A DNA stretch of 64,000 nucleotides, taken from assembly GCA_000002435.2 (NCBI GenBank), contig CM018791.1; one strand, 5' to 3'. The notes beneath the pieces are model-generated. The model did not search any database and had not been told where the DNA came from. It was given only the letters and a program-made list of their open reading frames with translations. Below, piece by piece: positions 1 to 64,000 of this stretch; positions within the stretch are counted from its first letter, which is position 1, and each line of letters opens with the position of its first letter. Origin of the DNA: Giardia intestinalis (taxonomy: Eukaryota). The translations under genes and the position numbers were made by a program.

Positions 1-645
1 GCTTCTGAAGCTCAGCCAGCCCTTGACTCTCCCACTGAGCAGCAGCTCTCCAATAGTGGATCATTAAGGCGTCATCCCCACGACGCGGAGAACATATTTC
101 TCAGTGCACTCATTGAGGCAGGAAGCACTAGGGCTTACGTCAAAGACAAGTCAATAAGCACAAGCGTCCAGGCACAGGGGGATGAACACTTTGTTCCGCT
201 TACCGAGGACTTCATCAAGCTTAACCGCATCTTGGCAGACTTTCCCTACAACGCAGCTCTAAATGCTAAGCTTTCTCCACGTACCGCGTCGCCCCTTTCT
301 TCCATAGTTTACAATAAGGATATTAAAGGGCGGCAGGACGGTAGGTCAAGGGTTGCTCGACCGACTTCTGCACCATCGTTGAGAACACGCAGAGACGTGT
401 ACATGGTGAATGCGCTCGTCGAGAAGCTTCATATGGCAACGAACGATCTCATGCACGAAAGGAGGCGTCGGATGGAACTGGAAACCCGGCTGCTGCAGAG
501 CAACGAAGCCATCTTCCGGGCTGCATACTCTCAAGCGCGTGTCATGGTGCTTGTTGAGTTGAGAGAGGCACTACTAACAGCACTGACTGCTAGCACAGGA
601 GAGCTGCCTGAAATCCTTTCTGATGCGCTCCGGAGCCTCTCCTGA
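1..645 (+). CDS. 3' portion of a gene that starts upstream of the window (hypothetical protein, coiled-coil C-terminus)
   Basis: Frame 1 is stop-free from base 1 to the stop at 643-645. The ORF track starts it only at a TTG at 232. The C-terminal approx 90 aa are heptad-like (ERRRRMELETRLLQSNEAIFRAAYSQ). Confidence 0.5.
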   Translation, partial: ASEAQPALDSPTEQQLSNSGSLRRHPHDAENIFLSALIEAGSTRAYVKDKSISTSVQAQGDEHFVPLTEDFIKLNRILADFPYNAALNAKLSPRTASPLSSIVYNKDIKGRQDGRSRVARPTSAPSLRTRRDVYMVNALVEKLHMATNDLMHERRRRMELETRLLQSNEAIFRAAYSQARVMVLVELREALLTALTASTGELPEILSDALRSLS

Positions 646-705
646 GCTCTTCTGAATTTAGACTCGACACCGTCGGGATTCCAATTCTGTCACCAAAGGC
701 AGAGG

Positions 706-712
706 AGTAAAT
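706..712 (+). promoter_or_regulatory. AGTAAAT putative polyadenylation signal for the upstream partial gene
   Basis: Giardia-type AGTRAAY motif about 60 nt after the stop at 645. Confidence 0.35.
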
Positions 713-827
713 AGCTTATTTTCATGGATGGTCTAGCCTACTCTCTGACTGATTGCTTCTCGCTATATCTGCCATACGGAGTCTAGAGGCTGGTGAAGCT
801 TAGATTTAGGATTCTTGTCGTTAAAAA

Positions 828-3800
828 ATGTCTAGGCCCTCCACCGCGCAAGGACGGCAAAGGAGCTTGGAGCAAGACAGCGTGAGTTCTCTCCTACTAA
901 ATACCTCAAATAGGAGTCTTGTTGTCGATGACTTGGGCACTTTGGGGCTGATAGAAGAGAGAATTCAGCAGAACATTCTTCGGTCAGACGTTCTCTCTCG
1001 CTACTTTAGCAACGAAAAGATAAAAGAGCAGAATGAACTAATCAAGAGCAAATACCTCCAGAGCCTTGTTAAACTGTCGGAGACAGAGGTGATTGAGGAA
1101 TCTTATAAAGCCATCAATGATAAGTACATAAAACTTGAGGACGCATACACAGACATGCGGAAGATGAACGAGCAGCTTCTTGAGAGCCTTAAGGAAGCGA
1201 AGATCACAATTAATCAACTGAGCGGGGGATCTGGGAAGTCTGGCACGGCAGAGATCATTTCCGGGAATATTGCCCTTTCCACCGCGCAGAGCCGCACCAT
1301 CTCGACCCTTCATAAGTTATTTACTGACCTAGACATGATCCAGGTTCCGACTGAACAGGCCAATAACATGAGCGAGCCAGAGTTGGTGCAAATGGCCGCA
1401 ATCAACCTCGCAGTCCAATACAAAAGACTCAAGGTTGATGCCGACAGTCGTCGCTCCTTCTCCACAGAGAGTGAGGCGCAGATGGACAACCTCCAGCGCC
1501 AGATTGTCAAGATAGAGTTGGAGTTAGTGGAAAGCAGAAACATGGTTTCCTTCTTAGAAAAAGAGTGTGACAGGCTCAAGAATAGCAACCAGGAAGTGGT
1601 AAATCTACGTACACAGGTTTCTCAGCGTGATGAGATACTCCAAGACAAAAGCATGCTAATAAGCACTCTCCAGAACCAGATAAAGGTTATGCAGGCAGAA
1701 AAGGTCGATGCCGACCAAGCCACTTTTGTGGCCCGGAACGATTTGAGCCTAGCAGAAGAGACCATCAAGGAAAAGAGCGTAACGATCGAGAAGCTCATGG
1801 AGAAGCTGTCGAAACTCAAAAAGACATCACAGGTGGCGATAGAGCAGAGAGACCAGGACGCAGTTGAGCTAGCGAGGTCTGTTGCAGATATGCGTCAAAA
1901 ACTCAGCGATACCGTTGATGAGAAGCAGCGCATAGTCCATCAGCTACACATAGATATGGATAGTATGAAGAAGTCCCACGAGGAGAGCATTTCGCAGCAC
2001 AAAAGCGAAATCGAGGCAATCAAAAGTGCATTTGACGAGTCCACGTTTATTAAGAACGCTCGCATCAGCAAGCTCACAACCGAGTTGACAGAGACGCAGA
2101 CACAGTTAGCAAGCGCTTTGGAGAAAAATCAGGAGCTTCAGTCTGAGTCCAAAAAGGCTCAGCACGCAGCAGAAGTCCTGCTCGCGGAAAGAGAGATAGC
2201 AAATACAACTCTTACTCAAGAGCTACAAGCAACTAAGGGGGAGCTGGAAGCAGTAAGAAAGTCTAATCACGAGCAGGTCAATTCGTACGAATCTCTTCTT
2301 CAAAAGACGCAGCAGAGCTATGAGGCTCTCTTAAGGGAAAAAGAAGACACGATACTTAAGCTTAATCTAGAATGCGATAACGCTAAGAAGGCTTTTGATG
2401 ATCATTCTGAGCAGTCGACGGCCCATGTTCAAGCGTTACGCGAAGAGGTTGAGCGCGTCAGACACACCAGCGAAAACCTTCTTCAGGAAAAAATGGGGGT
2501 TATCAATCGGTTGACTGCAGAGATACAAGCCATCAAGCTTGACGGGGAGCGAGCCTTAGACAGCAAGGATACTCAGATAGCAGAGCTACAGAAGAACGTC
2601 AGTTCTTTGATGGAAGACTTAACCAAAACGTCCTCAAACTCATCTGCAGAGCTCAGCCGACTAACTAACTTGTTAGAAGCAACCAGGAAGGACTACGTGC
2701 AACGACTAGAATCAAAGGACGAGCAGCTGCGGATTGCTACTAACGAATACAAAGAGAATATGGAAAAGCTGGATGCAGTTTTTGCCAAAAAGGATGCAGA
2801 GCTTTCAAAGCAAACTGCCGCACTACACGCTCTCCGTGATGAGCTATCCCAAGTTAAGTCAAATCATCTTTTGGAAGTTGATAGGCTTCTGAAAGAAGTT
2901 AATTCTGCTCAGCAAAACACATCCATGACCTTGCTTTCTAACCAGGACGAAATTTCTCGCCTTGGAAGAGAACTAGACGTAGTCAAGAATTCGGCGTCCA
3001 TTAACGAAGTTGAGGCAAATAAAAAGATCCAGAGTCTAAATCTGAAGATCATCTCTTTACAACAAGAGCTGCAAGACTCCAAGAACGAGGCCGATGCTGC
3101 ACTCAAAGAAAAGGTACGTGAACTGGATACTCTCCGGCTTCTCATGGATGACAGCACATCCACTGCAGCAAAGGCTGCACAAAATCTTCAGAACACTGTC
3201 GACAAGCTCCAACAGGAACTCTCCTCTGTGTCATCGGACAAGCTTGCTATCTCGGCGGAAATGAATCGAGTGGTTTCAGAGCTAAAGCACGAGCTCTCAA
3301 CTGAGAAACAAATGCGAGAAGCAGAGAATTCTCGGGCACAGCTCCAGATATCCCATCTGGAGGCACAAGTCAAAGATGCAGCAAAGGCCAAGGACAGCGA
3401 AGTGACAAGGCTCCTCTCAGACCTAAAGACTGTAAAGGAGGAGCTTGCTATCGTAGTGGATCAGAAGGATGCCAAGATTGCAGAAATTTCCCGAAAATTA
3501 GAAGATACATTCCACAAACTGCAAAGGTCTGAGCAGACGGTTGAGGTCCTTCAGGCTGCAAAAGAGAAAGAGCTGTCTGTAGCCAAACTAAATACCGATC
3601 AAACAATTGCGCTGTTAAACGACCGCGTTGCTAATCTTGCCGCTGAATTGAACAAGCAGAAGAACGAGACTGAGGAGCTTCTGGCGTTTAAAGACTTACA
3701 ATACAAGCAATTACAGAAACAATTAGAGGACTCTAGGACTGAAGTCACTGAGGCAACCAGTTCTGGCAGGGCCGAGATCTCTAGGCTCCAGCTCCAGATA

Positions 3801-5690
3801 GATAATCTTGGCGAAGCGTTATTACAGGCCCAGATAGAGTATGCACAAAAAGAAGATGCACTCAAGGATGATCTAAATAGTGCCAAGGCTGTGCTTCTTG
3901 CCGAGTCAGCCGAGAAGGATGCCATCATTTCTACGTTGAAGAAAGATCTGACAAATCTGCGTGCTGAGCTGCTCTCGTCCGAAGAGGCCAAAGATGTGAC
4001 AATTGCACGGTACAAGCAGGATTGCGAAAACCTCCAAACATCCTTGACAAAGTCAATAGAGAAGAAGGAGGAGGCGTATAACATCCTCAAGCAAGAGTTT
4101 GCAGGTTATAAGAAGGACGTGAGCGCTGCAAAGCAAGCGTACGAGGCGCAGATAGCAAGCCTCACAGGAGACCTGGCAGCCGCCAAGAAGAAGTCAGAGC
4201 AGCTTGAGATGGAGATAGAGAGAGAAATGAAGCATGCTTCAGCATCGAGCAAGAAGGCGCAAGCAGAGTTGAAAGTGACAATCGATCAGAAGCAGCGCGA
4301 GTTGGAAGAACTTCAGAAAGAGTACCTTTCCTCACAGGCCGAGGCCTTGTCCACCAACAAGCGCCTACAAGATGAAATAGACAAGCTTATACAGGACAAG
4401 GGAGGTCTCATCAATCAAATATCGAGTCTGAAACAGGAGATATCGGTATCATCCGCTGACAGAGAGCATCAAGCTAAAAAAGCCGACAAAGATATCAAGA
4501 CACTTCAAGACGCTCTACGCATAGCAGAAGAGGATAAAAGAGTTTTGGAGTTGGAGGGAAACAGCAAGCTGGAGGAGATTAAACAGCAATATGAGTGCTT
4601 GATATCAGAGAAGAATAAGTCTATCACAGAACTCAATCAAAAGGTTCGAGACATGTACAATGAAGTCATCGAAGCCCAAGCAGCCAAAAACAATGAAATT
4701 GCCAGGGCTGCAGAGGAGCTTACTAAGAAGAGCCAGACACATCTCGATATCGTAAGTGAAAAGGACGAAAAACTCGCCAAAATGGAGGCGGATTTGGCCA
4801 GGGTCCAAAAGGAGCTTCGTGCGTTAGAGATCTCAAAGAAGGAAACAGAGGCACTCCTCAAGCGAGAACAGGGAGAGCTAACACTAAGATATAGCGCAGA
4901 GACCAACATGAAGGACGAGAGAATAGTAGCTCTGGAGAAGGAGCTTGGATCTTTTAAAGATAACTTAGCTAGAACGACAAAGCTCAAGGACGACGAGATA
5001 AGAGACCTGGAAGCACAGCTGCGTGATACGAAGAAGAAGTCGCAGACAGCACTAAATGAAAACACGCAGCTAATAGATTCCATTCAAGTGAAGATGGATA
5101 GCGTGAAGCAGGAGTCCGCAGAAGCTCTTAAGAAGAAGTCTGCAAAGATCGAGGAGCTAAAGGCAGAGCTGAGCCACACACTAGAAGAACACTCTACCTT
5201 TGCTATGAAGAAGGATGCAGAGATCCAAGAACTGACACGGAAACTAGGCACTCTGGAGGCCCAGCTTGGCCAGACTGTTTCCTCGGTAGTATATGATGCC
5301 GTCAAAGAGCAGTTGGATGAAAAGGAGCGGGACACAGTTGAACTTCGTGCGGAGATTGCGCGTCTCAAGGAGGCGTCACAGGCAACGTCCATGGTCAGTG
5401 GAGAGGAGAACACAAAACTTGCGCTGAAAGTTAAGCAGCTCGAAGCGGAGCTAGAGGAGCTACGCGCTTATCACGACTTTATTAAGCCCCAAGTGATGGA
5501 ACAGAAGCTTGAGGAGATGAATGCTGCACCGCCCACAGAGGAAGCGTCGTTTATGAAACAGTTAATCAAGGAGAATGGCTACCTCAAGCAGCGCCTGAAC
5601 CAGATCGCACTGGGTAGTGACGAATCTACATCTCGCAATTCTAGTATATCCGAAGGGCGGCGTCCAGGAGGCCGCTTACGAACCAAGTAA
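828..5690 (+). CDS. Large coiled-coil protein (1620 aa), myosin-tail/SMC-like heptad repeats throughout
   Basis: Uninterrupted ORF with an ATG at 828 preceded by aaaaaa. It is extremely rich in E/K/L/Q with continuous heptad periodicity after a approx 100-aa non-coil N-terminus. The antisense ORFs inside it are low-complexity shadows. Confidence 0.8.
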   Translation: MSRPSTAQGRQRSLEQDSVSSLLLNTSNRSLVVDDLGTLGLIEERIQQNILRSDVLSRYFSNEKIKEQNELIKSKYLQSLVKLSETEVIEESYKAINDKYIKLEDAYTDMRKMNEQLLESLKEAKITINQLSGGSGKSGTAEIISGNIALSTAQSRTISTLHKLFTDLDMIQVPTEQANNMSEPELVQMAAINLAVQYKRLKVDADSRRSFSTESEAQMDNLQRQIVKIELELVESRNMVSFLEKECDRLKNSNQEVVNLRTQVSQRDEILQDKSMLISTLQNQIKVMQAEKVDADQATFVARNDLSLAEETIKEKSVTIEKLMEKLSKLKKTSQVAIEQRDQDAVELARSVADMRQKLSDTVDEKQRIVHQLHIDMDSMKKSHEESISQHKSEIEAIKSAFDESTFIKNARISKLTTELTETQTQLASALEKNQELQSESKKAQHAAEVLLAEREIANTTLTQELQATKGELEAVRKSNHEQVNSYESLLQKTQQSYEALLREKEDTILKLNLECDNAKKAFDDHSEQSTAHVQALREEVERVRHTSENLLQEKMGVINRLTAEIQAIKLDGERALDSKDTQIAELQKNVSSLMEDLTKTSSNSSAELSRLTNLLEATRKDYVQRLESKDEQLRIATNEYKENMEKLDAVFAKKDAELSKQTAALHALRDELSQVKSNHLLEVDRLLKEVNSAQQNTSMTLLSNQDEISRLGRELDVVKNSASINEVEANKKIQSLNLKIISLQQELQDSKNEADAALKEKVRELDTLRLLMDDSTSTAAKAAQNLQNTVDKLQQELSSVSSDKLAISAEMNRVVSELKHELSTEKQMREAENSRAQLQISHLEAQVKDAAKAKDSEVTRLLSDLKTVKEELAIVVDQKDAKIAEISRKLEDTFHKLQRSEQTVEVLQAAKEKELSVAKLNTDQTIALLNDRVANLAAELNKQKNETEELLAFKDLQYKQLQKQLEDSRTEVTEATSSGRAEISRLQLQIDNLGEALLQAQIEYAQKEDALKDDLNSAKAVLLAESAEKDAIISTLKKDLTNLRAELLSSEEAKDVTIARYKQDCENLQTSLTKSIEKKEEAYNILKQEFAGYKKDVSAAKQAYEAQIASLTGDLAAAKKKSEQLEMEIEREMKHASASSKKAQAELKVTIDQKQRELEELQKEYLSSQAEALSTNKRLQDEIDKLIQDKGGLINQISSLKQEISVSSADREHQAKKADKDIKTLQDALRIAEEDKRVLELEGNSKLEEIKQQYECLISEKNKSITELNQKVRDMYNEVIEAQAAKNNEIARAAEELTKKSQTHLDIVSEKDEKLAKMEADLARVQKELRALEISKKETEALLKREQGELTLRYSAETNMKDERIVALEKELGSFKDNLARTTKLKDDEIRDLEAQLRDTKKKSQTALNENTQLIDSIQVKMDSVKQESAEALKKKSAKIEELKAELSHTLEEHSTFAMKKDAEIQELTRKLGTLEAQLGQTVSSVVYDAVKEQLDEKERDTVELRAEIARLKEASQATSMVSGEENTKLALKVKQLEAELEELRAYHDFIKPQVMEQKLEEMNAAPPTEEASFMKQLIKENGYLKQRLNQIALGSDESTSRNSSISEGRRPGGRLRTK

Positions 5691-5753
5691 TTCCTGGCTC
5701 TGCTCGTCCATAGCTTTGTCTTCCTTCCTCCTTCCCGCTAATAAATTAATTTT

Positions 5754-6794
5754 ATGCTGGATCTTCTTCGAAATCTATACAGGGCTATGGAAGGCGATAA
5801 CACGGAGCTTGCATGCACGTGTATTCCTTCAGATTCTCAAATTCCGGATCTCAAGTCTCTCTGCTCTTCGCTTTCATATAGCAACCTGGTTGATGGGCTT
5901 CTTGCAGTCACGTGGCTCTTGCAGCAGAGCATCGGAGAGGCCTACAATAAGTATGCCAGCTGTCTTGGAAACGCCATCATGCGGTGTTGCATTGACCAAG
6001 CCCGCGAGGTCACCCCGCTACAAACCTATAAACCAATTCCGATAAGCGACCACCCACGTAAGGCGGTCGCCAGTAAGCTCACAGATTGCATTAACTTATT
6101 ACGGATATTAAAGATAGACAGTGGCAGCGACGATCCATTCATCACGCGCCTCGAAAGCCTCTCAGACGCTGAGCTAACAACGTTTCGTACTGCAATTGCG
6201 CCACATATGAGGCGGCATTTTAGCGAGGTTGGAGACGAGGTCCGCGAGGAAGCTCAGATGGACAATCCCGCAACCGTATATGCCGTGTACCAGTCTGACT
6301 GTTCTCATCAGCCTTATGTATATTTCTATCTGCCCAAAAACCCTCTCTTCATTGCTGACCTGATAGAGTCATCCCTTTTCAATGCGTTCTCAGGCGGATA
6401 CACAAAAGAATATGAGGTCCTGGAGAGAAACAGACAGGGGCTAGCTCAATCATACGTCGACAAGTTTATCCTCATACACTCCGCCCTTACACATCCGGGA
6501 AACCTGGATCTTTGTGCATCAGTGTTTATGCAGGTAATAAAGCCACAGGAGCTTGTGCACATGAGCGTAATAGAATTAGAGCCAGCAGAATGCCGTGAGC
6601 TGAGAAATAAGGCGAGAGAGGAGATAATGGCTAGTGTAGATCTGAAGAGGTTTGTCCAGCATACAGGAATACAGTGCAAAAAGTGCAAGCAAGAGACCGT
6701 TGTTCGCTTGGAGAAGCAGACAAGAAGCGCTGACGAGGCTACGACAATAGAATACACGTGTTCCAGCTGCGGACACAGATGGAGAGTAAACTAG
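5754..6794 (+). CDS. TFIIS: Transcription elongation factor TFIIS (S-II)
   Basis: The C-terminal Zn-ribbon CKKCKQETVVRLEKQTRSADEATTIEYTCSSCGHRW matches the TFIIS CxxC-(RSADE)-CxxC signature. A 346-aa length fits TFIIS rather than the small Rpb9/A12.2 ribbons. The ATG at 5754 is preceded by aattaatttt. Confidence 0.75.
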   Translation: MLDLLRNLYRAMEGDNTELACTCIPSDSQIPDLKSLCSSLSYSNLVDGLLAVTWLLQQSIGEAYNKYASCLGNAIMRCCIDQAREVTPLQTYKPIPISDHPRKAVASKLTDCINLLRILKIDSGSDDPFITRLESLSDAELTTFRTAIAPHMRRHFSEVGDEVREEAQMDNPATVYAVYQSDCSHQPYVYFYLPKNPLFIADLIESSLFNAFSGGYTKEYEVLERNRQGLAQSYVDKFILIHSALTHPGNLDLCASVFMQVIKPQELVHMSVIELEPAECRELRNKAREEIMASVDLKRFVQHTGIQCKKCKQETVVRLEKQTRSADEATTIEYTCSSCGHRWRVN

Positions 6795-6830
6795 TGCCCA
6801 CTAAGCTCCTCAAGTGTTACACCGCCACAA

Positions 6831-7544
6831 TCAGGTGGGCGAATCTTTAGCCCCCATCTGTTCCTCGAGCATCTCTTTCCTCTTTGCATTATATTCTGCA
6901 ATCTTCGCCCGCAGCTTGTCTTCCAGAGACCCGCAGAACGAAGAGAAGTTTGGAATTTCCATGGGATCAAAGGCACTGTCCGGAAGCCAGGGGACGGGCT
7001 CCACGGCGATATTTGCCATGTTGACGCAACTCTTTTCGTTGTTAATAAAGCCCTCCACATCCACGAGAAGTCCTCCAGTTGTACGAACCCTCGTATGGTT
7101 GACAGTTAAGATGTGCTCGTTTGTGCTCAAGATTGTACGCAGGAACTCCTTCTCGGAGACAACAGGATTCCCAGTAAGGTCAACATTAGTCAGATTAGCC
7201 ATCTTAGATAGATGCCGAAGCTCTTCCAGAGAAGATATTTTGCAGCCGACAAGGGAAATGGTCTCTGCTGTGCAGACAGATACCCCTTCATCAGTCAGTT
7301 CTCCTAGAAAACCCAACGAGGTAATCGGATTCCCGTCCAAAATAAGGATCTGCAAGGATGGCATCTTCTTCACAAAAGGGGCTGATCTAAGCTTATTATT
7401 GGAGAGGTTTAGATAAAAAACGGCTGTACAGAGCTCTAAAATGGTGGCGTCATCAACGTCCCGGTCTATCACGCTGAGCCGCGTGACGTTAGAAAGCGAA
7501 AATTCGCCGCTGAGCTGCTTAACCTCTACATCAGACAGCCGCAT
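6831..7544 (-). CDS. Leucine-rich repeat protein with LRR-cap (U2A'/SDS22/LC1-like)
   Basis: LxxLxLxxN repeats (LNLSNNKLRS, LQILILDGNPITSL, LTNVDLTGNPVV) are followed by a cap-like motif. The track start at 7595 is a TTG, and the first in-frame ATG is at 7544. Confidence 0.65.
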   Translation of the reverse strand: MRLSDVEVKQLSGEFSLSNVTRLSVIDRDVDDATILELCTAVFYLNLSNNKLRSAPFVKKMPSLQILILDGNPITSLGFLGELTDEGVSVCTAETISLVGCKISSLEELRHLSKMANLTNVDLTGNPVVSEKEFLRTILSTNEHILTVNHTRVRTTGGLLVDVEGFINNEKSCVNMANIAVEPVPWLPDSAFDPMEIPNFSSFCGSLEDKLRAKIAEYNAKRKEMLEEQMGAKDSPT

Positions 7545-7591
7545 GGTCGACAGCAGTGGCAGGTGCCAAGCGGCAAAGATCGGTACCAAAA

Positions 7592-9457
7592 TCAAATTTT
7601 AATTTTTGTTTTCCGATACCCTGACAGCATTTCGCTGAGGGTCTGGCAGACTTGTTCTGCGGTCATCCGCGCGTTCATATCCAGACAAAGTAAATTGGTG
7701 ATCAAATCCACCACCCTATCAGACGGATTGCACACATAACAGGTCCCTGAACACAGATCTGCCCGTGCCCTGTCCATCAGCGAACCTCTTCCCGGTATCT
7801 CTGCGAAGTTGTTGGGAGCCAGAAATAAATTAATGTTCCCGACAAAGCATGCAAATGCTACAACCCCATAGGAGTACATATCGCTTGCTGGGCCGAAAAC
7901 CCCCTGCAGAAGTTTTTCGGGAGCAGTAAAGGGCTTTGTCCCTGCTAGAGAGGTGACCATCTGAACTTCTTTCTTGTCCGCCAGCGGCTTCACAAGGGTA
8001 AAATCGCTCAGTTTCCAGACACCCCCCTCTGCGAGGAGAATATTGCGCAATGAAATGTCGTTATGTGTGATTGGAGAATCTAATGTATGCAAATATTTAA
8101 GGGCTTCTGCAATCTGGAGTAGTATTGTTAGGAGCTCATGCTCTGTTCGTGCCTGCTTGTCGCTGCGGCAAAGGAGGGCAAGAAAATCATGCAGATCACC
8201 ACCTTCGCACAGCTCCATGGAAAGTGCAATTTCATTGTATGGTTCGTAAGCCGGATTGAGAACGATGCGCCCAGTGGTTGAATTCACAAAGATCGGGTCA
8301 GAATTCAGCTGGACGATGTTAGGATGCTTCAAGTGATGATATATTGCCGCTTCTCTGTTAAGGAACAGCCACCGCTTGGTCTCTGCTATGTGTTCATCTC
8401 CTTCCAGTGAAGTCTCTTTACGGGATATCTTCAGTGCAACAATCTGTGCTGTGCTCAAATCCATTGCCTTATAAACGGTGGAAAACCCGCCAGACCCCAA
8501 TTTCTTCATCAATATATATCGGGGACGAACAGTGGATGCCACCGGCGGGAGCTTTACCGTCTGGTAGTTCCGCACAGTCACGTCTGCATTCATCGGAAAG
8601 AGTACTGGAAGAGATTCGTTGTTATAGTAGTTGCTTAGACAATACGTCGAAACCTGGCGCCTGATCACACCATCCTCTTCAGCTTGGAGGTTGATTACAT
8701 CCAACTCAGTCAGCAAGGACCTGCACTCTATGGCAGCAGCATTATACTGAGCCGTGTATGTAGCCCTATCCTTTGGACTTAGCCTTCCTTTGAGCCGCCC
8801 CTCCAAGTCTGCAATCCGCTCTTTTAGTTGCTTGAGCGCGTGCTGCTTCTCATAATGGGCGACGGAATACACAGCACTCGTTTGCTTCTGTAGCGCCCGT
8901 GGCGGGGCGAACATCCTATTAGCATCGTACCTAAGCATGAGATACTTACGCTCAAGACCAGCCAGTTCAAGACCCAGAGAAATATGATTGCGATACAGCC
9001 TATCATGCGAGTCTGCGGGATGTGGTGGAGGTGGTGTTTGGTTTGCTTGGAAGGACCCTGACGAATAAACAGGGTTGGCAGCAGAGGCTCCTCCCAAGAC
9101 GGGTAACTGAGCTGTCTTTGTGAAAGGAGCTTTTTGGGCAGTCTCTTGGTGAAAGATTTTACTTGGAGAGCTACGGCTTGCCTGTGGCGTCTTCTGGTCT
9201 AGCTGTCCTGACTGCACGGGTGTGCTAGTAAGGCTTGTAGGGACCTCTTCTGTCTCTGGAAGCTTGTTTTCCCTAGCATCTAGCATAAGCTGAACGATCT
9301 TCTCCTCTGTCCATAGATTTGGAAAGCGCTTGGCGATGTTCTTTGCCAACTCTTCAATGGTCGCGTTAGAAGCGGTAAGATCCATAGCTTTAATGGCTCT
9401 AATTGCCTGTATTTTTCGGTGTCTAACCGAGCCTGTCACCACTGCGCCGTCGGGCAT
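7592..9457 (-). CDS. Ser/Thr protein kinase, probably NEK family, with long N-terminal extension
   Basis: The kinase core has GSGGFSTVYKAMD (Gly loop), VALK, HNDISLRN (catalytic loop variant), DFT, and TKPFTAPE. The track start at 9517 is a TTG. In-frame ATGs lie at 9457 and 9385, and the latter has the more AT-rich upstream context. Confidence 0.75.
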   Translation of the reverse strand: MPDGAVVTGSVRHRKIQAIRAIKAMDLTASNATIEELAKNIAKRFPNLWTEEKIVQLMLDARENKLPETEEVPTSLTSTPVQSGQLDQKTPQASRSSPSKIFHQETAQKAPFTKTAQLPVLGGASAANPVYSSGSFQANQTPPPPHPADSHDRLYRNHISLGLELAGLERKYLMLRYDANRMFAPPRALQKQTSAVYSVAHYEKQHALKQLKERIADLEGRLKGRLSPKDRATYTAQYNAAAIECRSLLTELDVINLQAEEDGVIRRQVSTYCLSNYYNNESLPVLFPMNADVTVRNYQTVKLPPVASTVRPRYILMKKLGSGGFSTVYKAMDLSTAQIVALKISRKETSLEGDEHIAETKRWLFLNREAAIYHHLKHPNIVQLNSDPIFVNSTTGRIVLNPAYEPYNEIALSMELCEGGDLHDFLALLCRSDKQARTEHELLTILLQIAEALKYLHTLDSPITHNDISLRNILLAEGGVWKLSDFTLVKPLADKKEVQMVTSLAGTKPFTAPEKLLQGVFGPASDMYSYGVVAFACFVGNINLFLAPNNFAEIPGRGSLMDRARADLCSGTCYVCNPSDRVVDLITNLLCLDMNARMTAEQVCQTLSEMLSGYRKTKIKI

Positions 9458-9535
9458 GTGTGGCACCGGCTCTTGCTCTAATCTGATTTTTAAGAGCACG
9501 CCAGAGCATTTACACAACGCTTCCTGCGGGCCTAC

Positions 9536-10183
9536 TTAAGGAAGAAACGGGGGATAAAGGTGGATTCGTCTAAGTCTGTGACGGACCACAAAAAGGGCCG
9601 TCGCACAGAATGCCAGAAAGAGGCCCCTGACAATCCGTTTATCTCTTCGCTCGATTTTATCAATCTCCGAAATGCACCGACGGCCCTCTACAGTTGCCAT
9701 GGCAATGCTATCGTGGCTCTGTGAGACACTGCGAAGAACGTCCGTCGACGCCTGGAGCGCCCGCAGACAGTCCTCACTTCGCGTGGCCTCTTGGGAGAGA
9801 ATTCTATAGACGTTCTCCAGACGCGATATTACATCAACGTTTGTGCGCACCCGTTCGTTATCCTCTAGATTTGCTTGTCTCTTACTGTGCTTCATGGCCA
9901 TGTTCTGGGCCTTTACATCTGCCACAAACTTCGCTCTTAGAGCATCCAAGTCATTTTGAAGGGTGTCTGCACTGACTTGGTAGATCGAAATAGCTCTGCT
10001 CTCGGCCGGATACATTGCAGAGAAGTCAGCTATAAGCAGTCCTACCTGTTCCAGCTGCTGTCGCATGCGCTCTATGCGCGCAAGAACTTGTTGCTCTGGA
10101 AGATTAAGGATATCCATCGACTGCAGAGCCGCATACTCACAGGAGACATCGTCTAGAGCAGCCCGAATCAGCTGAGCATTCAT
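9536..10183 (-). CDS. Tail-anchored coiled-coil membrane protein, possible Q-SNARE
   Basis: It has an ATG with AT-rich upstream. N-terminal heptad repeats are followed by a single C-terminal hydrophobic helix (GLFLAFCATALFVV) and a short tail. This is SNARE-like architecture, but the family is not assignable by eye. Confidence 0.5.
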   Translation of the reverse strand: MNAQLIRAALDDVSCEYAALQSMDILNLPEQQVLARIERMRQQLEQVGLLIADFSAMYPAESRAISIYQVSADTLQNDLDALRAKFVADVKAQNMAMKHSKRQANLEDNERVRTNVDVISRLENVYRILSQEATRSEDCLRALQASTDVLRSVSQSHDSIAMATVEGRRCISEIDKIERRDKRIVRGLFLAFCATALFVVRHRLRRIHLYPPFLP

Positions 10184-10191
10184 AGTTCTTA

Positions 10192-11718
10192 TTAATTTAC
10201 AGATTGTACGTCAGACTTTCGACGCACAGTTTTCCCGGTGAGCGTGAATAGCTCAAACACGTACTCTGTGAGCACAGCCTTTTCAACCTCTTCAGGGGTC
10301 TTTTGCTTGAGCTCTGGAAGGGAGAACCAGCAAAGAACGGTGCTAACAAGACCCACGCAAAAATACAAGAAGAACGTGATGTAGAGGATGTCGAGGGTAT
10401 ACGGGAATGAAATCATGACCACTATGGATATGATGCGAAAGATGAGAAACGTGAAGCTCATGAGTCGTATCCGGATCCGCTGGGGAAAGCTCTCTCCGCA
10501 GACGGTGAAAATAAGGGGACCTATCGAGAAGTTGAAAGCAAGAAAATAGAGAAATATAGAGACTAGCAGTAATACAGTAGTAACTGTTTGATTGGTTATG
10601 AGGTAAGAGGTCATCAGGAGAATCAGAGAGAAGAGAATGATAGGCATCCCAATAAAGATCAGGTATCTGCGCCCTTTCTGCTCTACTAAAGGGATTGCGA
10701 TGATACCAGCTAACACGCACCACAAAGCAAGAAGGGCCGCGCCGACAACGTCGCTGTCAGGAAAGCTAAGCTGTTTGAAAATGGACCCAGCGTACAAGAG
10801 AATGGCATTAACGCCCACTCCTTGCTGCATGAGGGGCATGCACACAGAGATAAAAACGCAACGACGGTAGATACGGTTGCAGAATATCTCTTTTAAAGGG
10901 ACTGGAGAATCGCTACTCTGGCTTGATGGATTGGTCGCAGACCTAGCCCCATTCTCCACTACAGTCAGAATAGTAGCGCGGGACACTCCACTGATGTCTG
11001 TACACGACGATGACGCTGGGACAGTCGTCTGACTCATTTCTATGAAAGACGACTGTTGCGGATGCGGATGTGGATGTGGATGCTGTTGCTCGTGATCGGG
11101 CAATGCGCTCAGAGGAAGCTCCTTGATTGGGATGGCAAGTACGAACACAACGATGCAGCTGAGGATGGTGAAGCCAGTAGGAACTTGCCACGTAGATGGC
11201 CAATGCTTGACAATAATGACAAGCAGATAGACGAAAAACGTCCCCAAGGAGTTTCCTAGTTGGAGACAGGACGTAAGGCGACCACGAATTTCGCTAGGAG
11301 ATAGCTCAGATATCCACGCTGGAAAAACGATGAGGAACGAGGTCGACGGAACCCCAACAAGAAATCGCATGATTATGAGATACAAGTAGTTCACGGGGAT
11401 AAGTGTCAGCCCGAGAAGGCCGGCCACTAGCACAGCAAAAAGCATGCAAGCAGCCTTGCGCCCTATTCTGTTGACGATTGGGGCTGTAATGAAGATGCTT
11501 GCGAAAGATCCGATGACGATACTTGATGTAAGAAATGAAAAGATGGTCCGGTTACGCGCATCGGTCCCGTCAGGATCGAAGCCCCCAGTAATCTGCGCGT
11601 ATGCACGTAGGACTGTGAGAGGAACATTGGCCAGTACAGACCCGATGTTGAAGCCACCGGCCAATATGAGGAACACAAGAAGCACTATCTGTGTTCTATT
11701 TCGTGTTTGATGAGACAT
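10192..11718 (-). CDS. Major facilitator superfamily sugar (hexose) transporter
   Basis: It has 12 predicted TM helices, the sugar-porter loop motifs RIGRK and ISELSPSEIRGR (PESPR-like), and a central cytoplasmic loop. Confidence 0.8.
   Translation of the reverse strand: MSHQTRNRTQIVLLVFLILAGGFNIGSVLANVPLTVLRAYAQITGGFDPDGTDARNRTIFSFLTSSIVIGSFASIFITAPIVNRIGRKAACMLFAVLVAGLLGLTLIPVNYLYLIIMRFLVGVPSTSFLIVFPAWISELSPSEIRGRLTSCLQLGNSLGTFFVYLLVIIVKHWPSTWQVPTGFTILSCIVVFVLAIPIKELPLSALPDHEQQHPHPHPHPQQSSFIEMSQTTVPASSSCTDISGVSRATILTVVENGARSATNPSSQSSDSPVPLKEIFCNRIYRRCVFISVCMPLMQQGVGVNAILLYAGSIFKQLSFPDSDVVGAALLALWCVLAGIIAIPLVEQKGRRYLIFIGMPIILFSLILLMTSYLITNQTVTTVLLLVSIFLYFLAFNFSIGPLIFTVCGESFPQRIRIRLMSFTFLIFRIISIVVMISFPYTLDILYITFFLYFCVGLVSTVLCWFSLPELKQKTPEEVEKAVLTEYVFELFTLTGKTVRRKSDVQSVN
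11058..11082 (-). repeat. (GYGGAT)4 microsatellite encoding an HPHPHPHP loop in the MFS transporter
   Basis: Direct hexanucleotide repeat gcggatgcggatgtggatgtggatg. On the minus strand it translates as His-Pro repeats. Confidence 0.6.
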
Positions 11719-11952
11719 TTAGCCGGTGGAAGATAGACTACTGACAAGCTTTAGTCCGGAGACACTCTGGTTTGGGCAGCCAATAATTTTTTAGCTGAGG
11801 ACAGCTCTGCCAGACTCTGACCCGGCTGTGGAGCTAATTATACTGGACCTGGTCAGACTGGCTACAGAGGAGGGCGTGCCGTTCCCTGCTTTTTGTTCTT
11901 TTTGAACCGGCTCAGGGGTTTTTATCACATTTTAATCTAAAATTCCAGTGTT

Positions 11953-13428
11953 ATGGGATCGTCCTCTGGCGCTCAGGGAAAGACTAAGGGGTCGTCCATC
12001 CAGGCGTACAGGAGTATCAAGATTAAGGGTGTCGTGTACAATGTCTGGCTGCGCTTTAAAACGGGGGATTTCTCTGTCCATCTTGAGAATGATGAAACTG
12101 GAGAACACTGGTTCAACGCGTTCACGCCTGAATATATAGATGAAATGACACGCAAAACGGGAAACCAACGGCGCTATGACGTATTCACAAGTATGCTGAC
12201 CTCGGCTTTGGAGAAGACAAGCTCTCGTCGGCCGAACAGTCAAACTCCTTTGGACTTAAGTCTCGATTTGCTCTTTGTGGAGGATCTCGAGCGCATGAGG
12301 GATGCGAATGGTGGGGCACACAGCGACTCTGTTGATGCAACGATCCAATCGGCTGCCAACAAGTCGCGTTGCTTCCTCATCGTGGCATACGCAGTAGAGT
12401 TTGAGCGCACCTTCTACCCTCTTCCGCTCAACAAGTCCGGACCACCGAGCACAAACCTCGAGGAATGGCTCTTATTTGCATATCGGCATACGAAGGAGCA
12501 AGCAAGACGGATGATGGAGGAAAGCAGTCTGAACGAAGGGATAGTCAGCATGAGTGGGACAGATACCCAGAAGCTTCGGACAGAGCTTAAAAAGCAGAAG
12601 GAGATAATATTTTCTCTGGAAAAGGAGCGGAACAAGGCTTTGGAAGTTTCAAAGAAACTACTAACGGAAAACAACATACTAAAGGAGCAGCTAACTCACA
12701 TCAAGGATTCTATCGTGTCCAGAACCGCCAGCAATGGAAGATCGCTAAGCCGTGACCTATCAGGTAGAACGTTGAAATCTGAATCTGCCAACACGAGGTC
12801 AACTAGACCCTATGCGGAACAGTCACACAAGAGTAGGAGCCAACGATACTACAGAGAGGGAGAGACAAGTAGACCTCCCTCGCAAACTCATTCTCGTGCA
12901 TCGAGTCGGTCTGCGAGCAATACTGCCAAAAGATCAACATCTCGTCACGTCTCAGAACAGCCTTCCCCTGCTGTGGCATCTGGGTACCTCAACCTCTCCC
13001 ATGCACGGTCACGCAGTGCATCGATTGGCAACTCGCAAACATTACGTGGATCCTATACCAGCTCGATGAGCGCTTCGCTAAACCCATTCAAGCGTACCAC
13101 ATCCACAATCTATTCTAATAGTGCGTCAGAGTTTGATGAAGGCCTCTCACAGCAGCTTGTTGAGAAGGCTAGAAGGTCTAGCAGCCGGAGCTCTGAAGGC
13201 CGCCGAAGAAAGCGGTCGTCTTCGTCACACAGGAACAGAGATTCTGTGGTTCTAGACGATTACAATGATAGAGGAAGCGGGCATCACGGATCTAGCTCCA
13301 GCAGGACTCGAACACAGAGAAGCGCTCAATATGAGGAGCCTCAAGACGATAGACACAGATCCGGAAGTGGTAGGAGGAAACACAGGAAAGAGCACTCTGG
13401 TGCATCTAGATCTGAAAAATATTATTAG
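11953..13428 (+). CDS. CCDC61: CCDC61 / VFL3 homologue (basal-body/centriole protein) with Ser/Arg-rich C-terminal tail
   Basis: The N-terminal head aligns with recalled metazoan CCDC61: W..F....I.EMTRKTGN, LDL(S)LDLL..EDLE.MR, and LIVAYAVEFERTFYPLPL versus LILIYSVEFDRIHYPLPL. A central coiled coil is followed by an RS-rich tail. Confidence 0.7.
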   Translation: MGSSSGAQGKTKGSSIQAYRSIKIKGVVYNVWLRFKTGDFSVHLENDETGEHWFNAFTPEYIDEMTRKTGNQRRYDVFTSMLTSALEKTSSRRPNSQTPLDLSLDLLFVEDLERMRDANGGAHSDSVDATIQSAANKSRCFLIVAYAVEFERTFYPLPLNKSGPPSTNLEEWLLFAYRHTKEQARRMMEESSLNEGIVSMSGTDTQKLRTELKKQKEIIFSLEKERNKALEVSKKLLTENNILKEQLTHIKDSIVSRTASNGRSLSRDLSGRTLKSESANTRSTRPYAEQSHKSRSQRYYREGETSRPPSQTHSRASSRSASNTAKRSTSRHVSEQPSPAVASGYLNLSHARSRSASIGNSQTLRGSYTSSMSASLNPFKRTTSTIYSNSASEFDEGLSQQLVEKARRSSSRSSEGRRRKRSSSSHRNRDSVVLDDYNDRGSGHHGSSSSRTRTQRSAQYEEPQDDRHRSGSGRRKHRKEHSGASRSEKYY

Positions 13429-13448
13429 ACCCTACCTTGTAAATCATC

Positions 13449-16400
13449 TCATCCGTTGGGGGGCGCTAACATGAGTATTTCGGTATTAGCCTTTCTTAGG
13501 TCTGAGATCATGCGATTGAGCTTGTGTACTTCAAGTTCCTTTGCGCGCAGATTGGCCTGCAGTATCTCTACCGTGGTCGTTGCAGCGATGTAGTTCTGAA
13601 CAGAGAGCCCCGATACGATTCTCGAATCTCTGCCCGAAAGGTCTCTAATAGTTTGGAATAATTGGCTAATAACTGTCTCATAAGCATCGCTTATTTCTCG
13701 ATGCTGCTCTACGCCGTTTAGAAAAGTTCCATTGACATCCCTGACGACAACTCGGATCTCTGGATGGCCTAGCATCTGCTCCAACTGTGCACAGGTCAGC
13801 AGATGGCGGTTTTTCATGTCCTCGTAACTCTGTTGCAGCCTCTCTAGGTCGTTAGTAAGCTCTCTGCATGTACTCTCCAAGCGGGTGACGTACAGTCCAG
13901 GGGAGCCGTTATATTCTGGCGGAACATGGATGCCCTCAATGATCTGCTTTAAGCGCGCAAGATCACGGGTAATGTTGGCACCATCAGAGTCACTGCAGTG
14001 ATCCTTGAGAGCCTTGATTTGCTGCTCTGACTTCGAGAGCTCCTGGCGCAGATGTGCATTCTCTAGCACAAGCTTCACATGAGCGTCATCAACTGCTTTA
14101 GATGTTGTGCCACGAGGTGCGAGAGCACCAAGAACGGCACACGGCGAGGTCTGCAACTGTTTGTTAGACTGATCTGTCTTCAGAGGGTGTGCAAGCATGA
14201 CAAGTCTCTCGTTATCTTCCTCGAGCTCTTTGATACGGGCCTGCAAGCCTAGCACTTCGTCATGGAGAGTCAGCTGGAGGCTTTGAAGTTCCTGCTGCTG
14301 ACCTGCAATTATAGCGGCTTGATCAGCACCTCTATTCTGTAATTCTGTACACATTTCTTGCAGTCTGCTGCAGTCGTCAGAAGCTCGCTGCATGCTCTCT
14401 AATGTCTCCCTGAGTCGCAGCTCGGCTACCTCGGCACGAGTCGTTATTGCCTTATTCTCCTCTAGACTCGCTTTGTGCTCCGATTCCAAACATTGAAGAC
14501 GCTTCTCGAGATTCAGCGCATTACACACGAGTGCGTTTTCATCATCTGTCTTAAGTGTACGAAGCTGTGTAATGATGGCTTCTAAATCCTTCTTCTCAGC
14601 GTACATAGCCTGGAATTGCTTATCAGATGAATCTTTGAGCTTTTCAAGTGCAGCCCTAAGAGATGCTGCTTCCTCCTCAAGGAGACGATGCTCTTCCAGG
14701 CTAACTGTTGTCTTGAGATGCTCCTTAAGCGCCTCGCTTGTCTTTCGTTTGAAGTCGCGAAGTTCGTCTGTGAGCTTTGTGTTGGCTCTTGAAAGCCTTT
14801 CATTCTCAGCTCGCATCCTCCAAACCTCTTGAGTAAGGGCCACGTGGGCCTGCTGTATTTCGTTTGCCTTCTGAAGTGTTACCTCTGACTCTCGTTGCTT
14901 TTCCTCTAAGGACAAGATTTTCTGTTGCATAGACACCGTGGAAAGCTGCTCGTCGCTTAGCTGCGTATACGTTGCATGCTGAGAGTAAGCATAGGCATGC
15001 AAAGTATCATACTTCTTCTGCAGTTCGACCGCCTCATTAACTGCCTTCTCCTTTTCTGCCGAGGTGTCAAGAAGCTCCTCGCTCAAAAGCCGAAGACGCT
15101 CCATCAGAGACACGTTTTCTGCTGCAAGATCTTGTGCCAAGTCATCCTTAACGACGGTCTCTCTTTCCAGGAAGTCGTGTTCCGTCTGAGTGGCTGACGA
15201 GACGGTCAGTGGCGGAGCTGGTGCTGTTTGTAATGCTTCAAGAGCGGTTTCCATAGACAGTAGCTCTCTGTTGAGACGTAAGTTTTCCTTTGTAAGTTCC
15301 TTAAGCTCATCGTTAGCCTTGGACAGCTCCTCTTTACATCTAGTGGTCTCCTGCAGGTAATCTAGGGCGTTATTTCGTGTGTCAACTAGTTGGTTCCGTA
15401 TTGCAAAGCAGTGCTCACGTTCCTGTGCAAGCTCTGCCTCTACTTTGGCAAGCGTCGCTTCTGTAGCTACAAGCTTGCTCATCGTAAGGTCGAGATCTCG
15501 AGCCGTAAGGGTTGACTGTATGTCGACGTTGGCAGCTGCTGTACATTGTGCGGCAGATTGCTGGATCTCAGTTTGAATTTCAGTTTGAATTGCCTTTTGG
15601 TCACATGCAGCCGCAACAGCCCTTGGAGTTTTTTCATTATAACCCAGATATGCATCAGTTTGTGTTGCACATTCTATACTAGCATGTGGAGCGGTTGTCT
15701 CTGTTGCAAGATGGGCCCGGGCTGCGGATGCTTCGTAGATAAAGAGCTTTCTCTCCAAGTCATTGACCTTTGCAACCAAAACATCGTTATCCTCTATAAT
15801 TGCCGAAATATTTCCTTGATTGAAAGACCGTTTAAGCTCTATGAGCATGCTTTTCAACTTCTTATTCTTTTCGCGAAGCTCACTATTCTGCTGCTCAAGC
15901 GCCTGCTGGTGGGATGCGTAATATATTTGCTGCAAATAGCTTGGTTGCGAAGAATGTGCTGATTCAACCGGTTCTCCTGTGTTCTGCTTTTTGGCTGGCA
16001 CCTGAAGATCTAAGGGGCATTCCATTAGCATATCTACCGAACCGCCTAGTGTAGTTGTCAAAGACTTGTCTTTGTCTCCATTACTACTGGCGTGGCGTGG
16101 GGGTATAATGAGGCTGTGCTGGCCGCTAACGGTGATGGTCGAAGAGCATGTCTTGCTAGCAGGCTTATGTAGTGCGGAGAGGACTGGGTTTATCGTGGAG
16201 CAATCTATAGACACTGTTTCCCCGCTATGCAATTCGTTTGCTGTGTCGATGGGCGCGGATACGGAAAGGTCTGGTAGTCGGTTAATGGGGATTGATTTCG
16301 AGCAGGGTACAACAACCGGCGAGCTCTGGCTTTCGTGTTGATCCGTTGACACACGGGTGAAGCTTTCCAATGCTGCTGTGACGTCTTCGAACCTCTCTCG

Positions 16401-17348
16401 CAGAGTGGCCATCTCTTGCTTCATGAGTTTATTGTCTCCAGTTATGGCCCAAAGAAGATTCTCAAGGGAGCTTTCGTTCTTTGTGTGGCGAAGTCGTCGC
16501 TTGATGGACGTAGCAGGCGAGGAAGAAGAGACAAAGCTGAGACGTCGGGGGCTGCATGCAGTAAGTGCCTTGGCCCGCCGCTTGCTACCAATTGTACTAC
16601 TCTTTACAAAGTGATACTTATGCTGCCGTCTGTAGAGATTGGTTAGTACACTTGCGTGGGCGGGATAGGGCCCCTTTGTGACAGATGCTATACTGGGTAT
16701 TCCGGCAACGGTGCTATTTAGGGCATGAGAGGAGGTAGACGCTGATCGCCCCTTGCAAGACGGTACCCTAGTCCCCGAAGGACCAGAGATAGATGCCCTC
16801 CTGCTGGAAGCAGAGTTGAGGGAGGTAGAGCGAGAGGAGACACTCTCTTGAATCTCTTCCAACATGGTGTAGGGCCTGTGCCGGAGTACATGCTTAGAGT
16901 CACGCTCTGCTGGCTTCTGCGAAGAAGGACGCTGGTGGCGGTCTGATGATCGAGGCCTTGCTATCTTCTTAGTATGGATAGTGAAAAGCTCCGGGGTGGC
17001 CTGCACACTCGTCAACGACGGCTGAACGGAAAAAGAAGACAGAGGGGGTGTCTGAAGACATGCCCTCAATCTGTCTATCTCTGCATTGGCAATCGCTAGC
17101 TTCTTTTCAAGGTCCACACTATGGACAAGAAGTGCCTGAGAGGCGCCCCGGAGGCACGAATATTTTGACAAAAGCATGGATACTGGAGCAGTGGATAAAT
17201 CCGAGTCGCTGTCCGAAAGAAGGGCCTGCATGTTCTTGATGGGATCCAATGTCATCTTAAAGAGAAACGAGTCTGCCGCGTCTCCAGCGCCCGTACTGCT
17301 GTCTGCAGCGCTAGGAACAGGATCTAACAAGACTCCAGAACCACACAT
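13449..17348 (-). CDS. Large coiled-coil protein (1299 aa) with Ser-rich N-terminal region
   Basis: ATG at 17348. The N-terminal approx 450 aa are S/T-rich low complexity and the rest is a continuous coiled coil. It contains a 12-bp tandem duplication (IQTEIQTEIQ). Confidence 0.75.
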   Translation of the reverse strand: MCGSGVLLDPVPSAADSSTGAGDAADSFLFKMTLDPIKNMQALLSDSDSDLSTAPVSMLLSKYSCLRGASQALLVHSVDLEKKLAIANAEIDRLRACLQTPPLSSFSVQPSLTSVQATPELFTIHTKKIARPRSSDRHQRPSSQKPAERDSKHVLRHRPYTMLEEIQESVSSRSTSLNSASSRRASISGPSGTRVPSCKGRSASTSSHALNSTVAGIPSIASVTKGPYPAHASVLTNLYRRQHKYHFVKSSTIGSKRRAKALTACSPRRLSFVSSSSPATSIKRRLRHTKNESSLENLLWAITGDNKLMKQEMATLRERFEDVTAALESFTRVSTDQHESQSSPVVVPCSKSIPINRLPDLSVSAPIDTANELHSGETVSIDCSTINPVLSALHKPASKTCSSTITVSGQHSLIIPPRHASSNGDKDKSLTTTLGGSVDMLMECPLDLQVPAKKQNTGEPVESAHSSQPSYLQQIYYASHQQALEQQNSELREKNKKLKSMLIELKRSFNQGNISAIIEDNDVLVAKVNDLERKLFIYEASAARAHLATETTAPHASIECATQTDAYLGYNEKTPRAVAAACDQKAIQTEIQTEIQQSAAQCTAAANVDIQSTLTARDLDLTMSKLVATEATLAKVEAELAQEREHCFAIRNQLVDTRNNALDYLQETTRCKEELSKANDELKELTKENLRLNRELLSMETALEALQTAPAPPLTVSSATQTEHDFLERETVVKDDLAQDLAAENVSLMERLRLLSEELLDTSAEKEKAVNEAVELQKKYDTLHAYAYSQHATYTQLSDEQLSTVSMQQKILSLEEKQRESEVTLQKANEIQQAHVALTQEVWRMRAENERLSRANTKLTDELRDFKRKTSEALKEHLKTTVSLEEHRLLEEEAASLRAALEKLKDSSDKQFQAMYAEKKDLEAIITQLRTLKTDDENALVCNALNLEKRLQCLESEHKASLEENKAITTRAEVAELRLRETLESMQRASDDCSRLQEMCTELQNRGADQAAIIAGQQQELQSLQLTLHDEVLGLQARIKELEEDNERLVMLAHPLKTDQSNKQLQTSPCAVLGALAPRGTTSKAVDDAHVKLVLENAHLRQELSKSEQQIKALKDHCSDSDGANITRDLARLKQIIEGIHVPPEYNGSPGLYVTRLESTCRELTNDLERLQQSYEDMKNRHLLTCAQLEQMLGHPEIRVVVRDVNGTFLNGVEQHREISDAYETVISQLFQTIRDLSGRDSRIVSGLSVQNYIAATTTVEILQANLRAKELEVHKLNRMISDLRKANTEILMLAPPNG
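15568..15591. repeat. 12-bp perfect tandem duplication (tcagtttgaatt x2) inside the coiled-coil CDS
   Basis: Direct inspection of the sequence. Confidence 0.6.
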
Positions 17349-17437
17349 CCAAGCGGAAGGCCGTATATGTAGAAGTTAGTGCAAGATGTTAGTACAAGAT
17401 TTTACTTAAAAAGCTAAGGTTTATTTCGTTGGCCTTA

Positions 17438-17782
17438 ATGGAGTATGACAACACAGATTTCCTTATTGCGTTCATGGATACACACTCGAAGGACGCTGTA
17501 CGGCGACTACCAATTTCGCGTGTTCGCGCAATTTGCCGAACTGTCCCAACCATCACTCTCCTTTCTGCTGAGGCGCCCCTGCTGATCTCCAGACTTGCTG
17601 AGCTTTTTATTGCCGACGTTACAAATCAAAGCTACCAGATGGCTATTCGAAGTAACGCGACAACGGTCACAGAGGATGACGTCGCTCATGTTTTTAACGT
17701 CACCCCAGAGTACGACTTCCTAGCCATTCTTAGAGCGCTCCGGAAGAATACCAACGACTCTGCCTCTGAGAAAGAAGAGTGA
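17438..17782 (+). CDS. Histone-fold protein of the NF-YC / NC2alpha(DRAP1) / Pol-epsilon Dpb4 class
   Basis: LPISRVRAICRT...LLSAEAPLLISRLAELFIADVT....EYDFL matches the H2A-like CBF/NF-Y histone-fold pattern (FP.ARIKKIM...AP.+IS+A.ELF+..DFL). The track start at 17429 is a TTG, and the ATG is at 17438. Confidence 0.65.
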   Translation: MEYDNTDFLIAFMDTHSKDAVRRLPISRVRAICRTVPTITLLSAEAPLLISRLAELFIADVTNQSYQMAIRSNATTVTEDDVAHVFNVTPEYDFLAILRALRKNTNDSASEKEE

Positions 17783-17865
17783 ACTCCCCTGTGTGGCTCG
17801 ATGCTCCTTGTTTACTGACTGCACAGGATGCCAAGGCCCCGAAAGGACGAGGCGGTCCTGTTACA

Positions 17866-19542
17866 TCATTTAGTGGGCTTCCTTACAGAGGTCTTTTGCT
17901 CCCCGTCTTTCTTGATCGGCGCCAGCGCCTGGGGCTTAACGCGAGAGCCAGAAAGTGGGGCCAGGGCACCAGCCGAGCCAGGAGCCTTTGCGCTTCCAAG
18001 GCGCTCCTGTGGCTTACTGCGCAGTCCCTTGTCTCCGGAAAGAGAAGACGTCGAGCTTGTCTGACTGTTTGCGGGGATGGTCATTTTGGTGAGGTTCTTT
18101 GCACTAGCACCTGTTCCAGTCTGGCCGTTCGGGAGCTCCGGCTTAGCCAAGCCAGCAGCAGCCTTGGGCTTATCTGGCATCGAATGCGTTGGTCGTCCCA
18201 CCGGCTGTTTTTCAGGAGCAGGGCGGATCGTGTTCTTTAAGGATGGTTTCGTGGCTTGCTTTGCCGATTGTGTAGTGGCAAGAGGAGCAGCTGGCTCTGG
18301 TGCCTCGGTTGGGTCAGGTATGTTGGCCATCCAAATGCCATATCCGGCGCCGCCATATGCAACGTAGCGCGTGTCAGGAGACATCGCGGTGGCAAACCCG
18401 CTCTTTGGAAGGCGCACACCCCCTAAGACTTCACCTGTTTTATAATCCAGCACCTTTGCCTCGTTCGCCCCACTGCCACATGCAGATACCAGAGGGATAG
18501 CAGGGTTTTTGGACACACTAACAGAGTAGATAAGGGTGGTCTCTAAGGTGTTGGCTACTAGTTTGGACTTCCACGGCGCTTCAGTGCCGCTAGTGTCTAA
18601 CATAAGCTCCATGCCAATCTTTGCAGCTTTTCGCTCTAGCTCCCTATCTGCATCACTGTCGCTGCCCGATTGCTCATCTTCTAGTGCAGCAACTTGATCT
18701 GTATATGCTGCAATGCGCTCTGCCCGGAGCTTGTTCTTTGCTTCCTCTTTGCAGTCGTCCAGGTAAGCGTCGATTGCAACCTGGTACTCCTCTACACTAG
18801 CAGCAGGAGGAACGTGCTTTGACCAGTCATAGATTGCAAGGGTATCACGAGTGCGCAGATCGTAGACATGAATTTGATCTGTCCCCTTCCATGACCCCAC
18901 AACTAAGTAGCTCCCCACGGTGTCCAGAGACTCCCCGCACACATTGGGGCCATAGTAGGACCAAACAGAGTGGCCAACGCGGATGTCCCAGATCTGAATA
19001 GTGTTGTCCCAGCCACCAGATGCGATTATATTGGCATCGTCTGCTCTATAACGGGCTGAAAATATCCGGTTCGCATGACCAGAAGTCGTCTCCTCATTTC
19101 CATGTCGCAAGGAGCACAAGAGCTGGTTGGTACTCTCGTCGTAACAGCGGATCACCATGTCCTTGCCGGCCGTCAGAAAGGACGTTCCATCAGGACTAAA
19201 TGTACAGGTGTATAGCTCATTGTTGTCCTCGGTGAACGTATGTAACATTGACCCTCGGGAGACGTGCCAATGACACACTTGACCAACTGACGACACGCTC
19301 AACAGAAGAGGAACGGAGCCTGCGCTAGTGACGTTGCAGAACGAGAGAGATGGAATGGGGTGCTGGCTGCTGTGCTGCAGCTTGTGAAGTCTCCGCCCGG
19401 AGGCCGGGTTGTAGAGACGAGCAGTCCCATCGCCGTACCCAGCTGCGAGAACAGCGCCGTCAGCAGAGAACTCTAGCTTGTAAATATCCAGGGGGTCGTC
19501 ACGGATCTCCGGCCGGAGCTTGAAAGGAGGACAGGCTTTCAT
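17866..19542 (-). CDS. WD40-repeat protein with low-complexity Pro/Ala/Lys-rich C-terminus
   Basis: It has multiple WD repeats (GGWDNTIQIWDI, VCHWHV, etc.) and the ATG is at 19542. Confidence 0.8.
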   Translation of the reverse strand: MKACPPFKLRPEIRDDPLDIYKLEFSADGAVLAAGYGDGTARLYNPASGRRLHKLQHSSQHPIPSLSFCNVTSAGSVPLLLSVSSVGQVCHWHVSRGSMLHTFTEDNNELYTCTFSPDGTSFLTAGKDMVIRCYDESTNQLLCSLRHGNEETTSGHANRIFSARYRADDANIIASGGWDNTIQIWDIRVGHSVWSYYGPNVCGESLDTVGSYLVVGSWKGTDQIHVYDLRTRDTLAIYDWSKHVPPAASVEEYQVAIDAYLDDCKEEAKNKLRAERIAAYTDQVAALEDEQSGSDSDADRELERKAAKIGMELMLDTSGTEAPWKSKLVANTLETTLIYSVSVSKNPAIPLVSACGSGANEAKVLDYKTGEVLGGVRLPKSGFATAMSPDTRYVAYGGAGYGIWMANIPDPTEAPEPAAPLATTQSAKQATKPSLKNTIRPAPEKQPVGRPTHSMPDKPKAAAGLAKPELPNGQTGTGASAKNLTKMTIPANSQTSSTSSLSGDKGLRSKPQERLGSAKAPGSAGALAPLSGSRVKPQALAPIKKDGEQKTSVRKPTK

Positions 19543-21234
19543 TAGAAGTGCTTCGCCTGACGGTTATAATAGCAATTTCCATTAAAATATATGGTTAACA
19601 TGTACACTACTTCCTCTGCCAAGGTAGCCCTTCCCAATGGCAACACACCCCAGCAAATGGGCAGTCTGACTGTTCAACAAACATTGCTGTAAGAACACTA
19701 CGATCGTGTAATAACTGTCAATCCTACTGTAACTTTTGATATGTACTAGATTGGTCTCGCATAAATTAAAATTTACTAGCCCGTGATAGGATGAAACCGG
19801 TGCTAGCATATGCACCCACGTAGAGTCGTAAGCAAGCAATCTTGAAGGAAATCCATTCTATGGCCATCAGAGAACGCTGCTCCAGAAAGCAAAGCAGGGG
19901 CGAGACAACTGATCTTTGAGTGGAAACAATGCATCAATTGAAGAGACCGTGAAGCAGGCATTCAGTGCTAGGGACATGTTAGTCAATTCTGGTCTGATGA
20001 CACAAAGTCTGCTACCGATCGAGTGAGATAGCCCTTCCTCGGCCAAAACGATGCATATAGCAGTAACCCTTGCTTTGTCTGCCATAAGAAACTCGCCTCT
20101 ATAAGATGTGGCGCACAAGGAAGGCAAGTTGCCTCCAAAAACTTGTTCCATAGTCATCGAGCCACGTACCCCCTAGCTGAACGGCAATTCATGGGAATGT
20201 CCGGCAAAAGAGCCCCATATATCGCCGAAAGCGTAGAGAAACAGCGTGTAGTACTCCAAAAGATAAAACAGATCCGTCGCGTCTCGTAGGCGTGGCACAG
20301 AATAAAAGCGTGCAGCCAGGGAACAAGTGCAGAGCGAAATAAGCATTGCTAAGCGTTTAGAGCTGCAATGCAGTGAAACAAAAGCATAGAATCGTGGAGC
20401 TGTAGTGAGAAGTGGGCAGTCGCATCCTTGTGGAAGACGCCGAGCCACACAAGCCCCACGCCATGTAGCAGTGCATCAAAGGGGGTGCAGTATGTGCTAA
20501 TTTTCAAAGAAGGACATGTAAACACTCCTCCACCACAATTATAATAAAAAGCGAGCTACTTGGAGTCGTGTCGTCACTCACTTGTACCTGGAACCTGCAC
20601 GCCTGCTCATAACTGTGCCGCGCACACTCAGCTGGGCAATCTGTGCACTGTCTGGAGCTATTGTGATAGGTGACAGCCCCTTCTCAAGTCCGCTTGGGGC
20701 CATGGGTGGACGCCAACCGAAAGATCCTGGGCTGTAGAGCCCCGGGCTGCGAGATACCATTCCTATATGCTGGAAATACGTACGTACAGCTGCTCTGCCT
20801 CAGAGTAGCCTCGGAAACGGCCGATTTGTGCAACTTGCCATGAAAACTGGATTTCAGGTCAAACGCAAATCAATTTCGAAAGAGCCATCACTTTTACCAA
20901 AAGAAATAAGACGGCGGTACACATGCCACAGCATGGTGCCAGGTGCCATCAACCCTCAATAGAACCTTACTGTAAGCCCCCGCTATTTTACTGTAAGCTG
21001 GACAAATGATTTTGACAAGGACAATTATCGCGAACCGCAGGATATGGGCCGCTGCAGATGGCAATGAATGTAAACTAACAGAGTTGTAAACAGTGTTTGG
21101 TCCCGCCTAGGTCATGGGATGAAAGGGCGGTCAACTTTGTCTCTGCAGGACAGAGGCGCTCCGCAAGAAGCCATGTGACACATACTAAAGAACAACACGA
21201 TCATGTTAGAAAGCTAATAATACAGGTGAGTTAC

Positions 21235-22242
21235 ATGAAAATTAAATGTCCAGTAAGCTGTAAAAAAATGGATCTGCTCAATACGTATAGCCCGAAGCAT
21301 CTCTCTATCTTGTCGGCCGTCGCCGCGCACGTAAAAGAGGTTCTGTTTCTTCCGTCTACAGTGGAAGAGCTGCTTGAAAACCTAGAGTACCTGCACAAGT
21401 GTGTCAGCAAGGTTCGGGTCAAGTGGCAGGCAATATCAAAGGACATCGGTATCACAGGACGGGAAGCATATAGATGGTATAACGAGGTGCACGTCCGTAA
21501 GCTGTTTCGCGGTATCATGACCCCCGAGGACCGCCAAGCCCTCCAAGGGATTATTCTACAAGGAATTTATGACAGAAGCATCCTTCTGCCTAACTTTCGG
21601 AAGGTTGCTCGGTCTAAGCTGTGTGCTGATTACCCTCTCCAGATCTTCACAATGACATACAATAACCTTTTGCGGTCGAAGACTGTGCGAGAGGCTCTGA
21701 TCTACGAGAGGGTGCTGCTCCCGATGCGCTCGGCTCCCTCCAGGCCGTCCAGGCAGCCCGCCCCCGAGGTGTCTGGGCCCGCTCCGGTTAGCCAGGTCGC
21801 CATGGAACCCCCTCCGTATTTTCCACGATTTCCCTCTGTGGCTCCCCCGCCCCAGATGGTTCCACCTTACATGGCTCCTCCACCCCACATGCGCCATCCA
21901 TTTTTCGGTATAGAGTCCCACCAGGCCCAAAGCTGGCCAAATCCTTTTGCTTGTAGCGTTCCACTGGATAGAGTTTATCCCTACTCCTATCCCTATCCAT
22001 ACTCGGGTGAGTACGCGCACAATTTCGCTCCCGATGCGCCTCTCCCTGGTATGAGAGACGCCCCCATGGGCAACTCGGGATTGTACCTGAGTACTGCCCC
22101 GGACATGAATTCGTCTTGTTCTGGTCACTCGTTTTTCGACGAGATAGCCAATAAAAGTGATAGCAATCAGGTTCTATTGGCTTCTAGCGTGGCCCAAGGA
22201 GACTATTCTTCTGGTTCGAGCTACGATCATATGCATGTATAG
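21235..22242 (+). CDS. Hypothetical protein with proline-rich C-terminal half; possible single Myb/SANT-like helix
   Basis: The ORF is open from a TTG at 21097, and the first in-frame ATG is at 21235. A W...W-spaced segment (KWQAISKDIGITGREAYRWYNEV) resembles a SANT/Myb repeat. The C-terminal half is PPxY/YPY-rich. Confidence 0.45.
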   Translation: MKIKCPVSCKKMDLLNTYSPKHLSILSAVAAHVKEVLFLPSTVEELLENLEYLHKCVSKVRVKWQAISKDIGITGREAYRWYNEVHVRKLFRGIMTPEDRQALQGIILQGIYDRSILLPNFRKVARSKLCADYPLQIFTMTYNNLLRSKTVREALIYERVLLPMRSAPSRPSRQPAPEVSGPAPVSQVAMEPPPYFPRFPSVAPPPQMVPPYMAPPPHMRHPFFGIESHQAQSWPNPFACSVPLDRVYPYSYPYPYSGEYAHNFAPDAPLPGMRDAPMGNSGLYLSTAPDMNSSCSGHSFFDEIANKSDSNQVLLASSVAQGDYSSGSSYDHMHV

Positions 22243-22264
22243 GTTAGATTATAAATTCTTCAAG

Positions 22265-22271
22265 AGTAAAT
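22265..22271 (+). promoter_or_regulatory. AGTAAAT polyadenylation signal
   Basis: AGTRAAY motif 22 nt after the stop at 22242 and just before the next ATG at 22279. Confidence 0.45.
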
Positions 22272-22278
22272 AGTCGTT

Positions 22279-23229
22279 ATGGACTCGCTTCTGGCGGCAA
22301 TAGCAAGCCTGCGCGAGAACCCGGGAGCGAGGGGGGTGCAGACCGATAACGTTATCCTACAGGACCGGGCTCAGGGGCTGACCACGGTTGTCCTGCGGCG
22401 CAGAGAGGCCTTAGAGTCGAAGGTTAAGAGTCTCAAGTCTCAGACACCAGATGCACTGGGATCGCCAGACCCAGCTGACCAGCTTGTGATGGCGCCACAC
22501 AATGGCCTTATACTCATCAGGAACAGATTCAACATTATGGATGTACATCTACTCCTCTGCGCTGCAGAATTCGTCCATCAACTACAGCCTCTGGTGCTGA
22601 GTGACATGGAAGTAGTGCAGCCTCTTCTAGGGCGCGGAATTTTGGCTGCGTACAATGCCGGCAAGCTATCAGGGGCCAGTCAGCCCCGCAAACACATCCA
22701 ATTGATAGGGCTTCCTTTCCTCTCCAAGAATGAGTGGAATGTCTTTCCACTGAGGGCCCTTGTAGAACGTGAGCTTTCAGACCCAGATAGATGTGATGAA
22801 CCAGCTCAACTTTCCGTGTTTGCTGGGCGGAACCACGGGGTGATTCGCTTCAAAAGACCTCCATCACCAGCGAAGCTATATGCGCATTACACCAAGCTCC
22901 TAGAATATTGCAATGCTGGTGATCTTATCACCGTCAACAAGCACGAACTCGGCCTAGGCTTCGACAGGCCCTCGGCCAGTGCGCCTGAAGATGCTAGTGA
23001 TGAGTGCATGGTACAGGTTTATCGCCGCGATTTTTCATTGCTCATTGCTGAGGAGTTCATCTTCATAGGTGTGCGCGAAACTGAAAAGCCCTTTGAAATA
23101 GGGTGTAACAGCATAAGCTACACAGGAAACCTGTTTGTTAGCAGTGATGATCAGGAGCGGACAGTCGCTGAGGTGGGGCCGTTTGCTGTGCTGGCTGCGG
23201 GTCTGGAAGAACTTCCGCCTAAAAAATAA
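22279..23229 (+). CDS. Hypothetical protein (316 aa)
   Basis: Clean ATG ORF. Its TAA stop overlaps the ATG of the first alpha-giardin (TAATG at 23227-23231). No family was recognised. Confidence 0.55.
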   Translation: MDSLLAAIASLRENPGARGVQTDNVILQDRAQGLTTVVLRRREALESKVKSLKSQTPDALGSPDPADQLVMAPHNGLILIRNRFNIMDVHLLLCAAEFVHQLQPLVLSDMEVVQPLLGRGILAAYNAGKLSGASQPRKHIQLIGLPFLSKNEWNVFPLRALVERELSDPDRCDEPAQLSVFAGRNHGVIRFKRPPSPAKLYAHYTKLLEYCNAGDLITVNKHELGLGFDRPSASAPEDASDECMVQVYRRDFSLLIAEEFIFIGVRETEKPFEIGCNSISYTGNLFVSSDDQERTVAEVGPFAVLAAGLEELPPKK

Positions 23230-24119
23230 TGTCTGCCACGGTATCCACAGTGTCCGCGGATCTTCACAAAGCAATAGATGCTGGAGACGAGGACAAGATA
23301 ACCAAGATTACTGCGTCGTATGGATCTGAGCAGCGCGATAAGATCATTCCAGCCTATCACGCAAACTATGGCATCCCTCCCTCGGAAGCCATCCGCAAAG
23401 CGTTTAAGACAGGCTTCTATGAAACAATGATTGTGCACGCGTGGACTTCACGCTTTGAGCTCCGGGCGAAATTGATTCACGAGTCTATTAAAGGGAAGAT
23501 AGATGTGATAACACTACTGGATCTGGTTATAGCTTGCATGCCTGACGACTGGTACGGCACGAAGGTCTGTTACACAAAGCTCTATGGACGCGAACTTGTT
23601 AGAGAAATAGACGAAGTGATAGGGGTGGGTACTCCTTGGCAGAGTCTTGTTTCTGGCTGGGTCAAGCATGATAGAAAGTATCGCAAGTCAATAAAGAGTG
23701 ATGCGGAGGCGTTTCGAATGGCGCTAGACAGTGACAACTACGAAGTCCTCGGAAGTATGCTTGCGACAAGTGTCCCAGATGAATGGATGCGGATTGCCGC
23801 TGCATACGAAGAGACCACTGGGATGCCTATTGACCAGGCGATTGCATCCCGGTACGTGAAGGTGGACCAGACGGCCTTAATTCTAGCACACCACTGGCTT
23901 TGCGACCCGGGCCAGGCGGCTGCGTATATCTGCTCTCAGTGTTGCGCTGAGCGCAAAGGCAACTACGCACGGATTTGTCGCTTCACCTCCATGATGTACG
24001 ACCATTGCCTGAAGTGCAAGTACGCCTACAGGGCGTATGGGTCCCTCGCAATGGATATTCGGAAATGCTTCGAGCCTAAGCTAGCAAAGCATCTGCTAGT
24101 CTTTTGGCGCGTGGAGTAG
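23229..24119 (+). CDS. Alpha-giardin (annexin-like), array copy 1
   Basis: A 296-aa four-repeat annexin-like protein clearly paralogous to the three downstream copies (shared motifs such as LI..ALSGKND...DLVI.C..EDW and C.RIT.MM.D.CLA.KYAY..YG). The start context is aaaaaataATG. Confidence 0.85.
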   Translation: MSATVSTVSADLHKAIDAGDEDKITKITASYGSEQRDKIIPAYHANYGIPPSEAIRKAFKTGFYETMIVHAWTSRFELRAKLIHESIKGKIDVITLLDLVIACMPDDWYGTKVCYTKLYGRELVREIDEVIGVGTPWQSLVSGWVKHDRKYRKSIKSDAEAFRMALDSDNYEVLGSMLATSVPDEWMRIAAAYEETTGMPIDQAIASRYVKVDQTALILAHHWLCDPGQAAAYICSQCCAERKGNYARICRFTSMMYDHCLKCKYAYRAYGSLAMDIRKCFEPKLAKHLLVFWRVE

Positions 24120-24141
24120 TCTAGAGTTTGCGCATCTCATG

Positions 24142-24147
24142 AGTAAA
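24142..24147 (+). promoter_or_regulatory. AGTAAA polyadenylation signal of alpha-giardin copy 1
   Basis: It lies 22 nt after the stop at 24119. Confidence 0.5.
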
Positions 24148-24226
24148 GGCATGGTCTACTTGCAGTTTGAAACACGGTCATAATACTTTGGATAATTTGG
24201 CAGGCATCCAAAAAATAAAACCGCAA

Positions 24227-25120
24227 ATGGTCACCACGGTCCAAGATCTTGCAGAGCAGCTGAGGCAGGCTGTCGAAAGTTCCAATGAGCAGATGATAGC
24301 AGGACTGGCTAGCGCATACAGCGGTAAAGAACGAGAGAAGGTTCTGAGGGCGTATCTGAGCGCAACAGGTACCACTGCTGCCGACGCTATTCGTAAGGCC
24401 CTCAAGAACGGCCCCACCGAGAACTTGCTCGCCTATCTTTGGGATAAGCCCGGAGATGTGCGTGCCAAACTTATCCGCAACGCGCTTTCGGGGAAGAACG
24501 ACGAAGCTGCCCTTATTGACCTTGTTATCCACTGCAGTTCTGAGGATTGGTACAATACATGCACGGAGTATACAACAGATTACAAAAGGGTTCTCAACGA
24601 CGACCTTCTTTCAGACATAGGGACAAAGGAGCAGTGGACAAAGGTTTTCAAGCACTGGATCCTCCACAAGAGGTCTGACCGCTTCGACATCGATGGAGAT
24701 GAGAAGCGCCTGGTCACAGCCATCGGCAAGAAGGACTACGACACCATTGCAGAGATGCTAGGAACCACATCGGTCAGCGAGTACGCAAACATAGTCAGGA
24801 GAGCTGAGGTAACCTTGGGCAAAACCATAGACCAGGCCCTCTCTGCGGTCTGGTCTAAGCAAGACTTGGCAGTGCTTCTAGCCGCGCACTACGAGCTCCT
24901 CCACCCGGCGCGTCTAGCCTTCCACTTGCTTAAGCAGGCGCTCGACGGCAAAAAGCCCGATGAGGCGCGCATCATACGCATCACGGCCCTTACTTTCGAC
25001 ACCTGCCTTGCGGTGAAGTATGCAGCATCCGAGGCTGGCTACGACATTGGTTCTGCATTCGCTAAGGCCCTAGATAAGCGTCTCGCTCCCCTGATTAAAA
25101 TCCTCTGGCGTGTTATGTAA
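24227..25120 (+). CDS. Alpha-giardin (annexin-like), array copy 2
   Basis: Paralogous to copy 1. The track start at 24167 is a TTG. The first ATG at 24227 gives a 297-aa product matching the family length. Confidence 0.85.
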   Translation: MVTTVQDLAEQLRQAVESSNEQMIAGLASAYSGKEREKVLRAYLSATGTTAADAIRKALKNGPTENLLAYLWDKPGDVRAKLIRNALSGKNDEAALIDLVIHCSSEDWYNTCTEYTTDYKRVLNDDLLSDIGTKEQWTKVFKHWILHKRSDRFDIDGDEKRLVTAIGKKDYDTIAEMLGTTSVSEYANIVRRAEVTLGKTIDQALSAVWSKQDLAVLLAAHYELLHPARLAFHLLKQALDGKKPDEARIIRITALTFDTCLAVKYAASEAGYDIGSAFAKALDKRLAPLIKILWRVM

Positions 25121-25140
25121 AGGCGGCTATTACGCTTTCG

Positions 25141-25147
25141 AGTAAAC
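25141..25147 (+). promoter_or_regulatory. AGTAAAC polyadenylation signal of alpha-giardin copy 2
   Basis: Canonical Giardia AGTRAAY 20 nt after the stop. Confidence 0.55.
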
Positions 25148-25318
25148 GATCTCCAGTTGTGTGAGCCAAAGGAGAAACAGTGGCCGGCTCCCTCTTTTTG
25201 TTTTCTGGCCCAGGTTCTCTAGGAGCCCATCTACGGTTTACCTGGGCTCGTATGAAGCCCTGTAAACCTTCGAACCCTTCGCATCAGTTGGTAGAGGTCT
25301 CAGGGGCAGGAAAAAATA

Positions 25319-26227
25319 ATGACGTCCACTGTTGCTCAGATATGCTCGGATCTCAAGGGGGCTATCGACAAAAAAGACGAGCTTCGAATTGCCTTCATTG
25401 CCTCTGAATATTCGTCGCCGAGTCGTCTTAAAATCGCGCAGAGCTATGAAGCAACCTACAAAACCCCGATCACTGAAGCCATCAAAAAGTCCCTGAAAGG
25501 AGGAACTGCCGAGGATTTACTGGTGAATATGTGGGTCAGTAGACATGAGCATCGCGCAGAGCTGATAAATAAAGCCCTAGGCGGTTCCAGCGACGAAGAG
25601 GCGATTCGCGAACTGGTGTTTCTCTGCAATCCTGAAGATTGGCACGAGACCGCGTCTGTTTATAACCAAAAGTATCAGAAGATCATGCAGGACGCCGTCA
25701 CAAAGGCGATTGGAAGCAAAAGTCATTGGGCAAAGCTTGTGGCAGGTTGGATGGAACACAAACGTGAAGATAGGGGGTCGGTTGAAAACGATGTCAAGTA
25801 TTTGAAGGAGCTCATAGACGCACCCGTGACGGACGGAAATGCGTTAGCGCAATTCTTTGCCAGCACAACCCCTGATGAGTACACTCAGATAGCAGACAAG
25901 TTTTGCGAAGAATATAATTTAAGCATTGATCAGGCTCTTGTGAGGCCGCTAAAGGAGAACGAAGACGATCTGGAGGCATATGCTGCTGCCCACTTTGCGC
26001 TCCACGGGCTTCCCGTCTTGGCGGCCCAACTCATCAACAAAGCATGCAGACCCAAGAACGGAAACGAGCGAAGTATCTGCAGAATAACAACCCTCATGGT
26101 TGATCAGTGCTTGGCGGCAAAGTATGCGTATAAACTCTATGGAGACATGGGGGCAGACCTGTCTCGCTGCTTTGACGAGCGAATGGCCCCTATTTTGCGC
26201 ACGCTATGGCGCGTCACAGATGCATAG
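25319..26227 (+). CDS. Alpha-giardin (annexin-like), array copy 3
   Basis: A 302-aa paralogue with the same aaaaaataATG start context as copy 1. Confidence 0.85.
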   Translation: MTSTVAQICSDLKGAIDKKDELRIAFIASEYSSPSRLKIAQSYEATYKTPITEAIKKSLKGGTAEDLLVNMWVSRHEHRAELINKALGGSSDEEAIRELVFLCNPEDWHETASVYNQKYQKIMQDAVTKAIGSKSHWAKLVAGWMEHKREDRGSVENDVKYLKELIDAPVTDGNALAQFFASTTPDEYTQIADKFCEEYNLSIDQALVRPLKENEDDLEAYAAAHFALHGLPVLAAQLINKACRPKNGNERSICRITTLMVDQCLAAKYAYKLYGDMGADLSRCFDERMAPILRTLWRVTDA

Positions 26228-26296
26228 GATAAGCGAACTCATGATGGAAATTCAAATTACCTTAAAATATATTTTCTGAGCGCTTACATTTAGAAA

Positions 26297-27187
26297 ATGC
26301 CGAAGCTATCCCAGATCGTCGCTGACATGAAGCAGGCCATCGATGCCAAGGACGAGGCCCAGATCGCGTTCATAGCGTCGGAATACTCTGCAGATGCGCG
26401 TCAGAGGATTGCGCAGGGGTACAGGGACCAATACGGCAAGGAGCTCCCCGACGACATCAAGAAGGCGCTCAAGGGCGGCTCCGAGGAGAGCCTCCTGATG
26501 GATCTCTTCAGCGATCGTCACGAGGTCCGCGCCCAGCACATCCGCGACGCGCTTTCCGGCAAGAACGACCACATGGCCTTCTTCGACACAGTCATTCTGT
26601 GCACCCCCGAAGACTGGCACGAGACCGTCGCCGCCTACACGAGGATGTTCAAGAAGCCCCTCGTCGAGGACTTCATGAAGGATGTCGGCCGCAAGGAGAA
26701 TTGGTGTCTTTTCATGGAGAAGTGGATGGCTCACGAGCGCACTAGCCGTGAAGGCAGCCCTGACGAGGAAGCAGAGAAACTGAACAAGGCGTTCAGTGAG
26801 AGCGACCACGACTACATTTCCAGCTTCATGGCTGGGGTGCCTCCCGAAGAATACAAGTCCATCAACACCAGCTTCAAGAGCCTTACAGGAAAGGGCATCG
26901 ACCAGGCCTTCGCCACCATCTATACGGGGACTGACTACTACTCCCTGTACTGCGCCCACTTTGCTCTTCTTGGCATGCACAAGCTTGCCGCCTACCTGGT
27001 CAACTGCGCCTGCAACGATAAGGGCGACGAGAAGCGCATGAGGAGGATCACGGGCATGATGGTCGACAAGTGCTTGGCTGCAAAGTATGCCTACAAGACC
27101 TACGGGAGTATGAAAGCCGACGTCGAAAGGTGCTTTGATAAGCGCATGGCTCCGATCCTCTGTACCCTCTGGCGCCTAAGGGAGTGA
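26297..27187 (+). CDS. Alpha-giardin, alpha-1/alpha-2-giardin-like (array copy 4)
   Basis: At 296 aa it is closest to the recalled alpha-1/alpha-2 giardin sequence (KELPDDIKKALKGGSEESLLMDLFSDRHEVRAQHIRDALSGKNDHMAFFDTVILCTPEDWHETVAAYTRMFKKPLVEDFMKDVGRKE, CACNDKGDEKRMRRITGMMVDKCLAAKYAYK). The exact paralogue number cannot be assigned without a database. Confidence 0.9.
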   Translation: MPKLSQIVADMKQAIDAKDEAQIAFIASEYSADARQRIAQGYRDQYGKELPDDIKKALKGGSEESLLMDLFSDRHEVRAQHIRDALSGKNDHMAFFDTVILCTPEDWHETVAAYTRMFKKPLVEDFMKDVGRKENWCLFMEKWMAHERTSREGSPDEEAEKLNKAFSESDHDYISSFMAGVPPEEYKSINTSFKSLTGKGIDQAFATIYTGTDYYSLYCAHFALLGMHKLAAYLVNCACNDKGDEKRMRRITGMMVDKCLAAKYAYKTYGSMKADVERCFDKRMAPILCTLWRLRE

Positions 27188-27216
27188 GCGCCTTTACTGC
27201 GGGGTTTCCTTTCGCT

Positions 27217-27223
27217 AGTGAAT
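27217..27223 (+). promoter_or_regulatory. AGTGAAT polyadenylation signal of alpha-giardin copy 4
   Basis: AGTRAAY motif about 30 nt after the stop at 27187. Confidence 0.45.
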
Positions 27224-27235
27224 TGCCTAGCGGGT

Positions 27236-27242
27236 GTTTACT
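27236..27242 (-). promoter_or_regulatory. AGTAAAC polyadenylation signal overlapping the stop codon of the minus-strand membrane-protein gene
   Basis: The minus strand reads cAGTAAACa, with the TAA stop (27238-27240) embedded in the motif. Confidence 0.55.
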
Positions 27243-30198
27243 GCCTTCTGTTTCTTTTTGCCCTGTCCTGGCGGTCCAAGATGCTATCCTGCGATGAGAG
27301 GTCTTTCGAGAACGGATGCGAGAAGTCTGGGATTGCTACATGCCGTCCACCTGACTGTGAGGGTGAGTAGGACTGGAGTAGCGGCAAGGAGTGGGAGCTC
27401 ATGTTGTCCATAGAGCTGTATGCCTGATCAATCTGCCCATTTCCTGCTTGTCCTCTGCGGGTTTTTTGTTTCAGATCTGAGCTGCCTAACCGAGAGGGGC
27501 CGTACTCTATGCTTAGTTCTCTATTAACCAACTGAACAGCCTTTGCTCGCTTGCTTGCCAGTGTATATTTATATCTATATTTCAAGAACAGAGAGAGGAC
27601 CGTGATGAAGAGGAGCAGGATGAGTGTCGCAACGGACCAGAACACGACAATAAGGGCTATAGACATCTTAGAATGATAACCAACAAAGCTTATGAACTCC
27701 TCTCCACTGAAAGAAGAGGAAAGATACCGAGTCTCGTAAAACTGAATGGTAGTCCTATCGATGGTGTGCCCCCAGATAGGGTCTACTATCGGCTGGTTGG
27801 TAAGATTGCTTGCAGCGGTATCGACAGCTGCCACAACCACTAAGTAGTAAGGCTCGTGCTTGTACGAAGGAAGGTCAACGGGAATGCGAAGCATGGACCA
27901 GGTGTTATTTGCTTGCTCGATAAACTCAGGAGTATATATTTCAGTATTGTCTGCAGCGGGTGCAACGACCCACTCGCTTACTCTATAAACAACATTAGAT
28001 GTATCCATATCTTGTACACTAGGTGTATGCTCTAGTGCCCCCTCTAGCCCACATCTGGAAATAGGGACCATCGGATAGGCCTGTCTAACCTCAGCCACGG
28101 ATGCACACGGGACCAAGTAAACGGCGTATGCAATATGAATGCCGGCCTCTCCGGTGTAAGCGGTGTACCTTTGTGCCGGTGCCTTGGCGCTATCCACCTC
28201 AATTATGTCAGACATAAGTCCCGTATGGATTCTAACTCGCGAATCGCCAATGATGATCCCCGCAAACCTTGTTAAATACCCAATTTTATAAGAGATTGCT
28301 GAGGGAGAGACATATTCTGTATCAAGGATCCTAACAAATGTAGCGTATGACGAGTACACAGGGGCATACACCATTGCCTCTGTGATAGGAACAAGCATGT
28401 CCAGGAAATTGATTCCCGAATGATCCATGTTGTCGGTCAGGCGGAGCTTAATTGGTTTTTTGTTGCTTTGATTTGAAAGGAACAGAGACGTATTACAAAC
28501 ATCAAAATAGATGTACCCACTGAGAGTGCTGACTCCCGTAGTGTGGCCAGAGTCTATGTAATATAGGTTCAAGGCCGATAGTGGATTGCTCTCTGTTCCA
28601 TAGAGCAATCCTGGTCTCAACGGAGCTGGCTTGGCCGCGTTTAGAATCAGGAGATCCAAATCAACAGAATGTTCAAGCTTTATATAGATTGAGCCGGTAT
28701 CTGGCTGTACTGAGAAGTCTTCTGGGCGAATCCGGAGGACAGCAGATTTATTTGTTATTGCCTCGAGATAGGTTGGTATGACAGAGCTCCCTGCATAGTT
28801 AACTCCACTAAGGTGGGGGAAGTTCATAACGTAAGCAAGAGAGTTATGAGTTTCGTTCGGATAGACAAGCGTAGTACTTAAGAAGAACTGCACATACGGG
28901 TGAAAGTTGGGAATAGAGACTTCGTAGAACGGGCGGAGCGTGATAACAACAACGAGCTCATCATCTATCCAGCCAGGATTCTCTATGATGAGAAGGGTTG
29001 CCTTGTTGCGATTATTTTTATTCACGAAGGATAGTGTCTCTGTGGCGCCGGTTATGAAGTTAACGTTAGTAAGGAATATCTTGCAGCTCCCGGCACTCTT
29101 TAAATTATATATCTCTGCTGACGTTGAGGCCTGGTACCCGGCAAACGAGGATAAGTCGGAGACATAGATAGAGGAAAGGTATCCTGGCGGAGTTACCTCC
29201 TGTACGGTCATCCACGCGTACCGAAGAGTGTTCTGCAGTATTAGGGAGCAGGCTACACTAAGGATATTATATCTAAGACAGATCCTGATGGAGGAATAAG
29301 GAATGCGCTCGGCGTCGAGACAGGTCGAGCCTATTAGTATTTGTGTTCCTGCTCGATAGTCAGATATGTCAACGGTATAGTGTATGGGTACATTATAATA
29401 GTCTATCTGCAAGTCAGGAGTAAAGCGCTGGTAGCGCTCAACATACGATATTGTCAAAGAGGAGAGTTCGTCGTGGAGATTGACAGTAAGGTAGTAGAAG
29501 CTTGACTCCATAAAGAGGCGCTTTGGGAGCGTTAAGTGGTCCTCTTGGTCGTTGGTAGCAGCAACGTACTGATACGTGTTACCAACAGAGCGAATGAGTA
29601 GGGTGGTAGGGTTGGCCAGCGACTCTCTTTTTGTAGCGAACGGTTGAGAATGAAGATCGATGAAGCAAGTAGGAGGAGCGTTCGCAGGTGTTTTATCGCC
29701 ATCAGAGAATGTGAGGAGGATGTCATGGAGTCCATCGTTTGCTAAGGCGAGAACACGCTCGCTTGCACGTGCATTGCCAGCAATAGTTATACTTTTTCCA
29801 TATATCAACTGCCTAAAGAGCCCGGCTGTGAAGTTTATGGTCGTAGGCATGGTAGCCTGGACTGTGAAATCGATGACAGATGGTGTAGAGCTTTCAGATA
29901 GCTGAATCAAGGAGGCTACTGTTTCCAACGGAATGGCAGTCATGTTGCTTCCCGTCGTTAACAAAAGCGGTATCCTCCCTACAGATACGCTCACAGTCGA
30001 CGTCTTTGCATAGGAAGTAAGGTTGACGCATAGGAGAGGCGAACTATTATGAACTGGCGTATATGTATACCTTATAGTGGCTGTGGAGTCTATGTCTAGA
30101 GAGATTGGTTCCATGTCCTTTATATTATAGACTCCTTCAGTGCTATGGGACGCTAGTATCATGGAAAGAAGAGCGAGTTGCAGTGTTCCCGGCCCCAT
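27238..30198 (-). CDS. Large type I membrane glycoprotein (signal peptide, approx 830-aa ectodomain, one TM, approx 110-aa cytoplasmic tail), family unknown
   Basis: The track start at 30207 is a TTG, and the ATG is at 30198. The N-terminal signal peptide is MGPGTLQLALLSMILASHS. It has many N-x-S/T sites, a single TM helix (IALIVVFWSVATLILLLFITVLSLFL) and a basic/Ser-rich tail. Confidence 0.75.
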   Translation of the reverse strand: MGPGTLQLALLSMILASHSTEGVYNIKDMEPISLDIDSTATIRYTYTPVHNSSPLLCVNLTSYAKTSTVSVSVGRIPLLLTTGSNMTAIPLETVASLIQLSESSTPSVIDFTVQATMPTTINFTAGLFRQLIYGKSITIAGNARASERVLALANDGLHDILLTFSDGDKTPANAPPTCFIDLHSQPFATKRESLANPTTLLIRSVGNTYQYVAATNDQEDHLTLPKRLFMESSFYYLTVNLHDELSSLTISYVERYQRFTPDLQIDYYNVPIHYTVDISDYRAGTQILIGSTCLDAERIPYSSIRICLRYNILSVACSLILQNTLRYAWMTVQEVTPPGYLSSIYVSDLSSFAGYQASTSAEIYNLKSAGSCKIFLTNVNFITGATETLSFVNKNNRNKATLLIIENPGWIDDELVVVITLRPFYEVSIPNFHPYVQFFLSTTLVYPNETHNSLAYVMNFPHLSGVNYAGSSVIPTYLEAITNKSAVLRIRPEDFSVQPDTGSIYIKLEHSVDLDLLILNAAKPAPLRPGLLYGTESNPLSALNLYYIDSGHTTGVSTLSGYIYFDVCNTSLFLSNQSNKKPIKLRLTDNMDHSGINFLDMLVPITEAMVYAPVYSSYATFVRILDTEYVSPSAISYKIGYLTRFAGIIIGDSRVRIHTGLMSDIIEVDSAKAPAQRYTAYTGEAGIHIAYAVYLVPCASVAEVRQAYPMVPISRCGLEGALEHTPSVQDMDTSNVVYRVSEWVVAPAADNTEIYTPEFIEQANNTWSMLRIPVDLPSYKHEPYYLVVVAAVDTAASNLTNQPIVDPIWGHTIDRTTIQFYETRYLSSSFSGEEFISFVGYHSKMSIALIVVFWSVATLILLLFITVLSLFLKYRYKYTLASKRAKAVQLVNRELSIEYGPSRLGSSDLKQKTRRGQAGNGQIDQAYSSMDNMSSHSLPLLQSYSPSQSGGRHVAIPDFSHPFSKDLSSQDSILDRQDRAKRNRRQ

Positions 30199-30270
30199 TA
30201 TGGGCAAAACTGTTTGTAGAGATGAGGATGGGTTTGCTTTTTATTTTTCTCTGAGTATTTCTACTCTACC

Positions 30271-33200
30271 ATGCCTCCTCTGGCCCGTAGAGACCTTACC
30301 ATTCCTGCAGCCCTGCGCGCTATCTCTCGACAAACAGGGCACCGCATCTCATGTGATGAGAAGCGTGCGAAGTCAAGCATCTCTCAGTTTCGCAGCCACT
30401 CCCCTCAACCGTCATACCTTGCATCGGAAGCCCGTCTCAGTGGATACAAAAGTATATTTAAGGCGCAAAATCCACCGAAAGTCCTTTCCAGTATTGATGC
30501 TTTTCTTCGTCCGAACGAAGAAAAGAAAGAACCCATCTCCCCGCCATCAGAGGCGGTCATAGGCTCGCCAAGGATGTTTACCATGAGCCCAAAGTTTGCC
30601 AGAAGTAAGGCACTTGGCATAGATCCCCGCTCTCTAGCGCCCTCAGACAATATTTACTATAAAGCAGCCGAGTTTCCCAGTCAAAATGCAGAGTTCTACA
30701 GCAATCAGCCACCACCCATCACAAGCAGCCTCCCAGATACAGCATACAGCAAGGCGGTTCATCCTCCGACAACCGAGGACGGAATCCGACGTGTGGGCAG
30801 CGTCATGTCTGTGTTGCGGCCAACAGATGCGGCTCCCCGACTAGAAAAGGCGCAAGCAGCAGACTTCCTTTTAGAACAACTCATAGAGAACTCGGTTCAG
30901 ATCCTGCACGGGCTCGGACTCAGTAGGATTTATGAAGCAAACCAGACCCAAAATTGGTATGAATGTGAGGTAATTGCAAAAATGGGTGATAAGTTTGAAG
31001 TGTACTTTCCTGCTATCAACCATAAGAAGATAGTAACATTGAAGAACCTAATATTAAAGCAAATTACGATCACACAGGCCTCTGATGTTACTCTTCCTAT
31101 GTTGCCAAACTACAGTTCGCAGAACACCAACTCAATGGCTGCAATCACTAATGCAATACCCACAGTTCCTGAGGCACAGAGTTTAGCACACGCTCCTTTC
31201 TCACCTCCCTCTGAACAGAGAGACAAGGGCACAGTTGCAGACTCCGCACACATGGCCTCATTCAGTACACTTGCTGATAAGCCAGCGGTTGTTCTTCCTC
31301 CAAGAAAAAAATCCAGACCAGCTCCTCACACCGCTAGTTCTGACTCACATTACCAGTCAGTGCCCATTACCTTAGATGATATAGCAGAAGCAACAGACTC
31401 TCAGCAGATCAATCTGTTTGATGAATCTTTTGATAACTCATCTTTTACCCACGTAATCACACAACCCTATGTTCATGTAACGGTATCTCCCTGTATGCCC
31501 TGCATCTCTCTGGAGCCACCTAGCAGTATGAGCGCATCGGAATGCACAGTAAGAAGTGATATTCAACCCGCACCAGAGCTTGAGGAGCCCGGCTGTGCTA
31601 ACCTTTCCGTCATGGCAGATATGCTCAGTGATCTTATTAATGAAATCACACCAGCGTATAACACGTCACTATTTGGGAAGCGCCCCTCCTCCTGTCGACT
31701 GAATATCACGGACGCTCAATCTGATCCCGATGCAGTCCCTTCAAATATGTACAGGGGACATGCAAATCATACTGGTGCTCCATTTGATTGCGTAGAGTTG
31801 TATGAGGCCACTGAGCAGCCAAACAACGCTAACACTACTTTTGAGTGTACAGATTTCCTTGAGCAGGTGCTGAATAGCGCTAGTCCAGAGGTAAACAATG
31901 ACCCCAAGGAGTCATCTCTTACGGCGAACATTGTTCTCACCGATGCTAAAGGCCCACCAGATATATTCCTTTCCAACGACACAACGACTAGCAAGACCGA
32001 TCAGTTTGAAATCACACTTAAGCCATTGGCTGCACCAAAGGAGCAAGACACACTCTGTACATATACCCCCATACAGCAGCTCCCGCTGACACCCTCAAGG
32101 AACAAGCCTACCAGAACCATTGACTTAGTGTCTCTTCTGGGGATAACAACGCACACAGAGCTTATCAATGTGTTCCTGGAGTGTATAGATCACTTCACTC
32201 TCAAAGACCGCTTTGCAATGGCTGTTCGCTATCTGTCTTCGGAAATTCTTCACCGCAAGGTCCAAAACCACCAGTATTTAAGTATATTTACCACTTCCAT
32301 CATAGCAGCACTACTGGAGCTACGATTGCCCCACACAAGCCGTGCATCATATACGATAGACTGCGTTACGGATTACCGCGAGGCACAAATAAGATTGGAT
32401 AAGGTGCGCTTCAAATGCAACGCCGATCGCCTCCAGGCACTTCAGAATCTTGCACACGAAAAAGAGCTGCTTTACAAAAAGCTCTGCCTCACCTTTCAAA
32501 CTAAGAATCTGACTACCAGCTCTGCTGTCGAGTTGTGCTCCATCGGAATCAAATCTGCTCAACCTATCTTAAACCACATCAGAACGAGCAAGCTAACCCT
32601 TCATCTGGAGTCACTAGATCCCCCTGCTTTCAACTTCCAGCAGACAATGGCAGATGCAGTCATGGACTACCTGGCCAATGCACAGACGACTGATCTTCAA
32701 ATCCAGCTTATTCAAGAGGCCTCTATCAATACCTCTTCCCCTATTCACTGGTGTCACACATATCTTGCTAGCTTTTTATGGAACACATCCAAATATTACC
32801 TCACTGCTCAAAACACTTCTATAGTCAACTACATGGCACAAACGGCTGCTGATCGTCGCTTGATGATGGAGCGGGGAATAGCTGCACTATCTAATATCTC
32901 GTACCTGAGTGCAGATCGAGCGATGTTTCTACTTTTCCGACAACTTACAGCTACCATCGAAGACTATATCGGATATCTGACGCTTACGCCGGATCTCCTT
33001 TTGGTGACTGGGATTCCGTTTTACCCAAAGGTCTCGCCGGATATTTTAGGGTCCATTGTTTTCACAGAAGACTCTGAACAAAGGGAAAAGCGACTAGTAA
33101 CGGAAAATGGCGTCTCCCTTGATCCTGATCAAAAGGTAGTGATGTTCGACGGATACTCTCTCAAGAAAAGACTTGGCTACCGGTTTTTTCCCGAGGTGCA

Positions 33201-36200
33201 GATGGCAGCAAACAACACGGCCCACGGACATTCGGTTCCACTAACTAACATCATCAACGATACACCGGCGCGCTCGCTCTTCATCAGAATTGAAAAGGGC
33301 ATCAATTTCATGCAGAAACTAGACTTTTATCTAACAAACTCCTTCATTCTCCTCTTTGAGATCCTAATTCCATACATTCAAGAGACGCTGCTAAGTAATT
33401 ATGACCAGAAAATGCAAAGAAGTCTTGAGAAGATGATTAAGATGGAAAAGATTAACAGCAAGCGGCAAAAGCTGCCCGATGAGACCATTGAGAAATTGGC
33501 TATCCAGGCGCAGAGTTCCCTGAAACACGGATATGTAGAACTGGAAAAGCAAATAGAGGTATACATATATAGACTTTTCAACAAGGTTTTCGAGGATACA
33601 GTTTTTCCACTGTGGTTAGGGCTAATTCATAGCTTGTTGCACAGTATTGATGTACCAGAGAAATGTGATAGATATGCTCTTCATAGCGGTACAAGTGCAA
33701 TGTCAGAAGAGGTGGCATCAATACAACAGCACCACGAACATTGTAGTGCAGACGCGACCACCCTTGATGCTCTTACAAAGAACATGAAGGGCTCCACAGG
33801 GTCAGGAATCGACGAAAGCACTCTCCGTGCCACAGATCTTTGCACTGAGCGCACGGCATCATTTTTGCAGATGCCTGAATCAGTAGAACTGGATTCAGAC
33901 TCGGCGCCTTCTTCAGTACTGGTAAGTGGGATGAATGTGGACGCAGACAACCTCCTACTCTCACACGTTTCCGCAATGCGTGGATGCAATTTATCTTCCT
34001 CACTTCAAAGTGGGCCATTGGTGCTTACTAAGTTATTTACCCCAGAGATCGCCAACTTTTTTCTACAACTGCAGGAGAAGTTTGCTAATATAAAGCAGAA
34101 ATACCAGCAGGTGTCTAGCATACTATTCACCACTCCTTACACCCGGCCAATCTTCGAAAGCTTAGATTTGGATCTAAACTACTTTCAAGCAGATATGGCG
34201 CAAAACTCTTTGGACACGGCCAAGGAGTCAATAGAGCATATTCTTAACGTGCTTTCAACGCTGGTAATACATGTTATCTTTGAAACGAACAGCTATGGGC
34301 TCATCAGTAATATCGCTTTCGATCCATCTTCGGACTCTATTTATTCCGGTTTACTCTGCTTTATCTTTGATTTGGTGGACTTTTACTCGGCCACACCGAC
34401 CCTCGTGAACGTCCTCCTCAATCGCCGGGTCAATGCGCAGGTAGACATTGTTGACCTCATAGCAGACTCAGCTGGAATGGGTGTCAAGCGGCCTCATGTA
34501 AGGGGTGGCAGGGAACATGCAGTGTCAGAAGCAATCCAGGGACCAACGTACCTATATGATAACGAGCCTGCACTTGATAACGATCAGCTTGTCTCACGAA
34601 GTGTTATTGGCATGAACACGACACTGCTGAGACCGCTGGTGAGTCCCGACACGAAAGATATGTCTGCAAACTCCTATCTCGATGTGGCAAAAGATGTGGT
34701 AGACTCCTTTGTAATCGAAAACTGGAATATCTTCAAGCGAGAATCAGTCTATTCTGAATACATCAAAATGTTTTTTGATTTGGACATAACTTCTTGCACA
34801 CAGAGCTATCAGCTGCATTCCTCTCAGCCCCCATGCGCTTCAAAGAACCCCAAAAAGGCTCCTGTCCATGCACAAAATGCTTCTGCTATAGATCCTTTTG
34901 AAACTGCTGATCTAAAAATCCCTCATGCAATTACAAAACGAAAGCGGCAGCTATCTCGTGTAACCAGTCGATTGCGCAACGATCCGCCAGCTAGTGGCCT
35001 CAAGCTGATGAGCGTAGCAAAGCTAGCCCTCACAAACATGTCTATCTACTTAAAATCACTACAGAACGACTTCTCGACATTCTATCACGCCAATCTTTTG
35101 GCACTACGGGATCTATTTAATGAAGCCTATCTCTTTCCGCGCGAAGTCTACACAGGTTCTAAAACCATGCTGTCTCTCTATTCACTATTCAGATCTAAGC
35201 TCAAGGCTCTAAGGAAGAATCATACCAAACAGATCAATGGTAGGCTGGCCAAAGAACTAGGGCTGTCCACAGATGTCAAGGACGACGTCGAGAGTAGAAA
35301 AATACCAATAGAAGATATGGTTGCTTCTGCTGAGGTCGTCGTTTCGGAAACGGGTGCTGTCTCTCATCCCTCCATTGATTCCTCACACTTTTACCTCGAC
35401 GAAACCTCTTGTAGAGATTACTTTCTACCTATACACCACCCCATTGCTTCCTACCTACAGGGTGACATGATGGATAAGTTCCTATTTACAACAGAGCCTG
35501 CCGAGCACTCATCACGGAAATACGAGGAAGAGCTTCGTAAATCTGTCGCAGCGAACCGTACTGGGGCCTGCCATGCACGAAATCTTATCTTTGACGAACT
35601 TCTACTCTTCACTGGATACCTGCGGCAGCCTGCAGTTGTGACTGCTCTTTGCCAATTCTATATCCCAGGCGACAAGCCGCCAGAGCTTCTGTCTAAACAT
35701 ATTATCGATATTACCAATACATCCTCTATCATCACACGTATTCTAAGCAACATCTACGGCTTGTCTGAAAGCTATTATGCCGTGACTGCTTTGCCTCCGG
35801 TTTGTTTCTACGGTACCATTAAGATTGATTACAGCAATTATTTGGCAACGGTCGCCCGACAGGCTCATGAGCTCTATGTACTCTATCTAAATCGACTTGA
35901 CGACTATTGCAGACTAATACACGAATGTGGTGTAACATGTATAGAATATATTACAAAGAACTTAATGAACACGCATTTCGATTCGGCAGCTTCTCTTGGC
36001 GCGGTCTACTTTATTTTCAAGAACTTTGCCACATTCTATCCTAAATGGCGCGATTACTATGCATGGTTTAACGATGTCTCTGTCTGCCTGGGAAATATGA
36101 TAATTGATGGCAGGAGAGCTGCTCTTCTGAATGAGAAGCTCTTATACTATCGCACGCAAGGGTCACTTATGCTCATGAAGACATTTAAATCCATGGAAAA

Positions 36201-39200
36201 TCGGTCACAATCGATTTCACAGTGCTATCAGAAACTTATAAGCCAACTGACGCTCATAGATAACTGGGTTCTCAGTACTCAGGACGCCCTCTTTCAGAGA
36301 ATACGGGAGTACATACGCCTCAATACTCAGGCTATCGCCCTGTGTGATGAGGCACCCGCCAAGTTTGCGCAGCAGTACGAGACATTCACCAGAAACTTTG
36401 TCTTTCCACGCGCTGTCCGCAATCTTCACGACAAGGGCGACCTTCTGGATATAACAGCTGTCCTTAAGTCAATTGATTCCGCCACGTGCTTACCATTTTT
36501 ATCCAGCCTCTCGGACTGTTTAAGAAGACGCGAGCCCTCAATTCTGCAGCTCTTCCACAGGGATACCGACGCCTCTGGTATCCCTATTTTTCGCTCTGTT
36601 GACTTTCCGGCGGCGTTTACCGAGTGCGAGGACATAGCGCATCATTTAATTCTCCTGTGCGAAGCCCTAATTAGGACGAGGAAAGACGCCCTTGCTCTTA
36701 ACATGTATCCGTACAACGATAAGACTCTGTTTCCGACTGATAAGGCAATACTGGACGCAATAACGGAGGATAGAAATCTGTCGGCTATAGATGCAGTCAT
36801 ATTCTACGACAAAGACGTTGACACAGCAAAAACACGTACAGCACGACGGGACTACTTTCTCAAGCAGTTGCTGGACCCCGGGGAGTCTCTTAAACTTTCT
36901 TCGAGCACGGTGGATGCAATACTCCACCCCAGCACTCAGCAGGGGCCAGTACTTACTCGCTTAAGAAATCTCTTGCCTCTTCTCTTTCTTATCAACAAGC
37001 TTGTGGCTCTCTACTTCGACTTTCTGAGTAACTTTGAGCAATGGATGAATTGCACGATAGGCCGCCTTAGCCTGTCCGACGTCAAAAACTTTGTGGTGCA
37101 GGTAGTAATAACCGCCACGATTATTCTTGAAACTCTTAGGGATAGCGTGCCCATCTCTGAACTGGCCAGGACTCTCCTTCAATTCATCACTAAAAAGCGG
37201 TCTCAGCTCCAATTATTTTTCATACTGAAGTCGAGCCTTTACAAGATCAACTTTATTCAGTCACCTAACGCAGCTAGGAACGTTTGCCTTAGCTCCTTTG
37301 AGGCCATGGAGGTTGTCACCAACAGGCTGCTACTGCTCAGCGACCTGGAGCCCCTGCGGACAAACGAATTGGGTCAGCTCCTCGGTATTATTCAAGCAAA
37401 CATAGATGAGTTCCTTTGCATTGACCCGCGAGATCTACATGTAGTGGATTTTTACGTCCGAGATCTGTTGAAATATAATCGGTCTAAATATTCTGATGAA
37501 ACAAAGGTGAAAATATTTTTGGAGATAGTGAGCAATCACGAATGTTCCATTATGAGGTCCTACCGGATAGGCCTGCACCGAATTCGTGCGGAGCGATTTC
37601 AATACATCCAGTCCTCTTTGATTCAGCGAGCATTAGCAAACAAGGAAAATAGAGTCAATCCAGATGAAAGGCTCGAGTTTCCTTGCCACTTTCTCGTCTC
37701 CAGAACGGGAGGGTTCGTTTTGGAGACGACCGTTCTGCAACCACAAGTCCTAGAGGTTGTCAGTAAGTATGCATCCACCAGTGATCAAGGCACAACGCAG
37801 ACGGCCGAGAAGCTACCAGCAGCGAGTCGCAAGGCCCTCTATTCCTTTCACTCTGAAGAGCTGAGTGGGAAACTTCAGGACTTAACAAAAGTCAGTATGT
37901 CAGACACGCTCGACGCTAGTCTAGAGATGTATGAAGAGGGCAGAGATACTGACTCTGCCAAGACAGTGGAGCCCGATGAAAAGCTCACTATGACGGCAGC
38001 CCTGGCCCAGAAGGAGGGCATTGTGATACGGGGCCCGATACGCAACGCAGCCATCAACGCTTCTCAATGCTTCTCTACAGGAATATTTTATGAAGCTTGT
38101 ACTTTTGGATATCTAGCTTATCAATACTTTGGCCTTTTTGTCCTTGATCAGGATGAAAAAGACAACAAGCAGCCAAATGTGGATCTCGGTAAGTCATCTA
38201 GAAAGTGTGGTAATAACATAGCTGCAGAAACTCGCCGCTACAATTCGTCGCTGGACCGGATTAAGCTTCTAGGGTCTGACGAGCCAGTTATTTATTCACG
38301 CGTCAGTGCTGATTATTCGCCTCTTAATTCTGTGTACTTGAAGCAAAACTATCCGAGCTTTCTGGATAAGTCACACTTTCTATCCTTGTGCTACCATGCC
38401 GATTTCACTCTTGTGGGCGACAAACGCGGGAAGCTTCTCTTTCTTGAAAAGAAGCTTACCATTAAGGTGCCGCGTAAGCTCTTTGAGCTGGACTCACAGC
38501 TGCAGTATGACCTTTTAGGCCTCCAGGGACCGCTTAGTCACACGACTGAGCAGCGGCCTGCTGCCCCGACTTGCATGGCTTTAAAAAGGCTCACAATTAT
38601 TCCTGATATCAATCTGCACATCTTCACAATTCTCTGTGCTGTCCTTCAGAATTATGTGACGTTTGACTCTCTCGCATCCCATCTGTTCGATCTGGACGCA
38701 ATTCATCAGCTTGTGTCACTGCAGTGGCGGGTGTATCTTCTGATGAGCAGATGCATTTTTATTATCTCATATGTCAGGGCCCACGCAAATAAGCTTTTTT
38801 ACTATGTCGATATGCAGACCATTTGTCTGCAAGCTAGAGGCTTGCCCGTTCTAGTGCCAGCTGTGCACACTAGAGCAGTGACCCACAAATTCTTAACGTT
38901 ACTATACAAGACACAAACCCTGCTCAGTACAGCCCAATCCAATGGAGCGACGATGAGCAATATCGCCTCTCGAAAGGTACTCAGAGACACCATCTTTGCG
39001 CAGATAAAGGACCTTATTGAGTTTGAGGGCGAAATAGTCGCCGCAAACATGCCATTTCTACAGCATTCGGGGACCCTCCGAGACAGTGCTAATTTTCCAG
39101 ATAGCTACATGCTATCGCGTCAATTTCTTGTCAGCTCCTTTATTGAATCAATCATATATGATAACTTTTACTCTCCTGTCATATGCTCTGCAGATAAGCT

Positions 39201-42200
39201 CACAGAATGCAAGGGAGCCGTTGTTTGTTCGCTCCCCGCAAGAGTCATAACTGCATGCAGCACTGTTCTATCCAACTTCGGATTTCACAGGATGCAGTTT
39301 GTGATTTACAAGATTGTTTCCCTGACGAATAGTCGTTCATTCTACATTTTCGCTGGCGTTCTTTTCGGTATGGATTTGCATGAGGCCTCTGGGCGCCAGC
39401 AGGAATATCTTCGCTTTTGCATGCCAATCTTACTGGATAGGCTTCCACATTGTTTCACCATATTGACATACTCTATGCTGCAAACGACCATTTCTGCGTC
39501 TCTCTCCTGGTATGTGCAATACTACTCGGACATACTTGCCAATGACGCACTCAATTGCGACATAGCATTGTGCATTCTTCGGAGCATACCTTTGGCCACT
39601 GGAGTTCTGGCCATTCTCAGGCTTTTCCACGTCCTGGTCTCCGATTCAACTAAGCCGGGTGTCAATAGTTTGGAGAAGCTGAAAACTTTGAGGTCCGCTC
39701 TCGCAACTCTTACGTATGTCTTAAGCATCCTTCTTCGGTATCAGATTATCACTGTTCCCTCTACATACATGAGCCTTGTGCATCGCTCTGTTTGCATTAG
39801 CATTGATAAGTACCTTGATCCATCCACTAGCGTTTGCTGTCACACCCATTTCACTATAGACTTTGAGGCACTTGAGGAGCAGTTTCCATATAACCACCAG
39901 CGCCATGACATGCCGATAACCAAGGCGGTTACCTTTGAGCAGCATGCACCCACTGAGGACTCGTACACGATACCGTGTTTCGATATGCTCCACGGCTCCC
40001 TGTCCAAAGACTTCAAACGAGAGGCCCAGAAAGATTATATGGCTGCGCTTTTGCACTACAATAAGCACCACATAAAGCACGCAACTATTCTGGGACCATG
40101 CACAGTGCTTCCATTCAGCTACCTATACATTAAAGATACTTCTCCCCTCGAAGTGCAGATATCTTCTATTTTGCAGGAAACTTTCACTAGCGTTCGATAT
40201 AGGCTCTTTAGAGACATCCTTATTTCGCTTTCCAATACCTTATCTGATATAATTGAGGACTGTGTAGAGACTCCGCCAGTGCTAACTCTGCCACCTAGCG
40301 AGAAACAGATCCAACCACCTGACACTGCGTCTCCAACAGTTAATCCTTATGTATCACACGGCTTTGTCACGAGCATCTTTGTGTCTGGTGGTGATGAGTC
40401 TCTTTTTCGGCTTCTTGATGATTTTAATATTTTTGCTTTTCAATTGCTTGGAGACTACTTACACACGTACAACCGTGACTTTATCACTAGTATGCGCTTC
40501 TTCCAAACCCGTGCTTCATTTTTGGGAACTCAACAGGCGTTCACACCCATGCGTGTATACTCTGGGGTAACGCCTGTCTGTGCCTATAAAGGCCACGTTT
40601 TTCTGGATGCTTCCTTTCCAGACGGCATGTTTGCTGAGTTTTCAACACTACCAATCTACTCCGAAATATTGGACAAGCTTTTATTTTACAAGTTATTGTT
40701 TATTGTTTCTCCTATCAATGATGGCCCAGCGTGTAACTCACCTCTCAAGTCCTTTTTCAGCGCTTATGTACCACTTATTACTGGGCATCCTGTGGTATTC
40801 GACCAGCCATGCTTGGTAGATGAGTTCTCCATCGAATCAATGACAGATAAAGAGGCTACGTACTTTAGGTCGCTCCTATGCATGTTGGTGCTCGGTGCTA
40901 TCATAGTAATCACAAGTGAGGTTGCTACGAGACATAACTGGGCTACCTATATGCGCCTGCACGAAGAAAGGGTTCGGCAGGACCTTCCAGGCAGCCTAGT
41001 CTTCATTCTTCCTGGCCTGGTAAAAACATATCATGAACACAATATAGAGGAACCTATGTACGTGCTCGCCGAGAAGGCGCTTAGCATTTTAGCCCTTTAC
41101 GGGTTGGGTCAGGAGTCCAACCACTTAATTCGGTATCGAGACGGTTTTGTCGGCACAGACAAAGTTCAGCAATATGTGCATGACACAGATCTCTCTATCA
41201 AAATAGAACGGCTGGCTGCAAAGTTCTCTCAGCTGTCTGTTGGGAGTCAGAGCTTGTCAAACGCCATGCTCAGATCAGTTTTCTCTAACACACCTAACGT
41301 GTTGTCTGCAGCCCCTCTACCTTACTTACTGCGTAATTACTTGTTGCTTATTGCTGGCACTTTAGACGATTCTGAGGCTCGTATGGTTTTGACAGCCGTG
41401 TTTGTATCCACCTTTGGCACTTCTCTGCTTGACAAAGATGAGTCAGGGCAAGATGCGATGGCCTTCCTCACTGAGTTGACAGAGCGATATGCAGCTTCGA
41501 GTTATTACTTTTTGGACTCTGACATGAAAGAAGTACCTGCTTCTGCAAATCCACCCATGACCTATACTGTACCGTTTGCTCTAATGTTTTCCTATGCATT
41601 TTCAAGCTTGCAATATATTAGAGCCTCGCACACTGAGCTCCGATTCTTCTCGGAACCGGCATGTCTAACAGAATCAGAGAAGCGGCTTAATCAGGAGTTT
41701 CATCTGAGCACTTCTAATATGAGACTCTGCGGACTTCTTTCCGAGTTCTATCTACAGTTCTTTGGCAGAGATATTCTAGCAACTTTCCCCTTTTCGACTA
41801 CAGGCTTTTATTTTCTTTTCAATTTAGTTTACATTATTCTATTAATACTAACCCAATCTGTTTCTATTGGACCAATTGGTCTTCATGTTATAGACTTACC
41901 TCTTTGCAACACTCTTTATGGAATGGTTACTGCTGCGATTAGATACCTCGTCTCGGATATAATAATCATGGAATTAAGGTTTCAGAACCAGTGTAGGTTT
42001 GCTAGCAAGCGCCTCAACATTGCCGATCCGGTTGAGGGCGAGGAGTCTAGCATCTCCCATCCATCATTCGTGGAGGTAACCGATGTGTCTCAAATTACAG
42101 ATGTAGCGACAGGAAGGGTAACATATAGGCCTTACACAATATACTTTATGGCCTTAAAAGTGATTAATCCCACTCAAGATACAACAATGCTGTATGAAAT

Positions 42201-45200
42201 TTTGCTGTCAGCTCCACGACCCTCAACGACTGCCATTGTCATCATGTCACCATGTCTACGGCTATTGCAGTCCTTCACAGGGTATCACCTTCACTCTCAG
42301 CATTCTCTGCTCAATCCCAAACTTCTCCTCCAATATCAGACCCGCGAAATAAGATACTATCATACATTCAAGCTGTCTTCAATCAGTACTTCGGAGAGCA
42401 CAGACGTCTCCTATTCGCAATTCGAGGATCTGATCACGAGCTTTTCCATAACACAGTTGCAGCGGTTAATGCAGATGAAGGCGATGCGCTTCTTTATTCA
42501 GCTCTCCCCGCTCGTGCTTGCGTTCTGTGCTGACGCCTGTCTTCTAACCGAGCCTCGAGATTACTACGCTGCATACTGTAATTTTGTCTATCTCTGCTCT
42601 AAGTATTGTATTATTACCGTTGTACCAGTGATTCAAAATGGGTTTGAAACAGCAAGCCTTTATGGTCGCTGGGAGACATCCGATCCTTGCTCAAATTCGA
42701 TATCAGATCTTGAACGGCTTCTTGGCTCTAGAATGAAGGGAAAGGAGCAGGCTACACCGCAGGCTACCGTATATGAAGCCCAGACATCCACTAAAGACTT
42801 TGAGCAGCTTGCTTCTTCGATAGTCGGAAGTGCCGTCACAACCTTCCCTGGAGCGATGTCTACATGTGACAGTGCCATAGACAAATGTATGGCAACATCG
42901 TTCATGCACCACACTGCGCAGGGCTCTGTCACTGAGCAGGGACACGCCGACATCAAAAGGCCCAAAGAGAACAACGTCTTCGAGCTCTTCAACATTTCTC
43001 AGAACAAGCTCCTATGTACAATGCCCATCCCACATGATTCAGTTAGGCAGTGTCTTATATTTTCTCAGCTAGAAATAAGATGCAACCCTGCCTTCTTTAC
43101 ATGCTTCACTTACTGCAATCAGAACTACTCTGAGTTAGTGGCAAAGCTGGCGCTTATCATCTTTGGACTTGCATTCTCCGCTTGCAAGCTTAAGACTATA
43201 GTTCCAGCGGGATCTAATTCAGAGGTATTCAGACGGATGTCTGCGTTCTTAGCCTCGTCCCTGAACATTGATGACCTGTATAGCGACTCACAAGATGTTT
43301 TGTTCGACTTTCACGAGCAGGCCTATAAACAGTGCAGAGAAGCATTGCTTATGGATGGGCCTCAAACTGCATATTCCGTCTTCCTCTCGCGCTACTTCCT
43401 TAGCACAAATGACGAGGAATCACTCACCGACACAAACGAGGCATATAGCACGGCTTATAATGAAACTCACGGAGCCATTTCAGTAGACAGGTATGTCTAT
43501 GTCCGTATTCTTAACAGCATGCTTCCAACGGCACAGACCATCGCTGCAAAAGGTGATGCGTTCCTTTACAGCTTGCTTCTTCCTTCGTTTTCAATGGAAC
43601 CCATGACCTATGAGGGGCTTCGATTGGTTGAGGAGACTATTTCTCGGTTTTCGGACGGAGATTTCGACACTCTTCTCACACTGCTCAATTTTAGCACAGT
43701 GTATCTACACTTCACCCCAGCGCTCTACCCCAAACGGTATATCCTGCACCAAGGCACAACTAAGCGTCCATCTTCAACACTATACAGTCCTGTTGGAGTG
43801 CAAGAAGATCGTCCTGGTCCGTTCAATGAAATTGTGGATGTGGGATATCTGACTGCATATCCTATAAGTAGCTATGATGCTGAGTTAAGGATGCTAGCCT
43901 TATCCATCGTTGCAGCTATGTTTTGCAAGATACCTGTTGTTCTTTTCAGTGTCTTCTCACCAATATTTAACCAATCCGCGTTGCGTGCCGCCACTGCGCT
44001 ATTTGAAGAGGACACGTCTGTTCTCATACAGGATGATAAGTATAGAGAAAATATGCAACTCCAAACATCAGCAGACGAGCATATAAAATTTGGCACCTTT
44101 TCATATAACACGTATCTAATTCATAGTGTTTGCACTGATGCTGACCTGATCCAGCTTCTCGCTCGCCTACGGTCCATGTGCCAGTTTGTTTCATGTAACT
44201 CCCAGACCTATCTGGTTTCGCCATGTAGACTCATAGTCCTCATCAGAGCACATGCTTCTTTTCTATATTACCCAACCCTCCTCACACTACTTGGTCAGAA
44301 AGTTCAAATGATCGATAACACTGGAGTCATGCAACTAGTTACTCTGCGCAATATCCTCTTCTTGGTTGATGTTGCTCACGGGCCTCCAAAGGATATGTTA
44401 AGGATTTACCAGGTCTCACACCTATACACAGTTCGCACAGATGTGTCACTTCCCAGAACGCGGCGTGATAGACTCTGCACACAAGGAAAGCATTATGGGC
44501 ACTATCTCCTGGCAAAGATCTTTGGGTTCCGTGCTGTCAGTCGGCAGCTGGAGAACTTTCTCCTTGACCGAAACTTTATGTACACAGAGCGTATTTCTGC
44601 TTCGATAAGCACAATTTGGCTTATGGAACAATATTATGGTGTGTCACGAAGCAACGACCACACACTTAACGATACTATTTCTGCCATAATCTACAATTCA
44701 ATAGAACAAGCCGCCACTCAATATCATGAACAATATCCAGAAATTTATAGTGCACTCTATGGTGCCACGACTAAACAGAGGTTGATGTTAAAATTAGCTG
44801 ATGCGCCAGCTGCTTCCAGTACGCTAGAAGCGCTTACTTGCAGACAGCTTCTCACGCACACACCTGGTCAGGGCGTGCTCCTCAAGCAATTGATTGATGC
44901 CTTCAACATAAACCTCTTGAAGATCCTGATTAATCGAAGTCTTTATTCCCATTTCATGAACGAGTACGCTGAGCGAGTTGGCGGTCGAAAGAACCGAAAA
45001 AGTCGGCAACACACGACCGCCAGACAAGCTTCTGCAATCTCTAGAAAATCGGGTGCATCCCGTAGTTGCTGTGGCTCTCGGGCGTCATCGTTGACTGTTC
45101 TGGAAGAAACTATTGAAGAAGGAACTTTCTTCACACCAACAATCGATCTAAGTTACTATCAATCTGTGAAATCTAAGCGGTTAGAGGATAAGTCTGATGG

Positions 45201-48200
45201 ACCAAGCAGTAAAAACAGTGACTCGTTTGATACCACCTCCACATCGGCAGCTGCAATTTCACCTAGAGATCAGAGGGCCTCTGACATCAAATCATCTCAG
45301 GTTCCATCTCTTAGTGTTAAGTGGCTCAAGCCACCTATGGTGCAGCAGAACCCTGAGGTAGATGAGCACACAGAGAGCGCAGTAAAGCTGCCTGCTGTTG
45401 TATCGTCCCTTCTTAATAAGGACGTTGGTACCAAATACTTAGCCAAACTGAGTAGCCTCACAGGGCAAGACTATTTCGGAGTCCACACAATGGAGCTAAG
45501 GAACATTTTGGCAGAGGCTCACCTTTCTCCCATGCACATACCGACCACCCTGTTTGTCCCTTCAGGGCTTCTTAGCTACGCTGATTTTATCCTTCTAGCT
45601 AAGTCTTTACCTGGTGTTCTTGATGCTCTCCCGATAGACAGTCGTGTTCACCCAGTAGACAAAGACTCCATTTTATTGGTCGATATAGCTGCTGCTTGCG
45701 GATTAACAGATAGGGCACTTCCACCAGTACTCCAAACAATGAGCGTTACCGATAGATTTCTCACGGCCCTAAGGGCAGCTACGTGTGCGGCGATGGGTAT
45801 GCCTCCATCTGCGGCATATCCTCGAATCTTTGAACGCTTCAAGAAGCAAGCATTTTCGGGCATAGGATCCAGTTTGGAATCTCCGCTTTACCTACCTAGT
45901 GGACGCTTATCAGATACGACTATCATGCCGCAGCACATTCTGTCTACACACCCTCTCCTGGCTATACCGCGATGGCACTTTCACATAAACATCCAGACAC
46001 AAACCCTTATTCAGTATAAAACATCCATGCGAACAAGGACCGAATTTCACCCCGAATACGTCCCATATAACAAATATCCCCATCAATTTAATACCGTTAT
46101 TTTGGCAATCCCTCTCAGCCTTGCAGTGAGTTGCAATCTCCTCACTATGGTTGCTAACTTCCTTTATCCGGGGTCGGGAGAAAACAGCTGGATAAACAGG
46201 GAAGATCAAAGTGATTTTCTATCCGACTTCAGCTCCATTTCTAAACTCGGATTGGTCACCACAAGAACATATTTATGTTTTGTGAGCTGTACCATGCAAG
46301 TGATTATATTCGACAACTACTGTTTGCAAGCTGCTGTGCGCAAGGACATTCTTGCCATACTCCCACCTCATTTGGACGTAGTGCACTTTCATGCAGGCTT
46401 AAGCATGCACAAAGATATTGCTTCCATAACACAAAGTCCGTTGATGCAGCACAGGCTGTCAATTCCCATCCTGGCTTTGCCACCAACAGCCACTATAACA
46501 ACCCAGCAGAAAACGGTGGAGATATCGGAACAGTTGGCTGAAATGCGTGTATACATTGTAGCATATTATCTATATGACACGCTGGTGACACAGTTTTCAA
46601 GTTTCTCCATTCCATTCAGCAATAGCGTCGAATCTTCGGGTGAACTGGACACCGAACACGCCAACATGGATGTCAATCAAAGGACTCTGACAGCCTACTC
46701 TGCTCAGCGTAGCACCAAAGACTCAACATTGCACTCGGACGAGTCTTCAAATTACGTGGACTCGGAGATCAGAAGCCTGCGTTTACCTTCACTCTTGTCC
46801 TGTCCATCCTCTGCGAGGTCCAAGCGCTCTGTACACAATGATTTTCAAGATAAGTATAAGCACGCTGCTACTGTGTCTGGAATCCACGCTAGATCGATCA
46901 AATCTATTTCTAAGTTTATCCCATATTCAAACATTAACGATTTTATCCTGATAGTACGCCATGTATACCGAAACTTGAGAAGCTACTATGCTTCTAAGTT
47001 GCATGACATATCTCTCTTTCAGCAGCAATCTGTCAATTTAACAAAGCTAGCAAAGCATGGAAGCATACAAACACAGGAGACATTAACAAGAACTGCGGAA
47101 AATATCGCGCAATTTGCAGCAACTATTGTCCCAGAAGAAGACTTAGATGAGGAGAAATACAAGGAGTCAACAAAGGCACTCCACGAAGCAGAGAAAAGGC
47201 TTGCAACAATTACGCAAGAACTTACTGATGCTGAAGCGAAGGTGAAGACTCAAAAAGAGAAGCTGAAGAATAGCATAGAGGGAAGTTGCGCTGCTGTCAT
47301 GTACTTTGGAGACTCTAAGCTTGCCAGCTATGTGAAGGCGTTGCTGGCAGACCCGGCCAAATACCGCAACTTTGCTGAATTGCTACATAGAATCCCGGTC
47401 ATTTCTTCTGCAGTGGAGACTGTCAGTATTACTCCATGTGCTGCCTTACCCATTGCTGACTTTTGGAACATTGTTGCAGCTGAGGTTTTCAGCTCATGTG
47501 AGCGCCTCTATTCCCTCTTGGTTGGCTTCGACCAAGAAAGGGATGTGCTGGACCCCATAACCACGATAGATAGCTCTGCATTTAACGGCATTGAGACGAT
47601 CGTCTTCACTTGGTATATGGAAACCATAGAATACAGACGCTTTAAGGACGAATGTGTTGCTCAGTTCAAGCTGGAAGAGCTACGGAATAACCACGTTAAC
47701 CAGCAACACATCGTCTCAACCCTTGCAGCAGAAAATAGATTGCTTCAACAGACCTGCCAAAATACAGATAAAGCACGCAACATCAGCAGTTCTCAGTTGG
47801 ATCTTCTAGAAGCTCAGCTGTGCGACCTTAAGGAGTTGTTCCAAATAGAGAAGGATACCATAGGTATGGTTGTTAAGCACATTCCATCTATGGTCACTGA
47901 GGAGCGGCGGATGCGACAGATGCACAATCTCAGTTATGTTCACGGTGTCATTGTCGCTGCAACCGTGTATTTCGGAATTGGCTTAACCAGCATCTGCATT
48001 GATATTTTATCTAAAGCGAGTGGAACTTGCTCTTCAGAAGAGTGCTGTGCATTTTGTAGCATTCTCGATCTACCCCTCTGTTCGTGCTGCAATTGCTGTC
48101 TATGTTTTTGCGATTGCAAGTATGTGATGTCAGACACGGGTGCTACATTTCTGGTCAAAGCAGATGTTTTTAGTGAGCGTTCCATCTGTCGCCACATGAA

Positions 48201-51198
48201 ACGGAAAGACCAAGTTGTATCTCAGATGTTCCTTCTGCTGCGTAGCGAGTTCTCTCGCCAGCGTCTTTTGAAGTACAAGCTGCAGACAGACCAATTTCGC
48301 GTTCTGGAATTTGCGAGTCTCCTTATTCTCCACAAGGTCTTCAAGCGCCCGATCTTTGCTAGTAAGTATGCAATCCGTGATCTACCGCTTCTTGCAGATT
48401 GCATGGGTGCCTTAGATCCGTTTCTTTCCGTCCATACAGTCAGGGTGGCCCAGAATCTTTCTGCGTTTTGCTCTGCATTCCGAAAGGCTCTCCTAGACGT
48501 GCATACAAGAGTTATAGTCTTTGAGATAGCAGACACATGCCCTGCAATCCTGGATATTCTTGTCGCCTTCACGGTAGTTTATCCCTCTAAGGTTGAGACT
48601 GTGAATGAGGACACAACTTATAGCATACAAACTTTCTCCGTAAAGACTCCACGGCCCTTATCTCAGTATCGCTTCATAGTGACATTCGATATTGACGGTG
48701 CCAATCCTTTGGTGTATTGCATTGAGCCTGTAATTGTCAATCCATCTATTTTGCAAATGGATGTGTTAGAATTTCCATGGTATGCCTTGTTACAGAATGC
48801 TAGTATCTCTGCTGGCACCCTTTCTATGCACCGACCTTTTAGCTCCAAGGACGCTGAGGCCTCTATTCTTCTGCATAAGGATACAATACTTCAGCAGATT
48901 ATTTGTCACTACATTAATGGATACCACGACCGAGTTTTGGAGTATAGAACTGCTATTGTGGAGCTTGAAAGTGTAGTGGAGAGACAGCTACAGGTGTGCA
49001 TTGAGCAGTTGCATGAAGTGGAGAGTACCAGCTATACAGCAAAGGCATCAGTAGTCTATACGTGCTACAGGACATACCTTGACCAGGTGGACACACTATC
49101 TGCACTGTCCGATAAAAACAAGGCTATTCTCACAGAGCGGGCAAAGATGGAGAACGACGAACAGAGCAATCTCAATGTTGCCACCAGAATTATTATGGCC
49201 ATGAGCAACTATCTGCTCCGCTTGGCCCTGAGCTACCCTGCTGTACTTTATCCTCTGATATGTATACAATCCAAACCGTTCGCACATGACACAGATTATG
49301 TAGATTGCTCCCTTTTATTTTTACTCGAGATTGCTGATAACTTGTATAGAGCACTTCCACTATCAATCTTTCTCCCTGCCCTCATAATGGTTATAATAGT
49401 TTCTGAAATTACTCGGGGAACATTAACTCTGGATGACTATCAGCTCTTTAGCGCTGTTATGCTATCTGTAGGCAAGATACCCACTATCAACAGGGAAAAT
49501 ATTGATGTCGCCTCTCCATTCGGTCCCTACTATGCCGTTCAGTTTGATTCTTCTGGAAAGATTGTGCTTACATCAAAGGAGGCCTACTGCCTGGCTATGC
49601 TCCGAAAAGCTCATCCAAAAGTAGATTTTTCCATATTCACCACACCACTGGTGGGATCAGGAGAGGAGCCATTGAGTAGTGCACACACTACAAGGAACAA
49701 TCTCATGCTATACATCTTACGACAATACTCCGAAAAGAGCCCCAAACACATACACAATTTTCTTAGGACACTGGGAGAGTCCTTCTATTGCAAAATCATG
49801 GGTCTAGTATGTTATGGAACCGCCGGAGTGCAGACTACCACCAGTTCTAGACTAGCTTGTGCATTCAAGATTAAGCTTCCTGGGCCATCTATTGGACTAA
49901 TAACGAGAGTTGCTCAATCTGCCTCACCGTCCAGGGTCGTGCTTCTGCTCACTGCCAACACCGTACAGACTGCATATGCGCTATGGGCAACAGGCTTGTT
50001 TACTATGTCAGCTTCTGTGCTAGATGCAAGTACCCCCCAGGGGGCAGGATTGATTCTGTACCCATGTGTCCCGATACATGCTTTATCACGGCTTACAAAG
50101 GGATCTGTTGGAGTAGCTGATATTAGTTTGGGAATAACGACAATCTCGGACATATGTTGTCTGCTATCGCAATTGTCCGCGTTAAGCACAGCGCATCAAG
50201 CAGATAACCTATTAGTATGGTCTGATCGTCCGTTGGGGCTTCGTGCGCTGGTGGCCGCCATCACCGTGCCTCTGAGAATGCGCAAGAGGAGTTCATGGCT
50301 CTTGTCTCCATTGACACAGGTAGTGTGTACGGTTCATACCGACCAAGATCGCTTGATGGAGAGGCTTATAGTTGCTTCTATAGCAATATGCATGCGCTAC
50401 CCCCTTCTATTTAATAAGCTGTCGTTTTTCTTCAACCGTTCTGAAGCTATTCTCTCTTCAAACCAGTGGTATTTTCAATTAGTTCGAGCACGCTGCAATC
50501 ACGTGGTTACAAACATGAAGCAAATACAAAAACTCTGTATTAATGAAACAAACACACTAGAATGCATTGTGAGGTTTGCGCATGGGTTCTCATCAATTAT
50601 AGAAAAGGCAAGCCTGCATTCTTTCGTCTATGCTTTTGACAAGCTGACCCTAGGGCTACATGATGATGCTTATAGGCAACCCCTTGCCTCTCTCTTTACT
50701 TTCATGACCTTGCTACTGTTGCAGTTAAGCCCGAATAGTGATGAAGATGGTTTTGTTTCTGCTTCTGAAATGGAGCAATCAGTGACGTGTACTGGGCAAA
50801 GCCTTTCTGCCCCGATTCTGGATATGGCAATATTAAGCTCTAACGATGCTCTGATTAGTGATTCTGTTGGTGGAACAACCTCCGATGCCTACTCTTCTCG
50901 AGACGACTTTGCCACTTACTCTGATAGAATAATTCGATGTATGCTAACATTCACTACCCTTCCAGATGCGCGACTACTTACATCCTCAGTCCATCAGTTG
51001 CGCCAATCCCCTGTTCAAGCATCAACCCTGGCACATTCTCTCCTGGAGGAACTAGTTGCTTCATCACAACAAGATCAGCAGACTTCTCCAGAGAAACGTC
51101 TAGTTACACCTGTGCAGGCTCAAAACTGCGGTGTATACCTCTTACAAGACGATTGCGTGGTAGCTCCTCTGAATGAGAAAAACGCTGCCGATGCATAG
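30271..51198 (+). CDS. Giant hypothetical protein (6,975 aa) with no recognisable catalytic motif
   Basis: A single uninterrupted 20,928-nt ORF with the ATG at 30271 behind an AT-rich leader. It has no Walker A/P-loop, so it is not dynein or midasin-like. It is L/S/T/I-rich and non-repetitive, with a few hydrophobic segments and one poly-Cys cluster. Confidence 0.8.
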   Translation: MPPLARRDLTIPAALRAISRQTGHRISCDEKRAKSSISQFRSHSPQPSYLASEARLSGYKSIFKAQNPPKVLSSIDAFLRPNEEKKEPISPPSEAVIGSPRMFTMSPKFARSKALGIDPRSLAPSDNIYYKAAEFPSQNAEFYSNQPPPITSSLPDTAYSKAVHPPTTEDGIRRVGSVMSVLRPTDAAPRLEKAQAADFLLEQLIENSVQILHGLGLSRIYEANQTQNWYECEVIAKMGDKFEVYFPAINHKKIVTLKNLILKQITITQASDVTLPMLPNYSSQNTNSMAAITNAIPTVPEAQSLAHAPFSPPSEQRDKGTVADSAHMASFSTLADKPAVVLPPRKKSRPAPHTASSDSHYQSVPITLDDIAEATDSQQINLFDESFDNSSFTHVITQPYVHVTVSPCMPCISLEPPSSMSASECTVRSDIQPAPELEEPGCANLSVMADMLSDLINEITPAYNTSLFGKRPSSCRLNITDAQSDPDAVPSNMYRGHANHTGAPFDCVELYEATEQPNNANTTFECTDFLEQVLNSASPEVNNDPKESSLTANIVLTDAKGPPDIFLSNDTTTSKTDQFEITLKPLAAPKEQDTLCTYTPIQQLPLTPSRNKPTRTIDLVSLLGITTHTELINVFLECIDHFTLKDRFAMAVRYLSSEILHRKVQNHQYLSIFTTSIIAALLELRLPHTSRASYTIDCVTDYREAQIRLDKVRFKCNADRLQALQNLAHEKELLYKKLCLTFQTKNLTTSSAVELCSIGIKSAQPILNHIRTSKLTLHLESLDPPAFNFQQTMADAVMDYLANAQTTDLQIQLIQEASINTSSPIHWCHTYLASFLWNTSKYYLTAQNTSIVNYMAQTAADRRLMMERGIAALSNISYLSADRAMFLLFRQLTATIEDYIGYLTLTPDLLLVTGIPFYPKVSPDILGSIVFTEDSEQREKRLVTENGVSLDPDQKVVMFDGYSLKKRLGYRFFPEVQMAANNTAHGHSVPLTNIINDTPARSLFIRIEKGINFMQKLDFYLTNSFILLFEILIPYIQETLLSNYDQKMQRSLEKMIKMEKINSKRQKLPDETIEKLAIQAQSSLKHGYVELEKQIEVYIYRLFNKVFEDTVFPLWLGLIHSLLHSIDVPEKCDRYALHSGTSAMSEEVASIQQHHEHCSADATTLDALTKNMKGSTGSGIDESTLRATDLCTERTASFLQMPESVELDSDSAPSSVLVSGMNVDADNLLLSHVSAMRGCNLSSSLQSGPLVLTKLFTPEIANFFLQLQEKFANIKQKYQQVSSILFTTPYTRPIFESLDLDLNYFQADMAQNSLDTAKESIEHILNVLSTLVIHVIFETNSYGLISNIAFDPSSDSIYSGLLCFIFDLVDFYSATPTLVNVLLNRRVNAQVDIVDLIADSAGMGVKRPHVRGGREHAVSEAIQGPTYLYDNEPALDNDQLVSRSVIGMNTTLLRPLVSPDTKDMSANSYLDVAKDVVDSFVIENWNIFKRESVYSEYIKMFFDLDITSCTQSYQLHSSQPPCASKNPKKAPVHAQNASAIDPFETADLKIPHAITKRKRQLSRVTSRLRNDPPASGLKLMSVAKLALTNMSIYLKSLQNDFSTFYHANLLALRDLFNEAYLFPREVYTGSKTMLSLYSLFRSKLKALRKNHTKQINGRLAKELGLSTDVKDDVESRKIPIEDMVASAEVVVSETGAVSHPSIDSSHFYLDETSCRDYFLPIHHPIASYLQGDMMDKFLFTTEPAEHSSRKYEEELRKSVAANRTGACHARNLIFDELLLFTGYLRQPAVVTALCQFYIPGDKPPELLSKHIIDITNTSSIITRILSNIYGLSESYYAVTALPPVCFYGTIKIDYSNYLATVARQAHELYVLYLNRLDDYCRLIHECGVTCIEYITKNLMNTHFDSAASLGAVYFIFKNFATFYPKWRDYYAWFNDVSVCLGNMIIDGRRAALLNEKLLYYRTQGSLMLMKTFKSMENRSQSISQCYQKLISQLTLIDNWVLSTQDALFQRIREYIRLNTQAIALCDEAPAKFAQQYETFTRNFVFPRAVRNLHDKGDLLDITAVLKSIDSATCLPFLSSLSDCLRRREPSILQLFHRDTDASGIPIFRSVDFPAAFTECEDIAHHLILLCEALIRTRKDALALNMYPYNDKTLFPTDKAILDAITEDRNLSAIDAVIFYDKDVDTAKTRTARRDYFLKQLLDPGESLKLSSSTVDAILHPSTQQGPVLTRLRNLLPLLFLINKLVALYFDFLSNFEQWMNCTIGRLSLSDVKNFVVQVVITATIILETLRDSVPISELARTLLQFITKKRSQLQLFFILKSSLYKINFIQSPNAARNVCLSSFEAMEVVTNRLLLLSDLEPLRTNELGQLLGIIQANIDEFLCIDPRDLHVVDFYVRDLLKYNRSKYSDETKVKIFLEIVSNHECSIMRSYRIGLHRIRAERFQYIQSSLIQRALANKENRVNPDERLEFPCHFLVSRTGGFVLETTVLQPQVLEVVSKYASTSDQGTTQTAEKLPAASRKALYSFHSEELSGKLQDLTKVSMSDTLDASLEMYEEGRDTDSAKTVEPDEKLTMTAALAQKEGIVIRGPIRNAAINASQCFSTGIFYEACTFGYLAYQYFGLFVLDQDEKDNKQPNVDLGKSSRKCGNNIAAETRRYNSSLDRIKLLGSDEPVIYSRVSADYSPLNSVYLKQNYPSFLDKSHFLSLCYHADFTLVGDKRGKLLFLEKKLTIKVPRKLFELDSQLQYDLLGLQGPLSHTTEQRPAAPTCMALKRLTIIPDINLHIFTILCAVLQNYVTFDSLASHLFDLDAIHQLVSLQWRVYLLMSRCIFIISYVRAHANKLFYYVDMQTICLQARGLPVLVPAVHTRAVTHKFLTLLYKTQTLLSTAQSNGATMSNIASRKVLRDTIFAQIKDLIEFEGEIVAANMPFLQHSGTLRDSANFPDSYMLSRQFLVSSFIESIIYDNFYSPVICSADKLTECKGAVVCSLPARVITACSTVLSNFGFHRMQFVIYKIVSLTNSRSFYIFAGVLFGMDLHEASGRQQEYLRFCMPILLDRLPHCFTILTYSMLQTTISASLSWYVQYYSDILANDALNCDIALCILRSIPLATGVLAILRLFHVLVSDSTKPGVNSLEKLKTLRSALATLTYVLSILLRYQIITVPSTYMSLVHRSVCISIDKYLDPSTSVCCHTHFTIDFEALEEQFPYNHQRHDMPITKAVTFEQHAPTEDSYTIPCFDMLHGSLSKDFKREAQKDYMAALLHYNKHHIKHATILGPCTVLPFSYLYIKDTSPLEVQISSILQETFTSVRYRLFRDILISLSNTLSDIIEDCVETPPVLTLPPSEKQIQPPDTASPTVNPYVSHGFVTSIFVSGGDESLFRLLDDFNIFAFQLLGDYLHTYNRDFITSMRFFQTRASFLGTQQAFTPMRVYSGVTPVCAYKGHVFLDASFPDGMFAEFSTLPIYSEILDKLLFYKLLFIVSPINDGPACNSPLKSFFSAYVPLITGHPVVFDQPCLVDEFSIESMTDKEATYFRSLLCMLVLGAIIVITSEVATRHNWATYMRLHEERVRQDLPGSLVFILPGLVKTYHEHNIEEPMYVLAEKALSILALYGLGQESNHLIRYRDGFVGTDKVQQYVHDTDLSIKIERLAAKFSQLSVGSQSLSNAMLRSVFSNTPNVLSAAPLPYLLRNYLLLIAGTLDDSEARMVLTAVFVSTFGTSLLDKDESGQDAMAFLTELTERYAASSYYFLDSDMKEVPASANPPMTYTVPFALMFSYAFSSLQYIRASHTELRFFSEPACLTESEKRLNQEFHLSTSNMRLCGLLSEFYLQFFGRDILATFPFSTTGFYFLFNLVYIILLILTQSVSIGPIGLHVIDLPLCNTLYGMVTAAIRYLVSDIIIMELRFQNQCRFASKRLNIADPVEGEESSISHPSFVEVTDVSQITDVATGRVTYRPYTIYFMALKVINPTQDTTMLYEILLSAPRPSTTAIVIMSPCLRLLQSFTGYHLHSQHSLLNPKLLLQYQTREIRYYHTFKLSSISTSESTDVSYSQFEDLITSFSITQLQRLMQMKAMRFFIQLSPLVLAFCADACLLTEPRDYYAAYCNFVYLCSKYCIITVVPVIQNGFETASLYGRWETSDPCSNSISDLERLLGSRMKGKEQATPQATVYEAQTSTKDFEQLASSIVGSAVTTFPGAMSTCDSAIDKCMATSFMHHTAQGSVTEQGHADIKRPKENNVFELFNISQNKLLCTMPIPHDSVRQCLIFSQLEIRCNPAFFTCFTYCNQNYSELVAKLALIIFGLAFSACKLKTIVPAGSNSEVFRRMSAFLASSLNIDDLYSDSQDVLFDFHEQAYKQCREALLMDGPQTAYSVFLSRYFLSTNDEESLTDTNEAYSTAYNETHGAISVDRYVYVRILNSMLPTAQTIAAKGDAFLYSLLLPSFSMEPMTYEGLRLVEETISRFSDGDFDTLLTLLNFSTVYLHFTPALYPKRYILHQGTTKRPSSTLYSPVGVQEDRPGPFNEIVDVGYLTAYPISSYDAELRMLALSIVAAMFCKIPVVLFSVFSPIFNQSALRAATALFEEDTSVLIQDDKYRENMQLQTSADEHIKFGTFSYNTYLIHSVCTDADLIQLLARLRSMCQFVSCNSQTYLVSPCRLIVLIRAHASFLYYPTLLTLLGQKVQMIDNTGVMQLVTLRNILFLVDVAHGPPKDMLRIYQVSHLYTVRTDVSLPRTRRDRLCTQGKHYGHYLLAKIFGFRAVSRQLENFLLDRNFMYTERISASISTIWLMEQYYGVSRSNDHTLNDTISAIIYNSIEQAATQYHEQYPEIYSALYGATTKQRLMLKLADAPAASSTLEALTCRQLLTHTPGQGVLLKQLIDAFNINLLKILINRSLYSHFMNEYAERVGGRKNRKSRQHTTARQASAISRKSGASRSCCGSRASSLTVLEETIEEGTFFTPTIDLSYYQSVKSKRLEDKSDGPSSKNSDSFDTTSTSAAAISPRDQRASDIKSSQVPSLSVKWLKPPMVQQNPEVDEHTESAVKLPAVVSSLLNKDVGTKYLAKLSSLTGQDYFGVHTMELRNILAEAHLSPMHIPTTLFVPSGLLSYADFILLAKSLPGVLDALPIDSRVHPVDKDSILLVDIAAACGLTDRALPPVLQTMSVTDRFLTALRAATCAAMGMPPSAAYPRIFERFKKQAFSGIGSSLESPLYLPSGRLSDTTIMPQHILSTHPLLAIPRWHFHINIQTQTLIQYKTSMRTRTEFHPEYVPYNKYPHQFNTVILAIPLSLAVSCNLLTMVANFLYPGSGENSWINREDQSDFLSDFSSISKLGLVTTRTYLCFVSCTMQVIIFDNYCLQAAVRKDILAILPPHLDVVHFHAGLSMHKDIASITQSPLMQHRLSIPILALPPTATITTQQKTVEISEQLAEMRVYIVAYYLYDTLVTQFSSFSIPFSNSVESSGELDTEHANMDVNQRTLTAYSAQRSTKDSTLHSDESSNYVDSEIRSLRLPSLLSCPSSARSKRSVHNDFQDKYKHAATVSGIHARSIKSISKFIPYSNINDFILIVRHVYRNLRSYYASKLHDISLFQQQSVNLTKLAKHGSIQTQETLTRTAENIAQFAATIVPEEDLDEEKYKESTKALHEAEKRLATITQELTDAEAKVKTQKEKLKNSIEGSCAAVMYFGDSKLASYVKALLADPAKYRNFAELLHRIPVISSAVETVSITPCAALPIADFWNIVAAEVFSSCERLYSLLVGFDQERDVLDPITTIDSSAFNGIETIVFTWYMETIEYRRFKDECVAQFKLEELRNNHVNQQHIVSTLAAENRLLQQTCQNTDKARNISSSQLDLLEAQLCDLKELFQIEKDTIGMVVKHIPSMVTEERRMRQMHNLSYVHGVIVAATVYFGIGLTSICIDILSKASGTCSSEECCAFCSILDLPLCSCCNCCLCFCDCKYVMSDTGATFLVKADVFSERSICRHMKRKDQVVSQMFLLLRSEFSRQRLLKYKLQTDQFRVLEFASLLILHKVFKRPIFASKYAIRDLPLLADCMGALDPFLSVHTVRVAQNLSAFCSAFRKALLDVHTRVIVFEIADTCPAILDILVAFTVVYPSKVETVNEDTTYSIQTFSVKTPRPLSQYRFIVTFDIDGANPLVYCIEPVIVNPSILQMDVLEFPWYALLQNASISAGTLSMHRPFSSKDAEASILLHKDTILQQIICHYINGYHDRVLEYRTAIVELESVVERQLQVCIEQLHEVESTSYTAKASVVYTCYRTYLDQVDTLSALSDKNKAILTERAKMENDEQSNLNVATRIIMAMSNYLLRLALSYPAVLYPLICIQSKPFAHDTDYVDCSLLFLLEIADNLYRALPLSIFLPALIMVIIVSEITRGTLTLDDYQLFSAVMLSVGKIPTINRENIDVASPFGPYYAVQFDSSGKIVLTSKEAYCLAMLRKAHPKVDFSIFTTPLVGSGEEPLSSAHTTRNNLMLYILRQYSEKSPKHIHNFLRTLGESFYCKIMGLVCYGTAGVQTTTSSRLACAFKIKLPGPSIGLITRVAQSASPSRVVLLLTANTVQTAYALWATGLFTMSASVLDASTPQGAGLILYPCVPIHALSRLTKGSVGVADISLGITTISDICCLLSQLSALSTAHQADNLLVWSDRPLGLRALVAAITVPLRMRKRSSWLLSPLTQVVCTVHTDQDRLMERLIVASIAICMRYPLLFNKLSFFFNRSEAILSSNQWYFQLVRARCNHVVTNMKQIQKLCINETNTLECIVRFAHGFSSIIEKASLHSFVYAFDKLTLGLHDDAYRQPLASLFTFMTLLLLQLSPNSDEDGFVSASEMEQSVTCTGQSLSAPILDMAILSSNDALISDSVGGTTSDAYSSRDDFATYSDRIIRCMLTFTTLPDARLLTSSVHQLRQSPVQASTLAHSLLEELVASSQQDQQTSPEKRLVTPVQAQNCGVYLLQDDCVVAPLNEKNAADA

Positions 51199-51754
51199 TA
51201 TGCACGCGCTTCTCAGAGTCTTCGATAGTATAAGCGAAGGCGGGCCTTCTTTATACAGAGAGTTCATCGACGCCACATCGCGTCAATTCTCAGAGAGCAG
51301 CCTTCCTGGAAGCGGGTCCCCGATCGTCGGAGCACCTTCATCTGGCTCCCACGAGCCCTACCGAAAACCAGTAACCCCAACAACACCATCTATCGGTATA
51401 AACACGGAATCGTCCAGTCCGCCCAAATGGAACCCTCTTCTTAGATGTGTCGCACCTCTGAGATTGCCGCGTCCACCCAAGCCTTGGCACCGAGGAACGT
51501 GGAGCGGCATGTGTACCGGTGACACAGGAATCTTGGCTATAGACCTTTTCAGCAGTCCGCAGGAGGTGGATCCTAGCTCTCTTGCCTTTGTTGTCGCCTC
51601 AGAAATGGCGGTGTATGATACCGTCTGCCTACTGATCCACGTCAGAAACAAGGGGATCTGCCACTTCGTTCCGCGGGGATGCACCGTCGGCGTGTGCGCA
51701 TCGATGGAGGAGGCAGAGACATTTCTGCGCTGCCTCTTTGGGGCTGTTGAGTGA
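51173..51754 (+). CDS. Small hypothetical protein (184-193 aa) overlapping the 3' end of the giant gene
   Basis: It has in-frame ATGs at 51173, 51191 and 51200, and the last is just past the giant-ORF stop. Its C-terminus is Cys-containing. No similarity was recognised, so coding status is uncertain. Confidence 0.35.
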   Translation: MRKTLPMHSMHALLRVFDSISEGGPSLYREFIDATSRQFSESSLPGSGSPIVGAPSSGSHEPYRKPVTPTTPSIGINTESSSPPKWNPLLRCVAPLRLPRPPKPWHRGTWSGMCTGDTGILAIDLFSSPQEVDPSSLAFVVASEMAVYDTVCLLIHVRNKGICHFVPRGCTVGVCASMEEAETFLRCLFGAVE

Positions 51755-51922
51755 AGGGTCAGACGAAAGGCGGTTTCTTCCTCACGTTGGGCTCAGCGGT
51801 AGCTGATTTATCTCTCTTCATCTACGAACCCCTTTTCTGTGAGCTGCAAAGTGAATTTAAAATACAATCTATTTTTAAAGTATCTTTTCATCACATTATG
51901 GCGTAATACATTTCCTCGCCAG

Positions 51923-52495
51923 ATGCTCTTCCACATTGAGGCCACGGAGACGGTCCAGCTTCGCCCGTGCGACTTCCACGAGCACTACGCTACGGCAGTT
52001 ATTGCACTGATGAAGGAACAGCTTTTTAATGGGGTGTCTCACACGTTTGGAAAAGTCCTTCAAGTCATAATACACCCAGACTTGATCCCAAAAACGCCTC
52101 TCCTGCAGCCCCATACTGGTGTAGCGACATTCCAGGTGGCATACAAAGCTATAATAGAGCGTCCAATGCGTAATGAGCGAGCTGTGGCATATGTTGAGAG
52201 TATCGAGCGGAGCAATGATAACTTCTTTATACTGAAACTTCTGTTGGGCTCATATATTCTCGAAACTACGCTCTTAGACAAGCTGTACCGAGAAACATCA
52301 ATAGGGGGGCTGGAGCTGGTCGAAGAAAACTACAGCCCGAAGGAAGACAACGCCTTTCGTCTTGAGAAGATAAGCCAAGGGGACTTTGTGCGCATTATAG
52401 TCACCTCCTCAGACTCCTGTCAACTAATGGACGCCGCCCAAGAGGACGACGTCGAGTCGGACGACGAGGATAAGGGATACTATGGCGACGATTAA
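51923..52495 (+). CDS. DNA-directed RNA polymerase subunit of the Rpb7/Rpa43/Rpc25 (subunit E) family with acidic C-terminal tail
   Basis: MLFHIEATETVQLRP.....GKVLQVI....I......TGVATFQVAYKAIIERPMRNE aligns with the Rpb7 N-terminus (MFFHIEL...LHP....GK.G.V..V...I......G...F.V.YKAIVFRPFKGE). The track start at 51839 is a TTG. The ATG at 51923 has an AT-rich upstream region. The protein ends DDVESDDEDKGYYGDD. Confidence 0.7.
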   Translation: MLFHIEATETVQLRPCDFHEHYATAVIALMKEQLFNGVSHTFGKVLQVIIHPDLIPKTPLLQPHTGVATFQVAYKAIIERPMRNERAVAYVESIERSNDNFFILKLLLGSYILETTLLDKLYRETSIGGLELVEENYSPKEDNAFRLEKISQGDFVRIIVTSSDSCQLMDAAQEDDVESDDEDKGYYGDD

Positions 52496-52516
52496 AGCTC
52501 AATAAATTGAAAGATC

Positions 52517-54250
52517 ATGTCTGCGAGCGTGGGCGCAGGGGTTGGAACGCTTGGAAGGTCTCTCGGCGTCCGCTTGCCTGGCTCCAAGGAATCGCGCAAT
52601 GAACTTGCTCTTTCCGCTGGTCCAGCTAAATCTAGTGAACGACCCCTGGGTCTCGGACCTTCTGTGATTAGTCGCACCTCTCAGTATAAGAACCTTGAAG
52701 AGCAGTACAACATCTTGAAGAGCAAGTACATGTCTAACGTGGATCGAGTTGCCGAAACTGTGCAGCTCAGCAACGAGTACAAGCAACTTGAGAAGAAGTA
52801 TGCTAATGCAACACGATCAGCCAGTGAGCTTGCGGCTGAAAACGAAGCTTTACGCGGAGAACTTTCGGAAACAAAGGGAGCTCTTGATACGTACAAGGAG
52901 AAGCTGGCGGAAATTTCTGTGCAACCTCCGCCAATTCTGGACACTGACTTGTCCACTAATCACTTATATTCGGACCATAATTTGGCTACTTCTGCCTCGA
53001 TGTCTGCTGCTGCCAATGTCATACCCCTTGCTGCGCCCTCTTATGTAAGCCAGGAGGAGTACAACGAGATGCTCAAGTCCCGAACATCTCCCGCGTCTGT
53101 GGTTCCATCTGTCCCGTTTGAGGCCTCTAATGCATCCGTGGATAGCACAGCGCAAGTCTGCGAAGCACTTGATAGCCTTCAAAAGGACAACATTGAGCTT
53201 AGAACAGATATTAAGGAAACCCTCCTAGAGGTCACGGGAAACCTCCAGACAACCATGGTTGACTTCAGAGATCTTCGGTCGAAGTGCGAGGACATGCGTG
53301 TAGTTTTGAATCAGCGTGAATTGCATCTTCGGGATTTGGTGCACACCTTGGAAGATAGGGACAAAGAAATATCAAGGCTTCAGCGTGCTATAGAGGCTGC
53401 AGAAAAGCACCGAACGCACCGCGAAGAGGAAATACAACGCTTCACTACTGAGTGCGAAGAGGTGGCTAAACACAATGAAGAAGTGATGAAGGAGAAAACA
53501 GCGTTACTTTCAAAGCTCAAAGGTGATAATATTGACCTTAAGGCGGAACTGCATATTAAAGCAGCTGAGCTGACTGAGCTCAAAGATAAGTTAGTAGATG
53601 CACAAAAGCAGTTAAGCTCTCATGCTAGCGAGAACGCGTCGCTTCTTGCCAGGCTTGGCACAGTAAAAAACAATGCAGAACGCCTCCTATTGCAACGAGA
53701 TGAAGACGTTGAAAGACTGACAAATGAGTTAACTAAGCTCAAAGAGGAACATACACAGCACATTGAGCAAAAGGACGAAGTGATCTCGCGACTGACAGGC
53801 GAATGTGAACGACTGAAGGTCGAGCTTGCACATTTAGCAGCAGAAAAAGACACGGAACTAAGTCGGGTCAGCGCTGATTTAGCAACTCTGCAGCAAACAT
53901 TTACCCAATCAACACGAAAGAAAAACGAAGAGGCCACAAAGCTAGCTCAGGATATCGTTGAAAATAAGCTGGAAGCTGCACAAGCGCTTGAAGAAAGAAA
54001 CAAAATAATTACACAGTTGAATGCTCGCATTACAGAATTAGAACTAGAACTAAAACAACGTCCGCTGGCCAGGGAATATACCACAGTTGATATGACAATA
54101 ACACAAAAACAGCGCCCACTGTCTGCAATCGATTCTAGAAAGACACACGAGGATGAGGCAAATTCTATACGGTTCTCAAAGTCTGTGGCAGGATCTTCAT
54201 CAAATAAGCTTGTTGTTCCCATCGAATATTTGGTCATCTCTAAGCAGTAA
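52517..54250 (+). CDS. Coiled-coil protein (577 aa)
   Basis: ATG at 52517 after aaagatc. The N-terminal 60 aa are Gly/Ser-rich and the remainder is heptad-repeat rich. Confidence 0.75.
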   Translation: MSASVGAGVGTLGRSLGVRLPGSKESRNELALSAGPAKSSERPLGLGPSVISRTSQYKNLEEQYNILKSKYMSNVDRVAETVQLSNEYKQLEKKYANATRSASELAAENEALRGELSETKGALDTYKEKLAEISVQPPPILDTDLSTNHLYSDHNLATSASMSAAANVIPLAAPSYVSQEEYNEMLKSRTSPASVVPSVPFEASNASVDSTAQVCEALDSLQKDNIELRTDIKETLLEVTGNLQTTMVDFRDLRSKCEDMRVVLNQRELHLRDLVHTLEDRDKEISRLQRAIEAAEKHRTHREEEIQRFTTECEEVAKHNEEVMKEKTALLSKLKGDNIDLKAELHIKAAELTELKDKLVDAQKQLSSHASENASLLARLGTVKNNAERLLLQRDEDVERLTNELTKLKEEHTQHIEQKDEVISRLTGECERLKVELAHLAAEKDTELSRVSADLATLQQTFTQSTRKKNEEATKLAQDIVENKLEAAQALEERNKIITQLNARITELELELKQRPLAREYTTVDMTITQKQRPLSAIDSRKTHEDEANSIRFSKSVAGSSSNKLVVPIEYLVISKQ

Positions 54251-56528
54251 CGGAATGTATTTTGGTAATTGGCTTTGTGTTTCTATTGCTTAGTAGGATT
54301 TCTATACTCTTTTACATTCCTGCAACGCTTGCGAAAGCATAATAATCACATATAATAAGCTTAATATATTTTTATTGGTCAAACCGTCCTCAGTACTTAA
54401 TACTAGAAATGTGGACGCATTAATGGATATGTATTGTGAGTAAACGTGCTTATTTTAATGAGTATCATTTTAACCATTGATGATTAGAATCGTTGGCTAC
54501 ACTTATAGAATATGCTATTACATACAAAAGATATGCATAGGGCACTGGCCAATTAATAGTTCTCTTCTACTGCGCTAGTTTGGCGTCTGTTGTGATCTTG
54601 TGTCCTGTCTCGTCATCAATAAACTTTTCTGTTATGGATAGCATCATCGATGGCTGGTCATTCGATAGCTACAGTTGCGACAATCATCGTCAGTTATTCT
54701 TGCTGGCGGAGACAGGCCTCAGGAAGATACTTGTTCGGAGATCCCGTTTGCGTCCACTACGGCGCCTATCCTGAGAAGACAATGCTAACTTGCGTAAGGT
54801 ACTTCCACTGCTCATTCCCGCTGGTCCAGATAAACGCCTTGCATACTTCGGATTGCCCTCTGCTGGCAACAGAGCAGCCACTGCCCTTTGTGTTTCCTTC
54901 AGACACATGCCCATCTATGACGGCGCTTCTTGTCTCTTCTCTGGTGAGGCATAACCGCACCAATCCAGACACCTTGCTCTCAGCACGCATCTCGTATCCA
55001 GCAGAAGCCAGGTGTTCGTCAGCCATATCCCGTGAGCATCAGCACTGTGCCACTATGTTACTTCCTGTCCTTCTTGAGGGGCGTGCTCTAATCATCCCAG
55101 TGTCTCTATGATAGGAGAGCTGTGGATCCGGAGGCTGCTGTGGCTTTCTGGCCCTCTCTGCTGTCCAGGAGAATCCAAACTCGCCCTTCGGGAGTCGGTC
55201 CCCTAACCTTCTGTTCTCTCGGGGAAGTGGTCCTTGGATAGTGCTACCCAGAGGGCTCCCGAAGCCTCACTATATGGGTGCTGCTTCTAAGAACTCCTGG
55301 AGTATCCTTAGAGAGTCTCCCAGTGGCGCAAATCCTACCCATTGTCAGCGGAGGTCTCGGCTCTCAAGGACATCTCAGGGACAGCACGCCGGTGCCACTT
55401 CCTGACGGGGGCCAGGCGGGGGCCGCTCACCCTTGTGGATCCATCATTGGCATCGAGAGCACTAAGCCTGCCATCTTCGCTGGAGGTGTCAGCAGACGGT
55501 ACTCCGCATCCACCTATGGAAGGGCTGAGTCGTGTGCTGTCGTCATAATATTCCATATTAATGCAGATAAATCTCCCGGTGGCACTTGGGGATACCCAGC
55601 ACAGCACGCTAATATGTTGCTTGCTCGAGCTATCGCTCAGATCTGCGATCCCCGTGGTCTGGGCCAGGTGCCTTGAATGGCCTCCAGCCCTAGTAGGAGC
55701 ACAGGTCGGTGCTCCTTGTTCCAAACAAGCATTCCGTCTATTGTGCCCAGCCCTGAAAGACTCGCTCCTTCGCAGGTGCCCGAGCCAAGCGCTGTCTGCC
55801 GCCCAGGAGGCGTGCTGGCATTCAACAGAGAGGCTTGCAGATACCACAGACCTCGTTGGTAAAGCGCCTGGGCCCCTGCCCTGGGCACGAGTAAGAAGCC
55901 CCAGCAGTACTTCGCTGCGGACTATGACACGGCTCCTGTGTGCACCAGGCGATGCACAGCAGCCACGAGTGTGCAGTCCTCTGCGCCTGCCCACCGATGA
56001 CGCAGCTGGGGCCTGTGGGGCAGCAGGGCCGAGACATACATATGGGAGGCGCCAACGGGCATTGGGCTATTGGCCGTCAAATGGTGGGTATGACTTGAGA
56101 GGTGGCTCGCGGCAAGTAGTTTACTCGACCGCAGCAGACAGGATCGCCTTTGGCCTAAAACCGCCATGTGTCGGTAGATGCACCTGTGTCTTCCACCATT
56201 GTTCTGTGTGCTATTATTATATTCTGGCTTCTCTAGATTTAGCAGAGGCATCTAACAAGGAATTCACAACTAGAGGCTGGCCCAACAGCCAGAGAGGCGT
56301 CTATTGGGCTGTACACCCATGCACCGGATTGTCTCGAAGGCGTCGTTCCCTCTCTAATTACGTGCCCTGTCCCCGGTCCGTACCAGCGAAAGTCTTACTG
56401 AGACACCCACTGTCCAGGATACTGACCAGACCACCAGGCAGCGATTGGCCGGAATAAGGGAGAGCCGCTCTCCTTGGCATACTCTACTATGTGCGTGCAA
56501 GAATGGATGGACCATAAAGTGAGGCCAC

Positions 56529-58949
56529 TCAGTTTTTCTTTCGGAAGACGAAAAACCAAACCAGCACACCCGCCACACCGCCGACGACGAGGACCACGCT
56601 GATGGCGATGCCAGAGATGGCACTAGACGAGAGGGCGGACTTTTTGGAGGTGCTGTCGTACTCCAGACATACGGGTGTGGCTGCACCCTCTGGAACCACG
56701 CAGAGGCTGCACTTGGAGATCGCCTTGTGACACGCCTTGCACGTGCTCTCGGAGAAGTAGTACCCGGCCAGGCAGTCAAAGCATACCTCCCCATGGGGGC
56801 AGGTGGCGCAGCCCTTGGAGCACGCCTTGCACGCCCCCTTCTCCAGGTAGAACCCGCTGTTGCAGGCGTTGCAGACCCCACTGCTACACATTGCGCAGTT
56901 CGTCGGGCATGTAAGGAGCGTTCCGTTGTACGTTATCCCGTACCCGGTCACGGTGCTGTCACACCAGCCGTTACTCTCCTTCGTGCAGACAGTCTTCCCG
57001 GGGAGGAGCGTGGAGGTGTAGCACCCCCCGTTGAGGCTGAAGGAGTTTGAGCTGCAAGCAGCACATCTACCGGCAGCGACATTCGCGCACGCGATGCCAG
57101 CCGCCCGCAAGCTGGAGAAGGTGCACGCCCCGTTGTTGGGGTACTCCGTGCTCTTGGCGCAGCGCGAGCAGTAGCTGGTCCCGCCCACCGTGAGCCCGCA
57201 CTCTGCACAGCTGCTGTCCTGCACGCACTGCGGGACGCACGATCCCTTGGCACCGTCGCTGTACTGCAGCCGCTTCCTGGCAGGGCAGGAGGTGCAGTCA
57301 CCGGACGCCGGTCCGCTGCACGTGGCACACTCAGAGCTGCACGGCTTGCATCCTCCCGAGCCCTCGACGTAGAACCCGTCCCTGCAGGTCTTGCACTTGG
57401 ATTCCGACTCGCAGACTGCGCAGTTGCCGAGCGTGCACGCCACGCACCTCGAGACGCCCCCCACGGTGGCCTTGTAGTACCCGGCGGAGCCCAGGCAGTC
57501 CTTCACGCACAGACCGTGGGGGTCGAGGCTGTTGCCACCGGCACACTTTGTGCATACGTTTCTGTCCTCGCACGTGTCGCAGTTGGGGTCCTTGCACTTG
57601 GTCGCCACGCACTGACTGCCGGAGAGTGTGTAGCCATACTTGCACTTCTTACAGCTCGACTCGTCACACTCAGCGCAGTTCTCCACCGCGCACCCGACGC
57701 ACTTCCCGTCCTTCAGATATGACCCGTCATCGCACGCGCAGCTGTGGACCGAGGATGAGGACCCCTTTATGCCCTTCTGCCCCTTGGGACAGCTGGCCAG
57801 GCAGCTCCTCTTATCCAGGCTCAGGTAGAGGTCGCGGCACTCCAGACACTGAAGACTACTGTCCTTCATCTCACACCTTTGGCATCCCTCTATTCCCCCG
57901 TTGGCTGAGTCCCCGCAGCGCCAGCATCCGTTGTTCTTGGTGAACACTTCATTGATTGAACTGTTGCATGCAGTACACACATTGTTTTGCACTGTCTGAC
58001 AAATCTGAGACCCTACTTGACCTGGAGCATAACTAAATAAGTAGCATCCACCATAAAACAAGAAGTATTGCCTGTTGCTATCATTCTTACAAGATGTGCA
58101 TTTTCCCGTTTCAGAATCTTTCGTACAAACATTATCAAATCCGCTAATTGACCCACAGAGGCCATTCTGAGGCACTTCTGATGAATTGGCACATTGTGTG
58201 CACAACGATTGTCCCTGTATATCTATAGTATTTCTTGGTAAACAGATACTGTTGCCAATTACACTATCTGTGGTATAACACCCAAACTGACTCCAGACGT
58301 AACCCCTAGGACAAAAGTAACAATAGCCGAGCTCGAGTCCCTTAACAGACCTACATCGAAAATCAAAAGGGCACATAAATCGTTCTGAGCATTCGCTACA
58401 GCTGGGTATAGTGTTCCCTGGCAACCTATGTTGGTTACAGTACTGACACCTATATACACCACTACTCCCGCCAAAGCCTACTATATCTCCGCAGTAGATA
58501 CAGCGTTCAGGAGAGGTCGCATTAGGGTTGGTAAAAGTTATTGGAGTATAGTACGTACTACCCTTTCCGCACTCTTGACAAATCCCATTTTCTGCACGAT
58601 CGCAAATACTTGCTTTCCATCTGCCAGACAATTCATAGCAGCCACCGTAAAATAAGAAGTAACCATTTTTACATCCTGTGCACCATCCACCTTTCGGCGA
58701 TTTAACACAACCGGCTTTATTAACTTTTTCGTCTGTAGTAGCAACACATGTGCCGTTGATGGGAACATAATCCTGGCTACACTCTGTGCAAAAAAAAGCA
58801 CCTAAGTCCACTAGGCATCTATCCTGAAGACACTGTGAGATCTTGCCTTCACAAGAATACCCAAAGCCATTGTAGTATACAAACGTTTCCTCAGAGAAAG
58901 ACCCTGCCAGAAAACAAGTCAGAATCACGATCAGCGAAGCCAAAGTCAT
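56529..58949 (-). CDS. High-cysteine membrane protein (HCMP; VSP-like Cys-rich ectodomain, not a VSP)
   Basis: Signal peptide MTLASLIVILTCFLAGSFS. It has dozens of CxxC/CxC motifs and GYY/GYF (GGCY-like) repeats. The C-terminal TM plus RKKN tail differs from the VSP CRGKA tail. ATG at 58949. Confidence 0.85.
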   Translation of the reverse strand: MTLASLIVILTCFLAGSFSEETFVYYNGFGYSCEGKISQCLQDRCLVDLGAFFCTECSQDYVPINGTCVATTDEKVNKAGCVKSPKGGWCTGCKNGYFLFYGGCYELSGRWKASICDRAENGICQECGKGSTYYTPITFTNPNATSPERCIYCGDIVGFGGSSGVYRCQYCNQHRLPGNTIPSCSECSERFMCPFDFRCRSVKGLELGYCYFCPRGYVWSQFGCYTTDSVIGNSICLPRNTIDIQGQSLCTQCANSSEVPQNGLCGSISGFDNVCTKDSETGKCTSCKNDSNRQYFLFYGGCYLFSYAPGQVGSQICQTVQNNVCTACNSSINEVFTKNNGCWRCGDSANGGIEGCQRCEMKDSSLQCLECRDLYLSLDKRSCLASCPKGQKGIKGSSSSVHSCACDDGSYLKDGKCVGCAVENCAECDESSCKKCKYGYTLSGSQCVATKCKDPNCDTCEDRNVCTKCAGGNSLDPHGLCVKDCLGSAGYYKATVGGVSRCVACTLGNCAVCESESKCKTCRDGFYVEGSGGCKPCSSECATCSGPASGDCTSCPARKRLQYSDGAKGSCVPQCVQDSSCAECGLTVGGTSYCSRCAKSTEYPNNGACTFSSLRAAGIACANVAAGRCAACSSNSFSLNGGCYTSTLLPGKTVCTKESNGWCDSTVTGYGITYNGTLLTCPTNCAMCSSGVCNACNSGFYLEKGACKACSKGCATCPHGEVCFDCLAGYYFSESTCKACHKAISKCSLCVVPEGAATPVCLEYDSTSKKSALSSSAISGIAISVVLVVGGVAGVLVWFFVFRKKN

Positions 58950-60529
58950 GAAGCTATTATTCTTTATTGGATACCTATGAAAGTTACACGCACTAATCCG
59001 AGTCAGCCACTGAAAGCCTTGGCTTAGAATTACAACTGTCAGAGTAATACCCCTTGTACTTCTTACAGACAGACTACAGCCGGCAGACCCATAGAAGGGC
59101 CCGCTCTACTTATACTAGTCATCGACTCACACGGCGACCTGAGCAGCCTGTAATCTGGCTCTGCAATGAAACAGTTAGGCGATCTGTTTGTCCCCACTCT
59201 CAAGCGGAATTGCCTAATTCAAAATTACTAACATACGCTTCAAAGTTTCGCAGGACTTACAGTACAGAAAACTCATTGAGAACCTATTCCGAGCAAACAC
59301 GTCCGGTACACAACCACCTCGCAAAGGACTCTCTGCTGTCAAGGAGATCCTCTCGAGGTCTATGAGTGGGGTGACTGTAAGCGAGCTTCTTGAAGAATGG
59401 CCGTTTTCAGGCGCCTGTCCATCCCCTTACCCCGATGTTCCGGGAACCAGCATCAGTCATATCTTCGTTGAGCAAGGGCACTGTGGAGGGGACTCTGCAG
59501 GGCCTAACGAGCGTTCGAAGGTGCAGCAGAACAACGACGAGACACGGTATGCCGTCGCATAGGCACTAAGATCTTGCTGACCTGTGCACTGAAGGATGCA
59601 GGCCATCCGAGTCCTTCTCTGTATGCAATCGTAGCCTGCTGCTTTCGTCGGTGTTTGTCATCCACGAGGGCCCTTATTACCCGAAGCCCTAGAGCCCTGA
59701 GGTCGTACTGCGGCAAGCATCTGCTCTACAGGTGCTGACGTACAGGCCACTTTACTTTATTACTGGCAGTCGGAGAATACTTCGACGTGGTTTGTTCAGA
59801 GACGCCAGGAGTACAGCCAAGTACCTTGCCGATAAGCACAACATCCAGCCCCAGAAGAACATCTAGTCCTCCTGACGCACGATGCGGCCATGTTTGTCTT
59901 CTGCTGGTACCGGGCCCAAACGGACAGCCTGCTTACTGAAGAAGAACGTATGCAGTTAGACACCTTTGAAGGCCTGGCCTGCCTTAGCAACCCAATTCAC
60001 TGCAGAGTGCCCTTTGCTGCTCCCCGCCCCCAATGCACGGAGATTTAATCAAGCGTGATGATTCATTGCACCCGCCGGCCACGCCCAGCCCTGCCCGCGG
60101 GCGTCTCACTCAAGTCCCGGCCGTCCTGGTGGGCGCGGGTCTCCGCAACCCTTTTCAACAAAGCTCCCACCTGTCGCGGCGGCGGCTGTCGGCCTCTGGC
60201 TCACCGGCTGGGGCCGCCCCTCCGCGAGGAGCTCTGCGACGTCCCTGTTCCCCGCCTGCGCAGCGAGCAGCAGGGCCCTGCGGCCGTCGGCGCCCTCCCT
60301 CTCGTGCTCTGCGGGGCGGGGATCCGGGCCACCCTGGGGCGGTTCCCGTGGGCGGCGTGCATGAGGCCGTCACCCCCTACTCGTCACGTTTGCTGATGCC
60401 AATCCCTCTTCAAGTAGTGTCCGGACGGTCTCTGTGTTGTTTGTGTGCAGCGCGCATCAGCCTGAGGAAGACTGTGGGTACCGGCCGCTCCATCCTGTCA
60501 CTAAGCTGCATGACCTTGGCCTCTAGCCT

Positions 60530-61684
60530 TCACGTGGCCAGATGCCCTTTACCCTGATCCTCGAGAGTGCCCTTAAGAGAGGCAGTCTCAGCAGACCTGG
60601 CGTCGAGGGCCGCCTCAAGAGTAGTAATCCTGTCCAGCTTGGTCTTGGCATCCTCCTCCAGAAGTGTAATCCTGGCGTTAGCACTGTTCAGAGTAGTCTC
60701 CAAGGCGCCGCACTTGTACCTCAGCATCACGCACTGACCCCCCAGCTCACTAACTGGGATGTCGAATGTAGCGAGCGTCTCGTGCAGCTCCCTGGCCGTC
60801 GGCCTCCTCTCTGGCTCCAGCACGAATATCCTCTCCAGAACATTCTGCATGAAGCCATCAGTGACATCGCTCAGGTCCGGCCTCCACCCATCGACGAAGA
60901 CCTCTGCTGGGACTTTACCTTCTAGGAAGTCCGGTTTCCTTAGAGTAGTAAGCTCGTAGAGGATGACCCCGAGGCTCCACACGTCGGAGGCGGGGCTGGC
61001 CTCGTTGCGAAGGAGCACCTCGGGGGCCACGTATGCCATTATTCCCATGAGAGTGCTCCCACTCCACAGGGCGTCCTTGCAGAGGCCGAAGTCGGCGATG
61101 ATGAAGCGCTCTCCGTCTGCGCTGACGAGGATGCTGGCAGGCCTGAGGTCGCGGTGGACGAGCCCCCTAGTACCTATCCCACTGAGGCCGTAGAGATAGG
61201 CGAGGGCGGCAGCGACCTGCCTCAGGACGGAGAGGATCACAGCGATAGGGATGAGAGTCTTCCTTCGTTTGTGCTCGGTGAGGAGGCGCTCGAGGGTCTT
61301 GTCGTGCCGGTCTATGACGACATAGATGAGACCTTCGTCCTCGACTACTTGGTGGTGCCTGAGGACCCCCGGATGGGAGAGGTCGAGAAGGGCGGTCAGC
61401 TCTAGTCTGATGGCATCTGCACTGTTCTTATCTAAGCCGTCGAGGAGGATCTCCTTCAGGGCAAGGCTCGGATATCCCTTGAGGGAGTAGACTACACCTG
61501 CGACGCTTTCATTAGGCACGCTATCCAGTCGCTCGTGGAGTTCCCTGAGGGCGAAGTGCAGGGGGCTGGACGCGCGACTGCCACCGCCGCCCACGAATTC
61601 CGTTTTTGGACGCCCGGGCGATCGATCGGACGGCCCGCGGAGAGGCCGCTCCTGCCGGCCCTGTGGCAGCGAGCGATGCCGCAC
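60530..61684 (-). CDS. NEK-like protein kinase with C-terminal coiled coil, with no in-frame ATG before the kinase C-lobe (possible pseudogene or non-AUG start)
   Basis: Kinase motifs are present (VGGGGS, LALKEI, HRDLRPASIL, ADFGLCK, YVAPE). The ORF opens with a GTG 19 codons after an upstream in-frame TAA. The first in-frame ATG is at residue approx 215 (STLMGIMAY). Confidence 0.5.
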   Translation of the reverse strand: MRHRSLPQGRQERPLRGPSDRSPGRPKTEFVGGGGSRASSPLHFALRELHERLDSVPNESVAGVVYSLKGYPSLALKEILLDGLDKNSADAIRLELTALLDLSHPGVLRHHQVVEDEGLIYVVIDRHDKTLERLLTEHKRRKTLIPIAVILSVLRQVAAALAYLYGLSGIGTRGLVHRDLRPASILVSADGERFIIADFGLCKDALWSGSTLMGIMAYVAPEVLLRNEASPASDVWSLGVILYELTTLRKPDFLEGKVPAEVFVDGWRPDLSDVTDGFMQNVLERIFVLEPERRPTARELHETLATFDIPVSELGGQCVMLRYKCGALETTLNSANARITLLEEDAKTKLDRITTLEAALDARSAETASLKGTLEDQGKGHLAT

Positions 61685-61805
61685 CTGTCCACCCGTAGGG
61701 CCGAGGTCAGTAAACGGCCGGTGGCTGCCTGCACCAAATATTTACTGGGCTGACAGGACAGCACTGCTTTTAAAACTATAACAAGTTTCAAAATAAGAAA
61801 CCTTG

Positions 61806-62348
61806 ATGAAGGTTGTGATTCAGAGGGTTCACTCTGGTTCTGTCACTATTAATAAGGGCAAAGATACAGAGTATGTTAGCGGAAGCATTGGAAGGGGGTA
61901 CGTAGTTCTAGTTGGAATCAGTCGCGAGGATGTCATTGAAGACATGCACTATATAATAGGAAAGCTCCTAGCCGCAAGACTTTTCCCAGACGAAACTGGA
62001 AAGGAGTGGGCGCGGAACATTATTGAAGTAGAGGGAGAGATTTTGCTTGTTTCTCAGTTTACTCTATATGGATTTCTAAACGGAAACAAACCAGACTTCC
62101 ACGAGGCAATGAAGAGTGAAGAAGCTGGCCCGCTGTTTGACAAGTTTGTTCAGCATGTGAAAGAGAAGTATGTTTCAGATCGCGTGCACACAGGGGTCTT
62201 TGGGGGTGACATGGTCGTATCAATTGAAAACGATGGTCCTACTACGTTAACAATAGATAGCCGTGTGAGTGCATACGCGAAAGATGCCGCTGGGATGGCT
62301 AAAATAGGGGGGAACAAAACGTGGAAGAAATACAACCCCGATAAATAA
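61806..62348 (+). CDS. DTD: D-aminoacyl-tRNA deacylase (D-Tyr-tRNA(Tyr) deacylase, DTD) with C-terminal extension
   Basis: MKVVIQRV...GRGYVVLVGI...LVSQFTLYG...GVFGGDMVVSIENDGPTTL matches the DTD signature motifs SQFTL and NDGP(V/T)T. The track start at 61803 is a TTG and the ATG is at 61806. Confidence 0.85.
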   Translation: MKVVIQRVHSGSVTINKGKDTEYVSGSIGRGYVVLVGISREDVIEDMHYIIGKLLAARLFPDETGKEWARNIIEVEGEILLVSQFTLYGFLNGNKPDFHEAMKSEEAGPLFDKFVQHVKEKYVSDRVHTGVFGGDMVVSIENDGPTTLTIDSRVSAYAKDAAGMAKIGGNKTWKKYNPDK

Positions 62349-62383
62349 TAGAAACTGATCTCGGCGCTACATTGTATTTTCAG

Positions 62384-64000
62384 TTAGTTATTCTGTGTGA
62401 ACTCGTTCTTTGCAACCTCTGATTTGGCATACTCAGCCGCACTTCGGCCCTTTTTATCGCGTAAATCCTGTTCGTATGGGAGCAACAAGCGGATGGCATT
62501 GATGTGTCCCTTGTTTGCTGCGACCATCAATGCAGTGTATCCCAATCCCGAACCATCTTCTTTTATTGCTTTTCTTCCAGACTCGTGAGGAGCAAGAGCT
62601 TTCAAACAATCCAGACTGTTGTGTGCGGCTGCATACATAAGCGCAGTCTTTCCATCATTGCTCTGCATCCCAGCCTCGCTAGGTAGCAAGCATAAAGCGG
62701 CGTCTACCTGATTGTTGGCAGCAGCTATCATTAGGGCTGTGCGACCGGATGTATCGCGCATTTGGCACTCATGAGTACACAGAAGCTTAACTAGTGATAT
62801 GTTCCCCGCGTCTGCTGCAAGCATTAGAGAAGTACGCCCAGTTGCATCTGTCATACGCTTCTGATAGGGGAGGAGAGACCACACCTTGACTATGTCTCCG
62901 TCCGATGCCGCGTTAAGTATTTCAGGTGGCCTATTCTCTCCTTCCATACCCTGATAGGATGTGCCAGTAATACGTACCCCTTCATCATCTGTTAATAGCT
63001 CGGCAAGCTTAAGTTCGCCTAAGCGAAGACACCTGAGCAATGCACTATCTCCATTGGAACAAACATGCCCGGCTTCTAGGCCAATCAGCATATGAATTAT
63101 TTCTTCGTTACGGGTAGGTATTGCCAGCATTAATGCTGTTTCGCCTTTATTGTTTATTTGCCGAGCATAGTGGAGAAGCCCACGCACAGCAGTGATATTT
63201 TCTGCCAAGACTGCGTTCATCAAAGGAGTATTGTTATCGTGATTGAGGTAAAAGTAGTCTGCATTTTCTTGTCTGATGAAACTCTCTGTGATGAGATGGG
63301 AATCAGGAGAATGAGGTCTGCGACCGACAACCGGTAATGATGTGGGTTCAATCGCATCATTTTCTAATTCCTGAGATATAATTTCGCAAAGAAATGGCGC
63401 ATCCTGGACAGATCTATCCGTTACAGAAGGAATCAAATCGAGAAGCGGCTTGAGAGAAGTTTGGAGCACAGTTGAACACTCAGACATCTTAAGAAGGTTT
63501 TTACTGATAAGTAGTTTTGCAAGTTCAGCACTTAAGGAAGAGGCGTCCGGGATTACTGCAGAGTTAAATGCGAGGCTGGCTCTAAAGGATACAGACGGAT
63601 CAGAAACTAACAAATGGAGCATATATTCATAGGCCAATTGCCTATACTCCAGTTTTATCAAAGATGTGCTAAGATCATTGCTTTTGGCTAGCTGTTTCTC
63701 TAATTCTCTATTCTTTTCAAGTTGTCGTTGTAAGTCCTCACCAAGAGTCTTAATTTTCTCCTCTAATTTTGAACAAATTGTATTATCGGTGTTTGACAAT
63801 TGCACTATAAGTGCCTCTCGCTCAGCAAGCTCATCGGATAGCTTATTTATCAGTGAAGTCTTGTCTTTCAGATCGCTTAGCAGAGCTTCGGTTTGATGAG
63901 CAAGTGATGGGTGATCTGAATGCTGAGAGGCGAGCAAGCTATGGGTATCGGAAAACGTTTCAAAGGAAGGAACAATGCCATCGCTAGTTTCTTCTGATCG
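62384..64000 (-). CDS. Ankyrin-repeat protein with N-terminal coiled coil ('protein 21.1'-type), 5' end outside the window
   Basis: It has at least six ANK repeats (GETALMLAI, GRTSLMLAADAGN, GRTALMIAAANN, GKTALMYAAAHN, GYTALMVAANKGH, KGRSAAEYA). The minus-strand frame stays open to base 64000 with no in-frame ATG. The track 'M' at 63937 is a TTG. Confidence 0.8.
   Translation of the reverse strand, partial: RSEETSDGIVPSFETFSDTHSLLASQHSDHPSLAHQTEALLSDLKDKTSLINKLSDELAEREALIVQLSNTDNTICSKLEEKIKTLGEDLQRQLEKNRELEKQLAKSNDLSTSLIKLEYRQLAYEYMLHLLVSDPSVSFRASLAFNSAVIPDASSLSAELAKLLISKNLLKMSECSTVLQTSLKPLLDLIPSVTDRSVQDAPFLCEIISQELENDAIEPTSLPVVGRRPHSPDSHLITESFIRQENADYFYLNHDNNTPLMNAVLAENITAVRGLLHYARQINNKGETALMLAIPTRNEEIIHMLIGLEAGHVCSNGDSALLRCLRLGELKLAELLTDDEGVRITGTSYQGMEGENRPPEILNAASDGDIVKVWSLLPYQKRMTDATGRTSLMLAADAGNISLVKLLCTHECQMRDTSGRTALMIAAANNQVDAALCLLPSEAGMQSNDGKTALMYAAAHNSLDCLKALAPHESGRKAIKEDGSGLGYTALMVAANKGHINAIRLLLPYEQDLRDKKGRSAAEYAKSEVAKNEFTQNN

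What the first reader, a model, noticed from the sequence alone, without database searches (positions are those of the whole stretch)
30271..51198. Uninterrupted 20.9-kb ORF encoding a 6,975-aa protein with no recognisable enzymatic signature
One third of the window is a single ORF. I could find no P-loop, kinase, dynein or AAA motif and no obvious internal repeat architecture. It is therefore not a dynein, midasin or nebulin-type protein. Only weak cues are visible. Near residue approx 230 there is a Tudor/chromo-barrel-like strand pattern (NWYECEVIAKMGDKFEVYFPAINHKKIVTLKNL). There are three or four isolated hydrophobic segments and one Cys cluster. A protein of this size that cannot be placed in any family by eye is the most plausible carrier of undescribed biology in this window. 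Possibilities include a giant cytoskeletal or membrane-tether scaffold or a bridge-like lipid-transfer protein.
Basis: partly seen in the sequence, partly recalled or inferred. Interest (0 to 1): 0.8.

Follow-up and report, generated by a model that had tools for sequence, protein, structure and literature searches.

The report
Giant P-loop-less dynein-like protein of Giardia
The 21-kb gene is real, conserved and expressed in Giardia, and it most likely encodes a very diverged dynein-type heavy chain that has lost all its ATP-binding motifs, not a wholly new kind of protein.

Summary
The ORF is exactly as described: window 30271-51198 (+), 6,975 aa. It is Giardia intestinalis GL50803_16544, annotated "hypothetical protein". 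Intact orthologues of 6,207-7,055 aa exist in assemblages A, B and E, in G. muris and in one unidentified Giardia-like organism. dN/dS is 0.03-0.16 along the whole length. RNA-seq reads and a few MS hits exist.

Sequence methods place it nowhere: Pfam, profile searches of PDB sequences, a full HMMER scan of 1.84 billion proteins, and hhalign against real dyneins all gave nothing.

An AlphaFold model of aa 5551-6750 (low confidence) gave dynein heavy chains as the top 36 Foldseek hits in the PDB (E down to 2e-6, about 1,000 aligned columns). The first non-dynein hit has E 0.29.

The layout fits a dynein motor's C-terminal half. A coiled coil, a 120-aa tip and a second coiled coil lie about 1,085 aa from the C-terminus, followed by an α/β core and a helical hairpin.

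Residues 3351-4550 weakly resemble AAA+/P-loop NTPase folds. No conserved Walker A motif exists in any family member.

Best reading (about 0.65): a dynein-derived, catalytically dead scaffold restricted to Giardia. BLTP and HEAT readings are unsupported.

The parts
30271..51198 (+). Complete ORF of GL50803_16544 (6,975 codons plus stop)
   Evidence: ORF listing and translation. Exact database identity. Purifying selection in every 500-codon block, dN/dS 0.03-0.16 against the assemblage B orthologue.
30208..30270 (.). 63-bp divergent intergenic region with a T-rich tract directly upstream of the ATG. It is shared with the minus-strand ORF 27238-30207.
   Evidence: Sequence read; ORF ends. Short AT-rich promoters are typical of Giardia (my own knowledge, not tested here).
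30271..32070 (+). N-terminal S/P-rich, probably disordered region (aa 1-600)
   Evidence: Composition and translation. Invariance among assemblages A/E/B falls to 0.53-0.56 over aa 301-600, against 0.74-0.79 over aa 1-300, which include the conserved module below. The region aligns poorly with G. muris and P0025.
30853..31065 (+). Small conserved module (aa 195-265): a helix FLLEQLIENSVQIL followed by the beta-strand pattern WYECEVIAKMGDKFEVYFP...VTLKNL.
   Evidence: W229, E233, F242 and P247 are invariant in all five family members. No Pfam hit. The profile against PDB sequences gave nothing significant; the best fold-related hit was an 'SH3 fold domain' at E 0.84.
35668..39570 (+). Most conserved part of the tail (aa 1800-3100). 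Fold unknown.
   Evidence: 0.83-0.91 invariant positions across aa 1801-2500. This region recovered the G. muris and P0025 orthologues (E 4e-28 and 3.5e-68) and nothing outside Giardia. No PDB sequence match.
40321..43920 (+). aa 3351-4550: region with weak AAA+/ASCE (P-loop NTPase fold) resemblance. Putatively the degenerate first AAA modules.
   Evidence: AF2 model mbde0ff9ed1ff, mean pLDDT 34.8. In Foldseek against the PDB no hit reaches E<=1e-3, but the top 50 are almost all AAA+/P-loop ATPases: Rad24-RFC 6e-3, MutS, ATAD1, Msp1, NSF, ORC, Vps4, Cdc48, FtsH, Rix7.
40678..41070 (+). Putative AAA1-like alpha/beta core (aa 3470-3600), starting at LFIVSPINDG. The position where a P-loop would sit reads GHPVVFDQPCLV.
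   Evidence: This is the best-predicted stretch of model 2 (pLDDT 50-69), with alternating strand/helix elements. V3479, P3481, G3485, G3505, P3507 and V3508 are invariant in the family. P0025 reads VVVTPLTDGY here. The resemblance to dynein's TPLTDRCY is my recollection and is statistically untested.
47068..47310 (+). Coiled-coil arm 1 of the stalk-like hairpin (aa ~5600-5680)
   Evidence: AF2 long helix at tile residues 75-129, pLDDT 60-72. Heptad score 0.81 at aa 5627-5671.
47311..47670 (+). About 120-aa helical tip domain between the two arms (aa 5681-5800). It sits where a dynein microtubule-binding domain would be.
   Evidence: Four short helices at tile residues 134-249. The same CC-tip-CC layout is present in P0025 and G. 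muris. Microtubule binding is inferred, not shown.
47671..47940 (+). Coiled-coil arm 2 (aa ~5801-5890)
47899..48015 (+). Hydrophobic helix after arm 2: EERRMRQMHNLSYVHGVIVAATVYFGIGL (aa 5877-5915)
   Evidence: E5878, R5882, L5887, A5896 and G5902 are invariant in the family. The resemblance to dynein's ERW...GD.LLAAAF.SY.G.F junction (seen in P0028) is by eye, and hhalign did not recover it.
48031..48120 (+). Cysteine cluster SSEECCAFCSILDLPLCSCCNCCLCFCDCK (aa 5921-5950), an insertion just after the stalk
   Evidence: Eight Cys (C5926, C5929, C5937, C5940, C5943, C5945, C5947, C5949) and F5928 are invariant in all five family members. Its function (zinc site or multiply acylated cysteine string) was not tested.
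48427..48687 (+). alpha/beta core (aa 6053-6139), at the position of a dynein AAA5 large domain
   Evidence: AF2 strands and helices E503-509, H513-525, E529-536, H541-553, E565-589, pLDDT 55-68. It lies within the roughly 1,000 columns aligned to dynein heavy chains.
48844..49155 (+). Long helical hairpin (aa 6192-6295), at the position of the dynein strut/buttress
   Evidence: AF2 helices 642-664, 668-702 and 705-745; this is the best-predicted part of model 1, pLDDT 60-78.
49156..51195 (+). C-terminal about 680 aa (aa 6296-6975), at the position of AAA6 and the C-terminal domain
   Evidence: Mixed helix/strand prediction with pLDDT below 50. It is included in the Foldseek alignments as far as aa 6750. 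The last 175 aa are the least conserved part of the protein, 0.37-0.39 invariant.

Best explanation
GL50803_16544 is a dynein-heavy-chain-derived giant protein, a 'pseudo-dynein', found only in the genus Giardia.

Its C-terminal ~1,400 aa keep the architecture of the second half of a dynein motor. An antiparallel coiled-coil stalk carries a ~120-aa tip domain. It is followed by an AAA5-like alpha/beta core, a strut-like helical hairpin and an AAA6/C-terminal region. Upstream, from about aa 3470, lie degenerate AAA+-like modules broken up by poorly conserved insertions. These are preceded by a ~3,400-aa tail of unknown fold.

No family member has a conserved Walker A motif, so the protein very probably cannot bind or hydrolyse ATP as dynein AAA1-AAA4 do. 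I therefore infer that it does not step. It would act as a static scaffold, attaching through the stalk tip to microtubules and through the long tail, and perhaps the invariant cysteine cluster, to another structure or to other dyneins.

Shown: the gene is real, conserved, under purifying selection and expressed; it lacks P-loops; its C-terminal model resembles solved dyneins. Inferred: common ancestry with dynein, microtubule binding, non-motility, and any cellular location.
For: - Reality and constraint. The ORF is confirmed and identical in independent assemblies. Orthologues of 6,957-7,055 and 6,207 aa are single uninterrupted ORFs. dN/dS is 0.03-0.16 in all 14 blocks, with synonymous sites saturated.
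- Expression. RNA-seq gives 4,192 reads (FPKM 6.1) in trophozoites and 10,826 reads (FPKM 18.0) in cysts. MS hits of 4/3/1 appear in one GlActin pull-down replicate.
- Dynein likeness. Foldseek of the aa 5551-6750 model against 350,542 PDB chains returns only dynein heavy chains in ranks 1-36. They come from kinetoplastids, Chlamydomonas, Tetrahymena, human, bovine, Dictyostelium and yeast, with E 2e-6 to 0.17 (22 of them at E<=1e-3) and 424-1,150 aligned columns (about 950-1,150 for the best-scoring matches). The first non-dynein hit has E 0.29. independently confirms the identity of several of these chains as DHCs.
- Negative control. The equally low-confidence model of aa 3351-4550 gave no dynein hit in the 50 matches listed and nothing at E<=1e-3.
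- Predicted element order. Long helix, four short helices, a 100-aa helix, a beta-alpha-beta core, then a long helical hairpin. The second arm ends ~1,085 aa from the C-terminus, against ~1,150 in human DYNC1H1 by my recollection of domain limits on the validated sequence.
- Upstream tile. Its hit list is coherently AAA+/P-loop-fold.
- Walker A. No conserved Walker A in five family members.
Against: - Every sequence-level test failed. Pfam on ten tiles and on the G. muris and P0025 halves gave nothing. Profiles against PDB sequences gave no dynein.
- hhalign of family tiles against 61 real dynein-1 CC2-AAA5 fragments gave best E 0.06-0.9. An HMM of those fragments hit only coiled-coil segments.
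- hhalign against validated human DYNC1H1 1866-4347 scored 15-26, the same as a reversed-sequence control at 16-30.
- Both AF2 models are poor: mean pLDDT 40.8 and 34.8, TM-scores about 0.1. Only local structural-alphabet similarity is shown, not a superposition.
- The upstream tile did not hit dynein itself.
- A six-module ring, a linker and a dynein-type tail were not demonstrated.
Confidence: 0.65

Rival explanations
1. A Giardia-specific giant scaffold with no common ancestry with dynein. On this reading, the coiled-coil hairpins and alpha/beta cores mimic the layout of a dynein C-terminal half, and the Foldseek matches come from analogy plus a poor model.
For: - No sequence similarity to dynein by Pfam, hmmsearch or hhalign. 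Scores equal the reversed-sequence controls.
- The models have low pLDDT and TM about 0.1.
- The family is confined to Giardia in a scan of 1.84 billion representatives.
Against: - Other large coiled-coil ATPases score five to six orders of magnitude worse than dyneins with the same model: SMC/MukB at E 0.4-0.6, Hsp104 at E 0.7.
- No huge helical protein appears at all in the 50 matches listed, for example HEAT kinases, huntingtin, midasin or RNF213.
- The alignments span about 1,000 of 1,200 residues, not just the hairpins.
- The positions of stalk, strut and C-terminus match dynein spacing.
- The upstream tile independently points to AAA+ folds.
Confidence: 0.25
2. An active but unorthodox dynein motor that binds and hydrolyses ATP through non-canonical sites.
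For: Strong purifying selection holds over the putative AAA region too, with dN/dS 0.09-0.14. The alpha/beta core at aa 3470-3600 is the best-predicted part of its tile.
Against: No Walker A-like motif is conserved in any of five family members. The position after the putative beta1 reads DQPCLV, QCVTLQ or ILADPE in the three lineages. Known dyneins with degenerate AAA1 are non-motile according to the DNAHX preprint.
Confidence: 0.04
3. A bridge-like lipid-transfer protein (VPS13/BLTP) or a HEAT/ARM solenoid scaffold.
For: Only its size and the lack of any annotation. The N-terminal 3,350 aa were not modelled, so a different fold there cannot be excluded.
Against: - No chorein_N, VPS13, BEACH or HEAT Pfam match even at E<=1.
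- No internal repeats.
- The N-terminus is S/P-rich and has no hydrophobic anchor.
- The 2,400 modelled residues are helical with small alpha/beta cores and have no long beta-groove.
- No such structure appears among the Foldseek hits.
Confidence: 0.03

Closest known systems
Canonical dynein heavy chains (axonemal inner- and outer-arm and cytoplasmic dynein-1/2). The best structural matches are 9y6s_5W/5X, 9e5c_6a, 8glv_Co (I1 beta), 6zyw_B, 7k58_C and 9dh5.
   Same: - A single giant polypeptide.
- A stalk-like antiparallel coiled coil with a ~120-aa tip, about 1,085 aa from the C-terminus.
- An alpha/beta core and a strut-like hairpin after the stalk.
- Foldseek ranks 1-36 are all DHCs.
- AAA+/P-loop-fold signal upstream.
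   Different: - No Pfam dynein domain and no profile-level sequence similarity.
- No Walker A in any module.
- About 2,100 aa lie between the putative AAA1 and the stalk, against ~1,280 in DYNC1H1.
- The tail is ~3,400 aa.
- An invariant cysteine cluster is inserted after the stalk.
- Total length is 6,975 aa, against about 4,000-4,700.
DNHD1 (the animal 'orphan' dynein heavy chain)
   Same: According to the DNAHX preprint, DNHD1 has a poorly conserved AAA1 site that lacks catalytic residues and has multiple disordered insertions in the motor. It is probably non-motile yet biologically required. The Giardia protein likewise lacks catalytic motifs and has poorly conserved S-rich insertions, at aa ~4900-5050 and 5440-5550.
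   Different: DNHD1 is still classified as a DHC by sequence, as class 'HD1' in Kollmar 2016 (PMC5100056). The Giardia family is not detectable by sequence. No orthology is implied, and the family was found only in Giardia.
DNAHX (non-motile DHC of sea-urchin sperm; bioRxiv 10.1101/2025.01.18.633724)
   Same: It is a precedent for a dynein heavy chain that evolved into a non-motile structural or regulatory subunit, with a degenerate AAA1 and insertions in the stalk/MTBD and AAA4.
   Different: DNAHX derives from the outer-arm alpha chain and is recognisable by phylogeny. The authors report it absent from protists. It still binds nucleotide at AAA1, whereas here the P-loop itself is gone.
Divergent or orphan diplomonad dyneins in published inventories (Giala_37985 and Giala_DHC in Wickstead & Gull 2007; 'orphan diplomonad dynein' in Kollmar 2016)
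   Same: They come from the same organism group. They are dynein-related genes that resist classification, and one has a tail that aligns to no known class.
   Different: Those were found by HMM or BLAST similarity to dynein motors, which this protein lacks. GL50803_16544 is not named in the main texts I could read, and the supplements are not held. I could not verify whether it is in CyMoBase.

Membership tests
Dynein heavy chain | An antiparallel coiled-coil stalk with a small globular tip (MTBD), inserted between AAA4 and AAA5 about 1,100 aa from the C-terminus | tested here: met
Dynein heavy chain | A stalk-AAA5-strut-AAA6 region that is structurally similar to solved dynein motors | tested here: met
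   Foldseek 3Di+AA ranks 1-36 of 350,542 chains are all DHCs, with E down to 2.1e-6, probability 1.0 and about 950-1,150 aligned columns. Caveat: mean pLDDT is 40.8 and TM about 0.1, so there is no global superposition.
Dynein heavy chain | Six concatenated AAA+ modules forming a ring | tested here: inconclusive
   One AAA5-like alpha/beta core is predicted. Tile aa 3351-4550 gives only weak AAA+/P-loop-fold hits, with best E 6e-3. Residues 4551-5550 were not modelled.
Dynein heavy chain | Walker A (GPxGTGKT-type) nucleotide sites in AAA1, and usually in AAA2-AAA4 | tested here: not met
   The regex [AG]x4G[KR][ST] gives no hit in the G. intestinalis A, E or B proteins or in P0025. G. muris has one hit (GTSHEGKS, aa 3374) that is not conserved.
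Dynein heavy chain | A sequence signature recognised by Pfam dynein models (DHC_N1/N2, AAA_6-9, MT, Dynein_heavy, Dynein_C) or by profile comparison | tested here: not met
   No Pfam hit at E<=1 on ten tiles, and none at E<=5 on three divergent C-terminal halves. hhalign and hmmsearch against real dynein sequences stay at background. No dynein appears in profile searches of PDB sequences.
Dynein heavy chain | A linker domain and a tail with dimerisation and intermediate/light-chain binding regions | not tested
Pfam and PDB-sequence searches of this part found nothing.
Non-motile dynein heavy chains (DNHD1/DNAHX type) | Degenerate AAA1 catalytic motifs plus insertions in the motor | tested here: met
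   No P-loop. Poorly conserved S-rich stretches lie within the motor-like region, and P0025 has a ~300-aa extra insertion.
Non-motile dynein heavy chains (DNHD1/DNAHX type) | Phylogenetic derivation from a recognisable DHC class (orthology to DNHD1 or to outer-arm alpha) | not testable with these tools
   There is no alignable sequence similarity to any dynein, so no tree can be built. The family was detected only in Giardia.
VPS13/BLTP bridge-like lipid-transfer proteins | A chorein_N domain and a repeating beta-groove, with an N-terminal hydrophobic anchor in BLTP1-type proteins | tested here: not met
   No Pfam match. The N-terminus is S/P-rich. The modelled 2,400 aa are helix-dominated, and no VPS13/BLTP structure appears among the hits. 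Residues 600-3350 were not modelled.
Tudor / chromo-barrel | A five-stranded SH3-like barrel recognisable by a family profile | tested here: inconclusive
   The module at aa 195-265 is conserved across the genus. There is no Pfam hit, and the profile against PDB sequences gives only non-significant hits, including 'SH3 fold domain' at E 0.84. It was not modelled.
Midasin/Rea1 and RNF213 (other dynein-like AAA giants) | An AAA ring without a microtubule-binding stalk, with a MIDAS or E3 module | tested here: not met
   No Pfam AAA_5, MIDAS or RING match. No Rea1 or RNF213 chain is identifiable among the 50 listed Foldseek matches of either model; model 2 does hit pre-60S entries that include a Rix1-Rea1 particle (6ylg_b, a 613-residue chain, E 0.15), whose chain identity I did not check. 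A stalk-like hairpin is present.

The most novel reading that the evidence does not exclude
A dynein heavy chain that has lost every nucleotide-binding loop, yet has been kept intact under strong purifying selection across the genus Giardia. It would have been repurposed as a passive tether.

On this reading the stalk tip binds microtubules. The invariant cysteine cluster at the base of the stalk, either a cysteine-string acylation site or a zinc module, together with the 3,400-aa tail, anchors it to a membrane or to a Giardia-specific cytoskeletal organelle such as the cytoplasmic axonemes, ventral disc or median body.

It could even be the hyper-diverged descendant of cytoplasmic dynein-1, which Kollmar (2016) reports as absent from Giardia but present in Spironucleus.
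Probability: 0.2. Interest if true: 0.8.

Novelty: new variant of a known kind. Interest (0 to 1): 0.55.

Why it matters
This protein is annotated only as 'hypothetical', and the papers and held supplements I could search give it no assigned function.

If it is a dynein derivative without any P-loop, it extends the short list of non-motile dyneins (DNAHX, DNHD1) to a deep-branching protist, and to a more extreme state in which sequence similarity is fully erased and all Walker A motifs are gone.

It would also show that dynein inventories built on sequence similarity miss members. Finally, it offers a concrete and testable candidate for a structural microtubule-associated giant in a parasite whose attachment and motility depend on unusual microtubule organelles.

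Tried and rejected
- **Pfam.** Ten overlapping 1,000-aa tiles at E<=1 gave only DUF6604 at E 0.2. The C-terminal halves of three divergent members gave nothing.
- **PDB sequence searches.** phmmer of both halves gave nothing. Profile searches with A4, A5, A2 and A7 gave no meaningful hit.
- **Word-index homologue searches.**
  - Residues 1976-6975 found only the G. intestinalis assemblage orthologues.
  - A three-lineage profile found nothing, not even itself, so that search was wasted.
  - A long dynein query timed out.
- **Full HMMER profile scan of 1.84 billion representatives.** Only Giardia-family proteins were found.
- **hhalign and hmmsearch against real dynein sequences.** All results were at background. 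My by-eye motif matches (TPLTD; ERW...AAF.Y.G.F) therefore remain unproven leads.
- **Transmembrane reading of the hydrophobic segments.** Rejected, because most are not conserved as such in the orthologues.
- **Literature.** No main-text hit for the gene ID. It is absent from the held supplements of the 2026 localisation atlas and of two omics papers.
Full report
**Observation.** The window holds one ORF at 30271..51198 on the + strand, with an ATG start and 6,975 codons. My translation has a single terminal stop, and the nearest upstream in-frame stop is at 30223. An open frame of this length cannot arise by chance: (61/64)^6975 is about e^-335.

The exact protein is public as Giardia intestinalis WB GL50803_16544 (XP_001706952.1, UniProt A8BHZ8), named only 'hypothetical protein'. 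The same 6,975-aa product is encoded in isolate DH and in several independent Logan assemblies. Neighbouring genes are typical of Giardia: a VSP, two alpha-giardin-type annexins, kinases, ankyrin, TFIIS and a sugar transporter.
- There is no Walker A motif.
- Self-BLASTP finds no internal sequence repeat.
- The quoted motif lies at aa 228-260.
- The Cys cluster lies at aa 5921-5950.

One count needs correcting. There are about twelve strongly hydrophobic 19-mers rather than three or four.

**Is it a real gene?**
- Orthologues of 6,960 aa (assemblage E, P15; 84% identity over the searched aa 1976-6975; 85% full length) and 6,957 aa (72% and 74% by the same two measures, from a Logan assembly, probably assemblage B by its divergence) are intact.
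- The 6,957-aa orthologue sits in a contig whose gene order and sizes match the window.
- Nei-Gojobori dN/dS between the window and that orthologue is 0.03-0.16 in every one of fourteen 500-codon blocks. Synonymous sites are near saturation. The whole length is therefore under purifying selection.
- A published RNA-seq table lists 4,192 reads (FPKM 6.1) in trophozoites, rising to 10,826 reads (FPKM 18.0) in cysts (PMC4807828 S1 Table).
- A GlActin pull-down MS table lists 4/3/1 hits in one replicate (PMC8552679).

**Relatives.** A full HMMER profile search used the best-conserved 1,200 aa (aa 1801-3000) against 1.84 billion representative proteins. It found three proteins:
- a fragment;
- a 7,055-aa protein from SRA run SRR31929897 (E 3.5e-68);
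- G. muris GMRT_10929, 6,207 aa (E 4e-28).

The two full-length proteins are each a single uninterrupted ORF, in a different gene neighbourhood from the window's. Full-length identity to the window protein is 26% and 23%. Nothing was found outside Giardia-like organisms.

**Sequence-based classification fails.** All of the following were negative:
- Pfam at E<=1 on ten tiles and on the C-terminal halves of three divergent members;
- phmmer and profile searches against all PDB sequences.

I noticed by eye two dynein-like motifs. One is VVVTPLTDGY in the SRR31929897 protein, at the start of a predicted alpha/beta core. The other is EERR...GVIVAATVYFGIGL directly after the second coiled coil. I therefore fetched real dynein-1 CC2-AAA5 fragments. 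I also validated a typed human DYNC1H1 1866-4347 against PDB entry 5NUG. Neither gave support:
- hhalign of family tiles against the 61-fragment dynein profile gave best E 0.06-0.9.
- hmmsearch with that profile hit only coiled-coil segments.
- hhalign against DYNC1H1 scored 15-26, no better than a reversed-sequence control at 16-30.

The motifs therefore remain unproven.

**Structure-based evidence.** AlphaFold2 on aa 5551-6750, with the five-sequence alignment, gave a poor model: mean pLDDT 40.8 and pTM 0.29. The predicted element order is nonetheless clear:
- a long helix;
- four short helices spanning ~115 aa;
- a 100-residue helix;
- after the Cys cluster, a beta-alpha-beta core (pLDDT 55-68);
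- a long helical hairpin (pLDDT 60-78).

Foldseek of this model against 350,542 PDB chains returned dynein heavy chains, and only those, in ranks 1-36. They include axonemal chains from Leishmania, T. brucei, Chlamydomonas, Tetrahymena, human and bovine. They also include cytoplasmic dynein from human, Dictyostelium and yeast.
- E-values go down to 2.1e-6, with probability up to 1.0 and about 950-1,150 aligned columns for the best-scoring matches.
- The next hits are short coiled-coil proteins at E>=0.29.
- SMC/MukB and Hsp104 score E 0.4-0.7.
- No HEAT-type giant, midasin or RNF213 appears.
- One search confirms that several of the matched chains are annotated dynein heavy chains.

TM-scores are about 0.1. 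What is shown is therefore collinear local structural similarity, not a global superposition.

The second model (aa 3351-4550, pLDDT 34.8) has its best-predicted stretch at aa ~3470-3580, with alternating strands and helices. Its Foldseek list has no hit at E<=1e-3 and no dynein. It is, however, almost entirely made of AAA+ and other P-loop-fold ATPases: Rad24-RFC at 6e-3, MutS, ATAD1, Msp1, NSF, ORC, Vps4, Cdc48, FtsH and Rix7. This result does two things. It serves as a control, showing that a poor helical model does not hit dynein by default. It also gives weak evidence for degenerate AAA+-type modules upstream.

**Anatomy and spacing.**
- The second coiled-coil arm ends ~1,085 aa before the C-terminus, compared with about 1,150 in human DYNC1H1.
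- The strut-like hairpin follows 300-400 aa later. The invariant Cys-rich insertion accounts for part of that extra distance.
- The putative first AAA core lies ~2,100 aa before the stalk, against ~1,280 in DYNC1H1. Several poorly conserved S-rich stretches lie in between.
- Multiple disordered insertions are also what the DNAHX preprint describes for DNHD1.
- Eight cysteines and one phenylalanine of the cluster at aa 5921-5950 are invariant in all five proteins.
- Most hydrophobic segments are not conserved as membrane-grade in the orthologues. They are more likely buried core elements.

**Interpretation.** The best-supported reading (confidence about 0.65) is a dynein-heavy-chain-derived protein that retains the stalk, AAA5, strut and AAA6 architecture and degenerate AAA+-like modules, but has lost all Walker A motifs. 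It should therefore be unable to run the dynein ATPase cycle. It would act as a static scaffold, probably attached to microtubules through the stalk tip.
- The main rival (about 0.25) is a lineage-specific scaffold that only mimics this layout.
- An unorthodox active motor is unlikely (about 0.04).
- BLTP or HEAT-type scaffolds are unlikely (about 0.03).

Two defining dynein features were tested and not met: P-loops and the sequence signature. I therefore do not file it as an ordinary dynein family member. I call it a dynein-like pseudo-motor.

**What is known.** Non-motile dynein heavy chains have precedents in DNAHX and DNHD1. Dynein inventories mention divergent or orphan Giardia and diplomonad DHCs (PMC2239267, PMC5100056). 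Those were found by sequence similarity, which this protein lacks, and the gene ID appears in no main text I could search. I rate it a new variant of a known kind. It is interesting for dynein evolution and Giardia cytoskeleton research, but it rests on low-confidence models and needs the structural and cell-biological tests listed under next steps.

Noticed in passing
window 48031-48120 (aa 5921-5950): The cysteine cluster SSEECCAFCSILDLPLCSCCNCCLCFCDCK has eight Cys invariant across all five family members, with a CxFC...CxxCxxCxCxCxC pattern. It follows directly after a hydrophobic helix. It looks like either a zinc module or a palmitoylated cysteine string. Neither reading was tested.
   Followed up: partly
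window 30001-52000: GC skew is negative in every 2-kb bin covering the giant ORF (-0.06 to -0.12). It is +0.14 in the bin just upstream and turns positive again downstream. The coding strand is therefore persistently C-rich over G.
   Followed up: no
window 52517-54250 (+): The downstream gene GL50803_16543 (577 aa) is a coiled-coil protein. In isolate DH the same protein is named 'Chromosome segregation protein SMC'. Pfam gives only sub-threshold coiled-coil family matches, so that name looks like an over-annotation.
   Followed up: partly
window 24167-25120 and 25319-26227 (+): Two tandem annexin E1-type genes (alpha-giardin-like), 317 and 302 aa.
   Followed up: no
window 56529-58949 (-) and 60530-61684 (-): Two GC-rich islands, at 0.60 against about 0.47 elsewhere. 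They coincide with a variant-specific surface protein gene (Pfam VSP, E 1.5e-84) and a protein kinase ORF with a GTG start in the listing. An ankyrin-repeat ORF follows at 62384-63937.
   Followed up: partly
window 27238-30207 (-), 13449-17348 (-), 11953-13428 (+), 21097-22242 (+): Further ORFs of 989, 1,299, 491 and 381 aa have no Pfam match at all. The 989-aa ORF is transcribed divergently from the giant gene, across only 63 bp.
   Followed up: no
L002 6001-27168 (Logan SRR31929897): A 7,055-aa orthologue comes from an unidentified Giardia-like organism. It is intermediate in divergence (26% identity) and carries a ~300-aa S/P-rich insertion before the stalk. It also carries a canonical-looking TPLTD motif at the putative AAA1 start. 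The organism was not identified.
   Followed up: partly
PMC4807828 S1 Table (GL50803_16544): Transcript level is about 3-fold higher in cysts (FPKM 18.0) than in trophozoites (FPKM 6.1). This is a hint that the protein matters during or after encystation.
   Followed up: no
The word-index homologue search with a three-lineage alignment returned no hit at all, not even the query's own cluster. The single-sequence search had found that cluster. This looks like a tool sensitivity quirk rather than biology.
   Followed up: no

Follow-up and report, generated by a model that had tools for sequence, protein, structure and literature searches.

A conserved hydrophobic helix and cysteine string within a giant orphan protein of Giardia intestinalis: a candidate membrane-anchoring module

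Introduction

Metallothioneins are small, essentially aromatic-free proteins that hold metal in thiolate clusters. In CYSTM (PF12734), which occurs in eukaryotic proteins, cysteines are enriched in or beside a hydrophobic membrane segment; small proteins carry it as their C-terminal tail anchor, and its cysteines lie within the TM helix. The VSPs of Giardia carry hundreds of residues of exoplasmic CXXC repeats, a C-terminal TM helix and a CRGKA tail. The string of 12–15 cysteines in CSP is palmitoylated, is required for membrane targeting and is TM-like (PMC4447612). In the spike protein of SARS-CoV-2, all 10 cytosolic cysteines are S-acylated by ZDHHC20 (bioRxiv 10.1101/2021.03.14.435299). 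Giardia possesses nine DHHC acyltransferases, and protein palmitoylation occurs in this organism (PMC4109852). Our search of the literature found no Giardia palmitoyl-proteome.

Here, we analysed a stretch of 64,000 nucleotides from Giardia intestinalis (contig CM018791.1; hereafter, the window). One giant ORF of this window encodes a hydrophobic helix and, on its C-terminal side, a dense string of cysteines, the two together constituting the module described below.

Results

The giant ORF and the layout of the module

The ORF was identical to XP_001706952.1 (UniProt A8BHZ8) in the protein collection; GL50803_16544 is annotated as a hypothetical protein of G. intestinalis WB, and its gene is about 21 kb long. 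When the whole protein was scanned, no Pfam family appeared above threshold. Sequence and profile searches returned no PDB relative below an E value of about 1, and no paper on the gene, the protein or the UniProt identifier was found in the literature. An AAA+ identity (dynein, midasin, RNF213) was ruled out, there being no AAA Pfam match and no Walker A P-loop ([GA]xxxxGK[ST]) in a motif scan of either GL50803_16544 or its relative P0033, described below. AlphaFold2 models of residues 5684–6388 (pLDDT 39.6) and 1750–2475 (pLDDT 34.6), each made from a two-sequence alignment, were too poor to interpret; the first, which covers the helix, speaks neither for nor against its burial, and no confident model buries it.

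The coordinates of the module and of a second hydrophobic segment are given in Table 1.

Table 1. Positions in the window of the giant ORF and of the features discussed in the text
Feature	Residues	Position	Strand	Remarks
Giant ORF GL50803_16544		30271..51198	+	6,975 codons/aa; from the ORF list
Second hydrophobic segment MLALSIVAAMFCKIPVVLF	4541–4559	43891..43947	+	Hydrophobic in P0033 too
Basic N-terminal flank ERRMRQMHNLSYVHG	5878–5892	47902..47946	+	Net charge +2; His 5891 conserved in P0033
Hydrophobic helix VIVAATVYFGIGLTSICIDIL	5893–5913	47947..48009	+	Conserved AA...FG core
C5909, near C-terminal end of helix VIVAATVYFGIGLTSICIDIL	5909	47995..47997	+	
Polar linker SKAS	5914–5917	48010..48021	+	Separates helix from Cys patch
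Cysteine string GTCSSEECCAFCSILDLPLCSCCNCCLCFCDCKY	5918–5951	48022..48123	+	12 Cys in 34 residues
CxFC element (CAFC)	5926–5929	48046..48057	+	CMFC in P0033
Core CSCCNCCLCFCDC	5937–5949	48079..48117	+	CxCCxxCxCxCxC; CPCCSSCYCLCNC in P0033

The 21-residue hydrophobic stretch that had been noted near residue 5,900 was indeed present, at residues 5893–5913. The cysteine patch differed from its first description in two respects: it contains 12 Cys, not 14, in 34 residues, and it does not follow the helix directly, a linker of four residues (SKAS) intervening. The 12 cysteines span 30 residues (C5920–C5949), and the count rises to 13 if C5909 in the helix is included. In G. intestinalis the first cysteine of the cluster lies 7 residues past the helix and the core begins 23 residues past it. 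A further 1,024 residues lie C-terminal to the cluster; the last 1,000 or so are Cys-poor, Leu/Ser-rich and helical, like the remainder of the protein. It may be noted that a Pro about 20 residues N-terminal to the helix is conserved, and that a coiled coil upstream of the helix is weakly supported (heptad z ≤3).

The cysteine cluster is well beyond chance

Cysteine makes up 2.14% of GL50803_16544, and CxxC occurs 6 times in its 6,975 aa. When 34-residue windows of the protein were compared, the cluster contained 12 Cys and the next densest contained 5. Across 2,000 shuffles, the richest window of this length averaged 4.5 Cys and never exceeded 8, and the binomial probability of one window with 12 Cys is 3e-12. 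The Cys density of the cluster is unique within the protein and well beyond chance. A tandem-repeat origin at the DNA level was rejected, no such repeat being found beneath the cluster. Among 9 independent full-length assemblage A sequences, all 12 cluster cysteines were invariant, while 213 other sites varied, including 6 cysteines outside the cluster.

Helix and cysteines are conserved together in P0033

An exhaustive HMMER search of 1.84 billion representatives (50%-identity library) gave a single relative of GL50803_16544, namely P0033 (7,055 aa). The two proteins, full-length orthologues, are collinear from end to end, in 8 ordered HSPs of 20–28% identity (background about 22%). A word-indexed homologue search, carried out with residues 5400–6975, with residues 5750–6150 and with the two-species alignment, returned only a 335-aa fragment of 100% identity; as it missed even the query's own cluster, which is present in the collection, this search is no evidence of absence. 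Metagenome scans with patterns derived from the alignment or from single sequences showed no relatives.

In the alignment, the helix precedes the cysteine string in both proteins. P0033 retains 9 of the 12 cluster cysteines, compared with 32 of 137 elsewhere (Fisher P = 5e-4). The original prediction had staked itself on the cluster being conserved in orthologues, and the joint retention of helix and cysteines at about 22% identity shows that it is conserved in the one orthologue found. The conserved pattern is CxFC ... CxCCxxCxCxCxC, with the seven core cysteines in exactly the same positions; by regular expression and alignment, the core pattern occurs once in each protein. Both species place hydrophobic or aromatic residues between the core cysteines (L, F versus Y, L), and each helix has a cysteine towards its C-terminus. 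P0033 carries a polar insertion of 16 residues (2 Lys, 1 Arg, 1 Glu) between CxFC and the core. There, the core begins about 40 residues past the helix, and hence is not tightly juxtamembrane. Because of the indel, the spacing between helix and core is variable, so that the two do not form one rigid fold.

Could the run of cysteines lack a specific function and owe its existence to chance composition or faulty assembly, beside a hydrophobic helix like many others? Taken by itself, the hydrophobic stretch is not conspicuous, ranking 7th among the 8 peaks of GL50803_16544 with KD of at least 2.0. This explanation is nonetheless hardly credible: shuffled sequences fell well short of the observed density, no DNA repeat underlies the cluster, and its identity in the nine independent assemblies and persistence in so diverged a protein as P0033 effectively refute it.

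The helix is TM-grade on simple scales

For the 19-mer at residues 5892–5910 we obtained a KD19 of 2.03, a summed Hessa value of +0.67, an Eisenberg <H> of 0.735 and a hydrophobic moment of 0.02. A moment so close to zero means that the helix lacks the polar face of an amphipathic surface helix. The TM controls of the window (an MFS transporter, a VSP and the ORF at 27238–30207) gave KD values of 1.9–3.0 and Hessa sums of −4.8 to +2.4, whereas no soluble control (kinases, WD40, TFIIS, four alpha-giardins and others) had a Hessa sum ≤1. On these simple scales, the helix scores within the range of the TM controls and beyond all soluble ones.

Within GL50803_16544 the Hessa sum of the helix is borderline, and the hydrophobic stretch stands out only when compared with P0033. 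There, the corresponding helix AVVIAAFLLFGSSTFSLVC outranks every other 19-mer of the 7,055 aa in hydrophobicity on both scales (KD 2.17, Hessa −0.16), and is the sole one with a Hessa sum ≤1. The two other Hessa-grade peaks of GL50803_16544 (at 3535 and 3843) lose their hydrophobicity in P0033. The only other hydrophobic segment that stays TM-grade is 4541–4559, with KD values of 2.32 and 2.06 and Hessa sums of 1.36 and 1.21 in GL50803_16544 and P0033, respectively; it may possibly be a partner TM helix of 5893–5913. Apart from these two segments the protein looks soluble, with no signal peptide-like N-terminus evident, and the original description of it as such was broadly right.

The helix had also been proposed to belong to a TM or membrane-inserted hairpin, the cysteines forming a juxtamembrane patch for palmitoylation or metal binding. 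Its TM-grade hydrophobicity supports the membrane part of this proposal, but the second arm of the hairpin is not conserved. A helical hairpin with the Cys-rich stretch as second arm was rejected, as the polar insertion in P0033 breaks that arm.

On which side of a membrane would the cysteines lie?

The net charges of the N- and C-terminal flanks are +2 and −1 in G. intestinalis, and +2 and about +3 in P0033. If the helix is a lone span, the former values predict exoplasmic cysteines, and DHHC enzymes do not act on that side. The helix might accordingly be a true span, single or paired (for example with residues 6362–6380), and the string might be luminal or extracellular, forming disulfides or binding metal like the Cys-rich surface proteins of Giardia. 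The positive-inside rule in G. intestinalis (N-in, C-out) favours such a topology, and the 6362–6380 peak (KD 2.33) could bring the chain back to the cytosol. Giardia also abounds in Cys-rich exoplasmic proteins, one of them being the VSP at 56529–58949 of the window (Pfam match 1.5e-84); the VSP/HCMP proteins share with the module of GL50803_16544 the organism, the richness in Cys and a TM helix, which is putative in the module. The hydrophobicity of 6362–6380 is only weakly conserved, however (KD 1.35 for the aligned P0033 segment, 1.79 nearby), and it is the C flank that is the more positive in P0033. Moreover, GL50803_16544 gave no VSP or HCMP Pfam match, has only its 6 CxxC, lacks any evident signal peptide and is as Cys-poor in its last 1,000 residues as in the remainder. 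We consider an exoplasmic string highly unlikely.

Metal-thiolate cluster or acylated string?

In the main rival to acylation, the cysteines would ligate metal (Zn, Cu or Fe) in a thiolate cluster, either metallothionein-like or an unclassified zinc knuckle, which would stabilise or regulate the local fold; the helix would then be buried, with no membrane contact at this point. The module resembles metallothioneins in having about 35% Cys and in its CC, CxC and CxxC spacings, which fill the core CSCCNCCLCFCDC, with CAFC upstream. Exact conservation of the seven core positions against so low a background identity would suit a metal site, as would the conserved His N-terminal to the helix. Many helices of like hydrophobicity elsewhere in GL50803_16544 are presumably buried. 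On the other hand, the module is part of a 6,975-aa protein, adjoins a TM-grade helix and includes F and Y among its cysteines; for metallothioneins, it is unusual to find aromatic and aliphatic residues in such places. The isolated module of either species matched no zinc-finger, RING or metallothionein family profile in Pfam at E values up to 10. The 16-residue indel between CxFC and core also speaks against a metal cluster, and the near-zero moment of a helix that tops the hydrophobicity of P0033 is hard to explain without a membrane. We consider a metal cluster somewhat unlikely. A RING or other Pfam zinc finger was rejected outright: besides the absence of a Pfam match, the spacing misfits RING and one would-be ligand is Ser in P0033.

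Discussion

We tentatively favour the view, which falls short of an even chance, that the helix and the cysteine string form a conserved membrane-anchoring module in a giant scaffold that is otherwise cytosolic and for the most part helical, and that the string is multiply S-acylated. In such a mechanism, the uniformly hydrophobic helix 5893–5913 would partition into the membrane, either as a monotopic element or as a true span paired, for example, with 4541–4559. Its insertion would place the adjacent string at the cytosolic membrane face, where Giardia DHHC acyltransferases could add several fatty acyl chains to it. The acyl chains would then fix the 7,000-residue protein on the membrane at this site.

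Several features point to such an anchor. The L/F and Y/L residues between the core cysteines resemble acylated strings and not metallothioneins, and the cysteine near the C-terminus of either helix is in a typical position for acylation. The variable distance between helix and core argues against a single rigid fold. In P0033, the cysteine string is kept alongside the very helix that is the most hydrophobic of the protein. Other features count against the anchor. By KD, the G. intestinalis helix ranks no higher than 7th, and its Hessa sum is borderline; Leu-rich helical proteins have many similar buried helices. The flank charges conflict, those of G. intestinalis favouring exoplasmic cysteines and those of P0033 being positive on both sides. 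The seven core cysteines are conserved more strictly than acylation by itself needs, which fits a metal-binding or structural site, and the core of P0033 sits at some distance from the helix end.

CSP-alpha/DNAJC5 has 12–15 Cys over about 25–30 residues, with L/F-type residues between them and TM-like hydrophobicity, and the 12 Cys in 30 residues found here amount to a string of that kind, likewise TM-like in hydrophobicity and interspersed with L/F-type residues. GL50803_16544 differs in that it has no DnaJ (J) domain by Pfam and no sequence homology to CSP-alpha. Furthermore, its string is internal (about residue 5,900 of 6,975), comes after a separate TM-grade helix and has cysteines that alternate as CxCxCxC instead of being contiguous; its acylation is putative. 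The coronavirus spike offers a second likeness, a hydrophobic helix with a cluster of about 10 Cys on its C-terminal side. Spike is a type I protein that has a signal peptide, and its cluster, close to the C-terminus, begins at the membrane boundary, whereas the Giardia module is followed by more than 1,000 residues in a protein with no evident signal peptide, and its core is 23–40 residues from the helix. With respect to CYSTM, the module is internal, with its cysteines outside the helix and a long chain after the cluster, and has no Pfam match.

A more specific proposal, which we regard as clearly unlikely, is a previously undescribed internal anchor restricted to the Giardia lineage. It would consist of a short monotopic helix and a strictly patterned string that, whether acylated with up to about 10 chains or arranged as a membrane-apposed metal-thiolate cluster, pins the largest orphan protein of the parasite to a specific organelle membrane. 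If this were true, GL50803_16544 would act as a giant tether or scaffold at the membrane, of a kind confined to diplomonads.

If the module is an acylated anchor, it would reveal where and how the giant protein meets a membrane, and would provide a heavily acylated substrate for the nine poorly characterised DHHC enzymes of Giardia. Metal binding would instead make the module an unclassified thiolate cluster, and cysteine is the main thiol on which Giardia relies. Either way, the consequence would be local to Giardia cell biology and no general surprise; apart from the helix and its cysteine string, no discrete feature came to light in GL50803_16544 from which its function could be tested.

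The module and its surroundings

The window is DNA of Giardia intestinalis, and its giant ORF matches exactly the hypothetical protein GL50803_16544 of isolate WB (XP_001706952.1, UniProt A8BHZ8); no paper mentioning the gene was found in literature searches. Translation confirmed the hydrophobic stretch and the cysteine patch, together referred to as the module, at the place given by the original prediction. The 34-residue patch, however, contains 12 cysteines, not 14, and a four-residue linker (SKAS) separates it from the helix, which it had been said to follow directly. Searches of Pfam, PDB sequences and PDB profiles returned no match for the giant protein or for the isolated module, and heptad periodicity upstream of the module was weak (z at most 3). 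AlphaFold2, run on a two-sequence alignment, gave a pLDDT of 39.6 for residues 5684-6388 and, when used to identify the fold of the giant protein, 34.6 for residues 1750-2475; the first value is too low to tell a buried helix from an exposed one, and the second too low to justify a fold search.

Features of the window, with residues numbered as in GL50803_16544
Feature	Position (nt)	Residues	Strand	Description
1,620-aa ORF	828-5690		+	sole Pfam match Streptococcal surface antigen repeat, E = 4e-07
Alpha-giardin array	23229-27187		+	four tandem paralogous ORFs (296, 317, 302, 296 aa)
989-aa ORF	27238-30207		-	adjoins giant gene, divergent; no Pfam domain
Giant ORF	30271-51198		+	6,975 codons
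Second hydrophobic segment	43891-43947	4541-4559	+	only other strong peak kept in P0033 (KD 2.32 to 2.06)
Hydrophobic stretch	47947-48009	5893-5913	+	VIVAATVYFGIGLTSICIDIL (translation)
Cysteine patch	48022-48123	5918-5951	+	GTCSSEECCAFCSILDLPLCSCCNCCLCFCDCKY (translation)
193-aa ORF	51173-51754		+	putative gene; begins 26 nt before giant ORF stop codon, different frame; no Pfam match
VSP gene, complete	56529-58949		-	806 aa, Pfam VSP E = 1.5e-84

Genes in the window encode a variant-specific surface protein (VSP), TFIIS, kinases and, in a tandem array, four annexin-like alpha-giardins. All four ORFs of the array match Annexin and the Annexin E1 fourth repeat, and the array lies directly upstream of the ORF neighbouring the giant gene. 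This 989-aa ORF carries the strongest TM-like segment of the window, IALIVVFWSVATLILLLFI (KD 2.97, Hessa -4.84). Its annotated start probably differs, since the sequence translated from the TTG start has no exact match in the protein collection. The surface antigen repeat match of the 1,620-aa ORF covers a single stretch of 22 residues (the model has 25) and is probably compositional.

The cysteine cluster is not a chance feature

Cysteine makes up 2.14% of the giant protein (149 of 6,975 residues). The densest 34-residue window has 12 and the next only 5, and 2,000 shuffles of the protein never gave more than 8. No tandem DNA repeat was found beneath the cluster. Among nine independent full-length assemblage A sequences, 213 sites vary (3.05%), including six cysteines outside the cluster, whereas no cysteine within it does; the only variants in the module are G5918R and F5946L. 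The shuffles, the lack of a DNA repeat and this invariance show that the cluster is a real, non-random feature, and a chance origin is effectively excluded.

Conservation in a distant relative

A word-indexed protein search gave no orthologue of the giant protein, and two metagenome scans gave no relatives. An exhaustive HMMER search with residues 5400-6599 against 1.84 billion representatives yielded one relative only, P0033 (7,055 aa, E = 2.7e-13), and none detectable from any other lineage, so that, by sequence, the giant protein is confined to one lineage. Both homologue searches also missed the query's own 6,975-aa cluster, which an exact-match look-up placed in the collection; missing assemblage B and E orthologues are therefore not evidence that those assemblages lack the motif. 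P0033 is known from one Logan contig (82,930 bp) only; neither NCBI nor UniProt carries a copy, and its 90% cluster contains no other member, which suggests a Giardia-like species without an annotated genome in the databases. Because eight collinear BLASTP HSPs (20-28% identity) cover both proteins end to end, P0033 is, as judged from the alignment, a full-length orthologue, and its source a distant diplomonad similar to Giardia.

The module of P0033 reads ...KTPH-AVVIAAFLLFGSSTFSLVCKLI-RHFSRMNSNERI-CMFC-AATINNEITNGRIFQKKPSVYYV-CPCCSSCYCLCNCC-RAY.... In both proteins a basic flank and a conserved His precede the hydrophobic helix with its AA...FG, after which come CxFC and the core CxCCxxCxCxCxC, a pattern present exactly once in each. 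The helix and cysteine string are thus retained in the orthologue, with 9 of the 12 cluster cysteines identical in the global alignment as against 32 of 137 elsewhere (Fisher P = 5e-4). The densest cysteine window of P0033 is the same region (9 in 34 residues; next, 5). P0033 also has a 16-residue polar insertion between CxFC and the core. Helix and core are consequently not a fixed distance apart, and the cysteine-rich stretch cannot serve as the conserved second arm of a hairpin. The exact conservation of the core positions favours the main rival to the membrane anchor discussed below, a metal-thiolate cluster beside a buried helix. This rival is judged less likely than the anchor; against it speak that no zinc-finger or metallothionein profile matched and that the helix is outstandingly hydrophobic in P0033.

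Hydrophobicity of the helix

Proteins encoded in the window served to calibrate two simple hydrophobicity scales (KD19, summed Hessa). Real TM helices (from the MFS sugar transporter, the VSP and the 989-aa ORF) scored 1.9-3.0 and -4.8 to +2.4, respectively; soluble controls reached 2.10 at most on KD19, and their Hessa sums all stayed above 1. The module helix scored 2.03 and +0.67. Its Eisenberg <H> is 0.735, and its hydrophobic moment, 0.02, indicates that it has no polar face. It ranks only seventh by Kyte-Doolittle 19-mer in a Leu/Ile/Val-rich protein with eight peaks at or above 2.0, and the hydrophobic stretch alone is less special than the cysteine cluster. In P0033, the homologous stretch (KD 2.17, Hessa -0.16) outranks every other peak in the 7,055 residues on both scales and is the only 19-mer whose Hessa sum does not exceed 1. 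The other strong GL50803_16544 peaks (3535, 3843, 6362) lose hydrophobicity there. By this comparison the module helix, and possibly residues 4541-4559, stand out as the candidates for membrane segments in a protein that otherwise looks soluble.

The flank charges (N +2, C -1 in GL50803_16544; both positive in P0033) disagree between species and do not fix the topology. A bitopic span with the cysteines on the exoplasmic side is judged improbable.

A putative membrane anchor

The best-supported, though tentative, reading is that the module is a membrane anchor. The helix would partition into a membrane, and the neighbouring cysteine string would be S-acylated at multiple sites by a DHHC enzyme, of which Giardia has nine (PMC4109852). 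Such an anchor fits the hydrophobic or aromatic residues between the cluster cysteines, the cysteine that ends the helix in P0033 as in GL50803_16544, and the variable helix-core spacing. Literature searches found no Giardia palmitoyl-proteome.

In its putative working, the module may be likened to the cysteine string of CSP, which is palmitoylated and TM-like (PMC4447612), and to the coronavirus spike, where a 10-Cys acylated endodomain lies behind a TM helix (bioRxiv 10.1101/2021.03.14.435299). It nevertheless belongs to neither family: it has no homology to either and no J domain as in CSP, it lies inside an orphan protein, at residue ~5,900, and has cysteines alternating as CxCxCxC. Metallothionein and CYSTM were rejected for the module, VSP/HCMP for the module and the giant protein, and AAA+ giants for the giant protein, in which a motif search found no P-loops.

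The motif is real and conserved, and probably functional; it is best classed, provisionally, as a variant on a type of membrane anchor already known. If residues 4541-4559 are a real span, the cysteine string would be returned to the cytosolic side.

Follow-up and report, generated by a model that had tools for sequence, protein, structure and literature searches.

A Nek-GL4 kinase locus of Giardia intestinalis with a mutated start codon, a broken ankyrin-repeat tail and mosaic divergence between strains

The 64,000-nt stretch of DNA that we analyzed (the window) carries on its minus strand a long kinase-like reading frame in which an ATG appears only late. We conclude that this locus is very probably a non-functional pseudogene of Nek-GL4, a fast-turnover, Giardia-specific family with a kinase domain, a coiled coil and “TALM” ankyrin repeats. 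Presumably no protein is made from it. The locus is already known. It was cataloged as G092 / GL50803_98050 / GK122, Nek-GL4, “Pseudogene” by Manning et al. 2011 (Genome Biol 12:R66, Additional file 1; PMC3218828). The conceptual translation of GK122 given there begins IFGAGSHRPFTDLGPTGGQVRHRS (PMC3218828), and the whole published string of 399 aa recurs without a mismatch in the window translation 61741..60533. The same work lists 30 kinase pseudogenes of strain WB, 29 of them in Nek-GL4, and describes “rampant gene duplication and pseudogenization” (PMC3218828). The significance of this particular locus is therefore low, as it is one of 29 Nek-GL4 pseudogenes already cataloged in the WB kinome. 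What can be offered is an explanation of an odd-looking open reading frame (ORF): its start has mutated to GTG, the old 5' flank appears to be open by chance, and the tail has decayed.

An exact-sequence look-up with three ORFs near the dead Nek identified the source of the window as a 1,973,847-bp chromosome of Giardia intestinalis WB (ATCC 50803). The surroundings of the locus are as follows.

61806-62348, plus strand: D-tyrosyl-tRNA deacylase (DTD) gene, identical to KAE8302613 / XP_001706945.
58950..60216, minus strand: non-coding remnant that separates the dead Nek from the VSP-like gene after it, about 93% identical to the copy in strain DH.
56529-58949, minus strand: VSP-like high-cysteine membrane protein (HCMP) gene, identical to KAE8302612 / XP_001706947.
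52517-54250: GL50803_0016543, identical to KAE8302611.

The Nek ORF falls inside the 2.85-kb interval between the VSP-like gene and DTD. Since KAE8302612 and KAE8302613 are consecutive, the 2020 annotation has no protein in this interval; 306 pseudo genes are listed in that annotation of WB (PMC7000408). The 2007 gene model XP_001706946.1 (“Kinase, NEK”) is confined to an ORF of 172 aa that begins at the first internal ATG. A Pfam scan of 58950-60200 found nothing recognizable. The dead Nek, which adjoins a VSP-like cysteine-rich gene, is situated in a region with many repeats and few genes. A GC-rich island (54600-56500, 55-61% G+C) follows downstream of the VSP-like gene. A gene check of this island yielded unconvincing ORFs only, and the 298-aa ORF at 55561-56457 is absent from the protein collection. 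The island may be another decayed family member. Xu et al. 2020 report that the surroundings of VSP-family genes are poor in genes (PMC7000408), and the island fits this.

The ORF as called mechanically runs from GTG to TGA on the minus strand (61684..60530, 384 codons), and the frame as a whole is open over 61741..60533 (403 codons in WB). The following positions matter for its 5' part.

61742..61744, minus strand: in-frame TAA that closes the frame upstream; it lies within an AGTAAAT motif, where the homology between the WB and DH copies starts.
61682..61684, minus strand: first GTG of the mechanical ORF, proposed as a possible start by the sequence-only reading that preceded this work; no paralog starts here.
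61595..61741, minus strand: putative former 5' flank or promoter region of the Nek gene, 66% G+C, with an eroded A/T-rich initiator (GTCCAAAAACGGAATTC as compared with TTTTTAAAACAAAYTTC).
61592..61594, minus strand: GTG where the family has its ATG start (A-to-G transition, loss of the start codon), from DNA and protein alignments.
61046..61048, minus strand: first in-frame ATG, located past DFG and ahead of APE in the activation loop; start of the 172-aa model XP_001706946.1.

The loss of the start codon is seen in the DNA alignment, where the GTG at 61594-61592 is aligned with the ATG of the paralogs P0002 (L008) and P0009 (L010). The window reads GTCCAAAAACGGAATTC-GTG-GGCGGCGGTGGCAGT, and the two intact paralogs read TTTTTAAAACAAAYTTC-ATG-ACYGRCAGTGGC. 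Just after the aligned start the window has a 21-nt in-frame deletion. Immediately upstream of the GTG an A-rich motif (AAAAC) is partly retained in comparison with the intact paralogs; such a motif precedes the start codons of Giardia (Xu et al., PMC7000408). Protein and DNA alignments place an ATG at this position in every intact paralog examined. The N-termini of the family read MHAASSG..., MTGSGDH... or, in an over-extended model, ...NFMAGGSNH, and the window has ...EFVGGGGSR at the same place (FVGGGGS as against FMAGGS in P0006). An intact gene would have an ATG at the family position; the window has GTG there, and the alignment contains no ATG at any nearby position of the start region. 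Counted from the TAA, in-frame ATGs occur at codons 232, 235, 298 and 339, and none occurs before codon 232. The codon that is now GTG at 61594-61592 was the ancestral Nek start, a few bases past the A-rich initiator, and an A-to-G transition has removed the ATG.

The in-frame TAA 19 codons upstream of GTG 61684, which the sequence-only reading had pointed out, is indeed present at 61744-61742. The same reading had found the 5' end, about 120 nt, to be GC-rich, and this also stands: the 150 nt at 61595-61744 have 66% G+C, as compared with 48.6% in the window and 38% in the 61-nt intergenic stretch beside DTD. In the DNA alignment, 61595..61741 is homologous to the upstream regions of intact paralogs. 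To judge from these alignments, the GC-rich stretch of 150 nt is old 5' flank and not ancestral protein, and its openness in the Nek frame would be due to chance.

The same alignments rule out the hexapeptide VGGGGS as a P-loop. It had been taken for the glycine-rich loop of the kinase. As the GTG is aligned with the family ATG, VGGGGS is instead the old N-terminus, equivalent to M-[TA]-G-[SG]-G in intact paralogs.

A sequencing frameshift had been suggested as a reason for the missing start, and more generally an indel or a base error might hide a frame that contains an ATG. The region is indeed repetitive and GC-rich, and short-read contigs break inside it. Nevertheless, five independent short-read assemblies (Logan; L002, L003, L004, L006 and L007) show 0 mismatches to the 5' end of the window over spans that reach from 61363, 61400 or 61692 to 61805, with the GTG and the TAA inside them. 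When translated, the published sequence of 2011 (GiardiaDB release 2.3) agrees with the window. This GTG also recurs in two copies of DH, another strain with a sequencing project of its own, and the aligned start region offers no nearby ATG that an error could have obscured. We therefore exclude a sequencing frameshift and give an error of any such kind practically no probability.

Every Logan contig with DTD stops 114-443 nt upstream of DTD, within the dead Nek (window positions of about 61363-61700; L002-L007). Since these contigs end inside the kinase, the kinase is marked as a repeat, one that systematically breaks Illumina assemblies at this place.

The description of the frame as a NEK-like kinase is correct: it contains a Pkinase domain, and its best relatives are Giardia proteins named “Kinase, NEK”, with 64-78% identity. 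This identity and the exact match to GK122 place the kinase sequence in Nek-GL4. The domain and its motifs are located as follows.

60782..61468, minus strand: protein-kinase domain, Pfam PF00069, E = 3.3e-31, residues 73-301, matching profile positions 26-258 of 263.
61487..61513, minus strand: position equivalent to the glycine-rich loop (G-loop); reads NESVAGVVY, degenerate according to the alignments.
61133..61156, minus strand: catalytic loop HRDLRPAS; as compared with HRDIKPAN of NEK7, Asp is kept, Arg stands in place of Lys and Ser in place of the Mg-binding Asn.
Other motifs, minus strand: the VAIK-type Lys in LALKEI (61465-61448), HRD from 61156, DFG (61093-61085) and APE (61027-61019).

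The statement that the catalytic motifs are intact holds for HRD, DFG, APE and the Lys of LALKEI. When aligned to NEK7, the equivalents of Lys72, Asp166 and Asp184 are all present (in LALKEI, HRD and DFG). The statement fails for the G-loop, which reads NESVAG, and for the catalytic loop. The replacement of the Mg-binding Asn by Ser and of Lys by Arg means that the catalytic motifs are not all intact; a competent kinase would have a GxGxxG loop and Asn171. Both the Pfam and the NEK7 alignments begin after the G-loop position. The protein alignment shows that the G-loop is degenerate in much of the Nek-GL4 subfamily and that most paralogs have PAN in the catalytic loop where the window has PAS. 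“Intact” kinase motifs in a Giardia Nek copy should not be equated with a live gene.

The first ATG of the frame was said to follow the DFG/APE region. It does follow DFG, but it lies four codons before APE (ATG 61048, APE 61027-61019). The 2007 model implies that translation from this ATG makes only a 172-aa C-lobe fragment, which might act as a small scaffold protein. Such an ATG-started ORF does exist and was once annotated, and the locus has SAGE data: the row for GK122 gives values of 1.93 and 16.3 (table of Manning et al. 2011, PMC3218828), so that some transcription is possible. However, ATG 61048 has no A-rich start motif (the upstream sequence is GGGAGCACTCTC), and neither the N-lobe nor the catalytic loop nor DFG would be part of the fragment. 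The 2007 model has given way to the curation of Manning et al. 2011, and in the 2020 annotation this interval is free of proteins. Production of the fragment is very unlikely.

The 3' part of the locus also supports its assignment as a pseudogene. Paralog homology runs past the TGA, beyond the interval 60530-61684 to which the sequence-only reading was confined, and continues in other frames. A tblastn search with full-length paralogs extends the homology to about 59977, with pieces in each of the three frames. The frame path and tblastn give the following picture (stop codons within peptides are shown by asterisks).

60530..60532, minus strand: in-frame TGA within the coiled-coil region; DH reads ACG ATG AGA GCG here and has no stop.
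60217..60529, minus strand: decayed linker and ankyrin-repeat tail with four frameshifts and a TAG.
To 60443, minus strand: first segment of the tail path, kinase frame, ...GHLAT*RLEAKVMQLSDRMERPVPTVFLRLMRAAH.
60444-60406, minus strand: second segment, second (+1) frame, TNNTETVRTLLEE.
60406-60365, minus strand: third segment, kinase frame, GIGISKRDE*GVTA, with the TAG at 60379-60377.
60365-60321, minus strand: fourth segment, third frame, LMHAAHGNRPRVARI.
60312-60217, minus strand: fifth segment, second (+1) frame, AEHEREGADGRRALLLAAQAGNRDVAELLAEG.

The frame changes four times between 60444 and 60312. No single uninterrupted frame leads through the tail, which is interrupted by the TGA at 60532-60530, the TAG at 60379-60377 and these four frame changes. 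At least one ankyrin repeat is missing in comparison with paralogs of 640-670 aa. Pfam detects an Ank match at 60288-60223 (E = 1.6e-4), in a frame other than that of the kinase, and a Pfam scan of the three tail frames found no domain beyond this one ankyrin repeat. The C-terminus typical of Nek-GL4, a coiled coil followed by TALM-type ankyrin repeats, is present as remnants only. The coil is in the kinase frame, and the ankyrin remnants “LMRAAHTNNTETVR”, “TALMHAAHGN” and “ALLLAAQAGNRDVAELL” are outside it. The number of disabling lesions at the locus is at least seven. The TGA cuts the Nek in the coiled coil, and the four frameshifts and the TAG break the ankyrin tail, which has also become shorter; with the loss of the start, this is damage typical of a pseudogene.

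Strain DH (an assemblage A2 isolate) allows the age of these lesions to be judged. Contig AHGT01000061.1 has DTD at one end, beside 994 nt of the dead Nek (L011); this is the position orthologous to the WB locus. A second copy (L001) lies inverted at the other end of the contig, next to an unrelated 1998-aa gene, and is annotated as “partial” P0001 with 420 codons. Identity between the two DH copies is about 99%. Both have GTG in place of ATG and a similarly frameshifted ankyrin tail, and the kinase frame stays open in all three copies, that of WB included. The sequence-only reading had proposed a recently inactivated pseudogene among other options. The pseudogene is upheld, but not its recency: the GTG and the frameshifted tail are shared with DH and there are at least seven lesions, which argues that the inactivation is not recent. 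A comparison of the start codon position between orthologs had also been recommended; it gave the same GTG in the copies of DH (A2). In P15 (assemblage E), contig ACVC01000083.1 (L012:1-257) reaches 257 nt upstream of DTD and ends there; within this stretch, the part beyond the shared intergenic sequence does not align with the WB/DH Nek leader. Overall, the dead Nek together with its downstream spacer appears to form a unit with at least two near-identical copies per genome.

Several observations concern this unit. In DH, the inverted repeats at the two ends of the 61-kb contig could mediate an inversion of the approximately 58 kb between them, and GK124, the WB twin of the studied copy, may be the counterpart of the second DH copy. 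The upstream edge of the unit has two matches to AGTRAAY, the polyadenylation signal of Giardia: AGTAAAT at 61738-61744 (minus strand) and AGTAAAC at 61709-61715 (plus strand). At the P15 locus L010 a VSP gene is immediately followed by an intact Nek, and the AGTAAAC signal of this VSP gene is in the equivalent place. The duplicated unit may accordingly carry a remnant VSP 3' end.

The divergence between WB and DH is strikingly uneven along the locus.

61595-61745, 5' leader: substitution divergence 5-6%.
60533-61594, kinase and coil core: 14.3%; dS 0.31, omega 0.42.
59060-60532, tail and downstream spacer: 6.6%, with 8 indel events.
Synonymous sites of the neighboring DTD: dS 0.071.

Both flanks of the core look orthologous and neutrally evolving. 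The core dS of 0.31, compared with 0.07 in the neighboring gene, points to conversion from other paralogs rather than to constraint at the locus. Judging by this pattern, ectopic gene conversion with other GL4 copies as donors most likely overwrote the core, which was afterwards homogenized between the two copies of each strain. Such overwriting of the kinase core would help to explain why a dead gene has a long open frame and “good” motifs. Without conversion, an open frame has a probability of about 0.12-0.35, as only 2.5% of point substitutions in the GC-rich frame create a stop. We considered dN/dS as a test of function and rejected it as uninformative: core dS is four times the local neutral rate, and after conversion of the core the ratio says nothing on present function. 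For reference, omega between intact paralogs is 0.30-0.54, and the WB/DH core has 0.42.

Some facts do speak against a pseudogene, namely the 403-codon open frame in WB, the 420-codon “partial” P0001 in DH, the presence of K/D/D, the scoring of GK124 as “Active” and a WB/DH dN/dS of 0.42 instead of about 1. The rival reading is a functional Nek-like kinase or pseudokinase of about 354-384 aa that has no ankyrin repeats and whose translation begins at a non-AUG (GUG) codon. In its favor, all three copies have an open frame with its K/D/D catalytic residues, the A-rich motif just upstream of GTG 61594 is partly kept, SAGE values are recorded for GK122, and the annotated GL4 proteins P0003, P0004 and P0005 are similarly truncated just ahead of the ankyrin repeats. 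Translation of the frame would give peptides such as SSPLHFALR and ELHERLDSVPNESVAGVVYSLK. On the other hand, a literature search found no non-AUG initiation in Giardia genes, and every intact paralog examined has ATG at this position. The product would be truncated, with a degenerate G-loop and without the catalytic Asn, and its truncation is due to a TGA specific to WB, beyond which ankyrin remnants are clearly recognizable out of frame. Divergence of the flanks is at the neutral rate and includes indels. The locus is a pseudogene according to expert curation and is left without a protein in the 2020 annotation. Together, these points leave a GUG-started kinase hardly probable, and we retain the pseudogene.

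The preferred pseudogene can be compared with several known genes. The paralog DNA comparisons reported here used DH, P15 and ENA loci. GK124, an unnumbered WB Nek-GL4 entry, differs from the window copy in 4 of 399 residues and has the same N-terminus devoid of ATG. Unlike the window copy, it represents another locus and is scored “Active (K,D,D present)” with no pseudogene flag in Manning et al. 2011 (PMC3218828). GK103 / GL50803_38578, a WB Nek-GL4 pseudogene at yet another locus, has an identical 3' half with the same TGA (GHLAT*RLEAKVMQ) and the first frameshifted ankyrin remnant, but a different 5' half; GK103 is therefore a mosaic. As part of the tail (60217-60560) is common to GK103, copies of this dead tail have reached several loci. 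One tail fragment of 106 aa was once annotated as “Protein kinase gPK1” (XP_001704144.1) and has two EukProt IDs.

Gene conversion is thought to drive the turnover of variable gene families in Giardia, and the mosaic divergence between WB and DH is a small but concrete example of it. More tentatively, dead Nek-GL4 copies might be conversion partners of live GL4 Neks, a reservoir that is overwritten by them and maybe donates to them, as in pseudo-VSP arrays. We suggest this possibility, while thinking it rather doubtful, from the approximately 99% identity of copies within a strain, the 14% divergence of the core and 5-7% of the flanks between strains, and the identical 3' half of GK103.

Intact full-length Nek-GL4 kinases (P0013, 671 aa; P0017, 669 aa; P0012, 638 aa) have kinase domains 64-78% identical to that of the window (78% for P0012) and the same order of coiled coil and ankyrin repeats. 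Unlike the window copy, they start with an ATG preceded by an A/T-rich initiator, and a single frame leads through several ankyrin repeats. The closest relative with an ATG is on P15 contig ACVC01000194.1 (L010:4001-7098), where a 422-aa kinase has a 4-nt overlap with an ankyrin protein of 610 aa that is annotated on its own. This Nek is split, either by a frameshift or by a 454 sequencing error.

Among proteins with solved structures, the best relatives are human NEK7 and NEK2 (2wqm, 2w5a; E about 4e-19), NEK7 being the best. The VAIK Lys, the alpha-C Glu, the HRD Asp, the DFG/DLG Asp and the APE positions align with those of the window. However, the relationship is remote, the window has no alignable G-loop, and HRDIKPAN has become HRDLRPAS with loss of the Asn. 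With GK122 of Manning et al. 2011 there is no difference, as the locus is the same; the present analysis adds the details of the lesions and the comparison with strain DH.
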